Of a DNA stretch of 64,000 nucleotides, positions 1 through 64,000 are shown one piece after another (within the stretch, counting starts at the first letter, position 1; every line of letters begins with the position of its first letter). The notes under the pieces were generated by a model, which searched no databases, was not told the DNA's origin, and worked only from the letters and a program-made list of their open reading frames with translations. Location of the stretch: contig NW_003314327.1 of NCBI RefSeq assembly GCF_000143415.4, positions 25,116 to 89,115 on the forward strand, given 5' to 3'. The stretch is from Selaginella moellendorffii. Its lineage: Eukaryota > Plantae > Lycopodiophyta. A program made the position numbers and the translations under genes.

Positions 1-1
1 T

Positions 2-2600
2 ACAACTCTGAGGATCCCCTCTCTTCATGGGAAAAGAAAGTACACCTTCCTAAAGCGCAGCCAAAGGGATTTGAGCAACGAACCGAAAAGGCAGAAAATG
101 GCGATGGAGGTTCGAATGGTCTCGACAGTTGCTTGTTGCAAGAGGAGGTGCTGTCAACATGCTGATTGGGATGCTATTGAAGAGGAGAGAGCAAGATACA
201 AGACATTGTCCTGGAAGGCAGCTCGCAATTTTGTGTATGAGGCATTACGGTCATCTGTTGATGCTTCAGAACATCAGGTGGGGGGCATGGTCTTCCAGAG
301 GGGTTTGGTCTGCATGAAGGCATGGAGAATCATTTATGGAGTCCCTCGAAGCACATTCTACAGAATCAAAACTGAGTTCGAGGAACAAAGGGTTCAACAG
401 GCAGTCCATGGGAACGACGGTACGCACAAAACCAGGGGTCATGTTGTATATGGAGAGGCAATCTTCAAGAGGTTTGTCGAGACATGTAGCGAGCAGCAAC
501 CACATAAAACCCGCCTCTTGGAAGATGGAACACGAGACACCCAACGAGTTCTCCCTTCCATGTATACCAAGGGGGCCATATTGGAAGATGTGAATCGGGA
601 ACTCCAGAGTAATGGCTACAGGAAGCTGAGCCAATCTAGATTTAGTAGATTGTGGAGCAACAGGTTCAGGGATGTGAGTATAGGAAAGTACTCCAGCTTT
701 TCAAAGTGTGACGAGTGCACTGCTATCAAAATGGCTTTGTCGAAGAATTCTTGCAGCGCTCAAGAGCGAGAGACGTTGGTTAGAAGGCGGCTCGACCACA
801 ACATCGAGCAGAGAAGCTGCAGGACTGCATATTATCATAACAGGATTCTCTCCATGGAGAGACCTGACTCTTACCTCTGCATCATCCACGACAAAATGGA
901 CCAGAAAAAGACGTGCTTACCTCGACTCAATCCTGCCCCCAAGGCAATCTCTTCATCCATGCAGCTGCCTGTGTCTTTGTTTGGCATAATCGCTCATGGG
1001 CATGGTGCCCAGAACTATGGGAACTTCTTTGTACCTCTATGGGGTGGCAGGGGTGCAAACATGATGATTGCGTCCCTAGCAAAACACTTAAGGTCTCTGC
1101 AAAGTGCGCAGACTGAGCTGAACGGCCAACCCTTGCATAAGGCCCTTGTCGATCGAACCCCATACAGGGTTCAGCTGGAGGAGGAGCAAAGGCTTGCAGT
1201 ATCGCGTGGGGCCCCATGCCATCCCAGTGAATATGTTGGCCGTCAGATTGTAGGGTTATCACGTGAGGCCTCATGCCATTCCGACGAGGCTGGTCGCCCG
1301 GTGAATGCACAGCCTCATCCAAACGAAGCAGAATCTCAAGGAAGTTCTTGCGGCCGATGTGGCCTTCCACCCCATCTTCTGCTCCAAACAGACAATGCTG
1401 GCAGTGAGAACAAAAACATGTACGTCTTCGCGTACTTGGCGATGCTTGTTGCCAAAGGCATATTTGAAACGGTTACACTTGGCTTTCTCATGGTTGGGCA
1501 CACTCATGAAGACGTCGATGCCATGTTCAATCACCTGGCAGAGTCCCTCCGGCGATCCAATGTCCTCACCCTCCCACAACTCTACGATGAATTCCAAAAT
1601 TGCATCAAAGGCACTGTTGAAGCTGCACTTCTGACAGAGGTTCCAGACTTTAAGGGGTTTGTAAGAGGCTACATCAGGGATGGATCCGAAACGCTGATTG
1701 GCCACTCCAAGCCTCTTCAGTTTCATTTCAGCATGTGTGACGGTGCTCCAGTGATGAGGTACAAGATGAGAGAATGGGACACAGTGTGGCTGCCAGTGGA
1801 CGGCATTGAACTCTTCAAGAGAGATCCCATAACTGGGGAACCTATGATTCCTCAGGGTTCCCCACGGCCGATGCACCCGGATGGACTCAAAGACCAGGAA
1901 AGTATAGTGGCCGGGATTAGACAGCATATTGCCTTCTGGAAGAGGGGGTTGGTGTTTGGTGGAGAATCCTATTTTCAGAGGTGCAAGCCTTTGCTCGAAT
2001 ACTGGGAGAAGATTATATCTGCTATCCAAAATGGGCCGGTTGTATATGAAGAATTGGAAGAGTCCTTTTGGCCAGAACCCAGAGCACCAGATAGTAGCGG
2101 AACAATGTCCTCTGGAAATGTAGTGACAGATAACGATGTTGAGGATCACTATTGTGGGCCGAGGAACAAGAAGCCGGATTCAGCATTCAATCCAGTACAG
2201 GTCTGCAAAGGAATGGTCGTGCTTGTCAGACCCAGTAATAAAAAACAAATGATATGGGTGGGGCGCTGCATCACTGATGCAGAGGAGGACGCGGAAACTA
2301 ACTCCTTCAATGTAACTGTGGAGTGGTTCAAGCCAAGTTCCGGATATACGAAGGATTGCCTAGAAAAGAGATGGGTGCTGAATCCAAGGGATCCCAGCAT
2401 GAGCATATCGGTGGATAATGTTGTGCATGGTTGGATGCGGAAGCAGAGTGCCACCATCACCTTGCCAGACCATGCAAGAGATGCAGCAAGAGCATTCATA
2501 ACTCGGGTTCAAGGTGAGATTCATTAATATTCCTTTACAAAGTTTCTAATGTATTTTATTTCAAGGTGAACAATCCGAATCTGAATCAGAGGAGGCTTGA
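2..2600 (+). CDS. Sola-like / DUF7869-type DDD transposase-related protein; 5' end lies outside the window
   Basis: The frame is open from position 2 through the 818-aa ORF. Motifs: CDEC...H zinc knuckle, HDKMDQ, QTDNAGSENKN, FLMVGHTHEDVDAMF, plus a C-terminal beta-rich domain. A probable 52-nt GT-AG intron (2514-2565) leads to a last exon GEQSESESEEA* (TGA 2598-2600). Family assignment is by motif recognition. Confidence 0.7.
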
Positions 2601-3894
2601 TATAGTGTGTGAGGTAAAACAAAGATGATGTGACATATGCATTTACCAATCACACGTGCATAAATCTAATAATATGGCGTGTGGCCCATATTAATGGCAC
2701 ATAAACCCATATTGTGGGCTTATGTGCTTTATGTACCATCATTCCCTTGCAGCGTGTGTGTTGGTTTCCTTTTATAACACAACGAACTCCATATTTTAGG
2801 GTGAAGAGCGTTCTCATGGCAAGCACAAAATCTGTAAGTGAGGCAGAAAAGGAGACGGAGAAGGAGATAGGTGAAGATGTAGAATATATAAGTCTTCCAA
2901 ACTCCCCGTACTATACTCCAGGTGATCATTTTTCTGAACAAACGGCAACATTAACAACTATCGAGAACGCCCCAGTAACGTCAGAGACAACAATCCAAAG
3001 CAAAACAACTGACCCGGAGAAGGATGATAGTACCGCTGAGAGTACCAAAAAGGAGGTGTCCACTAGCGCTTAGGCTTATAATGGCGTGTGCCCTCATGCC
3101 ATTTACTTGATCACCAAATACCTTTTTCCCTTTGCACTAGTATATCTTAATACCGGTCTGAGAAATAGAATGGCATGTGCCCTCAGGCCTTTTACTAAAT
3201 CACCTTTGAAAGAAATGCAAGCCTCTATGTCGTAAAAAAAAGGTACTAGAGAAATTCCTTAATAATATGAATGTTATTTAGTTTCATGAAAATACACTAA
3301 GGGTCAAATGAGTTAAATGACTTCTCCAGACTAGCAATGCCTCTTGCTACACCTTCACAATTAGATTCGTTAGAAAAAGATAACATTGAATAATATCTAA
3401 ATGTTCTCACCATTAAGTTATATGTCTGGCTAATAGGAATGATGTTCATCTTGGAAAGCTCACCACACGCTCAATGAACAAACAAATAGTGTGTGCGCGC
3501 ATGCCATCGCTCTTCTTTAGCTTCAGATTCGGCTTGTTCACCTTGACAATGAGATTTATTATACAACTAGATGGACTCAGTCTGGACATAAGGTCACCAC
3601 GCTAGTCACCATGCCCCAGATATGTCTAGCCCCTGGACAAAAAACATATAATTTCACGTCATTTTTAAATACTTGAAAATTTGTACCTAGTCCCATTTTA
3701 CTGAATAAATCCCACTTTAACGAAATAGAGCTTGAGGAAAATAGAGGAAAAAGAGTGAGCACCCAAAGAACTTAACCTGTACTTAGATTTCGGCTCAGGA
3801 AAGTGTAATATGCAAATATAGCCTCTTGATGACTTCCGGTATGCTCCAAGGATTGGCCGAAATCGAGAAAGAAAGAGAGGTAGAAGAGGGGATA

Positions 3895-6330
3895 TGCCAT
3901 TTGGCTTGACAAATGCTTCAGCAGTTTTCCAACACATGGCAAATGACGTTTTTCAAGAGTTTCTTGATCAAATAGTGATTGTCTATCTCGATGACATCCT
4001 CATCTACTAAAAAACTCAGGAGGAGCACAACAAGCATGTGCGCAAGATGTTAGCGAAGCTGCGGGAACACAGCCTATACGCGAAGCTTGAGAAATGTTCC
4101 TTTGATCAGGAGTCTGTGGAGTTCCTTGGGTACATTGTTACTCCTGAGGGTATCACAATGGATCCTACCAAAGTCAAGACTCTTCTCGAATGGGAGCCTC
4201 CACAATCAATGTCGGATATTTAAGTTTTCCTTGGCTTTGCCAACTTCTACTGCAAATTCATTGATCACTACTCTAATATTGTACTTCCTCTCATGCATCT
4301 CACTCGCAAGGATGTTCCCTTCTCTTGGTCTACTACTGCTCAGTAGGCTTTCAACACACTCAAGGCGGCCTTCAGTTCTGCTCCCGTCTTGATCCACACT
4401 GATCCCTCACAACCTTTCTTCATCGAGGCTGACACTTCCAACTTTGCCATCGGTGCTGTGCTGTCTCAACTCGAATTAGATCAAGAATTTCATCTGGTCG
4501 CTTTCCATTCTTGGAAATTCCAGCCTGCGGAGATCAATTACGAAATCCACAACAAGGAGCTCTTTGCCATCGTGGATTCCTTTGGAGAGTGGCGTCATTT
4601 CTTAGAGGGGGCAGGCCATCAAATAACGGTATGGACGGATCACAAAAATCTTGAGTATTTTGCCACTTCCCGAGTTTTGAGCTATCGTCAAGCAAAGTGG
4701 GCATAATTCCTGAGTCGGTTTGACTTTGTTATCAAGTACAGACCTGGAAAGCTTCAAGGCCTTCCTGATGCTCTTTCAAGGCGCTCCTATCTCAGTCTCA
4801 GCCTAGTAATCCTGCCTTCAATCAACAGGATCAAGTTATCCTCGGTCCTGATCAGCTTCAAGTTATGGCAATTTCCCTGGCCCCTCAGGACTCCTTGATG
4901 GATGCGATCAGAAACAATCTTCAATCCAATGATCTCGCCAGCGACATTTTCCCCCATCTTCAGGCTAGACACCCAGTGACTCCTTATTGCTGGCGATTTG
5001 ACGAGTTCGAGTTCTTAGATGGCTTGTTGTATCGTGGGGAGCAACTTTACATTCCTGAAGGTGATGTTTGAAGGTTGGACCTGATGGCGTGCCACGATAG
5101 CCCGACTGCTGGTTACTTCGGCATTGCGAAAACCTATGAGCTGGTTGCACAGGACTTTTGGTGGCCTCACATGGACGACTACATCAAAGCCTTTGTTACC
5201 TCTTGTGACACTTCCGCCTGGAATAAGGTACCTCGCCACCTTCCTTCAGGTTTGCTTCGTTCCCTCCCGGTCCCTTCAGATCCTTGGGAATCCATCTCCA
5301 TGGATTTCTTGAGTGATCTTCCAAGTTTTGGAGGCTTCAACAACATTTTAGTCGTGGTGGATCATTTCACAAAGATGGCACACTTCCTGCCGTGTACCAA
5401 GGAGTTTTCGGGCGAGGACATGGCAAAACTGGTATTGAGGGAAATTTTCCGACTTCATGGGATTCCTGCAGATGTGGTTTCGGATCGGGGACCTTAGTTC
5501 ATCTCTTATTTCTGGCAACGGTTTTTGCAGCTGCTTGGCGTGAAGGCTAACCTCTCTTCGGCGTATCATCCTCAAACTGATGGACAGTCTGAGCGAACAA
5601 TTCAGATGTTGGAACAATTCCTGAGGTGCTTCATCAACTATCATCAGAATGACTGGTTCAATATCCTTCCCCTTGTTGAGTTCTCCTATAACAACTCTAT
5701 TCACTCCTCTCTTCGAGTTTCCCCCTTCTTTGCGAACTCTGGCCGAAATCCCTGATTCAATCTCTCACTTCCTTCTCCATCTGAATCCTCTTGTTCAAAT
5801 CCCCGCTCTGAGGCATTTGTCTCCAACTTCCAGGAAATCCACAACTCCATCTCCTTCCACTTCCATCATGCTCAGGAATCTCACAAAACATTTGCCAATG
5901 TCCATCATCAGGATTGTCCCCCTTACAATATCGGGGATAAAGTCTGGCTCCTTAGGTGAAATATCTCCACCACCAGGCCATATCCCAAACTTGATTTCAA
6001 ACACCTCAGTCCTTTCTCTATCATTGCCATCATTAATCCTGTCACTTATCGCCTTACACTTCCCTCCTCCTATCAAATTCACCCCGTTTTTCACTCCTCT
6101 CTCCTTGAGCCTTATATTCCCAGTCCTATTCCAAATCAGCACCAGTGCAGCTTGAGGATGGGTCTGAGTATGAGGTTCAGGACATCCTTGATTCCAAGAT
6201 CTCACGATCTAAACTCTACTATCTAGTCGATTGGAAGGGGTATAGACTTGAAGAACACACTTGAGAACCTGCAAACAACCTGATTCATTCTCCTGCTTTG
6301 TTCAGGACTTCCTCCGCTACTATCCTTCTC
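3895..6330 (+). mobile_element. Decayed Ty3/gypsy chromovirus pol (RT-RNaseH-integrase-chromodomain), Tcn1/Tf1-like
   Basis: [16 protein letters not shown] (RT); EADTSNFAIGAVLSQ, EINYEIHNKEL, TDHKNLEYF (RNaseH); WESISMDF, DVVSDRGP, AYHPQTDGQSER (IN); [10 protein letters not shown]...YLVDWKGY (chromodomain). Many in-frame stops. Confidence 0.93.
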
Positions 6331-6504
6331 GTCTCAGTCCTCATTCTTTTTCTCCATCCTCGAGCCGTCCTCGATCCAAGAGTGGTGGAGCTTCATCAAC
6401 CTATAGTATATATAGGTTAGCCTTCTACCATTTCTCCACAATCTGAATTAACGCCAGTCTAAGGCCTTTTCTTCGTTTTCACTAGCTTTTCTCTTTGTTT
6501 TCTG

Positions 6505-8395
6505 CATTTGCAGTGGTCAAGGCACTCAAGGAGTAACGACACTACCTTGGGAGGCACTTCAAAATTTACACGGATAATTTAGCAACGAAACACTTCTTAT
6601 CACAACCCAACCTAAGAGGGAAATAAGGTCGGTGGGCCAACACTTTGGCTGAGTTTGATTGCGAGATTCTGTATAAACCTAGGAAGAACAATATTGTGGC
6701 AGATGCTCTAAGTAGAAAAGCAAGCTTGAAGTTGGCGATATCTAGCGTAACAACAACCTTTTAGGATGATATGCGGACAACATATGAGAGCGATGGTCTA
6801 GCACAAGAAGTGTTGCTAAGGAACTAAGAGGTGCGAGAAGCTCACCAGAGAGGTGAGTTGCCAATAGAAGAGAAAGTAGATTATGCAAAACACAATGGAC
6901 TCATCTACTATAAACAAATGAAGGTGTATGTTTCAGAAGGGGAATTAAGGAAGGTAGCCTTAAAAGAGTATCATGACGGACCTCTTGCGGGATATGGTAG
7001 AGTGCCCAAGACGATGGGCTTACTTAACAGAAAGTATCACTGGCCAGATATGGCTAAAGACGTCCAAAACTATATAAAGACATGTCCAACATATTAGCAA
7101 GTCAAAGCCATGACTAAGGCTAATGGGGGCTTGTTACAAAGCATCCCAATTCTAGATCGTCCGTGGAAATGTCTTATGATAGACTTTATCACAGGCCTCC
7201 TTCCAAGCAAGGGGTTCAATGCGGTATTTGTGGTGGTGGACCGATTTTCAAAGATGGCACATTTCATACCCACCACAACAAAAGTGGATGCGGAAGGTGT
7301 GGCAAAATTGTTCCTCAAACAAGTGGTTCGAGTGCGGGTAAGGCCAGAAAAGATTATCTCAGATTGAGATAAGATCTTCACCAGTGGGTTCTGGAGAACT
7401 CTCCTGAAACAGTATTGCACCAAGTTGAAATTCAGCACAGCCTATCACCCACAGACAAGTATTGGGTATTAAGTCAAGTTTGATGGCATTAACACTTCTT
7501 GACAGACGGACAAACGGAAAGGGTGAATAAGCAGCTGGAGGATTATGTGTGATGCTATGTCTCGGGAGACCAAACTAATTAGGTAAGTCATTAGGGACTT
7601 GCAGAAATGTGTTATAACAACTCACCACATTCGAGTATCAGGGTAAGTCTATGGGAAGTCATCAATGGGCGAACTATTAAAGGTCCTGTGGAACTCGGTG
7701 TGGCCAAGTATCATGGAGAATTACCCATAGTGGAGGCATTCACGGCAGAAAGACTCAACATTTGAAATCTAGTGAGGGATTCCTTGGAACAGGCTCAACA
7801 AAGGCGAACCAAGTACGCAAACTAGAAGTGCTCAACAAAGGTGAACCAAGTACGCGAACTAGAAATGCTAGGATGTAGAGTTTTAAGCTGGGGAGAAGGT
7901 GTGGTTGAACACCATGAACCTTAGGCTACCAAGTGGGATCAGCTGGAAATTGACCCAAAGGTAAAAATGCATGTATTCCTATAAAATGAATTAATCTTGA
8001 GTTCCTCAAATAAGTTCATAGGGCCTTATGAAATTGAGGCACGAATCGGTAAAGTGGTTTACCATCTCTGACTTCCTCGAGAGATGGGGAAGATGCACCT
8101 AATGTTCTATATGAACTTACTCAAGCCATATTTTGAGGATCTGCTTCACAAGGACCAAGTAAGACCTTTACTTGAGGTTATCCAAGGGGAAAAGGAATAC
8201 GAAATTAAGGCCATCCTTAATGCATGCAAGAGCAAGCGACAAAGATGCGAAGTGAGAGAGTTCCATGTGAAGTGGAAAGGATTTTTATACTGTGAAGCAA
8301 CATGGGAACCAAAGGAGAACCTTGCAAATGCACAAAATTTAGTAGAGGAATTTTTGCATGGCAAAACTCTATGTACTTACGCAAAGTTCAATTAA
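6505..8395 (+). mobile_element. Second decayed Ty3/gypsy chromovirus pol fragment (RNaseH end-integrase-chromodomain), different family
   Basis: IYTDNLA...[56 protein letters not shown] (interrupted), KEYEIKAILN...VKWKGFLYCEATWEP. Contains stops and small insertions. Confidence 0.92.
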
Positions 8396-8428
8396 AAGTA
8401 TCAATTTGTGAAGTTGAGCAATGGCATA

Positions 8429-9640
8429 TGTTAGGACCCGAAGGCGCGCTGAAAATAAACTAATTAGCATGGGTTAGTTATGTCGACCAAGCATAGGGAA
8501 CTACACCCAACTCCCCACGGAAATGTCGAATCCATAGATGTATTCTACAGAGGTTGGGTTCAAGTCCCAACCCCCTAGTAAAGCAAGGTTGGGTTCAAGT
8601 CCTGACCCCATATTAGGGCGTGGTGAGGTGAGGGGTATAGGGACACCTTTATTTCATTGTCATGGGCTCTTAGCTGGGGAGGTTAACTTAGGCACACCAC
8701 TAAGTGGGGGGATGCCTCTGGAGACATGGTCAACAAGTCGTAGAATTAAAAAGAGACGTTTGATGTGGGCATCAAACTTCTTCTATGGGTGGTGGAGTTG
8801 TAAGGAACAAATTCCCTAAGGTGTCGTAAGCTAAAAGATCCCCAAAAGCACGACCGAAATGATAAAGAGTTCATCGGATAGGACCGAGTCCAAGACCGAC
8901 TTTGAGACCGAGTTCGAGATAGAGTCCGGGATCAAGTCCGAGGCCGACTCCAAGACTGAGTTCGAGACTGAGTTCGAGATCGAGTTCGAGACAGAGTCCG
9001 AGATCCAAAATCAGGTCCAAGACCAAGTCCGAGGTCAAGTCCGAGATTGGGTCCCGAGATCGAGTCCGAGACTTAGACCAAGTTTGAGTACTAATACAGG
9101 TCAAGGGGTGAAAGCCCAAAGTGTGTGTCTCCTGGGGGGGGGGGGCCTATAGGGGGTTCCAAAAGTATAGTAGGGATAGTGAGGTCCAGAAAGTAGTCTT
9201 AAAGGAACTCTCCAGTGGTGCTTCCAAACTGACTTAAGGTTGAGACTAGGACCGAGGGGCCTTGGGTGGGAGTGAGCATGGACTTAAGTGGCGTCGGAGG
9301 GGCCACCCAAGGAAGTGCTCAAGAGCAACTCCCACTCCTAGAAAGGAAATTGATTGCAGTGGGGGGGGTTGAGGTACCCGTATCGGGCTGTTAGGCCACA
9401 GTGTTTTGCTCTGGCGTCCCGAAGCAAGTGTTGCACCCAAGGCTTAAGATTTAGTGGGTCCCATGATCAAGTCTTGTTGTACCAAGGGATGTTAGGAACT
9501 TAGAAGCTTGGTGTGCTTGGCTACTTGTGCCTGTAGAGAGTGTAGCCGAACCTTAAGTTCAATTTAACCCGGGGAGGGGGATTGGGAGAGATTTGGGAAT
9601 CCGTGGATGGATGGCTAACACTCCATTGCTCGTGCAGTGA
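8429..9640. mobile_element. Probable LTR or non-coding retroelement sequence
   Basis: Begins TGTTAGG just after the chromodomain. Shares a GGGGTGAAAGCCCAAAG motif (about 9105-9121) with an inverted copy near 31649-31665. The right boundary is not determined. Confidence 0.35.
8882..9080. repeat. Degenerate 12-bp minisatellite (GACCGAGTCCAA / GACTGAGTTCGA type)
   Basis: About 16 visible tandem 12-nt units. Confidence 0.85.
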
Positions 9641-10860
9641 GTAGCTAAAACCAAGTAGGACCAAGTAAGAACTGGTACAATAGATGAGAACCTTAGTGAG
9701 AGAACTTAGCTAAAAGCCAAGGCAGTGTTGGACGGATAAACAAGTAAGCTGGTAAATTGGAAAGGAAAATTTTATAGCTTACACACGAGTGGCTACGCTC
9801 AAACCATTATACCACTGCAATGCCATCCCTTGGAGACACGTGGGAAACTCACACAAACATCAAACATCATCCCAAGAATGATATGTGGCAATCACCATGA
9901 AGTGATCGAACCAATAGTACACATCATCCCCAGGATTCCCGCAAAAGAACTCCGATTGAATGCGAGGATTGGTACCAAAAGTAGGAGGAGTTGTAACCAT
10001 GTGCCGTGAATGCTGCCATCAATTGAGTTTAGTTGTTCAATTGCAAGCGCATAGCATCAAGCAATTGTACCAATTGCTACTCCAAAGTCAAAAGAGGAGA
10101 TTGTTGATCTGCCATGAAGATGAACAAAAAAAAAAAGAGCAAAAGAGAAATGACAAAAGTTAGAAGGAAATGGTAAATTTAGACAATGCAAAAAGCTAAA
10201 TCTAAACCAAAATTTTGAAAAAAAAGAACAAAAGAAAGGAAATGGAAAAACCTAGATCTAAACAATGCAAAAGCTAGGTCTAAACCAAAATCCCAAATCT
10301 AAACACTTCTCAGGGATAATCAAAAGTGCCCCTCACCTCTACCAATATGAGTGTTTGGAATATGGAAAGGGAATATAGAAAATATGCATATCAATTAGCC
10401 CAAAAACCCTAATCTATATACAGGAACGAGTGGTCTGGATTGAAATCAATCTGACAGCTACTAAAATCCCATTATGTTAATATTAGTATACAACATACAC
10501 TTGGCCCTCACATAATGAATTTTATTTATAAAAAAATATTTGTTCTAATGTTTTTCATTACAACATATATAAACCTATTAAAGATTTTGATGGAAAGGTG
10601 ATAAGTTTAATATTATAACAGTTGAATTAATCAACTCAAAATTTTAATGGAAGGTGATGTCTTTTTAATATTATAAGAATTATAACTAAAAAAAGTATAT
10701 TAACTCAATAAAAATATATTTAATGCTAGATTTTATTAATTTTACTATGGATTTACAAAATAAAATTCTTTAAATGGTCTGGATTTAATGTTTTTTATTT
10801 TTTATTTTTAAAAGAAAGTTATTGTTCATTATATGTTTCAAATATCATACCACCTATTTA

Positions 10861-12282
10861 CTAAGTTACTTGTAATTCCTGAAGGTTTAGCCCGCCAATG
10901 AATTTCCTTTCCAAGCTTCCAAGGTAAAGATAATCTCCAACTTCCAAGCCTGTCGTTACAAATCCCACCACCTTCCCCGTTGGATCCTCATAGAACGCCA
11001 GCGGTCGCCCATCCTCGCTCACTCTCAATACCTTGGCCATCCTCGCATTCCCAAAGAATTTATCGAGAACTTCGGGTTGCGCTATGATGTACTTCAATGC
11101 TGGTATTTTCAAGATCATGTCGCTCAGCCATGTCCTCCCCTGATCAATCCAGGAATGCTTATGAGCCTCACGAGTTGGATTAATGCTTGGATCGAACTTA
11201 CCGACACCAATGCTATCCAGAATCCACCATGGCCATCGCGCTTGACATTGTCCGGCTGCCCCAGCAAGTTGTCCATGAACACCTCCATGGTTCCCGCTTT
11301 CTTACCTTTCAGCCAGTACTTCATGCACCTCACCCTGGAAAGCCAGGACGCGCGAAATTAAGCTTCAGTGGCCAGCGCATGATCGAGATGACTTACATGG
11401 ATGTCTCGCTCACCACTAGAAAGTCCTCCTTGGCAGAGAGCGAGACTCCATTCGCAAAAAACATGTTCTTGCGCAGGACTGTGGTGGTGCGAGTCGCGGG
11501 GTCGTACTTCAAGAGCCTGCCGTTTGGGCGGCACTGGAGGACGTCCAGTTTGGCCTTCTCCAGCGGAAACTTGCTCGTCGCATCAGTGAAGTAGATGGTG
11601 CCATCCTTCGCAACGTCTAATCCATTAGCCACCCTGTGCCGGACATACAGATCCAGCGAGATCACAGCAATGGGAACAAAGCTCTCGAATCAACAAGGAT
11701 GGAAACAAAGCTCTTGAAATCACCTCATCGTCCTCTTCACAAGGACGATAAAAGAGATCTGACACTCACATGAATTTGACACCATCGGCTTCGCTCGAGA
11801 GAACCTCCACGCGCTTATCCCGAGTGATGTTGAGCAGCCCCTGCGCGAGAGAAACAGGATGAGCGGTCTCAATCCCAATTCGGATTTGTCAAATCAAACA
11901 GAACTCTGCCTGGCACGCAGACGAGCAAATTCTTTTGTTGCCCGCGCACGACCCCAAGCGTAGGGCCTCCCACATTCACCCAGTTCTCCACCTCGCCAGT
12001 CTTTCGAGACACCCTCTTGATCCACCCGTCGGAGCAGCCGGTGTAGAGCACGCCATTGTCGTCGTCCAAGGAAATGTCCTCGGGACCGGGAAGCTCTCCC
12101 ACGCCAATCACCTCCGCCTGTTGGAGCACTGTGTTCACCGCGAACAATCCTTCCCTCTTTGGAGTTGGAGGCCAGTCCGAGGGCAGTGGATCAATCCCCG
12201 CGCGGCGGACGATTGCCGTCCATATCACCGATGCGGCTATGCCGATGATCACAGCTAGAATCGCCACAAGAAGGAATCCCAT
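10861..12282 (-). CDS. Strictosidine synthase-like (SSL/APMAP-like) beta-propeller protein, copy 1, multi-exon
   Basis: N-terminal hydrophobic anchor, LPGPEDI, ANGLDVAKDGTIYFTDAT, FANGVSLSAKEDFLVVSET, GQPDNVK, YLYLGSL. GT-AG introns. Confidence 0.9.
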
Positions 12283-12481
12283 TGGCACTCGCGACGCGAG
12301 AGGATCGACTTCTACGAGTGAGTGAACAATCCGTTAGGAGGAGCTGGATATTCTGGTCGACAGCAAACATTCCGTTTGGTATTCTGGCACGTTTAAAACG
12401 TTTCCTCCGCTTCTAGGTGGGCAATAAAGGATTTAAAACATGTAATAATAATAATAATTACAAGCACAAAAGCACCATATA

Positions 12482-13477
12482 TCATACAGCGTTTTTAATC
12501 GTGGTGCTGTACGGCTCCTTTCTCCCGTCGTGCTTGACGAAATCGTAGTAGTAACTCCACAACATCACGCCGCCGTACTTGCTCGACTCCTTGATCTTCG
12601 GAAGAACCTGTTGCTTGAGAACTTTCGCGGGCATGTATCCGTCCTTGGTGGAGGGGCTGTCGGTGGCGCCGCTCAAGCTCGCCGGCAGGCCGAAGAAGAC
12701 CTTCTTCACTGGAACTTTGGTCGTCCACTTGTGCCAAGCCGCGAACACGTTGTCCAGAGTCTTCTTTGGGTTGTACTGGCAGTCGTGATTGTTGTAGAAC
12801 TGGACCCAGGCGTAGTCGAACACGCCCGTGTTGAGAGCCGGGCCGAGGAACTCGTCCGGGAACGGGCACTGCGGGGCTGCGGACAAGAGCACCGGCCTGT
12901 CTTTGGTGGAGCGGAGCTTAATCTGCTTGGCAAGCTGAGCGTAGCCGGTTTGAGTCGAGGTCATCTCCATGTCGAAGTCGATCCCGTCCAGCACTGCGTC
13001 GCCGAGAGGCCTGGAGCTGCTGTTTCCTGCTCCTCCTCCCAGAAAGTTGTTCCACAGATAGTCCGATACGGCGATGGCGTCTTTGTCCGAGACAATGCTG
13101 TAGTTGCCGTCGGCACCACCGAGCGAGAGGAACACCTTGACACCTTTGCTCTGGCAGAACTTTACGTCTTGTCCGACTGGAGCACAGTTGATAGCGCTGC
13201 CGTTGATGGCACTGCCGTTGACACCCCCGCAGTGATCAGCGAGGTCCAGCTTTGGAGCTCTCCCGTCGCCAAACACGCTGAGGAAGCTGAGCACGACGAT
13301 GCCGTAGTTCCCCGTCTCACAGGCTGTTTTGAGACTGCCTTCCTTCTCGTAAGTTCCCCAGTATACAACGACTGTGCCATTAGCCCTCTTCTTGCAGTCT
13401 ACTCCGGAAACTAAGCTAGATGCGACTAGAGTAAGCACAAGAGAAACCAAATTACTCACAAGTCCCCTGGTCTTCAT
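12482..13477 (-). CDS. Class III (GH18, hevamine-like) secreted chitinase/lysozyme, intronless
   Basis: Signal peptide, VVYWG, KVFLSLGG, LDGIDFDME (intact DxxDxDxE), AAPQCPFPD, WVQFYNN, YGGVMLWS. Confidence 0.95.
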   Translation of the reverse strand: MKTRGLVSNLVSLVLTLVASSLVSGVDCKKRANGTVVVYWGTYEKEGSLKTACETGNYGIVVLSFLSVFGDGRAPKLDLADHCGGVNGSAINGSAINCAPVGQDVKFCQSKGVKVFLSLGGADGNYSIVSDKDAIAVSDYLWNNFLGGGAGNSSSRPLGDAVLDGIDFDMEMTSTQTGYAQLAKQIKLRSTKDRPVLLSAAPQCPFPDEFLGPALNTGVFDYAWVQFYNNHDCQYNPKKTLDNVFAAWHKWTTKVPVKKVFFGLPASLSGATDSPSTKDGYMPAKVLKQQVLPKIKESSKYGGVMLWSYYYDFVKHDGRKEPYSTTIKNAV

Positions 13478-13696
13478 TCTCCTTCGTTTCCGTGGCCCTC
13501 CAGTTCCCACCTATTAGGACAGATGAGTCCACGACAAAGAGCTTAGCTTACCTCGTGCTCGAGTTTGCCTTAAGTCGTCCAAATTGCTGCACCTGTGCAA
13601 CACTGTCAAGATCGAAACTTATTTGTCGCTCGACGACCGTCTCGAAGAAGCGCTCGAAAAAGCAACACACTTTATTGGTGGCCACGTCGGGCGTGA

Positions 13697-15005
13697 CTAA
13701 AGCTGCCGAAGCTTCAACTTGCCAACGTAGTTCCTGGCCAAGTTTCCCAGATAGAGATAATCGCCGACTTCCAAGGCCGTCGTCACCAAGGCTATCGACT
13801 TCCCTGTCGGATCTTCATAGAATGCCAGCGGCACCCCATCTTCGCCAACTGCTAGAACTTTGGCCATCTTTGAGGACGTGGAGATCTTCTGCAGCACGCC
13901 CGGAAGGGCCAAGATGTGCTTCAGTGGTGCTATCTTCATTAAAGTGTCAGTCAGCCTTGTCCTTCCCTGAAGTCAGTGTCCACATGAAGTCTGATTGGAT
14001 GTTATGAAATATAGAGCAAACTTACTGCTATCAATCCAATCCAGAATCTATCTCGGCCGTTGTGTCTAATGTTGTCTGGATGTCCAGGCAAGTTATCGAT
14101 AAAAACTTCCATGGTTCCTTTTTTTTCACCTTGCAACCAGTACTTCATGCACCTCACCCTACAAACGAGGACGAACGTAAGCTGCCTGCTCAAAAGTATG
14201 GACCAACAACTTACATGGACGTCTCGCACACCACTAAAAAGTCTTGCTTCGCAGAGAGTGCAACACCATTGGCAAAATACATGTTCTTGCGCAGGACTGT
14301 TGTGGTGCGAGTTGAGGGGTCATATTTCAAAAGTCTGCCGTTCGGGCGACCCTGAAGAATATCGAAGTCAGAGGTGTTCATGCCAAACTCGTGCGTTGCA
14401 TCCGTGAAGTATATGGAGCCATCTTTTGCAACGTCCAGTCCGTCAGTTAGCCTGTTGTTCACCAAAAATATAAAGCTCAACAAGGACGTCCCAAACAACA
14501 CAAACACCTACTTGTATTTGACACCGTCGGCTTCATTGGAGAGAACTTCAAGAGCCTTATCAGCAGTAATATTCAGCAGTCCCTGCCAGAAAAGAGAGTC
14601 AGTCGGATTTGTCAAACAGTTAGGACCCACCCGGGTTGGTTCGCAGACAAGCAAATTTCCATGATGTCCCCACGCAAGTCCAAGCGGATGGCCTCCGACC
14701 TGTACCCAATTCTGGACCTCACCAGTCTCGGGAAAAATCCTCTTGATCCATCCGTCAGCGCAGCCGGTATACAGTACGCCGTTATCGTCCACAGCAATAT
14801 CTTCGGGACCAGGAAGCTCTCCCACACCAAGCTCATCCAATTCCTGGAGCAGTGTGTTGGTCGCGAACACCCCTTCCATCTTTGGAGTTGGAGGCCAGTG
14901 CGACGCCACTGGATCTATGCCCGACTTCCGAGTGATAGCCGACCATGTTGCCGACGCTGCTATGGAGATGACCAGAGCCAGAATTCCCAAAAGAGCGAGT
15001 GCCAT
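13697..15005 (-). CDS. Strictosidine synthase-like protein, copy 2, multi-exon
   Basis: Paralog of 10861-12282 with the same motifs (LPGPEDI, DGLDVAKDGSIYFTDAT, PGHPDNIR, YLYLGNL) and the same intron positions. Confidence 0.9.
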
Positions 15006-15229
15006 CTTGAGGATCTCGCCACCTGGTGTCCCCAGTTATTGAAACGGAACGGGAGGACCGGTCGTTGATGTGTAGCTAGCAGCGTGTGCGTACCCTGCGG
15101 AGCATGGCAATGGCGTGTCTGAGCAATATCAGAAACGTGACTCTCACCTTGATGGCGGAATTCAAGATTCACTCGCCCTGCACAAACAAGCAAAAACCTC
15201 AACCACCACAATCAATGGCTTAAAATCGC

Positions 15230-16774
15230 TTACCTTGAGCTTGCCTGTTGACTTATTGAATCCTTGCGCTGGACAGATGCTTGAACAGTCTGTTCTCCTC
15301 CTTCACTTCCACTACTGTCATTGCCATCGCCGTCACCTATATCACCTGTGTCCTCAACCATCTCAGAATCGTCGTCGTCATCCTCTTCGTCGAAAACTGC
15401 ACTGCCCGTATGAGCCTGAGGAGGAGCTTCCATAAACTGGACACTCATCCTCCGCTTAAACTTGTCGTCACTGCAAGCCAGGAACCAGGCAAGGCTGCAA
15501 TTGATCTTCTTCCTCTCTACCATCCGGTACCGGGGCTTTATCCTCCGTGCAAGGTCGTAAGTCAAGTAGACGGGAAATGCCAGCAGCTCTGATAATGGCT
15601 TTCTCATCTTCTGCTGGAAAAAAGCCAGGTTCGGCTTCAACGTTTCCTCCAGCTTGACCGCCAAAATCTGTGGACAATCGACAACCATCTTTGCTATGTC
15701 ACCAGCGCTGATTCCTGTTCCTTGCAGAAACTTCACCTTTTCCCCGGCCATCTTTTCGTTGATCACAAGCATCTGAGGCAGCCTCTCAAACACTCGAGGA
15801 ACGTCTGACGGTCGCAAGAAGATTTCATTCGTCAACCAGGCCGTCTTCTCTGCGAGCTTAGCCCTCAAGTCGAGCTCAAACACGTCCGGGAATCGAGCTA
15901 TAAACGATGGCAGCTCTTTCTCTTGGATCCCTGCCTGTAGTAGACACTCCACCTTTGCTTTCACATTTTCCTCCAAATCAAAACCCAGTACGTAAGGATG
16001 CTTCTCTAGCAACCTCGCTATCTCCTCCTTTGTAAACCCCAGACCACGGTAGAAATCCACCTTCCTTTTTATGTTGTTCCCGACTCTCATGCCAAGAAGT
16101 TCCGGGAACCGCGTAAGCATCGGCCCAATCTGTCGAGTGTTTACTCCAATGCTCACCAGGTATGCCACCGATGTGCTCATGGTCCCTTCTCGCTTGAAAC
16201 CAAGAACATCCGGGTAGCGTAGTAGAACCTTTGGAATATTTTCCAGGGAGATCCCATAGCCTAGCAAGTAGTCCACGATCGGCGTCAAATCTATCGCGAT
16301 GCTGGAGTAGAGGATCATCGGAAACTGCGTCAGCAACGCCGGAAGCTCCTCCGGAGTAAATCCCAGCTTGTCGAGGTAGTCGATCACTGGAACCATGTTG
16401 CGTTTAACACTACATGTAAGAACTACTGGATACCTCAAGATGTGCGCCTTCTCTAGCCCAATGCTTGCAAGGAATTCCAGCCGCTCTCGCACCACGTCGA
16501 CCGAGAGTGGAAGATCGAGTTGGTCGATGTCGCCGCCGGAAATACCCTCGCCGCGGAGGAAATCCATCACTTGCTCCCGGCATCCCTCCTCACTGCTCTC
16601 AATCTCGGGCTCCTGCACCGCCAATCCCCAGTGATCGGGAGTGTGAAGGGGAAGACGAGACGCGCGCTTGTACCTCCGCCTTGGAGCGCATTGCGATCGC
16701 ACAGCGTCGCTTGAACGAAACCCTAGGCTGCTCGCGGAGATCCTCGATGGCGGGAGAGAAAGAAATGCCGCCAT
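15230..16774 (-). CDS. mTERF4: mTERF4/BSM-like organellar transcription termination factor family protein
   Basis: Tandem mTERF repeats, the characteristic YPDVLGFKREGTMSTSVAYLVSIGV segment, a transit-peptide-like N-terminus (MAAFLSLPPS) and an acidic tail. Confidence 0.88.
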   Translation of the reverse strand: MAAFLSLPPSRISASSLGFRSSDAVRSQCAPRRRYKRASRLPLHTPDHWGLAVQEPEIESSEEGCREQVMDFLRGEGISGGDIDQLDLPLSVDVVRERLEFLASIGLEKAHILRYPVVLTCSVKRNMVPVIDYLDKLGFTPEELPALLTQFPMILYSSIAIDLTPIVDYLLGYGISLENIPKVLLRYPDVLGFKREGTMSTSVAYLVSIGVNTRQIGPMLTRFPELLGMRVGNNIKRKVDFYRGLGFTKEEIARLLEKHPYVLGFDLEENVKAKVECLLQAGIQEKELPSFIARFPDVFELDLRAKLAEKTAWLTNEIFLRPSDVPRVFERLPQMLVINEKMAGEKVKFLQGTGISAGDIAKMVVDCPQILAVKLEETLKPNLAFFQQKMRKPLSELLAFPVYLTYDLARRIKPRYRMVERKKINCSLAWFLACSDDKFKRRMSVQFMEAPPQAHTGSAVFDEEDDDDDSEMVEDTGDIGDGDGNDSSGSEGGEQTVQASVQRKDSISQQASSR

Positions 16775-17130
16775 CGCCGATAAAACCCTATATCTTGGGT
16801 TTTTCCTCCACGTGGCCACGCTTGCGACCACGTCTGCCCTAGTTCTTCCGTACACATTATATTTACCGTATGACCAAAATTTTCGAAACCTTTCTGTTAC
16901 ATATCCTCCTCTGGGTCGGCATTGCCGGAAGAGCGAAGAACCCTAATTGCGATGCAGGGAAATTCTCTCGACGGCCTCGAGTGCCCGGCTCCGCGGCCGC
17001 AGATTTGGGGGCTTTCTCGGCGCGGCAGCATGTAAGAATCGCATTCCGCATTCCGATCATGGGGTATCCGTGCTAGCGCGCTCGGGGAAGCGTCTTCCAC
17101 TCCATAGGGTTTGATCGGCGGCTATTTGCC

Positions 17131-19515
17131 ATGTACTCCGTGTCACAAGCGCAGCAATCGCAGAGCCAGCCCCAGCAGGCACAGGTAGCCGCGGCCCAGG
17201 CGGCCCAGCAGCAGTTACAGCTCCAGCAGCAACAGTTAGAGTTGCAGCAATGGAAGCAAGCGCTAATGCAGCAGGCGGCGGTGCTCCAGCAGCAGCAGCC
17301 ATTCCTTCATCCTGGTCTCATCACGGCCATGTCCCAGGTACGTGCTGATGCTTGGCTCTCTCTTTTTTTTGGAATTTTAGTTGCCATAGCTCTTGGCTTC
17401 GTGCTTGATTGTTTCTCGCTATGTTTTTATGACGATCCACTCTGTTGCAGGCTAAGGTACAACGAGATTCTTGTCTTTGGTAATCGTTTTTCGTTCTTTT
17501 TTTTTCACTGCTTTCGGTTCTGTTAAGTTTTTTTTTTCCTTCGTTGTTCTTCGTTTTCCTTTCCCCGAGAGAGGAAAGCGAGCTCTTTTAGTATTGGTTT
17601 TGTTCTTTCTTTTTTTCTTTTCTTTCTTTTTTTCTGCATTTCCTTTCATCGTTTTTTTTGCAGATTGAGCCAATTCCAAGTGGAAATCTGCCACCAGGGT
17701 TTGATGCAACTTCTTGTCGCAGTGTGTGAGTGCTTTTCTTTTTTTCTTTTTTCTTTTTTGTTGTACCAATTCAGGTATCTGTTTTCTTTTTTCAATTTCC
17801 TTTTTCTTTTTTCCTTTTGGTTGTTTATTAACTTAAAAACTATGCTGAGCTTGGGCCGTCATTGCTTTGGTTGCGGAATGATTTTGTTTCTAGTCTGATG
17901 TTCATTCCTGCTGCAGATACGTTGGTAACATTCACATCAAAGTAACGGAAGCGTTGCTTGCGGAGGTTTTTGCAACAGTTGGGCCTCTCGAAGGTTGCAA
18001 GCTTATAAAGAAAGAAAAAGTTAGTTCTGGTTTTGTCTCTATCTTGCCCTTCTCACTAACGGTATTTCGTTACCTTGCTTGGCAGTCCTCTTATGGTTTT
18101 GTCGATTACTTCGATCACAGATCAGCTGCCGCTGCGATCATTACCCTCAATGGCAAGCTAATGTAAGCGTCTCTCTTCCTCTTGCAGGCACTAAACGAAA
18201 ACTTGATGGAACAGATTTGGGCAGTCCATAAAGGTGAATTGGGCTTATGCCAGTGGGCAGCGAGAAGATACTACAGGTTGTACTTTTAATTTTGTTTTCA
18301 TTTCTCTGAGATTATCGTCTGTCCAGGACATTACAATATTTTTGTGGGTGATCTTAGTCCTGAGGTCACAGATGCAACACTCTACGCTGCTTTCTTCATG
18401 TATCCTGGTTGTTCGTAAGTGTTAATATGGTTTTCTCCATTCCATCTTTGTATAACTTTTAATTCGCAGGGACGCTCGGGTTATGTGGGATCAACGATCT
18501 GGCCGCTCTCGTGGATATGGTTTTGTGTCGTTCAGGAGTAAACAGGTGCTTACACTCCATGCTCAACGGCTTACAACCGCTCAATTTTTTTGTTATTATA
18601 GGAAGCAGAAAGGGCTATCAATGAGATGAATGGTATGCGGAAGAGATTCATTACTTTGAATGGTTTTATAGCCTCGTTTATTTTATGTAGGGAAGTGGCT
18701 TGGCAGTCGTCCTATTCGCTGTAACTGGGCAACAAAAAGCACAGGATCGCAGGAGGACGTACCAACACCAGGACCTGTTAGCGTACCTGAGCAGGTTGCT
18801 GTTGTTCAAGTACAAATGAAACAAGAGCCCAATCACGATGAACAACACGAGGATGGGGCCATGCAATTAGATGGTCCTGAAAACAATCCACAGTTTACGA
18901 CAGTATACGTTGGTAATTTAGCGCACGAGGTCAGTTGAAGGACATAACAGTTCAGTGGTTAAGACGTTTTGTGTTTTTAATTTTCCCAGGTGACACAGAC
19001 AGAGTTACATAGACAATTCCATGCTTTAGGTGTTGGAGTGATTGAAGACGTAAGGGTGCAGAAAGAGAAAGGCTTCGGTTTTGTACGCTATAGAACACAC
19101 GAAGAGGCAGCTTACGCTATTCAGGCAGCAAACGGGAGAGTGATCTGCGGGAAGTCCGTCAAAGTAAGAAAAATGTTTTCATTCGGCGTCTCACAATCTT
19201 CGTTTTCTCGTACAGTGCTCATGGGGAAGCAAGCCTACACCAGCTGGAGCATCGTCGAATCCTTTGCCTCCACCACCACCAGTTGCTCTCCCGTTGCAAA
19301 GCTTGATGGCTGCTGGGATGAATCAAGCATACTCCGCGGCGGACTTGCTGGCGTACCAAAGGCTAAGCCAATCCAGTGGAACGGGACAGGCGCTGTTACC
19401 ACTTCCTCAGCAAGGAACAAGCGGTTCTCGAGTTTTTGATGGCATCCAGCCGAGTGCTGCAGCGGCAGCAGCCTCGTTGGCGGCAGCCATGGGCCAGCAA
19501 CACATGTTCTACTGA
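17131..19515 (+). CDS. UBP1: Oligouridylate-binding protein 1 (3 RRMs, TIA-1-like), multi-exon
   Basis: Q-rich N-terminus, [94 protein letters not shown] at 19513-19515. Confidence 0.95.
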
Positions 19516-20758
19516 AAGTAAGCTCTAGTTCTTCTACTGCATTTGATCTCAATAACTGTGGACTTTGCTACGTTTGTTTTCAGGAGCGTTGTCCAGCATT
19601 TGTGGCTGCTGCCTGCACTGATAGGTAGCTCTAGCAGCTTATTTGTACGTCCTTTTTTTTTTCGTTTTTCTCTTTTCTCTTTTATTCTGGTTTGTATCAC
19701 TAACCGAAGAGACTAATTTGCGAGTGATTGAGTTTGCTCTCTCTCTTTTCTTCTACCAGTATAGGAAAAGGTGAACGAAAGCGAGCCTTGATAAGTTGCG
19801 ACAAAGAGACTGTCGAGTGGACAGTTTGGATAGCGCAGCTCAGTTCTTCTGGGAGCCATGGATTGAATGCGAAGATGGCGACTTTACAACACATAGCTAC
19901 TACTATACATGAAGAGCCAGCGCGGAAAAAAGAAAGAAGAGCACGCTCGTTTTCTCGATCGAAAAGGCTTAAATGCGAAACGGGAAGAAGCTCTCGCTAT
20001 AAATGCGTGCTGGTTTTGGATCGATCCGATCGGATCCCGCCAAGATTCCCAGAGATTCCCTGGAGAGCTGGTAACGGCAGCGTGTAATAAGAGGGGGAGA
20101 GTTCCTCAGCAACGGCCGAGATCGTCGCTGGCTGGCAATGCCGCCCATCCTAGCCGTTGAAAAGCGATTGAGATTAAGTGAAACAGTGAACCATAGCTTT
20201 TTTGGCATCGACCAATGCTTTGCAAAGAAATTGATCAAACAATTTGCACGGGTTGAGTAAAATAAAGGGAACATCATCAAACATTGAGCGGACGATAGCG
20301 ATGATCGTCGAAAGCTACGTGTATTTGCAAGATGCCGGAATCTTCCTTGGTGACGTCCGTGACGGGTCTCCAACAGCCAGTACCGGCAGTAGCCGGTGGG
20401 TGGCATTGGCCCAGACGGGCGGTGACCGGTGGCGCCGGTGCTTCCTCCCCCCTGTTTTTTGAAACTAAAGTGGAGGAGCGCTGGGCGCTGGCTTTGATTC
20501 TTTTTTTCTTCTCTCTTCCTTCCTTCGAGGAGCTCTGGTCGATGCTATGGCGCGCGTCGTGGAGGCGCCGGAGGGCGGCGGCTTGTTCTAGCGGATCGCT
20601 GACGCTGTAGCATTTGGAAAGGAGCTATGGCGATCGATCTGTGTGTGAGCTAGCGGCATTGATCGAGGTAAGCACGGCGTAGCGAAATATCGCTCCCAGC
20701 GATGGTTAAGGCGCCGCTGGCCATGGATCGATGACCCTGGAGGAGTATCGAGATCTCG

Positions 20759-22832
20759 ATGGAAAGCAGCAGGCTGTGGTGGGGAAGAAGCGCCGGAGTG
20801 CTCATCGGCTTCTTGTTCTTGGCACATTTGGCAAGCGGGCTGAGACCACTGCTACCCTATGGCACCGAGTTCGTGAAGAATCCCACCGGCTTGTTACGGA
20901 GGTCTCTCGAGGATGGGGCGTTTTCACCAGATTTCTCTCCAGCCTCTGGACCTTCTCCGCTGCCACAAGAAGCCTCGGCAATTAGTCCATCTGGGGGTAC
21001 TTTGCAAGGTTTGTGATTCTATTTTTTTTTCTTTTGCGAAGGTCGATGTATCCTTATCCAAAATTTCTTTTCTTTTCTTTTCTTCCAGCTCCGATCGGTG
21101 CTAGTGATAGCGGACACAGTGATGGTGGTGGCCATCACATGAGAAAGGGTGTCCTTGCCGCAATCATCCTCGTGCCCACGCTGGTTTGTGCCTCTATACT
21201 TTTGTCTTCGTACATTTCGCTGGATTCTCTCCGACCCCGGCTAGCGAAAGTTTTTGGGAAAGATGAAGGCTATTCCGACCCTCCAACGCCTCTGCCCCCT
21301 TATCGTAAGCTTTTCCTGATTGTGAAGGTAGAGCTGACTGGATTCTGGCAAATGTAGATGGCGGTGGGGGTCCAGTTCAAATCAAAACGAAGCGTTCCGA
21401 TGAACCGGCAAAGCCAGCTCAAGTTATGGATTACAAAATGCTGGAAAGTGCCACTGACAGATTCAGCGAGGAGAATCTCATCGGGGAGGGTGGATTTGCT
21501 CGAGTGTACAAGGCCCAGCTGGATGATGATCATGCCATCGCAGTGAAGAAACTATCCACCGAAAATGATCAGGCTGACGAAGAGTTCCGGGTTGGTATCG
21601 TGCATTATTTGTCCGAACGACTCTGATGGTTGCTGTGGCTCTTTCTGCTTTCTTTCAGGCCGAGATTGATCTCATGGGGCGAATTCATCATCACAACTTA
21701 ATAGCTCTTCTTGGTTTCAGCTCGCAAGGAGAAGACCGACTTCTCATTTATGAGTTGATGACAAATGGTTCACTGCAGGACCAGCTTCAAGGTGAGAGGA
21801 CTGAGCTCCTCGTACCATTTCCTTTAACTTCGTGGCTTTCTCCAGGGCCTGCCCAAGGAGCTGCTCTCACCTGGCATTTACGCCTCAAAATTGCCCTTGA
21901 CGCAGCCAGGTTGGTTTCCAATTTGAACTTCGCTTTCCGGCATGACTTTGTTTATTCGTAAAGTGCAGAGGACTTGAATACCTTCACGATCACTGCGATC
22001 CACCAGTCATCCACAGGGACTTCAAATCTTCTAATATACTCCTAGACGAAGACTTCAATGCAAAGGTTCGTCGCCATGTCAATTCGAAGCTATATGTTTA
22101 CATTTTCTTGCCTTGTTTGTTTACTTGCAGCTATCCGACTTTGGTCTTGCTCTGATGGTACAAGAAGGCGCCGGCAGCCTTCAACTGCAAGGCACATTTG
22201 GCTACGTTGCTCCAGAATACATCCTCACTGGTCAAGCCTTGTGAATTTTTTTATCTTTCTTTCGCTGTCACCTCACCTTCCTTTGAAAACGCAGGAATTC
22301 TCACGGAGAAGAGTGACGTCTATGCATTTGGCGTTGTGCTTCTGGAGCTCATCACCGGGAGAAAACCCATTGACGTCTCAATGCCAACAGGGTGCCAGTC
22401 GCTTGTGACATGGGTATGACGTCTCGAGATTTTCCTCTTGCGGAGACTTTCTGTGCATCAACCTACTGCCACTTACTTGCAGGCCACGCCGCAACTGACC
22501 GACCGCACCAGGCTTCCCCTCATTGTGGATGCTGCGATCAAGGATACTGTCAACTTGAAGCAACTCTTCCAAGTAAGTGCGCTTCCTCTTTTCGGTTTTG
22601 GTTTGTTTGTTGCCAGTGCTGGCTGACTTGATGATTCTAACGCAAGATTTGTGTGTAGGTCGCTGCTGTTGCTGTTCTATGCGTCCAGTCGGAGCCAAGC
22701 TACAGGCCTTTGATTGGAGACGTGGTGAACTCTCTGATCCCGCTGGTCCCTTGCGAGCTGGGTGGTGCTTTGAGGGCGATTGATCCGGCAGGAGCCACTG
22801 CGGCAAACTCCCACTCCCAACACGGCGTGTAA
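20759..22832 (+). CDS. Receptor-like protein kinase with short ectodomain (At1g80640-like), multi-exon
   Basis: Signal peptide, TM ([13 protein letters not shown]), [63 protein letters not shown] at 22830-22832. Confidence 0.9.
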
Positions 22833-23028
22833 AACAAAGGATGTGAGTAACCATGCGTAGAATGCAACAATTTTGTAGAGAAGCATGGCTATATGAAATA
22901 TTCCACATTTAAATAAAAACTCTTCTTCCTCTAATGCGTGTTACAACTTCGTCACCGTCGATCAAACGCGATCCCAACCGTCTATGTTTACCCGTTAGGG
23001 AGAAGCTAGGTCAAAAAATTGGCGAGCG

Positions 23029-23964
23029 ATGGTGGCGTGCGAGTTTGGGGACGACGATTGTCGTGAGCTCCTCAAGCTGTACAGGCGGGGTGAGAAGCTG
23101 GGATCTGGCGGCCAAGGGCAGGTCTACTTGTTAAGTGCTCGTCACAAGGCTGGCAAGAAGTATGCGGGGAAATTGGTTGAATCGATGTGGAATGCCGAGA
23201 ACGAAGCTCGGCTCATGTCCAAGCTTTGCGTCTGCCCTGGAGTCGTCGCCTTTGAGGATTTCGTGAGGGAGAGAGAGGCCGGGAGGTGCTATGGGACCAT
23301 TGTTATGGAGCTTTGCGGCCCTAGCTTGGCAGAGCGATTGATCCAAGGCAGGGCAGTGACTGAGGAGGAAGCAGCCAAAACTATTAAAACGCTAGCAGAA
23401 ACGCTCAAGTGGATGCACTCGAGAGGGGTTGTCCACCGAGATCTCAAGCCTCATAACATCTTTGAGAGGCTCAATGCCACTGCAGTGGACGAAGTGGTGA
23501 TTGGAGATTTTGGCATGGCCACAGACAAGCAGTGGGATATGTGGCAGTACTGTGGAACAGCAAAGTACATGGCACCCGAGATGGTAGCAGTGAAGAGTGA
23601 TGGGGCTCGAGGACCACGAGCAAGCTACACGGAGGCCGTGGACGTGTGGGGGTTGGGAGTCATTGCGTACGAGCTGCTGAGAGGGTATCGAGCGGGAGTC
23701 GAATTTGATTTTTTGAGAGCCGGAGCATTCCCGAGTGGTTTTGCATCGTGTGAAGCAGAGGATCTCATCCAGGGAATGCTAGCTGTGGAGCAGAGGAAGA
23801 GGGTGACTCTGGATGCTGTGCTTGCGCATCCCTGGATCGTCAAGCATTGTGGTAGTGGGGAGGTCTTGGCGAGAAGGGCAAATAGAAGGCATTGTGGAGT
23901 GAAAAGAAGATCTTCTGGCATCGGCGGCGATTTAATCGGGAAAAAATTTTTAGTGGGATATTAA
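23029..23964 (+). CDS. Intronless CAMK-group Ser/Thr kinase, intact copy 1
   Basis: GSGGQGQV, YAGK, HRDLKPHN, DFG, YMAPE and DVWGLG are all present in a 311-aa ORF. Confidence 0.88.
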   Translation: MVACEFGDDDCRELLKLYRRGEKLGSGGQGQVYLLSARHKAGKKYAGKLVESMWNAENEARLMSKLCVCPGVVAFEDFVREREAGRCYGTIVMELCGPSLAERLIQGRAVTEEEAAKTIKTLAETLKWMHSRGVVHRDLKPHNIFERLNATAVDEVVIGDFGMATDKQWDMWQYCGTAKYMAPEMVAVKSDGARGPRASYTEAVDVWGLGVIAYELLRGYRAGVEFDFLRAGAFPSGFASCEAEDLIQGMLAVEQRKRVTLDAVLAHPWIVKHCGSGEVLARRANRRHCGVKRRSSGIGGDLIGKKFLVGY

Positions 23965-24289
23965 AACCAGCAGTATGGATATCGTTTTCCAAGTTTTCAA
24001 GAACAGTTAAAGTTAATTTTTATTTTTTTGCTTTTCCAGAAATCGGTATTGAGAACAATGATACTGGATGAACAGCATATGAAGAATAGAAAAATGAATA
24101 GAACGAGAGCACTGATAAAGTTGATGAAGGGGCTTTTCTCTTCCAGAAAACTTCATTCAGGTGGAAGACATTTTCGAAAAAACATCCTTCCACCACAAAA
24201 TTCAATATATAGAAAGAAAAATTCAAAACCAAAGACGACATCGTTACGTACCGCGACATGAACTCTCGCCCACACAAGGCCACGATCAT

Positions 24290-24825
24290 GAGCGCGCTCG
24301 CGGCACCGTCGGCTCTCGCGGATTTTGGCAATCCACACCCGAGCTTTCGAGCCACTCCAGCGGTGGAGTCCGCACTCGCGAGCTTGCACGCCATGGGATG
24401 CTGTTCGAGAAGAACCGCGAGAAGGATCTAGTCTCTAGGATGGTGGCAGCGTGCGCGCAGCACGGAGATGGGTCCGAGGCCCTCACGCTGATCCACCAGA
24501 TGGAGCTGGAGGGGATCTCCCCGAATGGAGTGACGCTGTCGGGGTGCTCGCATCATGCTCCCACGCCGGGCTGCTCGAGCTGGGGATGTTCTATGCCCTC
24601 CACACCGCCGGAGCAGCTTCACCACAAACCCGTAGTGCTCGCTCTCCACCGCCACCCCGTGCTCGCGTCTCAGCCACCCCCGCTGCTCCACAGTATGCCG
24701 CTGGAGCCGTGACGCACACGAGGAGGTGAGCCCCGCGGACCATGTCGCATGGGAGTTGGATCCCGGCGACGCTGCGTCTTACGTGCTCCTCGCCATGCAT
24801 ACTCAGCGCGGGAATTTTTGTGGTC
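24290..24825 (+). pseudogene. PLS-class PPR gene remnant (block copy A)
   Basis: KDLVSRMVAACAQHGDGSEALTLIHQMELEGISPNGVT, VLASCSHAGLL and LLHSMPLEP, with frameshifts. Homologous to 41130-41420 and 47700-48115. Confidence 0.75.
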
Positions 24826-25039
24826 GGGGTAAAGTATTCTTCCTTGCCAACTTATGGTGATCTCATTTTCCCAGCGGAGCCTTCTGCTTGAAAGAAGAAG
24901 ATGCGCAGAAGCAAAACAATGGTGGATGACTCTCTCACTCTGCTTTATCATATATACATGATCAACAGTTGTGGCTATCCTACAGTGATGTGGCAACTCA
25001 TGCCACGTAGACTCTCATAGAGCGTATATCTCCAACACT

Positions 25040-26775
25040 ACTGACGAAAAGTTCCAGGATGGACATGTCAAGTCACTTGATGCAGCGTGCATGACAGACA
25101 GTTGAATATGGAACACTTCGGCTGAACAAGCTCCCAACAATGCTTTATACCCGAAGTCAATACCTTTCACAGGCGCTGGTTCCAACGATGTCATCGCGAA
25201 CAAGCTGACTAGCTCCAATAAGCTTGAACAAGTCACAGTGCCAGCCAGCTCTTGGTAAAGCAACTTGAGACTGCCGAAAGAATTCGACGATCACCACAGG
25301 CGATGCTTTGGATGATCATTCAACATCTTGTCATGATTTGGACAGCAATGGTTCGGATACACTTGAAAGGCTACCACCGGAGCCTTCAGCTGAAGACTTG
25401 ATCTAGACAATCCCGCATACGTGGCGGAAAACACTTTGACAGAATAAGTAAAGCATGCTTCCAACAATGCTTCAGGTTACAAGTCTGGTTCCATCAGCAA
25501 AAATAATGTAAGTCAAATGTACCAAGAAGAAAGAAACACAGAACAAACCTGCAGATAGTCTGCTCCAAAATTTTCGTAAGAATCCAGTGAAAAGGACTGT
25601 AGCAACGTTCCCTCCGATAGCAAGTTGTTGTCAAGGGAAACACGGTATACATATAGGTGTACACCGTGCTTCCCCAGAGGACCATAAGAGATGCAGATAT
25701 CCACCTCCTGACTCCTTGCGTTAAGTGCCCTGCAAAGAAATGAAAGTTCGTGCTCAAAAGCAGCGACGGGTTTTAGCATATCCAAGCTAGTAAGCCGCTT
25801 GCTGATGGAACTAAAGCCAGTAGTTACTCTCGACTGCTTCTCCAAATCGTTCGCTACGGGATCATTTTGATCAGCTTCCGGCAATTTGGTCCACGTATTC
25901 GTAGTAGATACTTCTTGTAGCTGCAAGCGGAGTTTGGAATTCAACTCACTCCAGACGGCGACAGCCTTCAACTTTTGCTGTTCATAGCCCCGAGCTTCCC
26001 AGTCAGTTGAACATAGTGCGGGTGGTTTCTCTTGCTGAACGTGATCTGAAGGCTGAACTTTTTGCGACTGCCTCAATGAGATGCCGTCGGTCGCTGCTGG
26101 AGATGAAGGTAGATCTCCCTCCTGCAAGATATAACCGCAAGACTTTCTGGAGCATTTTAAAGCTAGCCATCGTTCCTCAAGGACCTCACCTTGTTCTTGG
26201 ATGTGACACGGATGGCTACTTTGCAATCTGGTATTCTATCTTCGGTTTGCAGTCGTCCAAGAAACCCACTCTCTTTTTACATCTTACTGGAATATCTCCA
26301 AAACAGCTACTTTCTTCATGCCACATTTCAAGATATACCTTTTCAAACATTCACATCGTAGACCTTTCTTTGGTGGATGATTTCAGAGATCGAGACTGCT
26401 GTGTCTGTCTTCTGACCAATGTCAAAGGATGCGAAACATCAGAACCACTGGAGAATGGCCCTGCTAGAGAATAATGCCTCGTAACATGTATGAAAATCTA
26501 CTGAACGTTTTTTGTTCATAACATTCGATTGCAGAACATCCTCAGCAGCCGTCATGGGACGTTATGGGGTTGCTGGCACTGACGAGAGGCAAGTTTTTCT
26601 TTGGGAATTTCCACCGGAAAAAGAGTGGTTGAAATGTTTGAACAAGGTATGAGATTCTTGTTTTCCGAATATGCAAGTGCAATATAGAATCGAAAATTGT
26701 ACAAGTAAAAACTACAATGTTTTCGCGTTTGCTGGCAACTGTTGGAGAGGATGGGCGTGTTGTTCTGTATGTGTA
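25040..26775 (+). pseudogene. Deleted and internally inverted copy of the FYR/WD40 gene (copy A)
   Basis: Direct nucleotide match to parts of 37464-39410, introns included, with frameshifts, deletions and an inversion at 25497-25918. Confidence 0.88.
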
Positions 26776-26809
26776 GGAGGTATGGCAATAAAAGTTTGTA
26801 ACTCGAGCT

Positions 26810-27215
26810 TCACTTTCCCTTAACATTCAGTTCTGAATCTGAAAGGGGCGCTTCAGCAGCTCCAGACTCGATGATCTCCGCACAGGTACAAACCTGCATC
26901 AACTTTTGGTGCTTTCGAGAGGTTGGTCGGTGGAGTCTGATCTGGTTGAGCAAACAAGATCCTGTATATCTTCAAGTGCTGCCACTTCACTACTGTTTCC
27001 CGCCCAAACCATTCCTCAAGCTCGGACCTCCATTCTCAGTTTTGGTCGACCGTCTGGACTGCTCGCAAGGAACTCGAGGATGGCTTAAGACGAGAGTCAA
27101 CTGCTACTTGGTTGTGGTGGTGTTGTTGCTTTACCTGGACGCGGCAATTCGGATACAGTGGGGATTCCCATCGACTAGGTGGCAAGGCTACCATGGCCAC
27201 AGGGAATGTGGTCGC
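26810..27215 (-). pseudogene. Collapsed copy of the FAD amine-oxidase gene (5' and 3' ends joined, about 1 kb deleted)
   Basis: Matches 49406-49660 joined to 50735-50932. Confidence 0.88.
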
Positions 27216-27294
27216 CATACTCTCTATAGCCACTTCGTTTTGTTTTAAGAGGTTCCTTGGATTGCAGGACGAGATCCAACGGGGGTGTTTTGAG

Positions 27295-28115
27295 TAGTGA
27301 GCAGCACGCGTGCAGGAGCAAGGTGAGTGGAATTTTTAGTGCCATCCGCACATTATTTTGGTTTTCCTGGCAGTTCAAGCTCGCCGTTTGCCAGCTCTCG
27401 ATTTGCGCAGACAAGGAACAGAACATCAGGCATGCTCGTGAAGCTATCCAGACGGCTGCTGATGGCGGCAGTAAACTGGTCCTTCTTCCAGTTAAGTTTT
27501 GTAGTTGTCTGTTCAGTTATAAGGAGAATGTGTTGCAGGAAATGTGGAATTGTCCATACTCAAACACGAGCTTTCCAATCTACGCGGAGGATATTGACGC
27601 AGGTGATTCTCCCTCTTCCAATATGCTTTCGGATATGGCAGGTTACCATCATCGGTGGCTCCTACTGGAACGAAATGGCGATCATCTCTACAATACTTGC
27701 TGCATCTACGGAAAAGATGGCTCTCTAAAAGGAAAACATCGGAAGGTTTGCTTTTATGACGCGTCGTCTACGGTTTTTTCTCAGCCCTCTTTCACACCAG
27801 GTTCAATTTTTTAACATTGATATACCAGGAAAGATACAGAAGTATACTGTTGTTGATATGGGTAAGGTCCTGCAGGCATTACGACAAGCAAAATAACTCA
27901 CATTGCTCACTGATGCAGATGTTGGACAAATCGGTGTTGGTATTTGCTAGATGGCAATGACTTACGCAGCACGAGGTACGGAGAAGGCTAGCCGTACATA
28001 TTATCTGCTATCCAGGAGCTTTCAACATATCTACGGGACCAGTGCATTGGGAATTCCTCCAGAAAGCCAGGTAACTCTTTGTTTCTTTCTTGTTGGCCGC
28101 AGCATTTACTGGCAA
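27295..28115 (+). pseudogene. Deleted copy of the omega-amidase gene (copy A)
   Basis: [31 protein letters not shown] and KHRK, with introns. Matches 51240-52092. The GICYD region is deleted. Confidence 0.88.
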
Positions 28116-28134
28116 GGGGTTTTTTGTGTTTTTG

Positions 28135-29065
28135 AAGGCAAGAGCTCAGGGTGAGGAGCCACTGCCAGGCGCTCCAAGCTCTTGACTCCGGACAGCACGA
28201 AACAAATGAAGCACGGAGACAGGAAAGCTAGGTAGAAAACGGGAAAGATGGCGGAGTAGACACCAGGCACACGACAAACAAGGAACAAAACGCCAAGAAT
28301 CACGGCAAAACCAGCACCAGAAGGCCGCCCTGGTGCCTGCACAGTGTGAAGAGGAACCTCCACCACCAGCATGGAACGCTGTTGGACGACGAAGTGACAT
28401 CGGCAGGATCCACAACCAACGAAGAGGAGACCAGAGGAGCGGCGATGCTGGAGGATACCAGAGATGAGAACACCGAATTGATGTCGACTTTGGTGGAGAT
28501 GAGCAACCGGGAACTCAGGGTGCTGCAGTGCTCGGCTATCAGTGTTCTTCATGATGACGTCAAGGTTTGCTCTCGCAAGAAGCCTAGATTTGTTTGACCT
28601 GTTAAGAAAATGTGTGTGCTCCAGGGATTGCAAGGCTGCTTGGAAGGCAGAAAAGCGGGCTATTCTCTTCAAATATTTTGTCGTTGCTGGTTGGCTCGTA
28701 TCCGGGGCATTTGGTTTGCGTACTGTTGTCGACATGCTCAAGAGGACGCCACAACTGACCACATTGTGGATGCTGCGATCAAGGATACTGTCAACTTGAA
28801 GCAACTCTTCCAAGTAAGTGCGCTTCATCTTTCGGTTTTGGTTTGTTTGTTGCCAGTGCTGGCTGACTTGATGATTGTAATGCAAGATCCGTGTGTAGGT
28901 CGCGCTGTTCTAGGCGTCCAGTCGGAGCCAAGCTACAGGCCTTTGATTGGAGACGTGGTGAACTCTCTGATCCCGCTGGTCCCTTGTGAACGCTCTGATC
29001 GCGCTGGTGGTGCTTTGAGGGCAATTGATCCGGCAGGAACCACTGCAGCACAACAGAGCGTGTAA
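28135..29065 (+). pseudogene. Chimeric gene-X / RLK-3' fragment (junction about 28747)
   Basis: Matches 53680-54443, then switches to RLK sequence 22486-22832. Confidence 0.85.
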
Positions 29066-29212
29066 AACACAGGATGCATGCGTACAATTTTGTAGAGACA
29101 GATTCAAATAACGAATATCCTGAAATAAATTCTCTTTCACAAGATGGTCACCATCGATCAAACGCGATTCCAGCCGTTGATTTGTACCCGTTAGCGAGAA
29201 GCCTGGCGAGTG

Positions 29213-29912
29213 ATGGCGTGTGAGTTTGGGGAGGATGACTGTGGTGAGCTCCTCAAGCTGTACAGGCGGGGTGAGAAGCTGGGATCTGGCGGCAAGGGGC
29301 AGGTCTATTTGTTGAGTGCTTGTTGCAGGGCTGGCAAGAAGTATGCAGGGAAATCAGTTAAATTGATGTGGAATGCCAAGAATGAAGCTCGGCTCATGAG
29401 CTTGAGTTGACCGAGGTGATCAAAAAAGAGTTTAAAGAGAAACAAAGAAGAGAGAAGAGATTTCTTCTTCCTTTGCGCATTGCATTGTTCAAGTGTTGCA
29501 GCAAGTTGGACCACAAGTTTATGAGGTTCAGCATAACATCCAGCAAGCCAATCCTCTAGAGATTGTGCATGTGCTGTCCAAACTTTGTGTTTGCCCTAGA
29601 GTCGTCACTTTTGAGGATTTTGTGAGGGAGAGAGAGGCTAGGAGGTGCTATGGGACAATCATGATGGAGTTTTGCAGCCCTAGCTTGGCAGAGCAATTGA
29701 TCCAGAGTGGGGTAGTAATTGAGAAAGAAGCAGCCAAGATTATTAAGTCACTAGCAGAGACACTCTAGTGGATGCACTCGAGAGGGGTAGTCCACCGTGA
29801 TCTTAAGCCTCATAATATCTTTGAAAGGCTCAATACCATTGCAGTGGATGAAGTGGTGATTGGAGATTTTGGCACGGCCATGGACAAGCAGTGGAATATG
29901 CAGCAGTACTGT
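29213..29912 (+). pseudogene. Ser/Thr kinase pseudogene, interrupted and truncated
   Basis: Paralog of 23029-23964 with a 178-nt insertion (29399-29576) and an in-frame TAG near 29767. Truncated after QQYC by an LTR. Confidence 0.9.
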
Positions 29913-30085
29913 TGTAACGCATGTGATTATGGGATGAGATTTGGATATACTGCCATTGTGAATCTTTGGAACTTTGGGGGATAAATGGGGATAAAATAAT
30001 TACTAAGAGCTCTTTCATCAAGCAATTACCCCTTTTCCAGTTGGTTTAAGGTGAGAGATAGAGTGCATTACATGTGGTATCAGAG
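29913..30085 (+). mobile_element. Short 160-bp LTR followed by tRNA-iMet PBS (truncated TRIM/LTR element)
   Basis: TGTAACGCA...TGCATTACA inverted termini (29913-30072), then TGGTATCAGAG at 30075-30085. Starts exactly where kinase homology stops. Confidence 0.75.
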
Positions 30086-32239
30086 AAAATGGCATGGGTT
30101 CAATTTCCATTGATTAGTGGCTACTTAAAAATATAATATACCCTTGAGCAAGGTATATTCCTACCCCTAAATTTGAACGTATATGTGATGAAAGTATCCA
30201 CTGTAGTTGCCTCACATGGAATAATTAATCTACACAATAGAAGTCCTCCAAGCAACTTCATAAACACATTGCTCACTATCACATGGATATGATATATATT
30301 CATAATGACTTGATCATCAATCAAGCAACATCATGAGCAACACCCATGTCATTACTTCAAAGAATTGAGCATTGCAACCCAAGTCCTCCAATAACAAACT
30401 TAGACAAAATGAAAGATCATCATCTCCAAAATGCATCAAGGTAGGGACTCTTGATTGTATAATGTGAACACGAGCAATGAGTTACACCTTGTTGCAAATC
30501 ATCTCTCCAAGAAGAGAAAATGATTTATGTGTTTGATCCTTCGTCCTCGACAACTCTCTTTTCGGTCTCATCTTTTGACCAAACCTCAATCTTGCTTTCG
30601 CACTATCTTTAGTCCAATCTAAGAAAAGTTTATGAGAAAGCATGGCAATGACTACTTGAACTAATAGACTAATCGCTACAATCTTGATTGATCCACTTAT
30701 AATCATGCCTAGGAAGGATCCACTACTATAGTGCTAAATAGCGACGGACCAGTCTATTTGCCACTCATAGCAAACCCAGGGAAGGTTTGCTTTAACTTAT
30801 GGTACATGGAACAACTCATGGAACCACTAGAACAACACCGATAAGCTAACATTAATCCTGCCAACTCAAAGTGTAACTTTGAGTTGCTAATGTGCTTCAC
30901 TCACAAGCCCAAGCTCAAACTCGTGCAACTGGAATATCTCAAATCCATCTTATGAGCCCAAAAGCAAGCTCAGATAATAAGGTACAACAAGGTAACCAAA
31001 TCCCTACCCAAGGAACGATTGTGAAGCCTTTGCACCCAACATGTACCCACTCGGATCATTGTTTTCATCTTTGCATATACAATGAGACTAGTTGCTTAAT
31101 CTCATTGTATAGTTCTCTTTATCCTATGGTGATTTACCATAGGATAACACCACGAAGTGGAACTTAAACCCTTTTTATGCCATGTGACACATGCCACATG
31201 TCATATGTCACGTGTCCAAAGGACAGTGGTGCGGAACCCAAGGTTTAGGGCCTTGGGCCACTGAACGAAGGAACAATGCCAAACTCCCAAGCATGGAGCC
31301 AAAGAGTGACGGAACTGGACCACGGAGCAACTCCCGAGCATATAGCCCAAAGAGTGAAGGGACAGGAGCCTGGAGCAAGTTGGAACAGTCCTAGAGTAAC
31401 CAGCTTCCCAATGCCAAGACCAGCATGCAAAACGGAGCCAAACGGAGTTTGGCGTTATTTCGGCATACCAATAGTCTAACACAAGGATATGGGTACTCCA
31501 CCAGCTAGCATGGAATGAAACTTAGGCTTAGACCTAAGCTAGATGTAGAACAAGGATAGACATGCAAGTGGGAGTTAGACTATGCCTCAAGTTGGTCGGC
31601 TATGCCCGACCTACCCACTATCCCTCCACCCCCCTTAAGGAACACATGCTTTGGGCTTTCACCCCAAGCCTCCCTTAGTATCAGGAGTTAGTCTCTGGGA
31701 CAAGCTCAAAACTTACTATGGAATGGCGCCAGATTGCAAATTTGGACACGGGATGAATACTATTGTGTTCAAGAAAATCTTTACATTCCATAGATATGCC
31801 AAATAAGCAAATCTGGATGCTTTCCATAAATAGCATTTAGGACCGGAATAAGACTAACACAAAGGGCATGATAGCGAGGGTGTTTGGCAGACACGGTAAG
31901 CTATCATCCAATGTTATTGAGGGACTAGTCTCAATATGCAAAGGTTTTTGTCAAGCTAGTGCAAGACAGAGCAAAAAAGAACTAACAAGCCGGGCCGAGT
32001 ATGCTCAGCTAAATAGACATTTAGGAATTCCTTCCTTATGCTTATCCGGCCAAGTACAGATGCTAAGTCCAATTTACTAACACTTGAACAAGAGGGGCCA
32101 ATAAAAGGAACCAGCAATACCGACCTCCTGCCATCGTGGCAGTAAGGAAAGAGTGTCCGTAAAGACTAGCCGACAGGTAACTTTCGATACCCAAAGTCAC
32201 ATTCGCGACACTTTGTGACATAGATATTCATGAAAGTGT

Positions 32240-32973
32240 TGACATTGTTAATATTGAACACCCAAAAAATTTCCTAATTGAATTCCTAAATTCCAATACT
32301 CCTTTTAGTCTTCCACCAAATAAACTCTTGCTTAAAGAAGATGTTATCCTTATTCTATTAAAGAATATATGTTCATTAGCTAGACTATGTAATAATACAT
32401 ACCTCATCCTTAAACATGCCTTACTAACAGTTCTACAATATGAAATTATATTAAGCCAATTCAAAAGTCCATAAGCTTTCATCCCTCAAATCACACTCAC
32501 CTTCATACATAGAAATTTCATTTAAAATGTCCAAAAGACAATTTCCAATGCATTTGGGGTATTGCCTTACAATCTCTAAATGTCAAAGCTAGATATTTAA
32601 CCGAGTCAAAATACACTTGCCACATTCAGTTTTCACCCATGGCCAACTTTATGTGGTTTTATCAAAATGCAAATCACTAGTAGAACTCAACATTAAAGTA
32701 CATAACACATCACTTAAAGGACATTTATTCCCTTTGAGTCTTTCTACTTTCACCATCAACATAGTATATAAGGATGTTTTATATTAAATATTTTTACCTC
32801 CCTGAATTTTTTGTTGAGTTTGATTTTTGTTCCATGCATTGTTTGTAGCACTGAAAGAAATTCTAAAATATTTTAATTCCAGTTCTAAAAATGGTCTTGA
32901 GAAGCTTCTATTATAACTATATCATTCATAATAGTATTTGCTAATAGAACAACATATGTTGGGCAAGTGCTAG
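32240..32973 (+). mobile_element. Helitron 3' remnant (PIF1 helicase C-terminus plus 3' terminus)
   Basis: Decayed LPPNKLLLK...LCNNT, KRQFPMHLGYCLTISKCQ, VFTHGQLYVVLSK, NIVYKDVL. Palindrome CAACATATGTTG (32950-32961), then CTAG (32970-32973) followed by T. Confidence 0.82.
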
Positions 32974-33189
32974 TTATATAATTGTTTATAGGTACTACAT
33001 AAAGTATAGTTGTAATAATTACATGATTTAATATATAGTTATAATGATGAAATATTTTTAAATATTAATTTATTATAAAAGAATATCCATAGCATATTTG
33101 AAAAACTGTACTAAAAATTCAAAATATTCTTTAAGAGGTAATATATATTGTAACAGAATATTCTTTAGCTGACTCCCCGTTGACTTCCA

Positions 33190-33640
33190 AGATGACTCCA
33201 TGAATTGACTGCAAAAGCTCTCCATGGAAGTGATTGCCTAAACCATCCAACACTTGCAGCAAGACTCCTTCAAAATGGTAAAATTCCTAACCAATGGAAG
33301 TTGGCAAGAGATGCAGGAAACTTATCAAATCAATGATCTTTTTAATGCTGGTATGTCAATGTTGGCGTCGTGGAGAGTTGTTCCCCAGCTTCAGCTGCTC
33401 CCACTTTGTGCAGTTCTCAAGCAGGGGCCATGAAATTTGTCCAATCAGCTTGTTTCTTTCCATTCCTAGGGTTTGAAGGTTGCACAACGCTCCCATGGAA
33501 TTTCTACTGTCAAGTTGTGCTTTGACAGGTCAACTAGCTCAAAAGAAGTGCAGCTTGCCAGTTCAGTTGGGATTCCCTACTGGAGTGAATTATCTGAAGT
33601 ATCCAGTTTTTGGAGGCTAGGATTTGGCTCGAGCAGACGA
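33190..33640 (-). pseudogene. Extracellular LRR (RLK/RLP-type) pseudogene fragment
   Basis: Manual translation gives LQKLDTSDNSLQ*GIPTELASCTSFELVDLSKHNLTVEIP...NLQTLGMERNKLIGQI, with a stop and frameshifts. Confidence 0.7.
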
Positions 33641-34095
33641 GGAGTACCTGCTGGCCAGAAAGATCTCTTTCACTATTCTCTTGGATTCATCATGTTTGTA
33701 TTTATGCTCTTTCTGGAGACGCTAAAGCTTCTGGGGCACGGTTGGCAAGGTGATCGATGAGACACCAGGCAGGCCGAAGCTCCTATCCAAATCTCTCACT
33801 CAAGGAGATTGAGATTGGTTTGCAAAATGAGAAAATTGCAATTTCAGATTATAATGTTCATGGATGAAATCTTCTTTCTTTGAAAGTTGTTGACAATTCT
33901 TTGGTGGAAGACTGTTTTTTAAAATGTATTCCACCTTAAACCTCTTCAACTTTATCAACCCTCTTGCTTCTTTTCTTCTTCTTCTATTCTTTGTATGTTG
34001 TTCACATATGTCTCCAAGATCATTGTTCTCAACCCCATCAGCAATATCAATTTTTGGAAAAATCAAACCAAAAATATAAGTTAACGCTTTCATAA

Positions 34096-35028
34096 CTATC
34101 CCGCGAGAATCTTTTTCACAATCAAGTCCTTACCGATGCCAGAAAACTTTCTCTTTACTCCACAATGCCTCCTCCTGTATGGCATCGCTGTTAAGATTTC
34201 CCCACTACCACAATGCTTGACGATCCAGGGATGTGCAAGCACGGCATCTAAAGTCACCCTCTTGCTCTGCTCCACAGCTAGCATTCCCTGGATGAGATCC
34301 TCTGCTTCACACGATGCCAAATCACTTGGGAATGCTCTGGCTCTCAGAAAATCAAATTCAACTCTTGATCGATACCCACTCAGCAGCTCGTATGCAATGA
34401 CTCCCAGCCCCCACACGTCCACGGCCGCTGTGTAACTCGCCCGTGGTCCTCGGGCTCCATCACTCTTCACTGCTACCACCTCGGGTGCCATGTACTTTGC
34501 TGTTCCACAATACTGCTGCATATCCCACTGCTTGTCTGTGGCCATGCCAAAATCTCCAATCACCACTTCGTCCACTGCACTGGTGTTGAGCCTCTGAAAG
34601 ATGTTATGAGGCTTGAGATCGCGGTGGACAACCCCTCTCAAGTGCATCCACTTAAGTGTCTCTGCCAGCGTTTTAATAGTCTTGGCTGCTTCTTCCTCAG
34701 TCACTGCCCCGCCCTGGATCAATCGCTCTGCCAAGCTAGGGCCGCAAAGTTCCATAACAATAGTCCCATAGCACCTCCCAGCTTCTCTCTCCCTCACGAA
34801 ATCCTCAAAGGCGACGACTCCAGGGCAGACACGAAGCTTGGACATGAGCCGAGCTTCATTCTCGGCATTCCGCATCGATTTGACTGATTTCCCCGCATAC
34901 TTCTTGCCAGCCCTGCGACGAGCACTCAACAAATAGACCTGCCCTTCACCGCCAGATCCCAGCTTCTTACCCCGCCTGTACAGCTTGAGGAGCTCACCAC
35001 AGTCGTCCTCCCCAAACTCGCACGCCAT
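34096..35028 (-). CDS. Intronless Ser/Thr kinase, intact copy 2 (inverted block copy C)
   Basis: 310-aa ORF with all catalytic motifs. Close paralog of 23029-23964. Confidence 0.88.
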   Translation of the reverse strand: MACEFGEDDCGELLKLYRRGKKLGSGGEGQVYLLSARRRAGKKYAGKSVKSMRNAENEARLMSKLRVCPGVVAFEDFVREREAGRCYGTIVMELCGPSLAERLIQGGAVTEEEAAKTIKTLAETLKWMHLRGVVHRDLKPHNIFQRLNTSAVDEVVIGDFGMATDKQWDMQQYCGTAKYMAPEVVAVKSDGARGPRASYTAAVDVWGLGVIAYELLSGYRSRVEFDFLRARAFPSDLASCEAEDLIQGMLAVEQSKRVTLDAVLAHPWIVKHCGSGEILTAMPYRRRHCGVKRKFSGIGKDLIVKKILAG

Positions 35029-35199
35029 CGCTCGCGAATTTTTTGACCTAGCTTCTCGCTAACGGGTACAAATCGACGGCTGGAACCGCGTTTGATCGAT
35101 GGTGACGATCTTGTAAAGACGGAAGCCCTACCCTGAATTTATTTCAGGATATTCGTTATTTGAATCTGTCTCTACAAAATTGTACGCATGCATCCTGTG

Positions 35200-36275
35200 T
35201 TTCACACGCTCTGTTGTGCCGCAGTGGCTCCTGCCGGATCAATCGCCCTCAAAGCACCACCAGCGCGATCAGAGCGTTCACAAGGGACCAGCGGGACCAG
35301 AGAGTTCACCACGTCTCCAATCAAAGGCCTGTAGCTTGGCTCCATAGAACAGCAGCAGCAGCGACCTACACACGGATCTTGCATTAGAATCATCAAGTCA
35401 GCCAGCACTGGCAACAAACAAACCAAAACCGAAAGAAGAAGAAGAGGAAGGGCACTTACTTGGAAGAGTTGCTTCAAGTTGACAGTATCCTTGAACGCAG
35501 CATCCACAACGAGGGTAAAACTGGTGCGATCACTCAGCTCCGGCGTCCTCTTCAGCATGTAGATGACGATACGCAAACAAAATACGAGCCCAGCAGCAAC
35601 GACAAAATATTTGAAGAGCGTCCACCACGAATAGCCCGCTTTTCTGCCTTCCAAGCAGCCTTGCAATCCCTGGAGCACACACATTCTCACGTTTAACATG
35701 TCAAAGAAATCAAAGCTTCTTGGAAGAGCAAACCTTGACACCGTCACAAAGAACACCGATGATAACCGCAGCCGAGCACTGCAACACCGTGAGTTCCCGG
35801 TTGTTCAGCTCCGTCAATTCGGCGTTCTCATCTCTGGTATCCACCAGCATCGCCACTCCTCTGGTCTCCTCTTCGTTGGTTGTGGGTCCTGCCAATGTCA
35901 CTTCGTCATCGGACAGCGTTCCATGCTGGTGGTGGAGGTTGCTCTTGACGCTGTGCAGGCACCAGGGCGGCCTTCTGGTGCTGCTAGTGGTGCTGGTTTT
36001 GCTGTGATTCTTGGCGTTTTGTTCCTTGTTTGTCATCTCTGCGCCTCTGCCTGGTGTCTCCTCCGCCATCTTTCCCGTTTTCTGCTGCAGCGGGGCCCGC
36101 TGTTCCAAACTCGAGGCCTTGCGAATTCCTTTGCCACCTTTTCCTTCAAACTAACGGAAGGAAATCCCCACCTAGCTTTCCTGTCTCCGTGCTTCACTTG
36201 TTTCGTGCCGTCCGGAGTCAAGAGCTTGGAGCGCCCGGCAGTGGCTCCTCACACTGAGCTCTTGCCTTCGTCGTG
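35200..36275 (-). pseudogene. Chimeric gene-X / RLK-3' fragment, in-frame junction about 35545
   Basis: ORF 35202-35756 reads the gene-X exon ([10 protein letters not shown]...MLKRT) directly into RLK sequence (PELSDRT...[10 protein letters not shown]). Confidence 0.85.
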
Positions 36276-36289
36276 AAAAACACATGCCA

Positions 36290-36993
36290 GTAAATTCCGC
36301 GCCCAACAAGAAAGACACAAAGAGTTACCTGGCTTTCTGGAGGAGTTCCCAATGCACTGGTCCCGTAGTCATGTTGAAAGCTCCCGGATAGCAGATCATA
36401 TATACGCCTGGCACCAACATAGATTTTAATACTCAGCAGCTACATGGCTAGCCTTCTTCCTACCTCGTGCTGCGTAAGTCATTGCCATCTAGCAAATACC
36501 AACACCGATTCGTCCAACATCTGCGTCAGTGAGCAATGTGAGTTATTTTGCTTGTCGTAATGCCTGCAGGACCTTACCCGAATCAACAACAGTATACTTC
36601 TGTATCTTTCCTGGTATATCGATGTCAAAAAAGTGAACCTGGTGTGAAACAGGGCTGAGAAAAAACCGTAGACGACGCGTCAGAAAACCAAACCTTCCGA
36701 TGTTTACCTTTTAGAAACAGCAAATATTGTAGAGATGATCGCCACGTCGTTCCGGTATGGAGCCACCGATGATGGTAACCTCCTTACTCTTTGGCATGTC
36801 CGAAAGCATTTTGGAAGAGGGAGAATCGCCTGCGTAGATTGGAAAGCTCGCTTTTGAGTATTCCTGGAACACATTCTCCTTATGACTGAACACTACAAAA
36901 CTTAACTGGACAAAGGATGAGCTTGCTGCCGCCATCAGCAGCCGTCTGGATAGCTTCACGAGCATGCCTGATGTTCTGTTCCTTGTCTGCGCA
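36290..36993 (-). pseudogene. Deleted omega-amidase copy (copy C)
   Basis: Reverse-complement match to 51280-52092 with deletions. Confidence 0.88.
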
Positions 36994-36994
36994 A

Positions 36995-37430
36995 ACCAAT
37001 AGGCCTGCTCGCAGCACTGTCTGCCTCTATTTTTCTGCTGATAGATCCCCAATCAAGAACACTGGCAAAAGTCATCAACAATATGTGCTTTCCCAGCACC
37101 GTCTGCTCTTCGTATGCCCCTGTTGGAAAAGATCTCGTCTCCGTAACATTGATCGGAAGATATTCCGCCAGTTCAGATGCCGAGCGTGAGGAATGGACTG
37201 GGCGGGAAACAGTAGCGAAGTGGCAGCACTTGAAGACATACAGGATCTTGTTTGCTCAACCCGATCAGACTCCGCCGACCAACCTCTCGAAAGAACCAAA
37301 AGTTGATGCAGGTTTGTACCTGTGCGGAGATCATCGAGTCTCAGCAACTTTCGACGGAGCACTTCTGTCAGGGAGACGAGCTGCTGAAGCGCTCCTTTCA
37401 GATTCCGAACTGAAAGTTAAGGGAAAGTGA
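36995..37430 (+). pseudogene. 3' fragment of the FAD amine-oxidase gene (copy C)
   Basis: RSTVCLYFSADR...GLYLCGDHRVSATFDGALLSGRRAAEALL. The 5' two-thirds is absent. Confidence 0.88.
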
Positions 37431-37463
37431 AGCTCGAGTTACAAACTTATATTGCCATACCTC

Positions 37464-40400
37464 CTACACATACAGAACAACACGCCCATCCTCTCCAACA
37501 GTTGCCAGCAAACGCGATGACGTTGTAGTTTTCACTTGTACGATTTTCGATTCTACATTGCACGCTTGCATAAGAGACGACTTGAAAATCAAGAATTTCA
37601 TACCTTGTTCAAACATTTCAACCACTCTTTTTCCGGTGGAAAATTCCCAAAGAAAAACTCGCCCCTCGTCAGTGCCAGCAACCCCATAAGGTCCCATGAC
37701 GGCTGCTGAGCATATTCTGCACTCGAATGTTATGAACAAAAAAGTTCCAGTGGATTTTCATACCTGTTAGCAATATCATTGCCAACAAACAAGGCATCAT
37801 TCTCTAGCAGGGCCATTCTCCAGTGGTTCTGATGTTTCGCATCGTCCTTGACATTGGTCAGAAGACAAGCACAGCAATCGTAGTCTCGATCTCTGAAATC
37901 ATCCACCAAAGAAAGATCTACGACATGAATGTCTGAAAAAGTATATCTTGAAATGTGGCATGAAGAAAGTAGCTGTTTTTTGGAGATATTCCTGTAAGAT
38001 GTAAGAGAAGAGAGTGAGTTTCTTGGACTGCAAACCGAAGATAGAAATACCAGATTGCAAAGTAACCATCCGCATCACATCCAAGAACAAGGTGAGGTGC
38101 TTGAGGAACGATGACTAGCTTTAAAATGCTCCGGAAAGTCTTGTCTTTATATCTTGCAGGTGGGAGATCTGTTTCATACAGAGAATGCCTGAATAGGACG
38201 TGATTAATGCAAGGAAATACAAACATGAAAAGCGATTACCTCCAAGACGGATCCATGCGCCATTCTTTGATACAACCGTCATCTCCAGCAGCGACCAAGG
38301 AAAGAGGTCCTGTCATCAAAAGGCATCTCATTGCGGCAGTCGCAAAAAGTTCAGCCTTCGGATCACGTTCAGCAAGAGAAACCACCCGCACTATATTTGA
38401 CTGACTGGGAAGCTCGGGTCTATGAACAGCAAAAGCTCCCAGCAACAGAAGGCTGTCTCCGTCTGGAGTGAGTTGAATTCCAAACTCCGCTTGCTGCTGC
38501 GAAAATAATGTAAGTCAAATAGAAAGAAACACAGAACAAACCTTCAGAGAGTCTGTTCCAAAATTTTCGTAAGAATCCAGTGAAAAGGACTGTAGCAACG
38601 TTGCCTCCGATAGCAAGTTGTTGTCAAGGGAAATACGGTATACATATAGTTGTACACCGTGCTTCCCCAGAGGACCACAAGAGACGCAGATATCCACCTC
38701 CTGACTCCTTGCGTTGAGTGCCACGCAAAGAACTGAAAGGTCGTGCTCAAAAGCAGCGACGGGTTTTAGCATGTCCGAGCTAGTAAGCCGCTTGCTGATG
38801 GAACTAAAGCCGGTAAATACTCTCGACTGCATGTCCAAATCGTTGGCTACGGGATCCTTTTCATCAGCTTCCGGCACTTTGGTCCATGTATCCGTAGTAG
38901 ATACTTCTTGTTCGTTGATGGAACCAGACTTGTGGCCTGAAGCATTGTTGGAAGCATGCTTTTCTTGTTCGGTCGAAGTGTTTTCTCTTCGACTGTCCGC
39001 CACGTATGCTGGATTTTCTAGATCAAGTAGCTCCACATCTCCCAGAATCTGGCACGTTTCTTCAGCTAAAGGCTCCGCTGGTAGCCTTTCAAGTATATCC
39101 GAACTAGTGTACCGCTTGGTGTCCAAATCATCCAAAGCATTGCCTGCGGCGATCGTCGAATTCTTTTCGACAGTCTCAAGTTGCTTTACCAAGAGCTGGC
39201 TGGGCTGCGCCGTGACTTGTTCAAGCTCATTCGGGCTAGTCAGCTTGTTCGCGGTTACGTCCATGGAACCAGCGCCTGTGAAAGGTATTGACTTCGGGTA
39301 TAGAGCATTGTTGGGAGCTTGTTCGGCCGAAGTGTTCCTTATCCGACTGTCCGTCACGCACGCTGCATCAAGTGACTTGACATGTCCATCCTGGAACTTT
39401 TCGTCAGCAGAAGGCTCCGCTGGTAGCCTTTCAAGAGTATCCGAGATAATGTACCGCTTGTTCTCCGAATCAGCACAATGGTCGTCCAAAGCGTTGGCTG
39501 CTGTGATCGTCGAATCCTTTTGTACAGCCTCAAAGAGCTGCGTCGTGACTTGTTCAAGCGCGAGCTTATTGACGATGAATATGGGTGACGAGGACTCGAT
39601 TAAGTTTCCGCCAACACATTGTGTGTACTCGTCGATATTCTTTGTTTGCTGAGATGTTTCGGCGTTGTCAACTTGGTTGCTAGGCTCTTCAACAATGGAC
39701 TCCTCTCCAGCTTGACGCTCAACTGCGGTGGTAAGCTGCTTGTCGACGCGAAGTCTAAGGCCAGTAGGTGCTTTCTGTTGGTTGTCAAAGATATTTGTTG
39801 TCATGGCCGTCGTGTCACCTTGCTTGATCGGGTCTTTGGCTACGGAGGTCTCCAATGCCGTGTTACCCATCCCGAAGTCTATAGGACTTTCCGCCACATC
39901 TCTTTTGGAGAGATCTTGTCTCTGTCTTCTTCTTGAACGTTTCTTCATGAGAGGGACGGCATTTGGAAGTAGCAGAGATATCATGCTGGCAAACAAGTCC
40001 GAGTTGTTTTGATTTTCTTCTGAGTTGGATCCCAGCAATGACTGCTGACTGGTGCCGATTGTCACTGGTAAAAGAAAAAAATGAGATTCTCACTGCATTT
40101 GATGAGGAAGCTATTTGTACTTACACTCTAGATTTGGTGAATTATGTTCTTCTGTCACGTGAAGTACCTCCAGAGTATCAGGGACAATCTTAGACTCCAG
40201 CTCGGGTTCTTCTCTCATGTGAAGTTCCTCCAGAGTATCGGGCACAATCTTCGGTTCCAGCTCGGGTTCCGAATCCGAGACATAAACATTTTCTGGACCT
40301 ACTCAGTCCATAAAAGTTTATCAAAAGAAGAAAAATAGAATTGAAAACTTACAAGAATCTTCTGCACCGTGACGCTCTTGCGAGTTCTTGTCTGTTTTCA

Positions 40401-41103
40401 GCCGTTGAGACGACCTCACACCCTTGTCTCCTGGCCGCGGAGATAACACTCGCTTCCTATTTCCTTCCCGAATCACTGAAGAACGAAACACGTCTGGAGA
40501 ACGAGAGCTGGGCGAACTTTGCACATTGACTTCTGTCTCATCTTTTTTCGATGAAGCAGAAACTAGTTCACGTAGGAGATACTGCACAACAGGATCTGCA
40601 AAGCCAAACATCTGCCCAGATAGAATTGTTTTTTGCAATGGAGACAAAGACAAGAAAAGAACAATTACCTTCTCGCCATTGCCTCCAAGAGAACGAGTTC
40701 CTGGATGCTGGATTTTCATCATCGCTTCCCAAGCGGCATTTGCTGATGGACCCGTGCTTTCAATCTCCCCGCAGCGTACCTTGAAAGTTTCCATCAAGAA
40801 ACGCGCAAGAAAACCGAAAAGGAAAAAACTCACCGCAAACAAAGGCCCGAGCTTATCCGCTCGGATTTCCATCGCGTATGTCTCGCCTCCCTTCCTCGCC
40901 AGAGCTCTGTATCCCACAGGAAAAGGGTACCGCTTCTTTCCCTGCTCGCATTCTTCCCAAAATCAACAAAACAGCAGCTACATTCCAGAGAAATCCCTCA
41001 CCCGAGAGCTGCTCCAGTACCTCTTCTCCCACGGGCCCTGGAAAAGCGATCCAAGGGCCTCGATCTCCACCGATTGCTGCCGCACTGCCGCCACTTTCCC
41101 CAT
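37464..41103 (-). CDS. FY-rich (FYRN/FYRC-like) N-terminal, disordered middle, WD40-like C-terminal protein (At1g26330-like), multi-exon; the most complete copy
   Basis: MGKVAAV..EIEALGSLFQGPWEKRYWSSSR|GKERYPFPVGYRA, FGFADPVVQYLL, a 516-aa open exon, and C-terminal GTDEGRVFLWEFSTGK / LATVGEDGRVVLYV*. Not every splice junction was verified. Confidence 0.78.
40146..40270. repeat. 60-bp in-frame tandem duplication inside an FYR-gene exon
   Basis: Encodes EPELEPKIVPDTLEELHMRE / EPELESKIVPDTLEVLHVTE. Confidence 0.8.
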
Positions 41104-41129
41104 CCTCGCCTCAGCCTAGAACCCTAACC

Positions 41130-42380
41130 CCGACCACAAAACTTCCCGCCAAAATAGCCCCTCCTCGCGTAGCACGCAAGCGGCCACCAGCGTCACCGCT
41201 CCAGCGGCATCAGCGGGGCACCGCCTCGGCCTCGCCCAGCCTCCCACTAGATCCTTCCCGGTTCTTCTCGAACAGCGCGTCCAGGCTTCCACACTTGGCG
41301 TGCAAGCTTGCGAGCGCGGACTCCACCGCTGGAGTGGCGATTCCTAGCTCGAGAGCTCGAGCGTTAGATCCGCGAGAGCCGACGCTGCCGCGAGCGCGCT
41401 CACGATGGTGGCTTCGTCTGGGCGAGAGTCCATGGCGCGGTACGTGGCGATGGCGTCTTTGTAGCGGCCGTGGCGCACGTAGGTCGAGATCATCGAGTTC
41501 CAGGAGACTGCGTCCTTGTCCGGGATGCGATCGAACACGAGCTTGGCATCGCTCAAGCTCCCACAGTTGGAGAAGACGTCGAGCTTGAGCGATCTGTCTG
41601 CCGCCATTCTCTCGTGGATCGCCTTCCCGGTGTCTAGATCTCCAAGCCCAGCTGCGGCGGCTAGAGCGCTTGCAAAGGTGAAGAGATCGGGGCTGCCGGA
41701 GCCATCGTGTTCCATCTCCCGGTCAGTTTCCAGAGCTTCATGCAAATGCCCCAACTGGGCGAGATCATCGCGTTCCAGGCAACGATTTTGCTCGCGCAGC
41801 AATTTGCTGGCCTCGCAGATCTAGCATCGCCACCGCCGTGCTTTGCACGAATCGATCGGGATAGAGCCCTCGATCCTGGGCGTCAGTGAGAAGGCGCCGG
41901 CCGTGACCAAGATCACCACGATCGCTGCAGGCAGCGAGCATAAGTGATCCCATTGGGCTTACAGGTGGATCTCTGGTAGCATTCCAGTGCGCGATCTAGA
42001 TCTGTCGCCTCGGCAAATGCAAGCCCAGCTGCGGCGGCTAGAGCGCTTGCAAAGGTGAAGAGATCGGGGCTGCCGGAGCCATGGTGTTCCATCTCCCGGT
42101 CAGTTTCCAGAGCTTCATGCAAATGCCCCAACTGGGCGAGATCATCGCGTACCAGGCAACGATTTTGCTCGCGCAGCAATTTGCTGGCCTCGCAGTACTC
42201 GCCACATCATGCGAAAGTAAATCCATCCGGCTCCTCGAACACCTCCTGGGCCTCCGCCGCTGACCTCTCTGGGCATAATCCGCGATCATTGTGTTCCAGG
42301 CCACCAGGCTCTTCCTCTCCATGCCCAGGAACAGCGCTCTAGCGCTGGCGATGGAGGTGCCGCATCGGGAGTACGAGTGA
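41130..42380 (-). pseudogene. PLS-class PPR pseudogene with an internal 176-bp duplication
   Basis: SPDLFTFASALAA, GSLSDAKLVFDRIPDKDAVSWNSMIS, KSLVAWNTMIA, with frameshifts. 41643-41818 matches 42020-42195 with 2 mismatches. Confidence 0.8.
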
Positions 42381-42481
42381 CCCGCCTCCGTGAAAACCCT
42401 AAACCCCTCTTTTGGATCCAACAAAAAGTCTGCATAGCCTCTGGCTCACCATTGTTTAGGGTTATTAGTAGCTTGGAGAGA

Positions 42482-42816
42482 ATGAAGAAGATAAATGGCT
42501 ATGTTTCTATCCTCCTCCTTATGCTCGTTGTCTGTGCTTTGACTGTGAATGGAAGCAATGGTATAATCTCTCTCTCCACATTTTTCTTTCATTTTCTGAT
42601 TGAATTTGCAAATTCTCTTTTGCAGATAGATGGGATAAACTTCTAAGAACGGATGCCGAGCAAGCCAAGAGCATAATTCAACGTAAGGTCGGACGTGGTG
42701 TTAATGTTATAATGCTTCCAGAAGACAGTGCTTACACTTGTGATTTTCGCTGGAATAGAGTGAGGATTTTCAAAGATAAAAATAATAAAGTGTCTAAAGT
42801 TCCAAAGAGAGGATAG
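42482..42816 (+). CDS. Potato inhibitor I family (MEROPS I13) secreted serine-protease inhibitor, 2 exons
   Basis: Signal-peptide exon 42482-42560 and intron 42561-42625. Exon 2 reads DRWDKLLRTDAEQAKSIIQRKVGRGVNVIMLPEDSAYTCDFRWNRVRIFKDKNNKVSKVPKRG*, matching the family pattern W..L...T.DFR..RVR.F.D....V...P..G. Confidence 0.88.
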
Positions 42817-42910
42817 AAAGATAACTATGGCCCAAGATAAATTTAATCCTAATAGTACAAAAGTGGCCTAATTATTTTAAATAAATCTATATTCACGATT
42901 TCATAAACTT

Positions 42911-43483
42911 CTAGGCAGTATGGCGGAGATTGTAGCAGCGCTGGGTGCCACCGCCGCGTCGAGGAGCATGATCCGGAAGATCCCAAATGGACTGGTGTGA
43001 TGCCCGGTCTGGGATACGTGGAGATCCACGCCCATCACCTGGAAGATCTAGCATACATCCCGAGAAACGCCGTTTCCAGCACCACCAGATTCTCTCCACG
43101 CCGCTGCTGGATCCGCGAGTGGATGCGGTCCAGATCACGCAGCGCCGAGCACGCGCCGAGAGTCGTGGAGAGAACGAACGCATTGGGCGGCGGCGCAGCG
43201 CTGCCATTTGGTCGAAGAGATCCAGAGCTTGACGGTGGTGGCCATGGCGGGCGTAGGCAGCGATGTGATGCTCCAGGAGAAGAGGGATGGCATTGATGAC
43301 GGCGCGCGCGTCGGCGAGATCTGGCGTAGGCGTGGGCCCACGCGATTTGGTTGAGGAGGAGGAGGAGGAGGGGATCGCGATCGATTTGGGCGTGGACGAG
43401 TTTTGCATCGGGCAAGAGCGCGCATCTCTGGAGCATGCGTAGCCGGCCACTCTAGCGAGCTCCAACAAAATGTCCCCGCGCAT
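42911..43483 (-). pseudogene. PPR pseudogene fragment
   Basis: IAAYARHGHHRQALDLFDQM, PNAFVLSTTLGACSALRDL, ETAFLGMYAR, spread across shifted frames. Confidence 0.72.
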
Positions 43484-44055
43484 TCATATGAACGAATATT
43501 CGTTGCCCAGTGAAATGGTCAATTTCCTTGTTAACTTTTCTTCTTTGTTCTGTTTCCTCAGATCATTACATTGACTGCAATTTGATCTATTCACCATATC
43601 TGATATCCTCACCTAGAACTCTCCGTGGGGAATCAAAGAGGTTGAGGAGACACTCTTAATCCAAGTTTAATTCGTTATTTCTTGGAATTTTTGAATTTGT
43701 TTGTGTTCACTGTTCCGCCAAGAAGCCCCTCAAATTCATAGAAAGGTGATGGATTTGTGTAGAAGCTGCTACTTCCGGTCCAAAGCTGCCATGAAGGCTT
43801 TACTTCATACTCACGGTGGTGGGATTGAGAGCCCGTGAGCATTCTATTTGATCACGAGTTTGTTCTCGTGACTACTGTGCAAACAAGGCTGGAATACTAA
43901 TAACTACTACGTACCAGAAAAAGCCAATGAAGCAGCCAACTCCAAACGCAATCGGACTCGTCCCACCATTGACGTTTCACCCCTTGACGATCCTCAGGAT
44001 CGACACCGTGACACCGTCTGGACTGTTAGAACTAAGCTGAACAGGCACACAACCA

Positions 44056-44127
44056 GGGCAAGTAGCTTAGTGGTAGAGCACCTGGCACCAGTATAGGAGG
44101 TCTTGGGTTCAATCCCCGGCCTGTCCA
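44056..44127 (+). ncRNA. tRNA-like (Ala-type acceptor) Pol III unit in the 5' LTR
   Basis: 72-nt cloverleaf with A box TAGCTTAGTGG, B box GGTTCAATCC, non-canonical anticodon loop CACCAGT and TTTT downstream. Confidence 0.8.
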
Positions 44128-44309
44128 AATCCATTTTCCAACATGGTATCGGAGCTATGGTTGGATGGCCTGACTGGCAGGTAGGGATGTGTGGCGTGTT
44201 CAGCTTAGGGGGGAGTGGCCTGTGGTAGACATGGACTGGCAGGTAGGGATGTGTGGCGTGTTCAGCTTAGGGGGGAGTGTTGGAACTAAGCTGAACATGC
44301 ACACAACCA

Positions 44310-44381
44310 GGGTAGGCAGCTCAGTGGTAGAGCACCTGGCACCGGTGTAGGAGGTCCTGGGTTCAATCCCCGGCCTGTCCA
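44310..44381 (+). ncRNA. tRNA-like (Ala-type acceptor) Pol III unit in the 3' LTR
   Basis: GGGTAGG-CA-GCTC AGTGGTA GAGC-A-CCTGG CACCGGT GTAGG-AGGTC-CTGGG TTCAATC CCCGG-CCTGTCC-A, with TTTT downstream. Confidence 0.8.
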
Positions 44382-44402
44382 GATCCATTTTCCAACATGG
44401 AC

Positions 44403-44561
44403 TACTCGCAAGGAACTCGGGGATGGCTTAAGACGAGAGCAAAGTGCTACTTGGTTGTGGTGGTGCGCTTGCTGTACGTGGAAGCGGCAATTCGGATAGA
44501 ATGGGGATTCCCATTGACAAGGTGGCAAGGCTACCATGGCCACAGGTAATGTGGTCGCCAT
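44403..44561 (-). pseudogene. 5' fragment of the amine-oxidase gene (copy D), the TRIM target
   Basis: Matches 50774-50932. The empty-site sequence CCGTCTGGACTGCTCGCAAGG is present in the intact gene. Confidence 0.85.
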
Positions 44562-44639
44562 ACTCTCTATGGCCACTTCGTTTTGTTTTAAGAGGTTCCT
44601 TGGATTGCAGGACGAGATCCAACGGGGGTGTTTTGAGTA

Positions 44640-45465
44640 GTGACCAGCGCAAGGTGAGTGGAAGTTTTAGTGTCATCCGCACATTATTTTTGTTTTTGTG
44701 GCAGTTGAAGCTCGCCGTTTGCCAGCTCTCGACTTGCGTAGACAAGGGACAGAGCTATCCTTGAACAGGACGGCTTAAAAGGACGGCTGCTGGTGGCGGC
44801 AGCAAGCTGATCCTTCTTCCAGTTAATTTTTGTAGTTGTCTGTTCAGTCATAAGGAGAATGTGTTACAGGAAATGTGGAATTGTGCATACTCAAACGCGA
44901 GCTTTCCAATCTACGCAGGCGATTCTCCCTCTTCCAAAATGCTTTCGGACATGGCAAAGAGTAAGGAGGTTACCATCATCAGAACGACGTGCGATCATCT
45001 CTACAATACTTGCTGCATCTACGGAAAAGATGGCTCTCTAAAAGGTAAACATCGGAAGGTTTGCTTTTCTGACGCGTCGTCTACGGTTTTTTCTCAGACC
45101 TCTTTCACACCAGGTTCACTTTTTTGACATCGATATACCAGGAAAGATACAGAAGTATACTGTTGATTCGGGTAAGGTCCTGCAGGCATTGCGACAAGCA
45201 AAATAACTCACATTGCTCACTGACTCAGATGTTGGACGAATCGGTGTTGGTATTTGCTAGATGGCAATGACTTACGCAGCACGAGGTAGGAAGAAGACTA
45301 ACCATGTAGCTGCTGAGGATTAAAATCTATGTTGGTGCCAGGCGTACATATAATCTGCTATCCAGGAGCTTTCAACATGACTACGGGACCAGTGCATTGG
45401 GAACTCCTCCAGAAAGCTAGGTAACTCTTTGTTTCTTTCTTGTTGGGCGCGGAATTTACTGGCAT
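44640..45465 (+). pseudogene. Deleted omega-amidase copy (copy D)
   Basis: [26 protein letters not shown]. Shares deletions with the other decayed copies. Confidence 0.88.
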
Positions 45466-45477
45466 GTGTTTTTCATG

Positions 45478-46011
45478 ACGAAGGCAAGAGCTAAGGAGCC
45501 ACTGCCGGGCGCTCCAAGCTCTTGACTCCAGATGGCACGAAACAAGTGAAGCACGGAGACAGGAAAGCTAGGTGGGGATTTCTTTCCGTTAGTTTGAAGG
45601 AAGAGGTGGCCAAGGACTCGTATTTGGGCTCGTATTTTGTTTGCGTATCGTCATCTACATGCTGAAGAGGACGCCGGAGCTGAGTGATCGCACGAGTTTT
45701 ACCCTCGTTGTGGATGCTGCGTTCAAGGATACTGTCAACTTGAAGCAACTCTTCCAAGTAAGTGCCCTTCCTCTTCCTCTTCTTCTTCTTTCGGTTTTGG
45801 TTTGTTTGTTGCCAGTGCTGGCTGACTTGATGATTCTAATGCAAGATCCGTGTGTAGGTCGCTGCTGCTGCTGTTCTATGGAGCCAAGCTACAGGCTTTC
45901 GATTGGAGACGTGGTGAACTCTCTGATCCCGCTGGTCCCTTGTGACGCTCTGATCGCTCTGGTGGTGCTTTGAGGGCGATTGATCCGGCAGGAGCCACTC
46001 CGAGCGTGTAA
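45478..46011 (+). pseudogene. Chimeric gene-X / RLK-3' fragment, junction about 45672
   Basis: [39 protein letters not shown], nearly identical to the inverted copy at 35200-35590. Confidence 0.85.
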
Positions 46012-46173
46012 AACACAGGATGCATGCGTACAATTTTGTAGAGAAGCATGGCTATCCAGATTCAAATAAACGACTATCCTGAAATCACAAGATCGTCACC
46101 GTTGATCAAACGCGATTCCAGCCGTTGATTTGTACCCGTTAGCGAGAAGCTAGGTCAAAAAATTGGCGAGCGA

Positions 46174-47098
46174 GCGAGTTTGGGGAGGACGACTGTGGTG
46201 AGCTCCTCAAGTTGTACAGGCAGGGTGAGAAGCTGGGATCTGGCGGCGAAGGGCAGGTCTATTTGTTGAGTGCTCGTCGCAGGGCTGGCAAGAAGTATGC
46301 GGGGAAATGAGTTAAATTGATGAGGAATGCCGAGAACGAAGCTCGGCTCATGTCCAAGCTTTGCGTCTGCCCTGGAGTCGTGGCCTTTGAGGATTTCGTG
46401 AGGGAGAGAGAAGCTGGGAGGTGCTATGGGACTATCGTTATGGAACTTTGCGGCCCTAGCTTGGCAAAGCGATTGATCCAGGGCGGGGCAATGACTGAGG
46501 AAGAAGTAGCCAAGACTATTAAAACGCTAGCAGAAACATTCAAGTGGATGCATTTGAGAGGGGTCGTCCACTGCGATCTCAAGCATCACAACATCTTTCA
46601 GAGGCTCAACACCACTGCAGTAGATGAACTGGTGATTGGAGATTTTGGCACGGCCTCGGACAAGCAGTGGGATATGCAGCAATATTGTGGAACAGCAAAG
46701 TACATGGCACCCGAGGTGGTAGCTGTGAAGAATGATGGAGCCCGAGGACGACGAGCGAGTTACACAGCGGCCGTGGACATGTGGGGGCTGGGAGTCATTG
46801 TGTACAAGCTGCTGAGTGGGTATCGATCGAGAGTCGAATTTGATTTTCTGAGAGCTGGAGCATTCCCAAGTGATTTGGTGTCGTGTGAAGCAGAGGATCT
46901 CATCCAGGGAATGTTAGCTGTGGAGCAGAGCAAGAGGGTGACTCTAGATGCCGTGCTTGCACATCCCTAGATCGTCAAGCATTGTGGTAGTGGGGAGATC
47001 TTAACAGCGATGCCACATAGGAGGAGGCATTGTGGAGTAAAGAGAAAGTTTTCTGGCACGGATGCGGATTTAATTGTGAAAAAGATTCTAATGGGATA
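46174..47098 (+). pseudogene. Ser/Thr kinase pseudogene (copy D)
   Basis: Start codon deleted, TGA near 46308, HRD changed to HCD, premature TAG at 46968-46970. Confidence 0.9.
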
Positions 47099-47354
47099 AC
47101 TGTGAAAGCGAGCAATCCAGTATGTTTATATATATCCATCAACTCGCTGAGAAAATGTACACTTACTTCAAAAGTGATGCGTGGCAATATGATAAAAGGC
47201 TCATTGATGACCCATTCCTACTAGCAGGTAGAACGTTAACAACAAGAGACTTCAACTTCTAGACATACTTACTTCAAACATAAGACTATACTTTCTGCAT
47301 ATCATTTATATATATTGTTTTCTTTGAAGTTTTCTAAAACACATAAACATTAAC

Positions 47355-47550
47355 TTATAATTTTATTCTGATTTGTCCGGAAATCAGTATTGCTAATAGG
47401 GCTGAGAATAACAATTTTGGAGACATATGTGAACAACATACAAAGAATAGAATTATAATTTTATTCTGATTTGTCCGGAAATCAGTATTGCTGATAGGGC
47501 TGAGAATAACAATTCTGGAGACATATGTGAACAACATACAAAGAATAGAA
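47355..47550. repeat. 98-bp near-perfect tandem duplication in an AT-rich spacer shared by block copies
   Basis: 47355-47452 versus 47453-47550. Related single copies lie near 24015-24100 and 33985-34080 (inverted). Confidence 0.88.
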
Positions 47551-47699
47551 AGAATAGAAGAGAAAAAGAAGCAAGAGCATTAGTAAAGTTTTGGCATTGA
47601 ACTTCTAGAAAAATGTTTATTGTGGTGGAAGGCATTTTGAGAGACAGCCTTCCACCATAAAATTCAGTATATAAAGAAAGAAAAATTCAAAACCAAAGA

Positions 47700-48115
47700 T
47701 GAACTCTCGCGGCGGATTTTGACGAAGGCACTGCAATCCACACCCGAGCTTTCGAGCTAGGAATCGCCACTCCAGCAGTCGCGAGCTTGCACGCCAAGTG
47801 TGGGAGCCTGGATGCTGTTCGAGAAGAACCGTGAGAGGGATCTGGAACGCGATGGTTGGAGGGAGGGATGGAGTGGTGCTCGCGTCGTGCTCCTGTCGAG
47901 CGGGATGTTCTACGCGGGCTGGCGGAAGCGCGAGCACGGGGAGGCGGTGGAGAGCGAGCTGCTCGGGCGGTGTGGGAGGCTGGGCGAGGCCGAGGCGCTG
48001 CTCCGCAGTATGCCGCTGGAGCCCGATGGGTGACGCACAAGAGGAGGTGATCCGCGCGGACCGGGTTGGATCCCAGCGACGCTGCGACTTACGTGCTCAT
48101 CGAGCGCGGGAATTT
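47700..48115 (+). pseudogene. PPR remnant (copy D)
   Basis: LLGRCGRLGEAEALLRSMPLEPD. Homologous to 24290-24825. Confidence 0.72.
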
Positions 48116-48139
48116 TTGTGGTTCTAGGCTGGGTCGAGG

Positions 48140-49372
48140 ATGGGGAGAGCGGCGCCAATGCGGCAGCAATCGGTGGAGATCGAGGCCCTTGGATCGCTTT
48201 TCCAGGGCCCGTGGGAGAAGAGGTACTGGAGCAGCTCTCGGGTGAGGGATTTCTCTGGAGTCTAAGATTGTGCCCGATACTCCGGAGGTACTTCACGTGA
48301 GAGAAGAAGAACATAATTCACCAAATCTAGGCTAGAGCGTAAGTACAAATAGCTTCCTCATGAAATGCAGTGAGAATCTCATTTTTTTCTTTTGACGCAG
48401 TCAGCAGTCATTGTTGGGATCCAACTCAGAAGAAAATCAAAACAACTCGGACTTGTTTGCCAGCATGATATCTCTGCTACTTCCAAATGCCGAACGTGAT
48501 CCGAAGGCTGAACAATTTGCGACTGCCGCAATGAGATGCCTTTTGATAACAGGAGCTCTTTCTTTAGTCGCTGCTGGAGATGAAGGTTGTATCAAAGAAT
48601 GGCGCATGGATCCGTCTTGGAGGTAGTCGTTTTTCACGTTTGTATTTCCTTGCATTAATCACGTCCTATTCAGGCATTCTTTGTATGAAACAGATCTCCC
48701 TCCTGCAAGATATAACCCCAAGACTTTCCGGAGCATTTTAAAGCTATAAATCGTTCCTCAAGCACCTCACCTTGTTCTTGGATGTGACATGGATGGCTAC
48801 GTTGCAATCTGGTATTTCTAACTTTGGTTTGCATTTGTCCAAGAAACTCACTCTCTTTTTTATTACATCTTACAGGAATATCTCCAAAAAGCAGCTGCTT
48901 TCTTCATGCCACAACTTTTCCAGACATTCACGTCGTCGATCGTTCTTTGGTGGATGGTTTCATAGATCGAGACTACGATTGTTGTGTCTGGCTTCTGAAA
49001 AATGTTAAAGACGATGCGAAACGTCAGAACCTCTGGAGAATGGCCCTGCTAGAGAATAATGCCTTGTTTGTTGGCAGTGATCTTGCTAACAGGTATGAAA
49101 ATCTACTGGAACTTTTTGTTCATAACATTCGATTGCAGAATATGCTCAGCAGCCGTTGCTGGCACTGACGAGGGGCGAGTTTTTCTTTGGGAATTTTCCA
49201 CTGGAAAAAGGTGGTTGAAATGTTTGACCAAGGTATGAGATTCTTGTTTTTCAAGTCGTCTCTTATGCAAGCGTGCAATGTAGAATCGAAAATCGTACAA
49301 GTGAAAACTACAACGTCGTCGCGTTTGCTGGCAACTGTTGGAGAGGATGGGCGTGTTGTTCTGTATGTGTAG
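48140..49372 (+). pseudogene. Collapsed copy of the FYR/WD40 gene (copy D)
   Basis: Exon 1 (EIEALGSLFQGPWEKRYWSSSR) and the 3' exons are retained, with multi-hundred-bp deletions and frameshifts. Confidence 0.88.
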
Positions 49373-49405
49373 GAGGTATGGCAATGCAAGTTTGTAACTC
49401 GAGCT

Positions 49406-50932
49406 TCACTTTCCCTGAACTTTCAGTTCGGAATCTGAAAGGAGCGCTTCAGCAGCTCGTCTCCCTGACAGAAGTGCTCCGTCGAAAGTTGCTGAGACTC
49501 GGTGATCTCCGCACAGGTACAAACCTGCATCAACTTTTGGTTCTTTCGAGAGGTTGGTCGGTGGAGTCTGATCGGGTTGAGCAAACAAGATCCTGTATGT
49601 CTTCAAGTGCTGCCACTTCGCTACTGTTTCCCGCCCAAACCATTCCTCGAGCTCGGACCTCACTATTTTCTCAAGCTCGGCATCGGAACTGGTGGAATAT
49701 CTTCCGATCAATGTTACCGAGACGAGAGCTTTTCCAACAGGGGCGTACGAAGAGCAGACGCTGCTGGGAAAGCACATATTGTTGATGACGCCTTTGTCAG
49801 TGCCGTTCAAGAGCAGGACAGCTTCCTTGATTGGGGCTCTATCGGCAGAAAAGTAGAGGCAGACAGTGCTGCGAGCTGGCTTATCGGTGCTTTCGCAAGC
49901 TGTTTTGCTGCTCAGCAAACGAGCTGCTTCCGGACCTTCGACTGCCACTATTATCCCGTACTTGGACTTGACAACCTTTCCAGTATCAAGTCTCACCTTT
50001 GAAACTTTACCGTCTTCTCCGACAAGCAGCTCTTGTACTCGGGAGTTCAACTTGATTGATTCTTCTGGAAGGCTTCGAGCAAGCTGCTGTGATATTTCGC
50101 CGATGCCTTTAGCGGGAAGGCAGTTCTGTCCCAGAGCCAGGCACTTGAAGACGAAGTTAAAAAGCCGGGACGTGGTTTTCAGCTCTCTGTCGAAGAAGAT
50201 GCCACCGAAGAACGGTCGGAAGAATCGATCTATCATCTGCGAGGAAAAGCCGTCGGTCTTCAACTTTTCTCCGATCTCTACTTCAGGTGCCGAGACAAGT
50301 TTCTCAAATGGTTGTGATGCTGCTTGAAGCCTGACAATGCCGACGAGGATTTTGTCCTGAATAGTACCAATCGGATTACCAAGCGACAGTATGCCGTCGA
50401 CCAGGTGACGGAACGGGTCTGCCACTTTGTGAAAGCGTCCGTCAAACCAGACAAAGGCTCCGGCATAAAAGTTCTTGAGCTCCAGCGCTTGGTAGTCGAG
50501 AACTTCTGCAGCCTCCGGATATGCGGATATGAAGATCTGGAAGCCCCTGTCCAGGACGTAGCCTTGGACGGTGTCACTTCTCACTCGACCTCCAACTCCA
50601 TCCGACGCTTCAAGCAGCTGGAATGTGATGCCTTCTTTGTGCAAGCGTCGTGCTGCCGCGAGACCAGCAAGGCCTGCTCCAACTATTACAACGTCAACCT
50701 CTGGAGGAGAAACGTTATCAGCAGATTCAGATGCTCCATTCTCAGTTTTCCAAGGCTGGTCGACCGTCTGGACTGCTCGCAAGGAACTCGGGGATGGCTT
50801 AAGACGAGAGCAAAGTGCTACTTGGTTGTGGTGGTGCTGTTGCTGTACCTGGAAGCGGCAATTCGGATAGAGTGGGGATTCCCATCGACTAGGTGCCAAG
50901 GCTGCCAGGGCCACAGGTAATGTGATCGCCAT
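49406..50932 (-). CDS. Plastid-targeted FAD-dependent amine oxidase / phytoene-dehydrogenase-like oxidoreductase (At3g09580-like), intronless, intact
   Basis: 508 aa with a transit-peptide-like N-terminus, VIVGAGLAGLAAA, EASDGVGGRVRSD, LDRGFQIF and GDHRVSATFDGALLSG. Confidence 0.92.
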   Translation of the reverse strand: MAITLPVALAALAPSRWESPLYPNCRFQVQQQHHHNQVALCSRLKPSPSSLRAVQTVDQPWKTENGASESADNVSPPEVDVVIVGAGLAGLAAARRLHKEGITFQLLEASDGVGGRVRSDTVQGYVLDRGFQIFISAYPEAAEVLDYQALELKNFYAGAFVWFDGRFHKVADPFRHLVDGILSLGNPIGTIQDKILVGIVRLQAASQPFEKLVSAPEVEIGEKLKTDGFSSQMIDRFFRPFFGGIFFDRELKTTSRLFNFVFKCLALGQNCLPAKGIGEISQQLARSLPEESIKLNSRVQELLVGEDGKVSKVRLDTGKVVKSKYGIIVAVEGPEAARLLSSKTACESTDKPARSTVCLYFSADRAPIKEAVLLLNGTDKGVINNMCFPSSVCSSYAPVGKALVSVTLIGRYSTSSDAELEKIVRSELEEWFGRETVAKWQHLKTYRILFAQPDQTPPTNLSKEPKVDAGLYLCGDHRVSATFDGALLSGRRAAEALLSDSELKVQGK

Positions 50933-51026
50933 ACTCTCCAGTCACTTCGAAAGTTTTTTTTTAAGAGGTTCATATTGACGGCTTGGATTGCAGGACGAGA
51001 TCCAACGGGGGTGTTTTGGGAGTAGA

Positions 51027-52543
51027 ATGAGCAGCGCCCTTTTCCTGCGACTTCCCATTCTAGCGCGTGCAGGTGAAAGTTTGAGGCGCTGTGCTGCTCG
51101 CTCCGGAGTTCGAGATTTTGCAAGCATGCAGTCAGATGCAAGGAAACCGCCTTCGCAGGCTCCACCGGAGCCTCCGACTAGCAAGGTCAGTGGAAGTTTT
51201 ATTGTATCGGGATGCCCTCGTCACGTTACTTTTGGTTTTTGTGGCAGTTCAAGCTCGCCGTTTGCCAGCTCTCGATCTGTGCAGACAAGGAACAGAACAT
51301 CAGGCATGCTCGTGAAGCTATCCAGACGGCTGCTGATGGCGGCAGTAAACTGGTCCTTCTTCCAGTTAAGTTTTGTAGTTGTGTGTTCAGTCATAAGGAG
51401 AATGTGTTACAGGAAATGTGGAATTGCCCATACTCAAACGCGAGCTTTCCAATCTACGCGGAGGATATTGACGCAGGTGATTCTCCCTCTTCCAAAATGC
51501 TTTCGGATATGGCAAAGAGTAAGGAGGTTACCATCATCGGTGGCTCCATACCGGAACGAAGTGGCAATCATCTCTACAATACTTGCTGCATCTACGGAAA
51601 AGATGGCTCTCTAAAAGGAAAACATCGGAAGGTTTGCTTTTCTGAGGCGTCGTCTACGGTTTTTCTCAGCCCTCTTTCACACCAGGTTCACCTTTTTGAC
51701 ATCGATATACCAGGAAAGATACAGTTCAAAGAATCGGACACACTGAAGCCTGGAGATAAGTATACTGTTGTTGATACGGGTAAGGTCTTTCAGGCATTAC
51801 GACAAGAAAAAAAAACTCACATTGCTCATTGACGTAGATGTTGGACGAATCGGTGTTGGTATTTGCTATGACATTCGCTTTCCGGAGATGGCAATGACTT
51901 ACGCAGCACGAGGTACGAAGAAGGCTAGCCAGGTAGCTGCAGTGTATTAAAATTTATGTTGGTGCCAGGCGTACATATGATCTGCTATCCGGGAGCTTTC
52001 AACATGACTACGGGACCAGCGCATTGGGAACTCCTCCAGAAAGCCAGGTAACTCATTGTTTCTTTCTTGTTGGCTGCGGAATTTACTGGCAACGTTTTTT
52101 TTTTTTTGTTTTTTCAATTTCCAGAGCCGTAGACAATCAGGTAAGTATTTTTGATGTTTTGTCTTTCTTACTCTTTTTTTTTTTCTAGCTGTTTGTGGCC
52201 ACTTGCTCACCAGCCAGAAATCCAAGCGCGGGATATGTTGCTTGGGGACACTCCAGTGTCATTGGACCGGTAACATCATGCTGTTTTATCAATGCTTTTC
52301 TCAATCTGTCTGAATTTTTTAGTTCGGAGAAATACTGGCGTCAACAGGACGTGAAGAGGCGATTTTCTATGCAGACATCGACTATGCTCAGATCAAGGAA
52401 CGCAGGTGCTGTTCTTGTTTCTGGCATAACGGAGGTTTCTCAACCATTTTCTCTTTTCCTTTCCCGTTAGGATGAACATGCCTCTGGACCATCAGCGAAG
52501 AGGTGACTTGTATCAGCTCGTCGACTTGACCTTGGCAACATGA
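51027..52543 (+). CDS. NLP3: Omega-amidase (nitrilase-like NLP3/NIT2 type), multi-exon, intact
   Basis: FKLAVCQL, catalytic E (LP|EMWN), K (KHRK) and C ([10 protein letters not shown]), [31 protein letters not shown] at 52541-52543. Confidence 0.9.
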
Positions 52544-52791
52544 GCAGTTCCAGCAGTAGGAACAAGGAAAGTGTTCTGGGAAATAGATCGAGTAGTTGTT
52601 CTGAGAATATCCTCCCCTTGTCCGGGTGACGTGGGGTTAGTTTAACTGTCGGAAGTGTTCTTACCGCCGCAGCATGAGAGGAGAGCATCAGTGTCCGAGC
52701 GGCAGCAGGGTAACAGGTTATCCAGCAACAGGAGTGAGCACGTCCTAGACTCGTGGAGCTTTGCTTGAGGTGGTGGGATGAAGTGAGACGG

Positions 52792-54848
52792 ATGTGGAAG
52801 GACTATTGCTCGCGTTTGAAGGAAAGAAGCAGCGGTATGGGGGCGCTCAAGAACGACGACGTTCTCTACGACTACATTGCCAGAGCGGTACGTTTCTTAT
52901 TTAACAAGCTTTCTTATGTTTTCACTCTCTTATGTTTCAGAATCCCAACATTTACTTTCAGCCTCGAGCAGCGAAGCAGATGAAAGTGCCGCAGCCAGTT
53001 TTGTTCCCCGGATATCTCTGCCCGCTTGCCACTGAAGAGTTTGAGGAGGAAGAACCCACGCCTTCGCAAACTCAAGTAATTTGGAGTCCTTTGTTCGATG
53101 GCACTGAGCTCAAGCGCTTGGGTGGTGGGCTCAAAAGTGAGACGGCTATTGTACCTGAGCTTCCAGCTGGTTGGAGAACGGCCGAACAAAAATTGCTGGA
53201 AATGGGAGCTAGAAATGGGGATTATCTGGGACACACCGTTAGCAGTTGTTCTAGTAACTCGGAAGAGGAGCCGCCAACGGTTTGGACAAGCGCTCAGTGC
53301 TTGCTTCACATGAAGGATTTGACTGATCCACAAAGTGGGATAGAACAGGAGCAGGCGCCTGGAATCGCTGAGAGCTTTTTAGAGTATAACAGCTGCGAAC
53401 TAGGTGGGACAGACAAGCTTGACCACGTACCGGAGAACCTTCTCCTGGTTGACGATTACGAAGAGAAGCTCAAAAGCTATCACTCCGAAGTGAGTGTGGA
53501 AGAGAGCAGATATCAGACATGTAGTGGCGGGGATGGAAGCGTTTGCAGCGTTCTGAGTGCGGGTATCGGCCGTGGGAAGCTGAACAGCAGGGAGTCATTC
53601 AGGGAGGACGTTCTTTTGAGCGAGATCAGTGGAGGGGAGTCGTCCGAGACGAGGTCGTGCTCCACCGCCAACGACGACGGCAAGAGCTCAGTTCGAGGAG
53701 CCACTACCGGGCGCTCCAAGCTCTTGACTCCGGACGGCACGAAACAGGTGAAGCACGGAGACAGGAAAGCTAGGCGGGGATATCCTTACATTAGTTTGAA
53801 GGAAGAGGAGGTGGCAAAGGAATTTTCAAGGCCTCGAATTTGGAACAGCGGGGTTAACAGAGGACCGCTGCAGCAGAAAACGAGAAAGATGGTGGCGCAG
53901 ACACCTGGCAGAGGCGCAGAGACGACAAACAAGGAACAGAACGCCAAGAATCACAGCAAAACCAGCACCACTAGCAGCACCAGAAGGCCGCCCTGGTGCC
54001 TGCACAGCGTGAAGAGGAACCTCCACCACCACCATGGAACGCTGTCGGACCACGAAGTGACGTCGGCAGGATCCACAACCAACGAAGAGGAGACCAGAGG
54101 AGCGGCGATGCTGGCGGATACCAGAGATCAGAACACCGAATTGATATCGACTTTGGCGGAGATGAACAACCGGGAACTCAGGGTGCTGCAGTGCTCGGCT
54201 GCGATTATGCGTCACAACATCGGTGTTCTTCGTGACGACGTCAAGGTTTGCTCTTCCAAGAAGCTTTGATTTCTTTGACATGTTAAACATGCGAATGTGT
54301 GTGCTCCAGGGATTGCAAGGCTGCTTGGAAGGCAGAAAAGCCCGCTATTCGTGGTGGACGCTCTTCAAAGATTTTGTTGTTGCTGCTGGGCTCGTATCCG
54401 GGGCATTTGGTTTACGTACCGTCATCGACATGCTCAAGAGGACAGTTCGATATGGTGAGATTTTGTTTTGGATATATAGTCGGTAGAGCGTAACATCTAC
54501 CGTATTTTTTTCTTCCTTGAAGTCCCTCTCACACTCTTTTCTTCCAGGTGCATTGAACAAGCTAACAAACAAGCAAGAGAAGATGGCCTTGGCAGCCTTT
54601 GTTCTCACGGTTGGAGCACGCTTCGGCAAGCAGATATGGCGAGAACAGGTACACATACTGTTTGGATCTCGCAGGATAGATCGTGTAACTTATGGCTGGA
54701 TCTTTTCCAGGGAAATGCCAGCTCCCGGCGCGAGATAAAGCTACGGGAGCAACTGTCCAGGATTAACGAGAGGGTGTCTCTCATGTCGGACCTGGCTACC
54801 AGCGATCGCCAGCAAACAGTCGCCGCCGCCGCAGCAGAATCCGAGTGA
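52792..54848 (+). CDS. Uncharacterised protein 'gene X' (long acidic/disordered exon, C-terminal hydrophobic segments and coiled coil), multi-exon
   Basis: A 445-codon open exon flanked by consensus splice sites, followed by three small downstream exons that join in frame. The start codon is uncertain. Confidence 0.65.
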
Positions 54849-55440
54849 GAAGGAAATCTTCTCAAAGCAGATCCATCCGCGACCGCCAAGTCTTCCAACA
54901 AACAAGGACGGCGATCTGTGAGATACAAGATACAAGTTGGTGGAGGTTTGAAAGGCAAGAGCTTCCCGAGTTTGTGATTGATTATTCTTCTCTATTGTCC
55001 GTGAGAGGGAGGATCACAATGCCACCACAGATCATGGGTTTGACGATGTTGGTCCTCGTCAAAAGTACGTGCCGATGAACAGATATTTTGCATCCATGAT
55101 TCTGGTCTGTTAATTCTCTTGACTAACAAAGCACCAGATTCATTGAACAAGCTAAGACGCTTGAGGCAAAGCAGATATGTACACGCAGTCAGCAAGTCGC
55201 CTCTAGATCTCAACAGTCTTTCGAGTGACGCCGTGTTAAGCAAGGATTGTCAGATAGAAACAGAGTGGAACGAACCAAACAGTTGGGTCGTCCCTCCCCG
55301 TCCTCCAATGATCAACCTTACGTTCCATCGCGTGAAAAGCTGTAAAATAAAAAGAGATAAGAAAGGGGATCTTGAGCCTCATCAACGAAGCCAACTTGGT
55401 CCACTATGGATCAAAAATCTCCACGACTCTGGTACACGCA

Positions 55441-55462
55441 CTCTCTCTCTCTCTCTCTCTCT
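55441..55462. repeat. (CT)n microsatellite
   Basis: Run of CT dinucleotides. Confidence 0.9.
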
Positions 55463-57309
55463 GGGCGCTGCGGTGACTATAAAAATATCTATTTATCTAT
55501 CTATCTCGAAAAAAACTGAGTAAAACCTGAAAAACGAGGGAGAAAACAAAGAAACATCACCATTATAACGACCGCGTCTTCCAAGAAGCAAGAACGACGA
55601 TGATCATCAGGATTCAGGAACCCATTCATTTTCCCTTCTTCCTCTCATTTCCCTCCTTTTCGCCTTTAAAATATTCATCCTCATCATCCTGTAGGCCCTC
55701 CTCTATGTCTCTTTCAGCTGCGCTAGTGCGAGGTTGACAACCCAACTGGGACAAATCACAGAGCAGGGAAGAAGATCGCAGCAAAAAAGCCTAAAAAAAC
55801 ATTACAAATTTCCGATTTAAAAGAAAAGAGCATTCGAGTCGAGATCTCAAATCAACCGGCCAGGGAGGGCAGCAAGCAAGCAAGCAAGCAAGCCTGCTCT
55901 CTCTGATTCCTGCAAAAGCTGTGGATCCAATCCAATCACCGCAACAACAGCTAGAGTTGTAGAACACCACTTTCTTTAACCCTTTCTCTAAAACCCCTTT
56001 AAAACCCTTCTTATCAAGAAGAGCACTTTTGGCTCTCTTTCGCGCGTGGTTTCAGCAGCTGGGAAGCCCAAGAAAGGCATCAACAAATCCTCCTCTTCAC
56101 TTTTCAGTACAGGCCCATTTTTTTTAGGAATGACAACAGAGCATGCCTCTGAACGGCAATGATGATCCACCACCTTCTTTCCCCTTTCGCTGTAGTTGCT
56201 TTTTGATAACTCGATTAGATTCAAACCACAAGGAGGCGGGGAAAAGATTCCTGGGTGAAAATCGGATAAGAGGGTAGAAAGGTGGCGGGCCATATTTAGG
56301 GCTTGTTCATGCATGCGTTGTCTTGCTTCCGTCACCTTGAGCGTAGCTGCCTAGCGAGAGCTATTTCTTGGACGCGCGGTCAAGCCGGTCCACCTACACG
56401 ACCGAATTGGGAGGTGCGGAGCGTGAATGGGCAATGAATGTAGGATCATCGCTTCGTTTCGCATCGTCCCACAAGAACCATAGAAAGAAACGAGGAGCTA
56501 CGTACGCTCCTTGTAGGGTGGCAAGTAGTAAATTCCCGACCCGCAAGTACTTAGATACTTGCTCAGCTGCTACTCTATAGATACTAACTCGCGCGTCTTG
56601 ATTGAGATGAGCGCAGATTCCACTCGATTCGCCAGAGATACCCCCGCTGGAATCATATATCATCACGCGCTATGCTACATTCATTCAATGCGTAGACCCA
56701 GACGGGCAGACAAAGTAACAAGGCGAAGACACAGGGAAAGAAATAATCGCTCATACATACGATCAGAGGAGCAAATCTTTACGTTCCGAGAGAAAACTTT
56801 CGCAGCGAAGAGAGATTATCTCTGCAAAGCTCCTGGAACACAAAATCTAAGAAAGGAAAAGAGAGTACTTACTGACTGATGGACGAAGAGCAAGTTTTTA
56901 AGGAGGTGGTGCTTTCCCTGGCAAAAGCTTTTGTGTATGTACACAGCAAACAATCTTCCTTCCCCAAAAGGCTCGTCGATTGTCTCGCCATAGCTCGAAC
57001 AGCTCGCCTCTGTTTCTTCGCGGCTAACTCGCCCGTGTTATTCGATTCGATTCGTCGTGACTCGCGCCGCTCCAGAGAGAATTGCTGCTGTCGATGCGGC
57101 TGCTCCTGCTGCTGCTGCTTCTGGCTTTGCTGTAAGATGATGATAGTGAAGCTGTCGATGGTAACTTTCGATGGCTACAAAACTGGTACGAGTTGGAAAG
57201 AGAACCTTTGTCTCAAGCTTTCACGGGCGCCGTCGAGTTTCTGTCAGATCTCGTCCACCATGCTTGAAGTAGAAACGAGAAAACCGGGCCCTGATGATGG
57301 ATATATAAG

Positions 57310-60300
57310 TTAGAGCGGGATCAAGGGCGCCTGATCCCTGCGCTGCCGCTGCTGCTCCTCACGATCCTGATCCTCCCACTGCTGCTGGGATTCCACTGGA
57401 GTCTTGATAGATGAGTCCTTGAAGCTCCCACTCTTGCTGCTCTTGGGCAGGCCCCTCACGTCAACGAGCATCTGGACAACGTCTCGCATCGTTGGCCTGT
57501 CGGATGGATACTCCTCGCAGCAGATGAGAGCCACCCCGACAAGGCTCGTCACCTCGTGCACTGGCAGCTGCGAGCTCCGCAGCGTCGAGTCAACGATGCT
57601 CAGCACGCCATCCTTGGCTTCGTCCATCACCTTCTTAACCCACTTGACAATGCCCAGGCCGCTGTCACGGAACTCCTGCTCTGTCGGCTTGCGGCCGGTG
57701 ATGAGCTCCAGCAGCACCACGCCGAAGGAGAAGATGTCCGCCTTCTCGCTCACCTTGAGCGTGTATGCATACTCTATAAGCAAAACCAAAGAACACGATG
57801 AACATAAACAACAGAAAGAAGCGAAGGAAACTAAAGCACTTACCAGGAGCAATGTAGCCATATGAGCCGGCAATCGACGACATGGACTCGCACTTCCCGG
57901 CCGAGGACGCCTGGAAGAACTTCGCCAGCCCGAAATCCGCGACGTGAGCCTCAAACCCGGAGTCGAGCAAGATGTTGTTCGACTTGACGTCCCGGTGGAC
58001 GATGAGCGGCGAGCAGTCGTGGTGGAGGTAGCAAAGCCCGAAAGCCGACTGCACAGCAATGCTGTACCGCGTCGTCCAGTCCAGCAAGTTCCTCTTCTTG
58101 CTGTGAAGGAGCTCCCCCAAGCTCCCGTTTGGCATGTACTCGTAAACCAGCAAGTTGGTCTCCTCGTTGGAGCAGCATCCCAGCAGCTTGACGATGTTCC
58201 GGTGCCGGATCTTCCCAAGCGTCTGGATTTCTGCCGAGAAGCCGTGATCGTGAGAACCACTGCCTGTCTCATCCGAGGTGGCCTTACACAGCCTCTTCAC
58301 AGCCACCACCTCTCCATTCGGCATCTCGGCACGATAAACGGTCCCCGACCCGCCCCGACCAATGATGTTGTCCTCGATGAGCGAGTCGAGGACGTGCACG
58401 GCATCGAATTCCAGCCGCTGGAACGCCGTCAGCTTCCACCGCCGCCCCGTCGACTCCCGCCTTTGGCAAATGCTCAAGCACTCGATCTGTTCCCCCCCGT
58501 TGCCACGGACGAAGCACACCACCCCGACGATGAGGAAGAGCATTGCCGCGGAGAAGATGGACGCCACCACTGCCTTCCACAGCCGGGCTCTGGCGTGGCT
58601 GAGAGCCACGCCATCCCCATCCTGAGACGAGGAAGGATCTCCTCCTCCACACTTGAGCGACGCGCACAGCCCCGGGTTGCCGACGAAGGAACTCATGTTG
58701 AGCGATCCAAAGTGACCATCGCTGGGGACTGTCCCGGAGAAATCGTTGTATGAGAAGTCCGCCGATGTCAAGCTCTCCTGCCCGAGTATCTGCGGCGGAA
58801 TGCCTCCGCTGAGACGATTCCTGGAGACGTTGAGCAGCTCCAACACCTCCATCGATCCCAACTCCGCGGGAATGGGACCCGTGAGGCGATTGTCACTCAC
58901 ATCGAGATAGTTGAGCTTGCTGCATTGCGCGAGCTCGGCTGGAATCGCCCCGGAGAGACGGTTGCTGTGGAGATCGAGGTGGAGGAGATGCGAGAGCTGC
59001 CCAAGCTCCACCGGGATGCCACCCACGAACTGGTTGCTGTGGAGGAAGAGCTTCTGGAGACTGGGAAGCCGTGCCACCCCGGCAGGAATGGATCCCTGGA
59101 GTTCGTTCTGGGAGAGATCGAGGAAGTCGAGCAGCGGCGCGTCCACGATCGCGGGGATCATGCCCGTGAGCCGGTTATCCAGGAGCTCCAGCATCTCTAG
59201 CATCTTTAGTCCCAGCAGCCCCTCCGGGATCGGCCCAGTGAGATGGTTCCCTGCTAGTCTTACCTTGATCAAGCTCTTGCAGTGGCCCAGCGCCGGCGGG
59301 ATGGTTCCAGTGATCCCATTCTCGATCAGCACCAGCACCTCGAGCTGCCCACCTTTGCAAAGATTTGGAGGCAGCGGCCCCGTCAGAGGATTCGACGAGA
59401 CGTCCAGCTCCGTGAGGTTCATGTTCTCGCCGAGGCGCTGAGGGAGCTCACCGGTGAAGTTGTTCGTCCATAGCAGCAGAGCTTGCAAGTTGGGAAGATC
59501 GGCGACGAAGGCCGGGATCTCCCCCGACAGCCCATTGAGGAACAAGCTCAGCAGCTCCAAATTCTGGAGCTTGCGCAGCTCGATCGGTATCGCTCCAGTG
59601 AGATTGTTGTTGGAGAGATCCAGCGACTTCAAGTTGACGAGATCCCCGAGCTGGGGAGGGATCGGACCGCTGAGATGGTTTATCTGGAGGAAGAGCGAGT
59701 CCAAGTTGGAGAGATTCCCGAGCTCCGCCGGGATCACGCCCTCGAGGCCGCAGCTAGCAATGTCGAGCTTCTGGAGATTGAGAAGCCGGCCCAGCTCGGG
59801 AGGGATTCCTCCGGTGAAGTGATTGAAGTAGCCGAGGTAGAGCTCCTCGAGGCCGACGAGGTAGCCGAGCTCGGGAGGGATCGGGCCAACAAGGCAGTTG
59901 CCGCACAGCGCCAGGTAGCTCAAGCTCGTCATGTTGCCATAGCTGGGAGGGATCTCTCCCTCGAAGTAGCTCCCGCCCAGGTGAAGGTGGCGGAGATTGG
60001 GCAGCCGCGAGAGTTCGATTGGCAGAGGCCCGGAGAAATTGTTGTTGTAAGCATCCAGTACCTCGAGGAGCTGGAGATTGGAGAAGCGCCCCGGGAAATC
60101 CCCCGTGAAGGTGTTGTGGGAGACGTTGAGGAAGTGGAGGTCGTGCAGCGTGGCGAGCTCACTCGGGAGATTCCCTGTGAAGTTATTGACATCTAGCGTG
60201 AGATTGATGAGCTCGGTGAGGCGGCCGATGGAGGAAGAGAAGATGCCAGAGAGATTCTTGTTGGAGAGGTCGAGCGCCACGACGCGGGAGAGGCGATCGT

Positions 60301-60484
60301 CGCAGGTGATGCCCGTCCACAAGCACGGCGTGTCGTCGGTCTCGGTCCAGTCGTCGAGGCTGCCGGAACTGTCGATCATCGCCGCCTTGAGCGCCAGGAG
60401 CGCGGATTTATCCTGGAATCCGCGCGCGACGCTCGACGATGCGGCAAGCAGCAACAAGATCGACAGCGCGACGCTCCAATCCAT
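57310..60484 (-). CDS. CLAVATA1/BAM-family LRR receptor-like kinase, 2 exons
   Basis: Signal peptide, about 21 LRRs, [61 protein letters not shown]|EYAYTLKV-type motif. Intron 57774-57843. Confidence 0.95.
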
Positions 60485-61821
60485 CGAAATCCGGGCGCTG
60501 GACAGCAAAAAGATTCTACCTCTCGCCGGATGGAGGAAGAAGAGAAAGATCAAGAAGGTGCCATTCCTCACGCTCGATCGCCATTCCCAAGCTCGCTCTC
60601 TCAAGATCGGGAAAGGGAGAAAGAAGAGAGAATGCGCGAGCGCATCTCGATCGATCGGGCCCTGGCGCGATCGATGACACGAGCACGAGAGCGCCGTGAG
60701 CTCGCGGCAGGCAAGAATCCAAAAACCCTATAGAAACCCTTGGAATGACCCTGGGCGTGTCGTCTCACTCGCTGACCTGACCAAAACCGAAGAGCACGCC
60801 GTACTTAACGGAGCTGTCAAGCAAACCGACTGTACGCTCGAGTCGTACGGAAGTCAATATCTTAATCGAATATTCTTCCTCGTCACTCAACAAATGATGC
60901 CTAGAGATTCGACCAGAGATTTCTAGGGTTCGTGTGAAACCTCGCAAACAAGGTCGGTGTCTCGATCGAGAGTTTGGGATTTTGATTGATAGAAGATGTG
61001 GGGGAAAGAATAGGAAAATGCGATGTGGTGCGAGAATTTAATGGTGTGATAGATGCTACTACTACTACCGGCGATCATTTCTGCCTTGCCTCGGAAAAAC
61101 CAGGCGTTTGTTAGCGCCGGGCGAGTGTAACCGCGGCCCGTTAATTCCAAGAAGCGTCGCAGGAATTAAACACCAGTTTAGGTTTAGCCCCCGGGGTTAA
61201 CGGCCGGCTGACATCTGCCCTAGCGCCACGTGAGCGTTTTCCCCGTACATGTCATAGGTGGCTAGACATTCCATGGTGTCAGGGGCATGAGATGACATGA
61301 CGTTCCAGAGAGAGTGCGCGAGCGTGAGCGCCAAAATACCCTTCTCCTTTTTTAATTCCTTTTAAGGGGGGCTTTTGCACGGAGCATTTGGCTGGCTGGA
61401 ATCGAAACCGGGGCGGGCTGGCCAGTGCCGGGCTCTAGACACAAGGCCCTCAATCTCCACGAAAACTATACAAAACGCCTGCCCTACACACAACCAAAGG
61501 TGGCGATAAGAGAAATTTAATCTTCCCAGCGTTGGACGGGATGAAAGCTGATATGGTTTGTATAAACCATGAGAAAGCATTCCAAAAACAATGTGGACCA
61601 CATTGTTTGAGTGACGTTGCTATTATAGTTTTGTCCTGACCGAGAATATAAGTGATGTTATTGTCAAACTATGCGCAGATCATTGTCCCCTGCGAGAAGC
61701 CCAGCTTCATTCATTAGGTTTCGAATTCCGTGATTATGCGCTGGTATATTTCTGCCACGCGTCATACCACGTGGCAGAGGGATTAGGGCTAGGGATCCCC
61801 TGTTTTTTACACGAAAGATTT

Positions 61822-62263
61822 TTAGCTTCTCTTCACTGGATCGAATGTAGCCACGCCCAGCACCGCCACGACGAGCGCGCCGAGAACTCCGAATCCTGCC
61901 GCCACGCTCAGCAGCAAATTCTTGAGCGATGGCGTGATCGCGGCCTCGGCAAACTCTGGAATCACCGCGCTCGCCGCCAGCGCCAGTGCCGTTAGCTGAG
62001 CCACGGGAATGCTTCCTTGCTCTTCCCTATCGCTCTTCTTGGCGCTGAAAGACCAAATTCGAACAAGAGGAACACGAATTTCGGTCTAGAATCGATATAG
62101 AATCCCTCCCTTACCTCATCACAACACGGCTCCGCGACGATGCAACGATCTTCCTCCCCGAGCTCCTCGCCGGGGCCAATGCCAGCCCCTGCCGCGCCAA
62201 TCCATCGCATTGCGGCAATGCTGCCACATTCAAGGAGCTCAAGCTCATCATCGCTGCTGCCAT
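61822..62263 (-). CDS. psbX: Photosystem II subunit PsbX precursor, 2 exons
   Basis: Transit peptide, thylakoid signal ending AEA, then ITPSLKNLLLSVAAG...FDPVKRS*. Intron 62045-62114. Confidence 0.93.
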
Positions 62264-62459
62264 GGATTGTGGCTGCTTGGCTCCTCCAGGAATTAGGGAT
62301 TGTCTCGCAAGACCTAGAGCTATGGAAGCCTGTCCCCGGCCAACGAGAGATCTCCACGTCAGCACACAAGATAAGGTGCCCGAGCCAACCACACGCATAT
62401 GATAAGCAGATAAATGGCGCCGCGCGCTCTTTCAAACATTTCAACGGCCAGGATGCGTT

Positions 62460-64000
62460 CTAGTTGTACACCATGTATTTTGGAGTAGCGCTAAACTTTT
62501 GGTAGCCTTTGATCACTTTGTTCACGGCCTCGAGGAAATCTTTCTCCGTCACTGTTTTCCTGCGAGCTCGGATCGCGTACATGCCGGCTTCAGTGCAAAC
62601 GCTCCTGATATCAGCGCCTAAAGATTCAAGCAAACCAAAGCTTGGTTACCGAGAGAGGAGAGAAAACCATCTACCGTATAAGCACGAGAACTTACCGGTC
62701 GAGTTTGGGCATAAGCGCGCTAGCAACTCGAATCGGATGTCGCGCTCGCAGTTCATGGTTCTGGTGTGGATCTTGAAGATCTGAGTTCTGCTGTCGAGGT
62801 CTGGGAGTCCGAACTCCACCTTACGATCGAGGCGTCCGGGACGGAGGAGTGCCGGGTCCAGAGTGTCAGGCCTGTTTGGAGTAATGTAAGTTTGATTGGA
62901 AAAGACTTAGATGAAGTCGGCAGTACCTGTTCGTGGCCATCAAAACTTTAATGTTCCCACGAGCATCAAAACCATCAAGCTGATTGACAATCTCGAGCAT
63001 CGTCCTTTGCACTTCGTTGTCGCCACCAATGCCGTCGTCGAATCTGGCACCACCAATGGCATCGACTTCGTCAAAGAAAACAATGCAAGCTTTCTTTGAT
63101 CGGGCCATCTGAAAGAAAAAGAGAAAGGAAAAAAAAATAAAAAATTTTAAGACCACTGCCAGGAATAAACACGGAATGTAACATACCTGGAATAACTCGC
63201 GCACCATTCGAGCTCCTTCACCAACGTACTTCTGGACGAGCTCGCTGCCAATAACTCGAATGAAGCAGGCATCTGTACGATTGGCCACTGCACGAGCGAG
63301 TAGCGTTTTCCCAGTTCCCGGAGGGCCGTAGCAAAGAACTCCTTTGGGAGGATCGATTCCAAGCTTGATAAACTTCTCAGGATGGAGCATAGGAAGCTCT
63401 ACAACCTATATGCGTAAAAGTTAAGATCGTCGACGAGGAAACCAAATGTAAAATGGTGTAGTTACCTCCCGCATTTTCTCGATTTGCTCCTTGCAACCGC
63501 CGATGTCATTGTAAGTTACATCGGGCTTCTCCTCCACCGTCATCATAGTGACGCTCGGATCAATCTTAGGGGGCAAAGGTATTTGGATCTGATATTTGTT
63601 CCTATCAACACTGTAATAGAACACACAGAAATGTCATTTACATCGAGAACATAAGAAAAAAACCATACCCGACGCGCATTCCCTCCTCAATATCTGTGGG
63701 AGACACCTTATCTCCAAGACCCACGACAAACTATCACCAAAGAGATTGTGAGAATCCTAGTCTTGAATCGAAAAAGTTATATACTTTTGCTATTTGTTTC
63801 ACGTTGATCACGTACTTTGAATCGTCCGCGCCTGGATTGATGATCTTGGTGCAACGAGCAACCTACCAAAACCAAACATGAGAGAAAAAAGAAAAGCAAG
63901 AGATCGAAGAAAAAAATCTCACTTACTTGCAGTGGCTGCTCTTCTTGCATCATTTGCTTATCAGACACCAGATCCCACTGGCTAGGAGCTGCTAGACCAG
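62460..64000 (-). CDS. RPT1: 26S proteasome AAA-ATPase subunit RPT1 (regulatory subunit 7); 5' end outside the window
   Basis: [54 protein letters not shown]. Confidence 0.96.

Follow-up and report, generated by a model that had tools for sequence, protein, structure and literature searches.

Tandem segmental duplication arrays, such as plant kinase and resistance-gene clusters, grow by unequal crossing-over with birth-and-death decay, and fractionation after whole-genome duplication removes redundant copies mainly via short deletions, leaving the survivors scattered across the duplicated segments. Known rearrangement types also include staggered-break inversions with inverted duplications and replication-based DUP-TRP/INV-DUP events. 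Tandem-duplication-random-loss (TDRL) serves as a model of mitochondrial gene-order change (e.g. PMC5569537, PMC7936035), and fractionation, or reciprocal gene loss after whole-genome duplication, is mentioned in PMC3334584 and PMC4117954. Here we describe a nuclear locus of Selaginella moellendorffii that touches on each of these systems and that very probably records a local segmental amplification of fair age and its subsequent erosion through ordinary birth-and-death decay.

The window analysed is the whole 64,000-nt stretch at positions 25,116-89,115 on the forward strand of NW_003314327.1 (NCBI RefSeq GCF_000143415.4), and the coordinates below are window positions. Copies were mapped by self-BLAST of the window, and gene identities were taken from Pfam and database proteins. 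A repeat block spans 22.5-54.4 kb and involves seven neighbouring genes, and its collinear recurrence, first proposed in a sequence-only reading, is confirmed with E-values of 0 to 1e-20. The window has zero N, so the repeat layout sits in contiguous sequence. Along it the copies follow a direct-inverted-direct order (A, B, C), with percentages giving the share of each broken gene that is kept:

22486-28747 (+), unit A1: RLK 3' part, intact kinase, PPR 3' fragment, broken FYR/WD40 (50%), and oxidase (26%), amidase (49%) and X (30%) remnants
28759-~29978 (+), unit A2: RLK 3' part and truncated kinase
29979-33864 (no strand): AT-rich spacer, 39% GC
41461-33865 (-), unit B, inverted, one full period long: PPR, intact FYR/WD40, oxidase (29%), amidase (47%) and X (32%) remnants, junction J1, RLK 3' part, intact kinase and post-kinase sequence
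~44010-45616 (+), partial unit C1: the start of the oxidase (11%) with fragments of amidase (50%) and X (6%)
44024-44398 (no strand): miniature LTR element, ending in TG..CA and flanked by a 5-bp target duplication (TGGAC), inserted ~12 bp within the left end of C1
45625-54443 (+), unit C2: RLK 3' part, dead kinase, PPR 3' part, FYR/WD40 remnant (31%), and intact oxidase, amidase and X

The earlier count of about four copies holds for the RLK-3'/kinase part and for the amidase/X part, each found four times within 22.5-54.4 kb, and drops to three for the PPR-3'/FYR-WD40 part. The unit copies are 83-96% identical and retain their introns, and the alignments run uninterrupted across introns and intergenic DNA (amidase, WD40 and X parts), demonstrating that copying took place at the DNA level, as had been proposed. 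The genes and gene copies that matter for what follows are these:

21139-22832 (+): RLK/RLCK-type kinase gene, intact, its exons carrying Gly-loop, HRD, DFG and APE motifs
23029-23964 (+): kinase of A1, intact, 311 aa, single exon, CAMK-like, SELMODRAFT_424198
within 28759-29978 (+): kinase of A2, cut off at ~aa 209 and carrying both a stop codon and a 177-bp insertion
34096-35028 (-): kinase of B, intact, 310 aa, strongly constrained
37467-41103 (-): FYR/WD40-like gene, the only intact copy, 1036 aa, ~12 exons, LOC9641062 type
41200-43500 (-): PPR pseudogene, the sole copy with the 5' part, broken over several frames
46167-47102 (+): kinase of C2, a pseudogene with its start codon lost, two stops and HRD changed to HCD
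49406-50932 (-): flavin amine oxidase, intact, 508 aa, single exon
51027-52543 (+): omega-amidase, intact, XP_002985119.2, 331 aa
52792-54848 (+): gene X, intact, XP_024514810.1, 594 aa

Pfam and database proteins confirm the protein kinase, PPR and flavin amine oxidase identities; the amidase is a CN-hydrolase by Pfam and is annotated as omega-amidase, and X is an orphan found in Selaginella only. The FYR/WD40 label reflects only sub-threshold FYRC and WD40-type matches, the protein concerned (LOC9641062 type, 1036 aa) being uncharacterised, and the intactness of the RLK was read exon by exon, from a three-frame reading, exon peptide positions and Pfam matches on two exons. The oxidase, 98.2% identical to its allele XP_002970035.2, stands head-to-head with the divergently oriented amidase, 95 bp separating their start codons.

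A single intact copy is left of five of the seven genes (RLK, FYR/WD40, oxidase, amidase and X), and the survivors are scattered along the array, with RLK and a kinase at A1, FYR/WD40 in B, and oxidase, amidase and X in C2. Survival of each gene exactly once, as originally claimed, is thus accurate for these five; the kinase, the sole gene of the block with more than one working copy, is intact twice (A1 and B), and no intact PPR copy exists in the window, every one being broken. Otherwise the intact and broken states match the earlier description, to which the breakage of every PPR copy and the pseudogene status of the C2 kinase are now added. The working genes run in the order RLK, kinase, (kinase), FYR/WD40, oxidase, amidase, X, which equals the ancestral single-copy order (RLK, kinase, FYR/WD40, oxidase, amidase, X) as deduced from the window alone; of the proposed rearrangement of order and orientation there remain the FYR/WD40 gene, the sole working gene flipped relative to the direct copies, and an extra inverted kinase.

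On the left, only the last two exons of RLK (from 22483) fall within the repeated unit, and on the right it stops inside the third exon of X, at 54443. RLK and X were therefore never duplicated whole, and their survival at the edges is forced rather than a result of pruning, as had been suggested. Where units meet, the same junction recurs:

28740-28765 (+): J1 in A, where X exon 3 runs into the penultimate exon of RLK
35535-35560 (-): J1 in B
45610-45630 (+): J1 in C

At 28.75, 35.55 and 45.62 kb the positions in the X and RLK exons are identical, with an overlap of ~2 bp, and in B the junction sits in an in-frame X::RLK chimeric ORF (35202-35756). An identical breakpoint at all three unit-to-unit joins points to a single founding duplication that was later re-copied. 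Together, these data show a single head-to-tail duplication, through the non-homologous join J1, of a segment reaching from the middle of RLK to the middle of X; this founding segment measured at least 13 kb, or ~17.5 kb if the AT-rich spacer belonged to it. The spacer is either ancestral sequence 3' of the kinase or filler at a rearrangement breakpoint, and it holds decayed remains of a Pif1/Helitron-type helicase (32181-32784, +).

A 1.57-kb deletion, corresponding to C2 52108-53676, is identical in A1, B and C1 and absent from C2; it took out the 3' exons of the amidase together with the beginning of X. Its presence in all three copies that carry J1 indicates early crippling of one copy, after which the J1-bearing segment was re-copied, so the amidase and X fragments died once and were not reciprocally pruned. 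Conversely, the deletion of the PPR 5' part (J2) is found in A1 and C2 and is absent from B, making the units mosaic: the distributions of the two deletions conflict on any single whole-unit tree, which calls for a minimum of one conversion or one repeated event. Because of this conflict, re-copying via unequal crossing-over or gene conversion between units appears probable, and an inversion or inverted duplication may then have put B in place.

Divergence between the unit copies ranges from 0.03 to 0.15 (K2P). In the amidase part B and C1 are sisters to the exclusion of A1 (12:1:0 informative sites and three common gaps), in the X part B and C1 again form the closest pair, and in the kinase part, where the tree is nearly star-like (9:7:4), the closest pair is B and C2. 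The youngest copies form an inverted repeat, B at 33.9-37.0 kb against C at 44.4-47.7 kb, whose kinase-bearing arms are ~3.2 kb long, ~90-92% identical and 7.6 kb apart.

These relationships bear on the strongest competing explanation, namely that the A-B-C layout arose from one replication-based DUP-TRP/INV-DUP-type event, or from a staggered-break inversion, acting on a two- to three-unit array. In the staggered-break version ~3.2 kb would be duplicated at the inversion ends, the alternative being four tandem units and a simple inversion. Such a single step fits the direct-inverted-direct layout, the status of the B and C arms as the most similar pair across all three common segments, the exact truncation of A2 and C1 at the start and end of B, and the position of the post-kinase end of B, 10 bp or less from the J2 breakpoint and beside a conserved hairpin with a 14-bp stem. 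Simultaneous formation of the A1, B and C1 tails from two units, however, predicts a trichotomy, whereas the 12 informative sites join B and C1. Furthermore, the outer junctions at ~29978 and ~44010 are masked by a 3.9-kb spacer and show no readable microhomology, and B lies between J1 and that spacer, which, if ancestral, would require a long-type unit that was not the first in the array. We therefore regard a one-step origin as possible but distinctly less likely than stepwise growth of the array.

The later history of the redundant copies is one of piecemeal destruction, which the sequence shows to have proceeded by private 0.7-1.6-kb deletions, a 391-bp micro-inversion (25528-25918, in the FYR/WD40 of A1), stop codons and transposon insertions; the PPR pseudogene of B additionally carries an internal 176-bp duplication (41643-41818 / 42020-42195). 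FYR/WD40 was lost through independent deletions, and the oxidase deletions of A1 and B are likewise private and non-identical. Substitutions in the WD40 exons, given as non-synonymous/synonymous changes, number 5/6 in B against 12/4 in A1 and 14/5 in C2. By the same measure the kinase of the B lineage has accumulated 6/16 changes and that of the C2 lineage 23/14 (Fisher p=0.015); both intact kinases evolve under purifying selection, and the C2 kinase died only recently. With two constrained kinases, a recently dead third, one more just beyond the window on this scaffold, and PPR left without an intact copy, the notion of an unchanged gene dosage is not supported. Since the kinase alone is multiply retained and belongs to a CAMK-like family expanded in Selaginella, the array may have been favoured through its number of kinases, with the other genes as passengers, judging from omega values only.

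That the FYR/WD40 gene survives only in the inverted copy would mean that a working gene switched strand without a nearby breakpoint, and would be consistent with a half-way nuclear TDRL, in which the inverted kinase arms could give rise to hairpin transcripts and small RNAs directed against the kinase family; as a description of the locus we find this doubtful. Also unlikely is purely neutral fractionation, as originally proposed, whereby approximately four full copies were made before chance losses, each independent of the others, brought all genes back to single copy. The five genes with exactly one intact copy, the placement of survivors in three units and the independent oxidase and FYR/WD40 deletions all accord with it, but the kinase has been retained twice under constraint and PPR not at all, the amidase/X loss is one common deletion older than the re-copying, and RLK and X were never entire in the unit. 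What stands of the proposed reciprocal pruning is one genuine contrast, FYR/WD40 kept in B against oxidase and amidase kept in C2.

Transposon-driven capture and spread of multi-gene fragments, of the Helitron or Pack-MULE kind, is very unlikely: although intron-bearing pieces of several genes move together, a decayed Helitron-type helicase lies next to B, and unit-derived fragments also occur on scaffolds of 405 kb and 2.45 Mb, the fragments match the order and orientation of the directly flanking intact genes, and the unit ends lie within RLK and X exons that are joined to each other (J1) and not to transposon termini. Neither terminal inverted repeats nor Helitron ends were found where the units begin and end, and the helicase remnant lies outside the unit.

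The public S. moellendorffii assembly includes both haplotypes (PMC3680112). Allelic proteins of the working genes are 96.8-98.5% identical, and at the protein level the 2.86-Mb scaffold of the other haplotype contains at least two kinase copies together with oxidase, amidase and X, this scaffold and a 13.5-kb contig holding several kinase copies and unit-derived models. Kinases of the two haplotypes are only ~94-95% identical, so that units may not correspond one to one between haplotypes, and their multiplicity on the other haplotype, on this protein evidence, argues against a haplotype mix-up. An assembly artefact, with two haplotypes or collapsed or misjoined repeats strung in series, is thus extremely improbable even though both haplotypes are present and the dispersal of related gene models over four other scaffolds marks the region as hard to assemble, given that the window is gapless, one copy is inverted, the other haplotype itself has at least two kinase copies at the protein level, and the copies differ by 6-14% and carry private kilobase deletions and a micro-inversion, as against 1.5-3% between alleles (protein). 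Misassembled haplotypes in particular would differ at the allelic level only, which the K2P values and the private deletions contradict.

In light of these results, local amplification with one inverted copy and later decay, leaving intact versions in different copies, is upheld from the original proposal. The locus provides a well-resolved natural example, base by base, of how a small, polyploidy-free plant genome builds and then erodes a local multigene amplification, and could be used in teaching or to calibrate decay driven by deletions, here mainly of 0.7-1.6 kb. It further draws attention to a cluster of kinases that is not the same on both haplotypes.

Among the known systems, tandem segmental arrays share with it the head-to-tail units, the one founding junction, the mosaic characters between units and the multiple retention of one family, the kinase, while other copies became pseudogenes; unlike in those arrays, the unit here comprises seven unrelated genes and not one family, one period is inverted, and both unit ends are intragenic, yielding in-frame X::RLK chimeric exons. 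As in TDRL, a multigene block was duplicated, alternative copies were lost and pseudogene debris separates the survivors, but the locus is nuclear and intron-bearing, some of its losses go back to one early deletion, survivor order is unchanged with one gene flipped, and the return to single copy is incomplete. Loss by short deletions and survivors spread over segments recall fractionation after whole-genome duplication, whereas here the duplicates lie side by side instead of on homoeologous chromosomes, span 32 kb and, the kinase aside, show no sign that retention was biased or driven by dosage. Inverted-duplication events resemble it in the inverted middle copy between direct ones and in the ~3.2-kb inverted repeat with the neighbouring copy; the breakpoint junctions here are nevertheless unreadable and the sequence relationships oppose a single simultaneous origin. 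Set against these systems, the locus reveals no new mechanism and represents a fresh instance of known processes, local duplication and decay.

Self-BLAST recovers the repeats where the sequence-only reading had placed them, with identities of 83-96% and E-values down to 0, and resolves them into copies of a multigene unit on a Selaginella moellendorffii scaffold of 1,098,469 nt, with zero N in the window.

Copies of the repeated unit found by self-BLAST
22486-28747, + strand: copy A1
28759 to ~29978, + strand: copy A2
41461-33865, inverted: copy B
~44010-45616, + strand: copy C1
45625-54443, + strand: copy C2

Parts of the unit, in the order of C2 coordinates
First: last two exons of an RLK gene
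Second: single-exon CAMK-like kinase
Third: post-kinase stretch
Fourth: 3' part of a PPR gene
Fifth: 1036-aa gene with sub-threshold FYRC and WD40-type matches only (FYR/WD40)
Sixth: flavin amine oxidase, minus strand
Seventh: omega-amidase (CN-hydrolase)
Eighth: exons 1-3 of X, a 594-aa orphan confined to Selaginella

The RLK-3'/kinase and amidase/X parts are each present in four copies and the PPR-3'/FYR-WD40 part in three. Since the alignments between copies span introns and intergenic DNA (e.g., amidase 27340-27839 against 51213-51724), copying occurred at the DNA level.

The same breakpoint is found at all three unit-to-unit joins (J1; 28.75, 35.55 and 45.62 kb), where the penultimate RLK exon is fused in frame to exon 3 of X with an overlap of ~2 bp, and this identity implies that one non-homologous duplication founded the array. 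All three J1-bearing segments further lack the counterpart of C2 52108-53676, which holds the 3' exons of the amidase together with exons 1 and 2 of X. Because this deletion is shared, a single event in the first spare copy destroyed both genes, and the damaged segment was re-copied thereafter, rather than being pruned separately as had been proposed. ORFs run across J1 at 35202-35756 (-), 28610-29065 (+) and 45593-45970 (+), joining a transmembrane-like exon of X in frame to the C-terminal RLK exon, and could possibly give rise to chimeric transcripts.

K2P distances among copies are 0.03-0.15. The closest pair is B-C2 in the RLK-3'/kinase part and B-C1 in X, and in the amidase part informative sites favor the split (A1,C2 | B,C1) by 12:1:0, together with three common gaps. 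The most recent copying thus produced an inverted pair, with a B arm at 33.9-37.0 kb and a C arm at 44.4-47.7 kb. Two histories fit such a pair: an array of four tandem units may have undergone an inversion in which A2 and C1 each lost a part, or a three-unit array may have given rise to an inverted duplication; the grouping of B with C1 disfavors a one-step origin of the layout from two units. A second derived junction, J2, is present in both A1 and C2, where the post-kinase stretch runs directly into the interior of a PPR repeat. No single whole-unit tree accommodates both J2 and the amidase deletion, which A1, B and C1 have in common. The units must thus be mosaic, a pattern that gene conversion or unequal crossing-over within the array would generate. 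Each version we tried of a single consistent unequal-crossover history needs one additional conversion or a repeated deletion.

In B the PPR sequence is continuous across the J2 position, and the end of this copy at 33865 falls ≤10 bp from the J2 breakpoint, so that B spans one full unit period. On the simplest reading, the AT-rich spacer at 29979-33864 is ancestral post-kinase sequence, and J2 removed it along with the 5' part of the PPR gene; alternatively, the coincidence between J2 and the end of B may reflect a re-used fragile point. A conserved hairpin with a stem of ~14 bp lies ~30 bp from this recurrent breakpoint (47620-47660, 24160-24195 and 33903-33935); the hairpin/palindrome signal is modest (z-scores -1.7 to -2.8), and we keep it as an observation only, not as a cause of breakage. 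The 39%-GC spacer also contains decayed C-terminal remains of a Pif1/Helitron-type helicase (32181-32784, +), but neither end of the spacer shows Helitron termini.

Other losses are independent and later. The oxidase deletions differ, with A1 lacking C2 49661 to ~50738 and B lacking 49888 to 51278. Two FYR deletions, matching 40984-40260 and 39957-38374 of B, are private to C2 within the window. We also asked whether the A1 oxidase deletion is present in C1: the sequence left of C1 (43.4-44.0 kb) has no homology to the oxidase and WD40 parts above shuffled controls, and the left end of C1 and the A1 deletion have breakpoints ~20-35 bp apart. A mini-LTR element (44024-44398) sits ~12 bp inside C1, with TG..CA ends, a 5-bp target duplication (TGGAC) and LTRs of ~120 bp each that are tRNA-like in appearance; its insertion is later than the copying.

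The state of each gene copy was assessed by searching exon ORFs individually and unspliced, and by mapping database proteins back onto the window.

State of the gene copies
Kinase A1, 23029-23964: intact, 311 aa
Kinase A2: truncated at ~aa 209, one stop
Kinase B, 34096-35028: intact, 310 aa
Kinase C1: absent
Kinase C2, 46167-47102: dead, with start codon gone, two in-frame stops and HRD changed to HCD
FYR/WD40 A1: 50% kept, in several frames, with a 391-bp micro-inversion
FYR/WD40 B: intact, aa 1-1036 of LOC9641062, about 12 exons, 96% identity
FYR/WD40 C2: 31% kept
FYR/WD40 A2 and C1: absent
Amine oxidase: A1 26%, A2 absent, B 29%, C1 11%, C2 intact
Omega-amidase: A1 49%, A2 absent, B 47%, C1 50%, C2 intact
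X: A1 30%, A2 absent, B 32%, C1 6%, C2 intact

Apparent stops in the FYR/WD40 alignment of B sit in read-through introns and therefore do not break the gene. Even B, the sole copy with the 5' part of the PPR gene, has that gene disrupted across several reading frames, and the RLK at 21.1-22.8 kb has a full set of kinase motifs. The micro-inversion places 25528-25918, in the big FYR/WD40 exon of A1, against 38521-38911 of B at 93% identity, and the old gene model SELMODRAFT_424199 rests on it. Young tandem repeats are found within the decaying copies at 47355-47550 (98 bp x2, 97-98% identity), 41643-41818/42020-42195 (176 bp x2, 98.9%) and 40146-40269 (60 bp x2, 87%).

Pairwise omega for the kinase is 0.20-0.27. 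When A1 serves as the outgroup, 6 non-synonymous and 16 synonymous changes fall on the B lineage vs. 23 and 14 on the C2 lineage (Fisher p=0.015). The B kinase is therefore constrained, and the C2 kinase evolved under constraint for some time before its recent death. The same kind of counts for the WD40 exons gives 5/6 for B, 12/4 for A1 and 14/5 for C2. Among the A1, B and C2 kinases, dS (0.17-0.31) exceeds the divergence of neighboring non-coding DNA (0.03-0.14) several-fold, possibly through CpG-rich coding sequence or patchy conversion from other family members.

Both haplotypes are present in the public S. moellendorffii assembly (PMC3680112), and we compared the window with the other haplotype and other scaffolds at the protein level, through protein clusters and accession order. 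A 2.86-Mb scaffold, which carries XP_002970035.2 and XP_002969787.2, encodes oxidase, amidase and X alleles at 98.2%, 98.5% and 96.8% identity, respectively, and at least two kinase genes. On a 13.5-kb contig there are a kinase and a PPR/FYR fragment that both resemble A1, the full FYR/WD40 gene (LOC9641062) and a further kinase identical to that of B over 298 aa. Additional unit-derived fragments (~82-88% identity) are found on two more sequences, a contig of 405 kb and a scaffold of 2.45 Mb. An extra kinase, XP_002985230.2 (SELMODRAFT_121793), is 94% identical to B and lies outside the window on the same scaffold; GenBank numbering suggests the minus strand, a few genes past the window's right end. 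XP_002970039.2 on the other haplotype is its allele-like partner, and the kinases of the two haplotypes are only ~94-95% identical. As the other scaffolds' proteins include both alleles and several kinase copies, the array does not appear to be a haplotype mix-up; the local kinase family exceeds four copies.

Elsewhere in the window, an older diverged duplicate pair (10894-12271 and 13721-14994, 72-76% identity) brackets a GH18 glycosyl-hydrolase ORF (12485-13510, minus strand). The left end (2-2524 and 4054-6200) holds an ORF of 841 aa that contains a DUF7869 domain, has retroelement-like ORFs nearby, and is probably mobile-element DNA.

Together, local amplification, one inverted copy and decay, as proposed in the sequence-only reading, are all real, whereas the survival of each gene once at unchanged dosage is not: the kinase has two or more copies and the PPR gene none. 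RLK and X were never wholly duplicated, so their edge positions are forced. The order of the working genes is unchanged, contrary to the proposed rearrangement, and the claimed change of orientation holds for FYR/WD40 alone. The supposed purge of redundancy is incomplete, because about two-thirds of the 32 kb remains debris or transposon sequence. The locus is thus a clear new case of processes already known, and among named models it comes nearest to birth-and-death evolution in tandem arrays, to the tandem-duplication-random-loss described for mitochondrial genomes, and to post-polyploidy fractionation.

Follow-up and report, generated by a model that had tools for sequence, protein, structure and literature searches.

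The 64-kb stretch of Selaginella moellendorffii DNA analysed here (the window) carries a small LTR element at 44019-44402, and each of its LTRs contains a tRNA-like unit. This locus raises the questions of whether the feature is a transposed element at all, to which family it belongs, and what would transcribe it. TRIMs whose LTRs contain tRNA-derived sequence are known as Helenus (Kojima 2024, Biology 13:119, PMC10886601). S. moellendorffii is the sole plant with a characterised Helenus family, Helenus-1_SMo (PMC10886601), which has an LTR of 120 bp, an internal part of 85 bp, a total length of 325 bp and a 5-bp TSD (PMC10886601 supplement). Plant Helenus is treated there in only three sentences (PMC10886601). 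As detailed below, the feature is real, the class to which it had been assigned is correct, and the family is already known. The element is, with high confidence, an old transposed copy of Helenus-1_SMo, published in 2024 from S. moellendorffii.

Structure and insertion of the element

The 374-bp element comprises two 120-bp LTRs and a 134-bp internal part, and is bounded on both sides by TGGAC (Table 1). A preliminary description of this DNA had proposed the 374-bp length, the 120-bp LTRs and the 5-bp TSD, together with an iMet-type PBS, a PPT and a lack of coding capacity, and all of these held up. The PBS TGGTATCGGAGC begins at 44144 and abuts the 5' LTR, the PPT AGGGGGGAG at 44269-44277 abuts the 3' LTR, and none of the ORFs inside the element was of note. 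The arrangement is that of a TRIM (two LTRs, less than 1000 bp in all, non-coding), with the PBS by the 5' LTR and the PPT by the 3' LTR as in Helenus/TRIMp3 elements. The TGGAC on both sides agrees in length with the 5-bp TSD of plant and fungal Helenus. The 8-bp inverted termini that had also been attributed to the LTRs are perfect in the 3' LTR only (TGTTGGAA...TTCCAACA); in the 5' LTR, as in the published consensus, seven of the eight positions agree.

The two LTRs can be aligned with each other without gaps. They differ at 10 positions, nine by transition and one by transversion, corresponding to 91.7% identity and a K2P distance of 0.090. The internal part contains two tandemly duplicated units of 50 nt and 62 nt, both terminated by a PPT, so that the element has two polypurine tracts. 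A repeat search and an alignment indicated that the units are identical save for a 12-nt gap in the first, with 46 nt shared at 100% identity. This duplication (44166-44277) had not been part of the earlier account. LTR probes of 18 nt and 22 nt matched only the two LTRs of the element in the 64-kb window (chance expectation, ~0).

Table 1. Coordinates in the window of the element, its target site duplications and its tRNA-like units.
Feature	Position	Strand	Remark
TSD, 5' copy, TGGAC	44019..44023	.	single TGGAC at the empty paralogous sites of the window
5' LTR, 120 bp, TGTTAGAA...TTCCAACA	44024..44143	+	7 mismatches to the Helenus-1_SMo LTR consensus (by eye)
PBS TGGTATCGGAGC and first 22 nt of the internal part	44144..44165	+	no difference from the published consensus
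First internal duplicated unit, 50 nt, 12 nt missing, extra PPT AGGGGGGAG at 44207-44215	44166..44215	+	
Second internal unit, 62 nt (consensus positions 23-85), ending in the functional PPT at 44269-44277	44216..44277	+	
3' LTR, 120 bp, TGTTGGAA...TTCCAACA	44278..44397	+	3 mismatches to the consensus
TSD, 3' copy, TGGAC	44398..44402	.	paralogy with 27055 and 50769 begins exactly here
tRNA-like unit, 5' LTR, CCA at the anticodon position, one acceptor-stem pair an A-C mismatch	44056..44127	+	Rfam, 42.6 bits
tRNA-like unit, 3' LTR, CCG at the anticodon position	44310..44381	+	Rfam, 44.3 bits
A-box-like motif TAGCTTAGTGG, 5' LTR	44063..44073	+	fits TRGCNNAGTGG
B-box-like motif GGTTCAATCCC, same in both LTRs	44106..44116 and 44360..44370	+	
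TTTT, possible Pol III terminator, 7 nt past the 5' LTR unit	44134..44137	+	read-through would be required here
TTTT, possible Pol III terminator	44388..44391	+	would set the 3' end of the element RNA

The sequence from 44398 onward recurs at two places, at 50769 and at 27055, where identity is 83.7% over ~1.2 kb and 93% over the initial 251 nt. At both paralogous sites, ~27050 and ~50764, the element is missing and TGGAC occurs once (...GTCGACCGTC-TGGAC-TGCTCGCAAGG); the sequence of the filled site is ...GACACCGTC-TGGAC-[element]-TGGAC-TACTCGCAAGG. Contigs from four public sequencing runs were also placed on positions 43700-44750; among these, X3 is a DNA run, and X6 and X10 are RNA runs. One X3 contig joins 44025 directly to 44405 and skips 379 bases (374 + 5), with at least 39 letters fitting on each side. 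It follows from the empty sites in the paralogs and this DNA contig that the element-free form occurs in paralogs and also in an allele, or a closer paralog, of the locus. Because the 5-bp TSD and the empty sites are found together with two LTRs, a PBS, a PPT and no coding capacity, the element is a retrotransposed insertion.

tRNA-like units and transcription

Both 72-nt units match the Rfam tRNA model (RF00005) over its full length, at scores above the gathering score of 29 bits. A scan of the whole window at gathering thresholds returned these two tRNA matches only and none to 5S rRNA. ARAGORN identified the 5' unit as Trp(CCA) at its default setting and the 3' unit as Arg(CCG) at a relaxed threshold only, and drew a cloverleaf for both. 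The 3' unit was missed at the default setting because of its unusual anticodon arm and a T>C change of this copy at tRNA position 8. Absence of a tRNA-like unit from the 3' LTR was ruled out, as Rfam scores the 3' unit above the 5' unit.

The A-box-like motif of the 5' LTR fits TRGCNNAGTGG, which we take to be the A-box consensus of tRNA genes. The corresponding motif in the 3' LTR is CAGCTCAGTGG, with C instead of T as its first base. Boxes A (TRGCY...YGG) and B (GGTTC), by which the tRNA-derived LTR sequence of Helenus is recognized, are thus present in the element. The preliminary description had folded 72 of the 120 LTR bases as a tRNA with A and B boxes, preceded by CAA and followed by TTTT. 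The tRNA likeness and the B box stand for both LTRs, the A box in its full form for the 5' LTR; CAA sits 4-6 nt 5' of each unit and TTTT 7 nt 3' of each.

When the 72-nt units and the complete LTRs were folded by free energy, the cloverleaf was not recovered and the folds were no better than those of shuffled sequences (z of 0.2-0.8). The forced cloverleaf lies 4.5-5 kcal/mol above the minimum free energy. Unmodified tRNA sequences commonly fold uninformatively by free energy, and we regard this result as uninformative. A bacterial promoter and terminator scan, which is not applicable to a plant nuclear element, gave nothing. The anticodon is CCG in the 3' LTR and in the consensus, and a G>A change gives CCA in the 5' LTR. 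Both LTRs have a non-canonical anticodon arm: A stands where U33 is expected, and the 31-39 pair, the innermost of the stem, is a G-G or G-A mismatch. The unit of this element is probably no working tRNA, in agreement with Kojima, who considers it unlikely that the units of Helenus function as tRNAs (PMC10886601).

According to the model published for Cassandra and Helenus, the A and B boxes of the tRNA-like unit would provide an internal promoter for Pol III. The polymerase would begin immediately 5' of the unit of the 5' LTR, pass the TTTT seven bases beyond it and stop at the TTTT of the 3' LTR. The resulting RNA would have a terminal repeat of ~80 nt, together with ~6 nt of U5 and ~30 nt of U3. 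T runs of four or more occur on the plus strand of the element at 44134-44137 and 44388-44391 only; therefore, a full-length template would need read-through of the first TTTT (leaky termination), which a transcript begun in the 5' LTR would reach after ~80 nt. Among the promoter motifs, neither LTR has a change in its B box, and the 5' LTR retains an intact A box. Kojima treats Pol III transcription as validated for Cassandra but as lacking experimental validation for Helenus (PMC10886601). On balance, we lean towards the Pol III step for this element.

The RNA runs provide some information on transcription of the locus. An X6 contig of 92 nt corresponds exactly to 44188-44279, including the duplication junction that is private to this copy. 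Another X6 contig of 612 nt (record 24) extends from the internal part through the 3' LTR and past its TTTT into the flank, and then across a splice. Its flank is identical to the locus over 51 nt and then shows the variants of the empty paralog at ~50.8 kb. We did not accept this contig as proof of a chimeric TRIM-gene transcript, as it may be an assembly chimera with that paralog, and only its LTR/flank junction was counted. A GT..AG joint from 44542 to 44608 is seen in X6 and X10 alone, and the DNA runs are without it. RNA contigs of this kind reveal no starts, ends, strand or polymerase. At most, they place the copy in RNA and point to some RNA that spans the junction between the 3' LTR and the flank.

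The contigs that contain the LTR look like Pol II or read-through RNA and not like a Pol III product. In an alternative reading, the retrotransposition template is not driven by the tRNA-like unit but is made by Pol II or by read-through of host transcripts. The unit itself would then be a remnant of SINE or tRNA capture or have another role, for example as an RNase P/RNase Z site at which read-through RNA is trimmed to unit length. The LTR lies within longer RNA-run contigs that cross TTTT, one of them with a GT..AG splice (X6 records 24 and 25), the 44542-to-44608 joint is confined to RNA runs, and the copy is located in a transcribed gene region. In addition, with TTTT right after the 5' unit, Pol III would mostly produce an RNA of ~85 nt, unfit for reverse transcription of the full element. 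However, a Pol II promoter would have to fit into the ~32 nt of LTR that lie 5' of the unit, a very short space, and the contigs are blind to RNA starts, ends and strand, with record 24 possibly chimeric. Kojima reports the A and B boxes to be better conserved than any other part of the Helenus LTRs in fungi, animals and S. moellendorffii (PMC10886601), and the B box is unchanged in this copy, whereas 10 other LTR positions have changed. We consider a template made without the tRNA-like promoter unlikely. If the RNA is real, the units might also act as RNase P/RNase Z sites that excise a unit-length template from Pol II transcripts, instead of or besides acting as a Pol III promoter; this variant appears quite improbable.

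The element RNA would be reverse transcribed from the 3' end of the initiator tRNA-Met. The plant iMet PBS is, we presume, TGGTATCAGAGC, and the PBS of the element matches it at 11 of 12 positions. The base at which it departs is the same in the Helenus-1_SMo consensus. Read in this way, the PBS would predict a host tRNA-iMet with a 3' end of ...GCUCCGAUACCA. Copying and integration would depend on an autonomous LTR element that supplies reverse transcriptase and integrase in trans; a search of the window found no such partner. The only other PBS-like string in the window, at 30075, has one mismatch, is without an LTR pair and is within chance expectation (0.4). In the segment 30075-30110, the B-box-like GGTTCAATTTCC comes 13 nt after this string (TGGTATCAGAGA), and 1 kb around it contains no LTR pair. 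The string may derive from the leader of a different retroelement or match by chance. Two details could be new for plant Helenus, namely the 3'-end iMet-type PBS and the occurrence of the copy in RNA contigs that pass TTTT into a spliced host transcript.

Relation to Helenus-1_SMo and other small retroelements

The preliminary description had brought up the name Helenus, which is the correct published class (PMC10886601), and had suggested a comparison with it. We compared the element with the printed Helenus-1_SMo consensus by eye, using no aligner, and cross-checked the differences against read variants. The 5' LTR agrees with the consensus at 113 of 120 positions (94%; mismatches at LTR positions 21, 38, 45, 67, 70, 80 and 105) and the 3' LTR at 117 of 120 (97.5%; mismatches at positions 5, 36 and 40). 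These seven and three mismatches account for all 10 differences between the LTRs. At the three mismatches of the 3' LTR (44282, 44313 and 44317), most other read contigs show the consensus letter. In the internal part, consensus positions 1-22 are identical (22/22), and positions 23-85 agree at 61 of 63, the exceptions being one substitution and a 1-nt deletion. Overall identity is ~96% over 325 positions, compared with the family threshold of at least 80% identity over at least 80% of the length. The idea that the family might be unknown is thereby withdrawn.

The element and Helenus-1_SMo have in common the 120-bp LTRs, the tRNA-like unit, the termini, the PBS, the PPT, the 5-bp TSD and the host. 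They differ in the private 134-bp internal part of the element with its two PPTs, in 10 LTR substitutions, and in the internal substitution and deletion. These differences are the decay of one copy and do not define a separate family. An internal part of 134 bp instead of 85 bp could be read as the mark of a new Helenus family or subfamily, or the element could be Helenus-1_SMo in another Selaginella species. However, the extra 49 bp are internal sequence of the element itself, duplicated in tandem, and other contigs are unduplicated (one joins 44169 to 44269 with 45 letters between, and X6 has the consensus sequence at a loose end at 44238). The identity of the LTRs to the consensus and the unchanged PBS region also speak against a new family. 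As to the species, the ORF at 49406-50932 encodes a 508-aa amine oxidase with 98% identity to S. moellendorffii LOC9645542, compared with 66% for the next match, from Diphasiastrum. Both versions of this alternative are close to refuted.

Further copies are evident outside the window. The DNA run X3 has 113 contigs on the stretch 43700-44750, mostly on the LTRs, and loose contig ends at both LTR boundaries continue into unrelated flanks. A complete solo LTR is contained in a 741-nt contig of the RNA run X6 (loose ends at 44278 and 44397), and its upstream flank recurs in X10. The upstream flank ends in ...CACAATAC and the downstream flank begins with AATACGAC..., so that AATAC forms an independent 5-bp duplication. 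This is a solo-LTR copy of the family embedded in a transcribed region elsewhere in the genome. Two runs labelled organism B and D were considered as evidence of the family in other species and rejected; their flanks are identical to the window paralogs at ~50.7 kb and ~27.0 kb, and they most likely come from the same species. Although both units exceed the Rfam tRNA threshold, an explanation of the locus as two locally duplicated tRNA genes or pseudogenes with chance TSD-, PBS- and PPT-like strings is refuted by the precise empty sites in two paralogs and one DNA contig, and also conflicts with the many other copies, including the solo LTR, and with the match of a published TRIM consensus over the full length of the element.

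Other Helenus elements, from Pucciniales, Agaricomycetes, bivalves, chalcid wasps, fishes and other groups, are likewise TRIMs with a tRNA-derived LTR containing A and B boxes. Fungal Helenus share the 5-bp TSD, whereas that of animal Helenus is 4 bp. Most fungal Helenus are primed from the tRNA anticodon loop, in contrast to the 3'-end iMet-type PBS of our element. We know of no sequence similarity between the element and other Helenus families beyond the tRNA-like core.

Cassandra of land plants, with which a comparison had also been suggested, resembles the element as a non-coding TRIM of the proposed class 'TRIMp3', in which the small-RNA gene of the LTR has an internal promoter for Pol III and an oligo-T. 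In Cassandra, however, the LTR unit is derived from 5S rRNA and not tRNA-like, and the Rfam scan of the whole window found no 5S match; the element does not belong to Cassandra. The tRNA-derived SINEs (SINE2) share with it the tRNA-like head, the A and B boxes, the presumed drive by Pol III and the non-autonomous nature. SINEs, however, lack LTRs, a PBS and a PPT and depend on LINEs, which mobilise them by target-primed reverse transcription, whereas the element has all the cis signals that characterise an LTR retrotransposon. Helenus has been proposed to originate from the insertion of a SINE2 into a TRIM LTR (Kojima, PMC10886601).

State of the copy and its surroundings

This copy is decayed. 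Its LTRs are 8% apart, mostly by C>T and G>A changes, and the internal duplication is private to it. Of the seven changes of the 5' LTR from the consensus, six are of the type C>T or G>A and affect mainly CG or CHG sites, a pattern that would be expected from deamination of methylated cytosines in a silenced repeat. A substitution rate of 1.3e-8 per site per year is commonly used for rice. At this rate, which is not calibrated for Selaginella, the distance of 0.090 over 120 sites corresponds very roughly to an age of ~3.5 million years.

The minus strand at 44403-44561 encodes the first ~50 residues of an amine oxidase paralog. In BLASTP, 61 residues of this paralog matched at 74% identity, the last few of them inside the LTR, and the homology ends at the element. 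Paralogy within the window is absent beyond ~10-20 nt upstream of the insertion. The element is thus located in the first coding exon of a truncated amine oxidase copy, near codon 55 and close to the edge of the duplicated block. It lies almost at a duplication or rearrangement breakpoint (43990-44576).

On the plus strand, a carbon-nitrogen hydrolase gene or pseudogene and then a protein kinase follow downstream of the element. At 45230-45270, the carbon-nitrogen hydrolase copy reads GVGIC and then a stop where its relatives go on with a conserved segment, and it may be a pseudogene. Paralogous blocks of 81-93% identity are found at 22.4-24.0, 27.0-29.9, 34.1-36.9 (inverted), 44.4-47.1 and 50.8-54.2 kb. 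With their amine oxidase 5' end, carbon-nitrogen hydrolase and protein kinase, these blocks form a local segmental duplication cluster, and only the 44.4-kb block carries the TRIM. Contigs of the RNA runs delimit a 65-nt GT..AG intron at 44543-44607 on the plus strand, and a second joint connects 44635 to 44703 with 165 other letters between. The joints in 44542-44747 suggest a spliced 5' region of the carbon-nitrogen hydrolase gene family, which would lie head to head with the 5' end of the amine oxidase gene and overlap it.

The other ORFs of the window represent typical plant nuclear genes (mTERF, LRR receptor kinase, GH18 hydrolase). An 818-aa ORF at 71-2527 shows a strong match to DUF7869 (1.6e-41). 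Upstream of the TRIM, a direct repeat of 176-183 nt (41643-41825 and 42020-42202) is 97-99% identical at a spacing of 377 bp.

The importance of the finding goes little beyond annotation, and the Pol III question concerns the whole class and is no more testable here than at other copies. The locus offers a textbook example of an insertion, with the filled site and two empty paralogous sites within one window, and it demonstrates that a plant Helenus is able to insert into the first coding exon of a gene. Because Helenus copies pass Rfam and ARAGORN, they would inflate the counts of tRNA-Arg and tRNA-Trp genes in Selaginella unless they are masked as Helenus.
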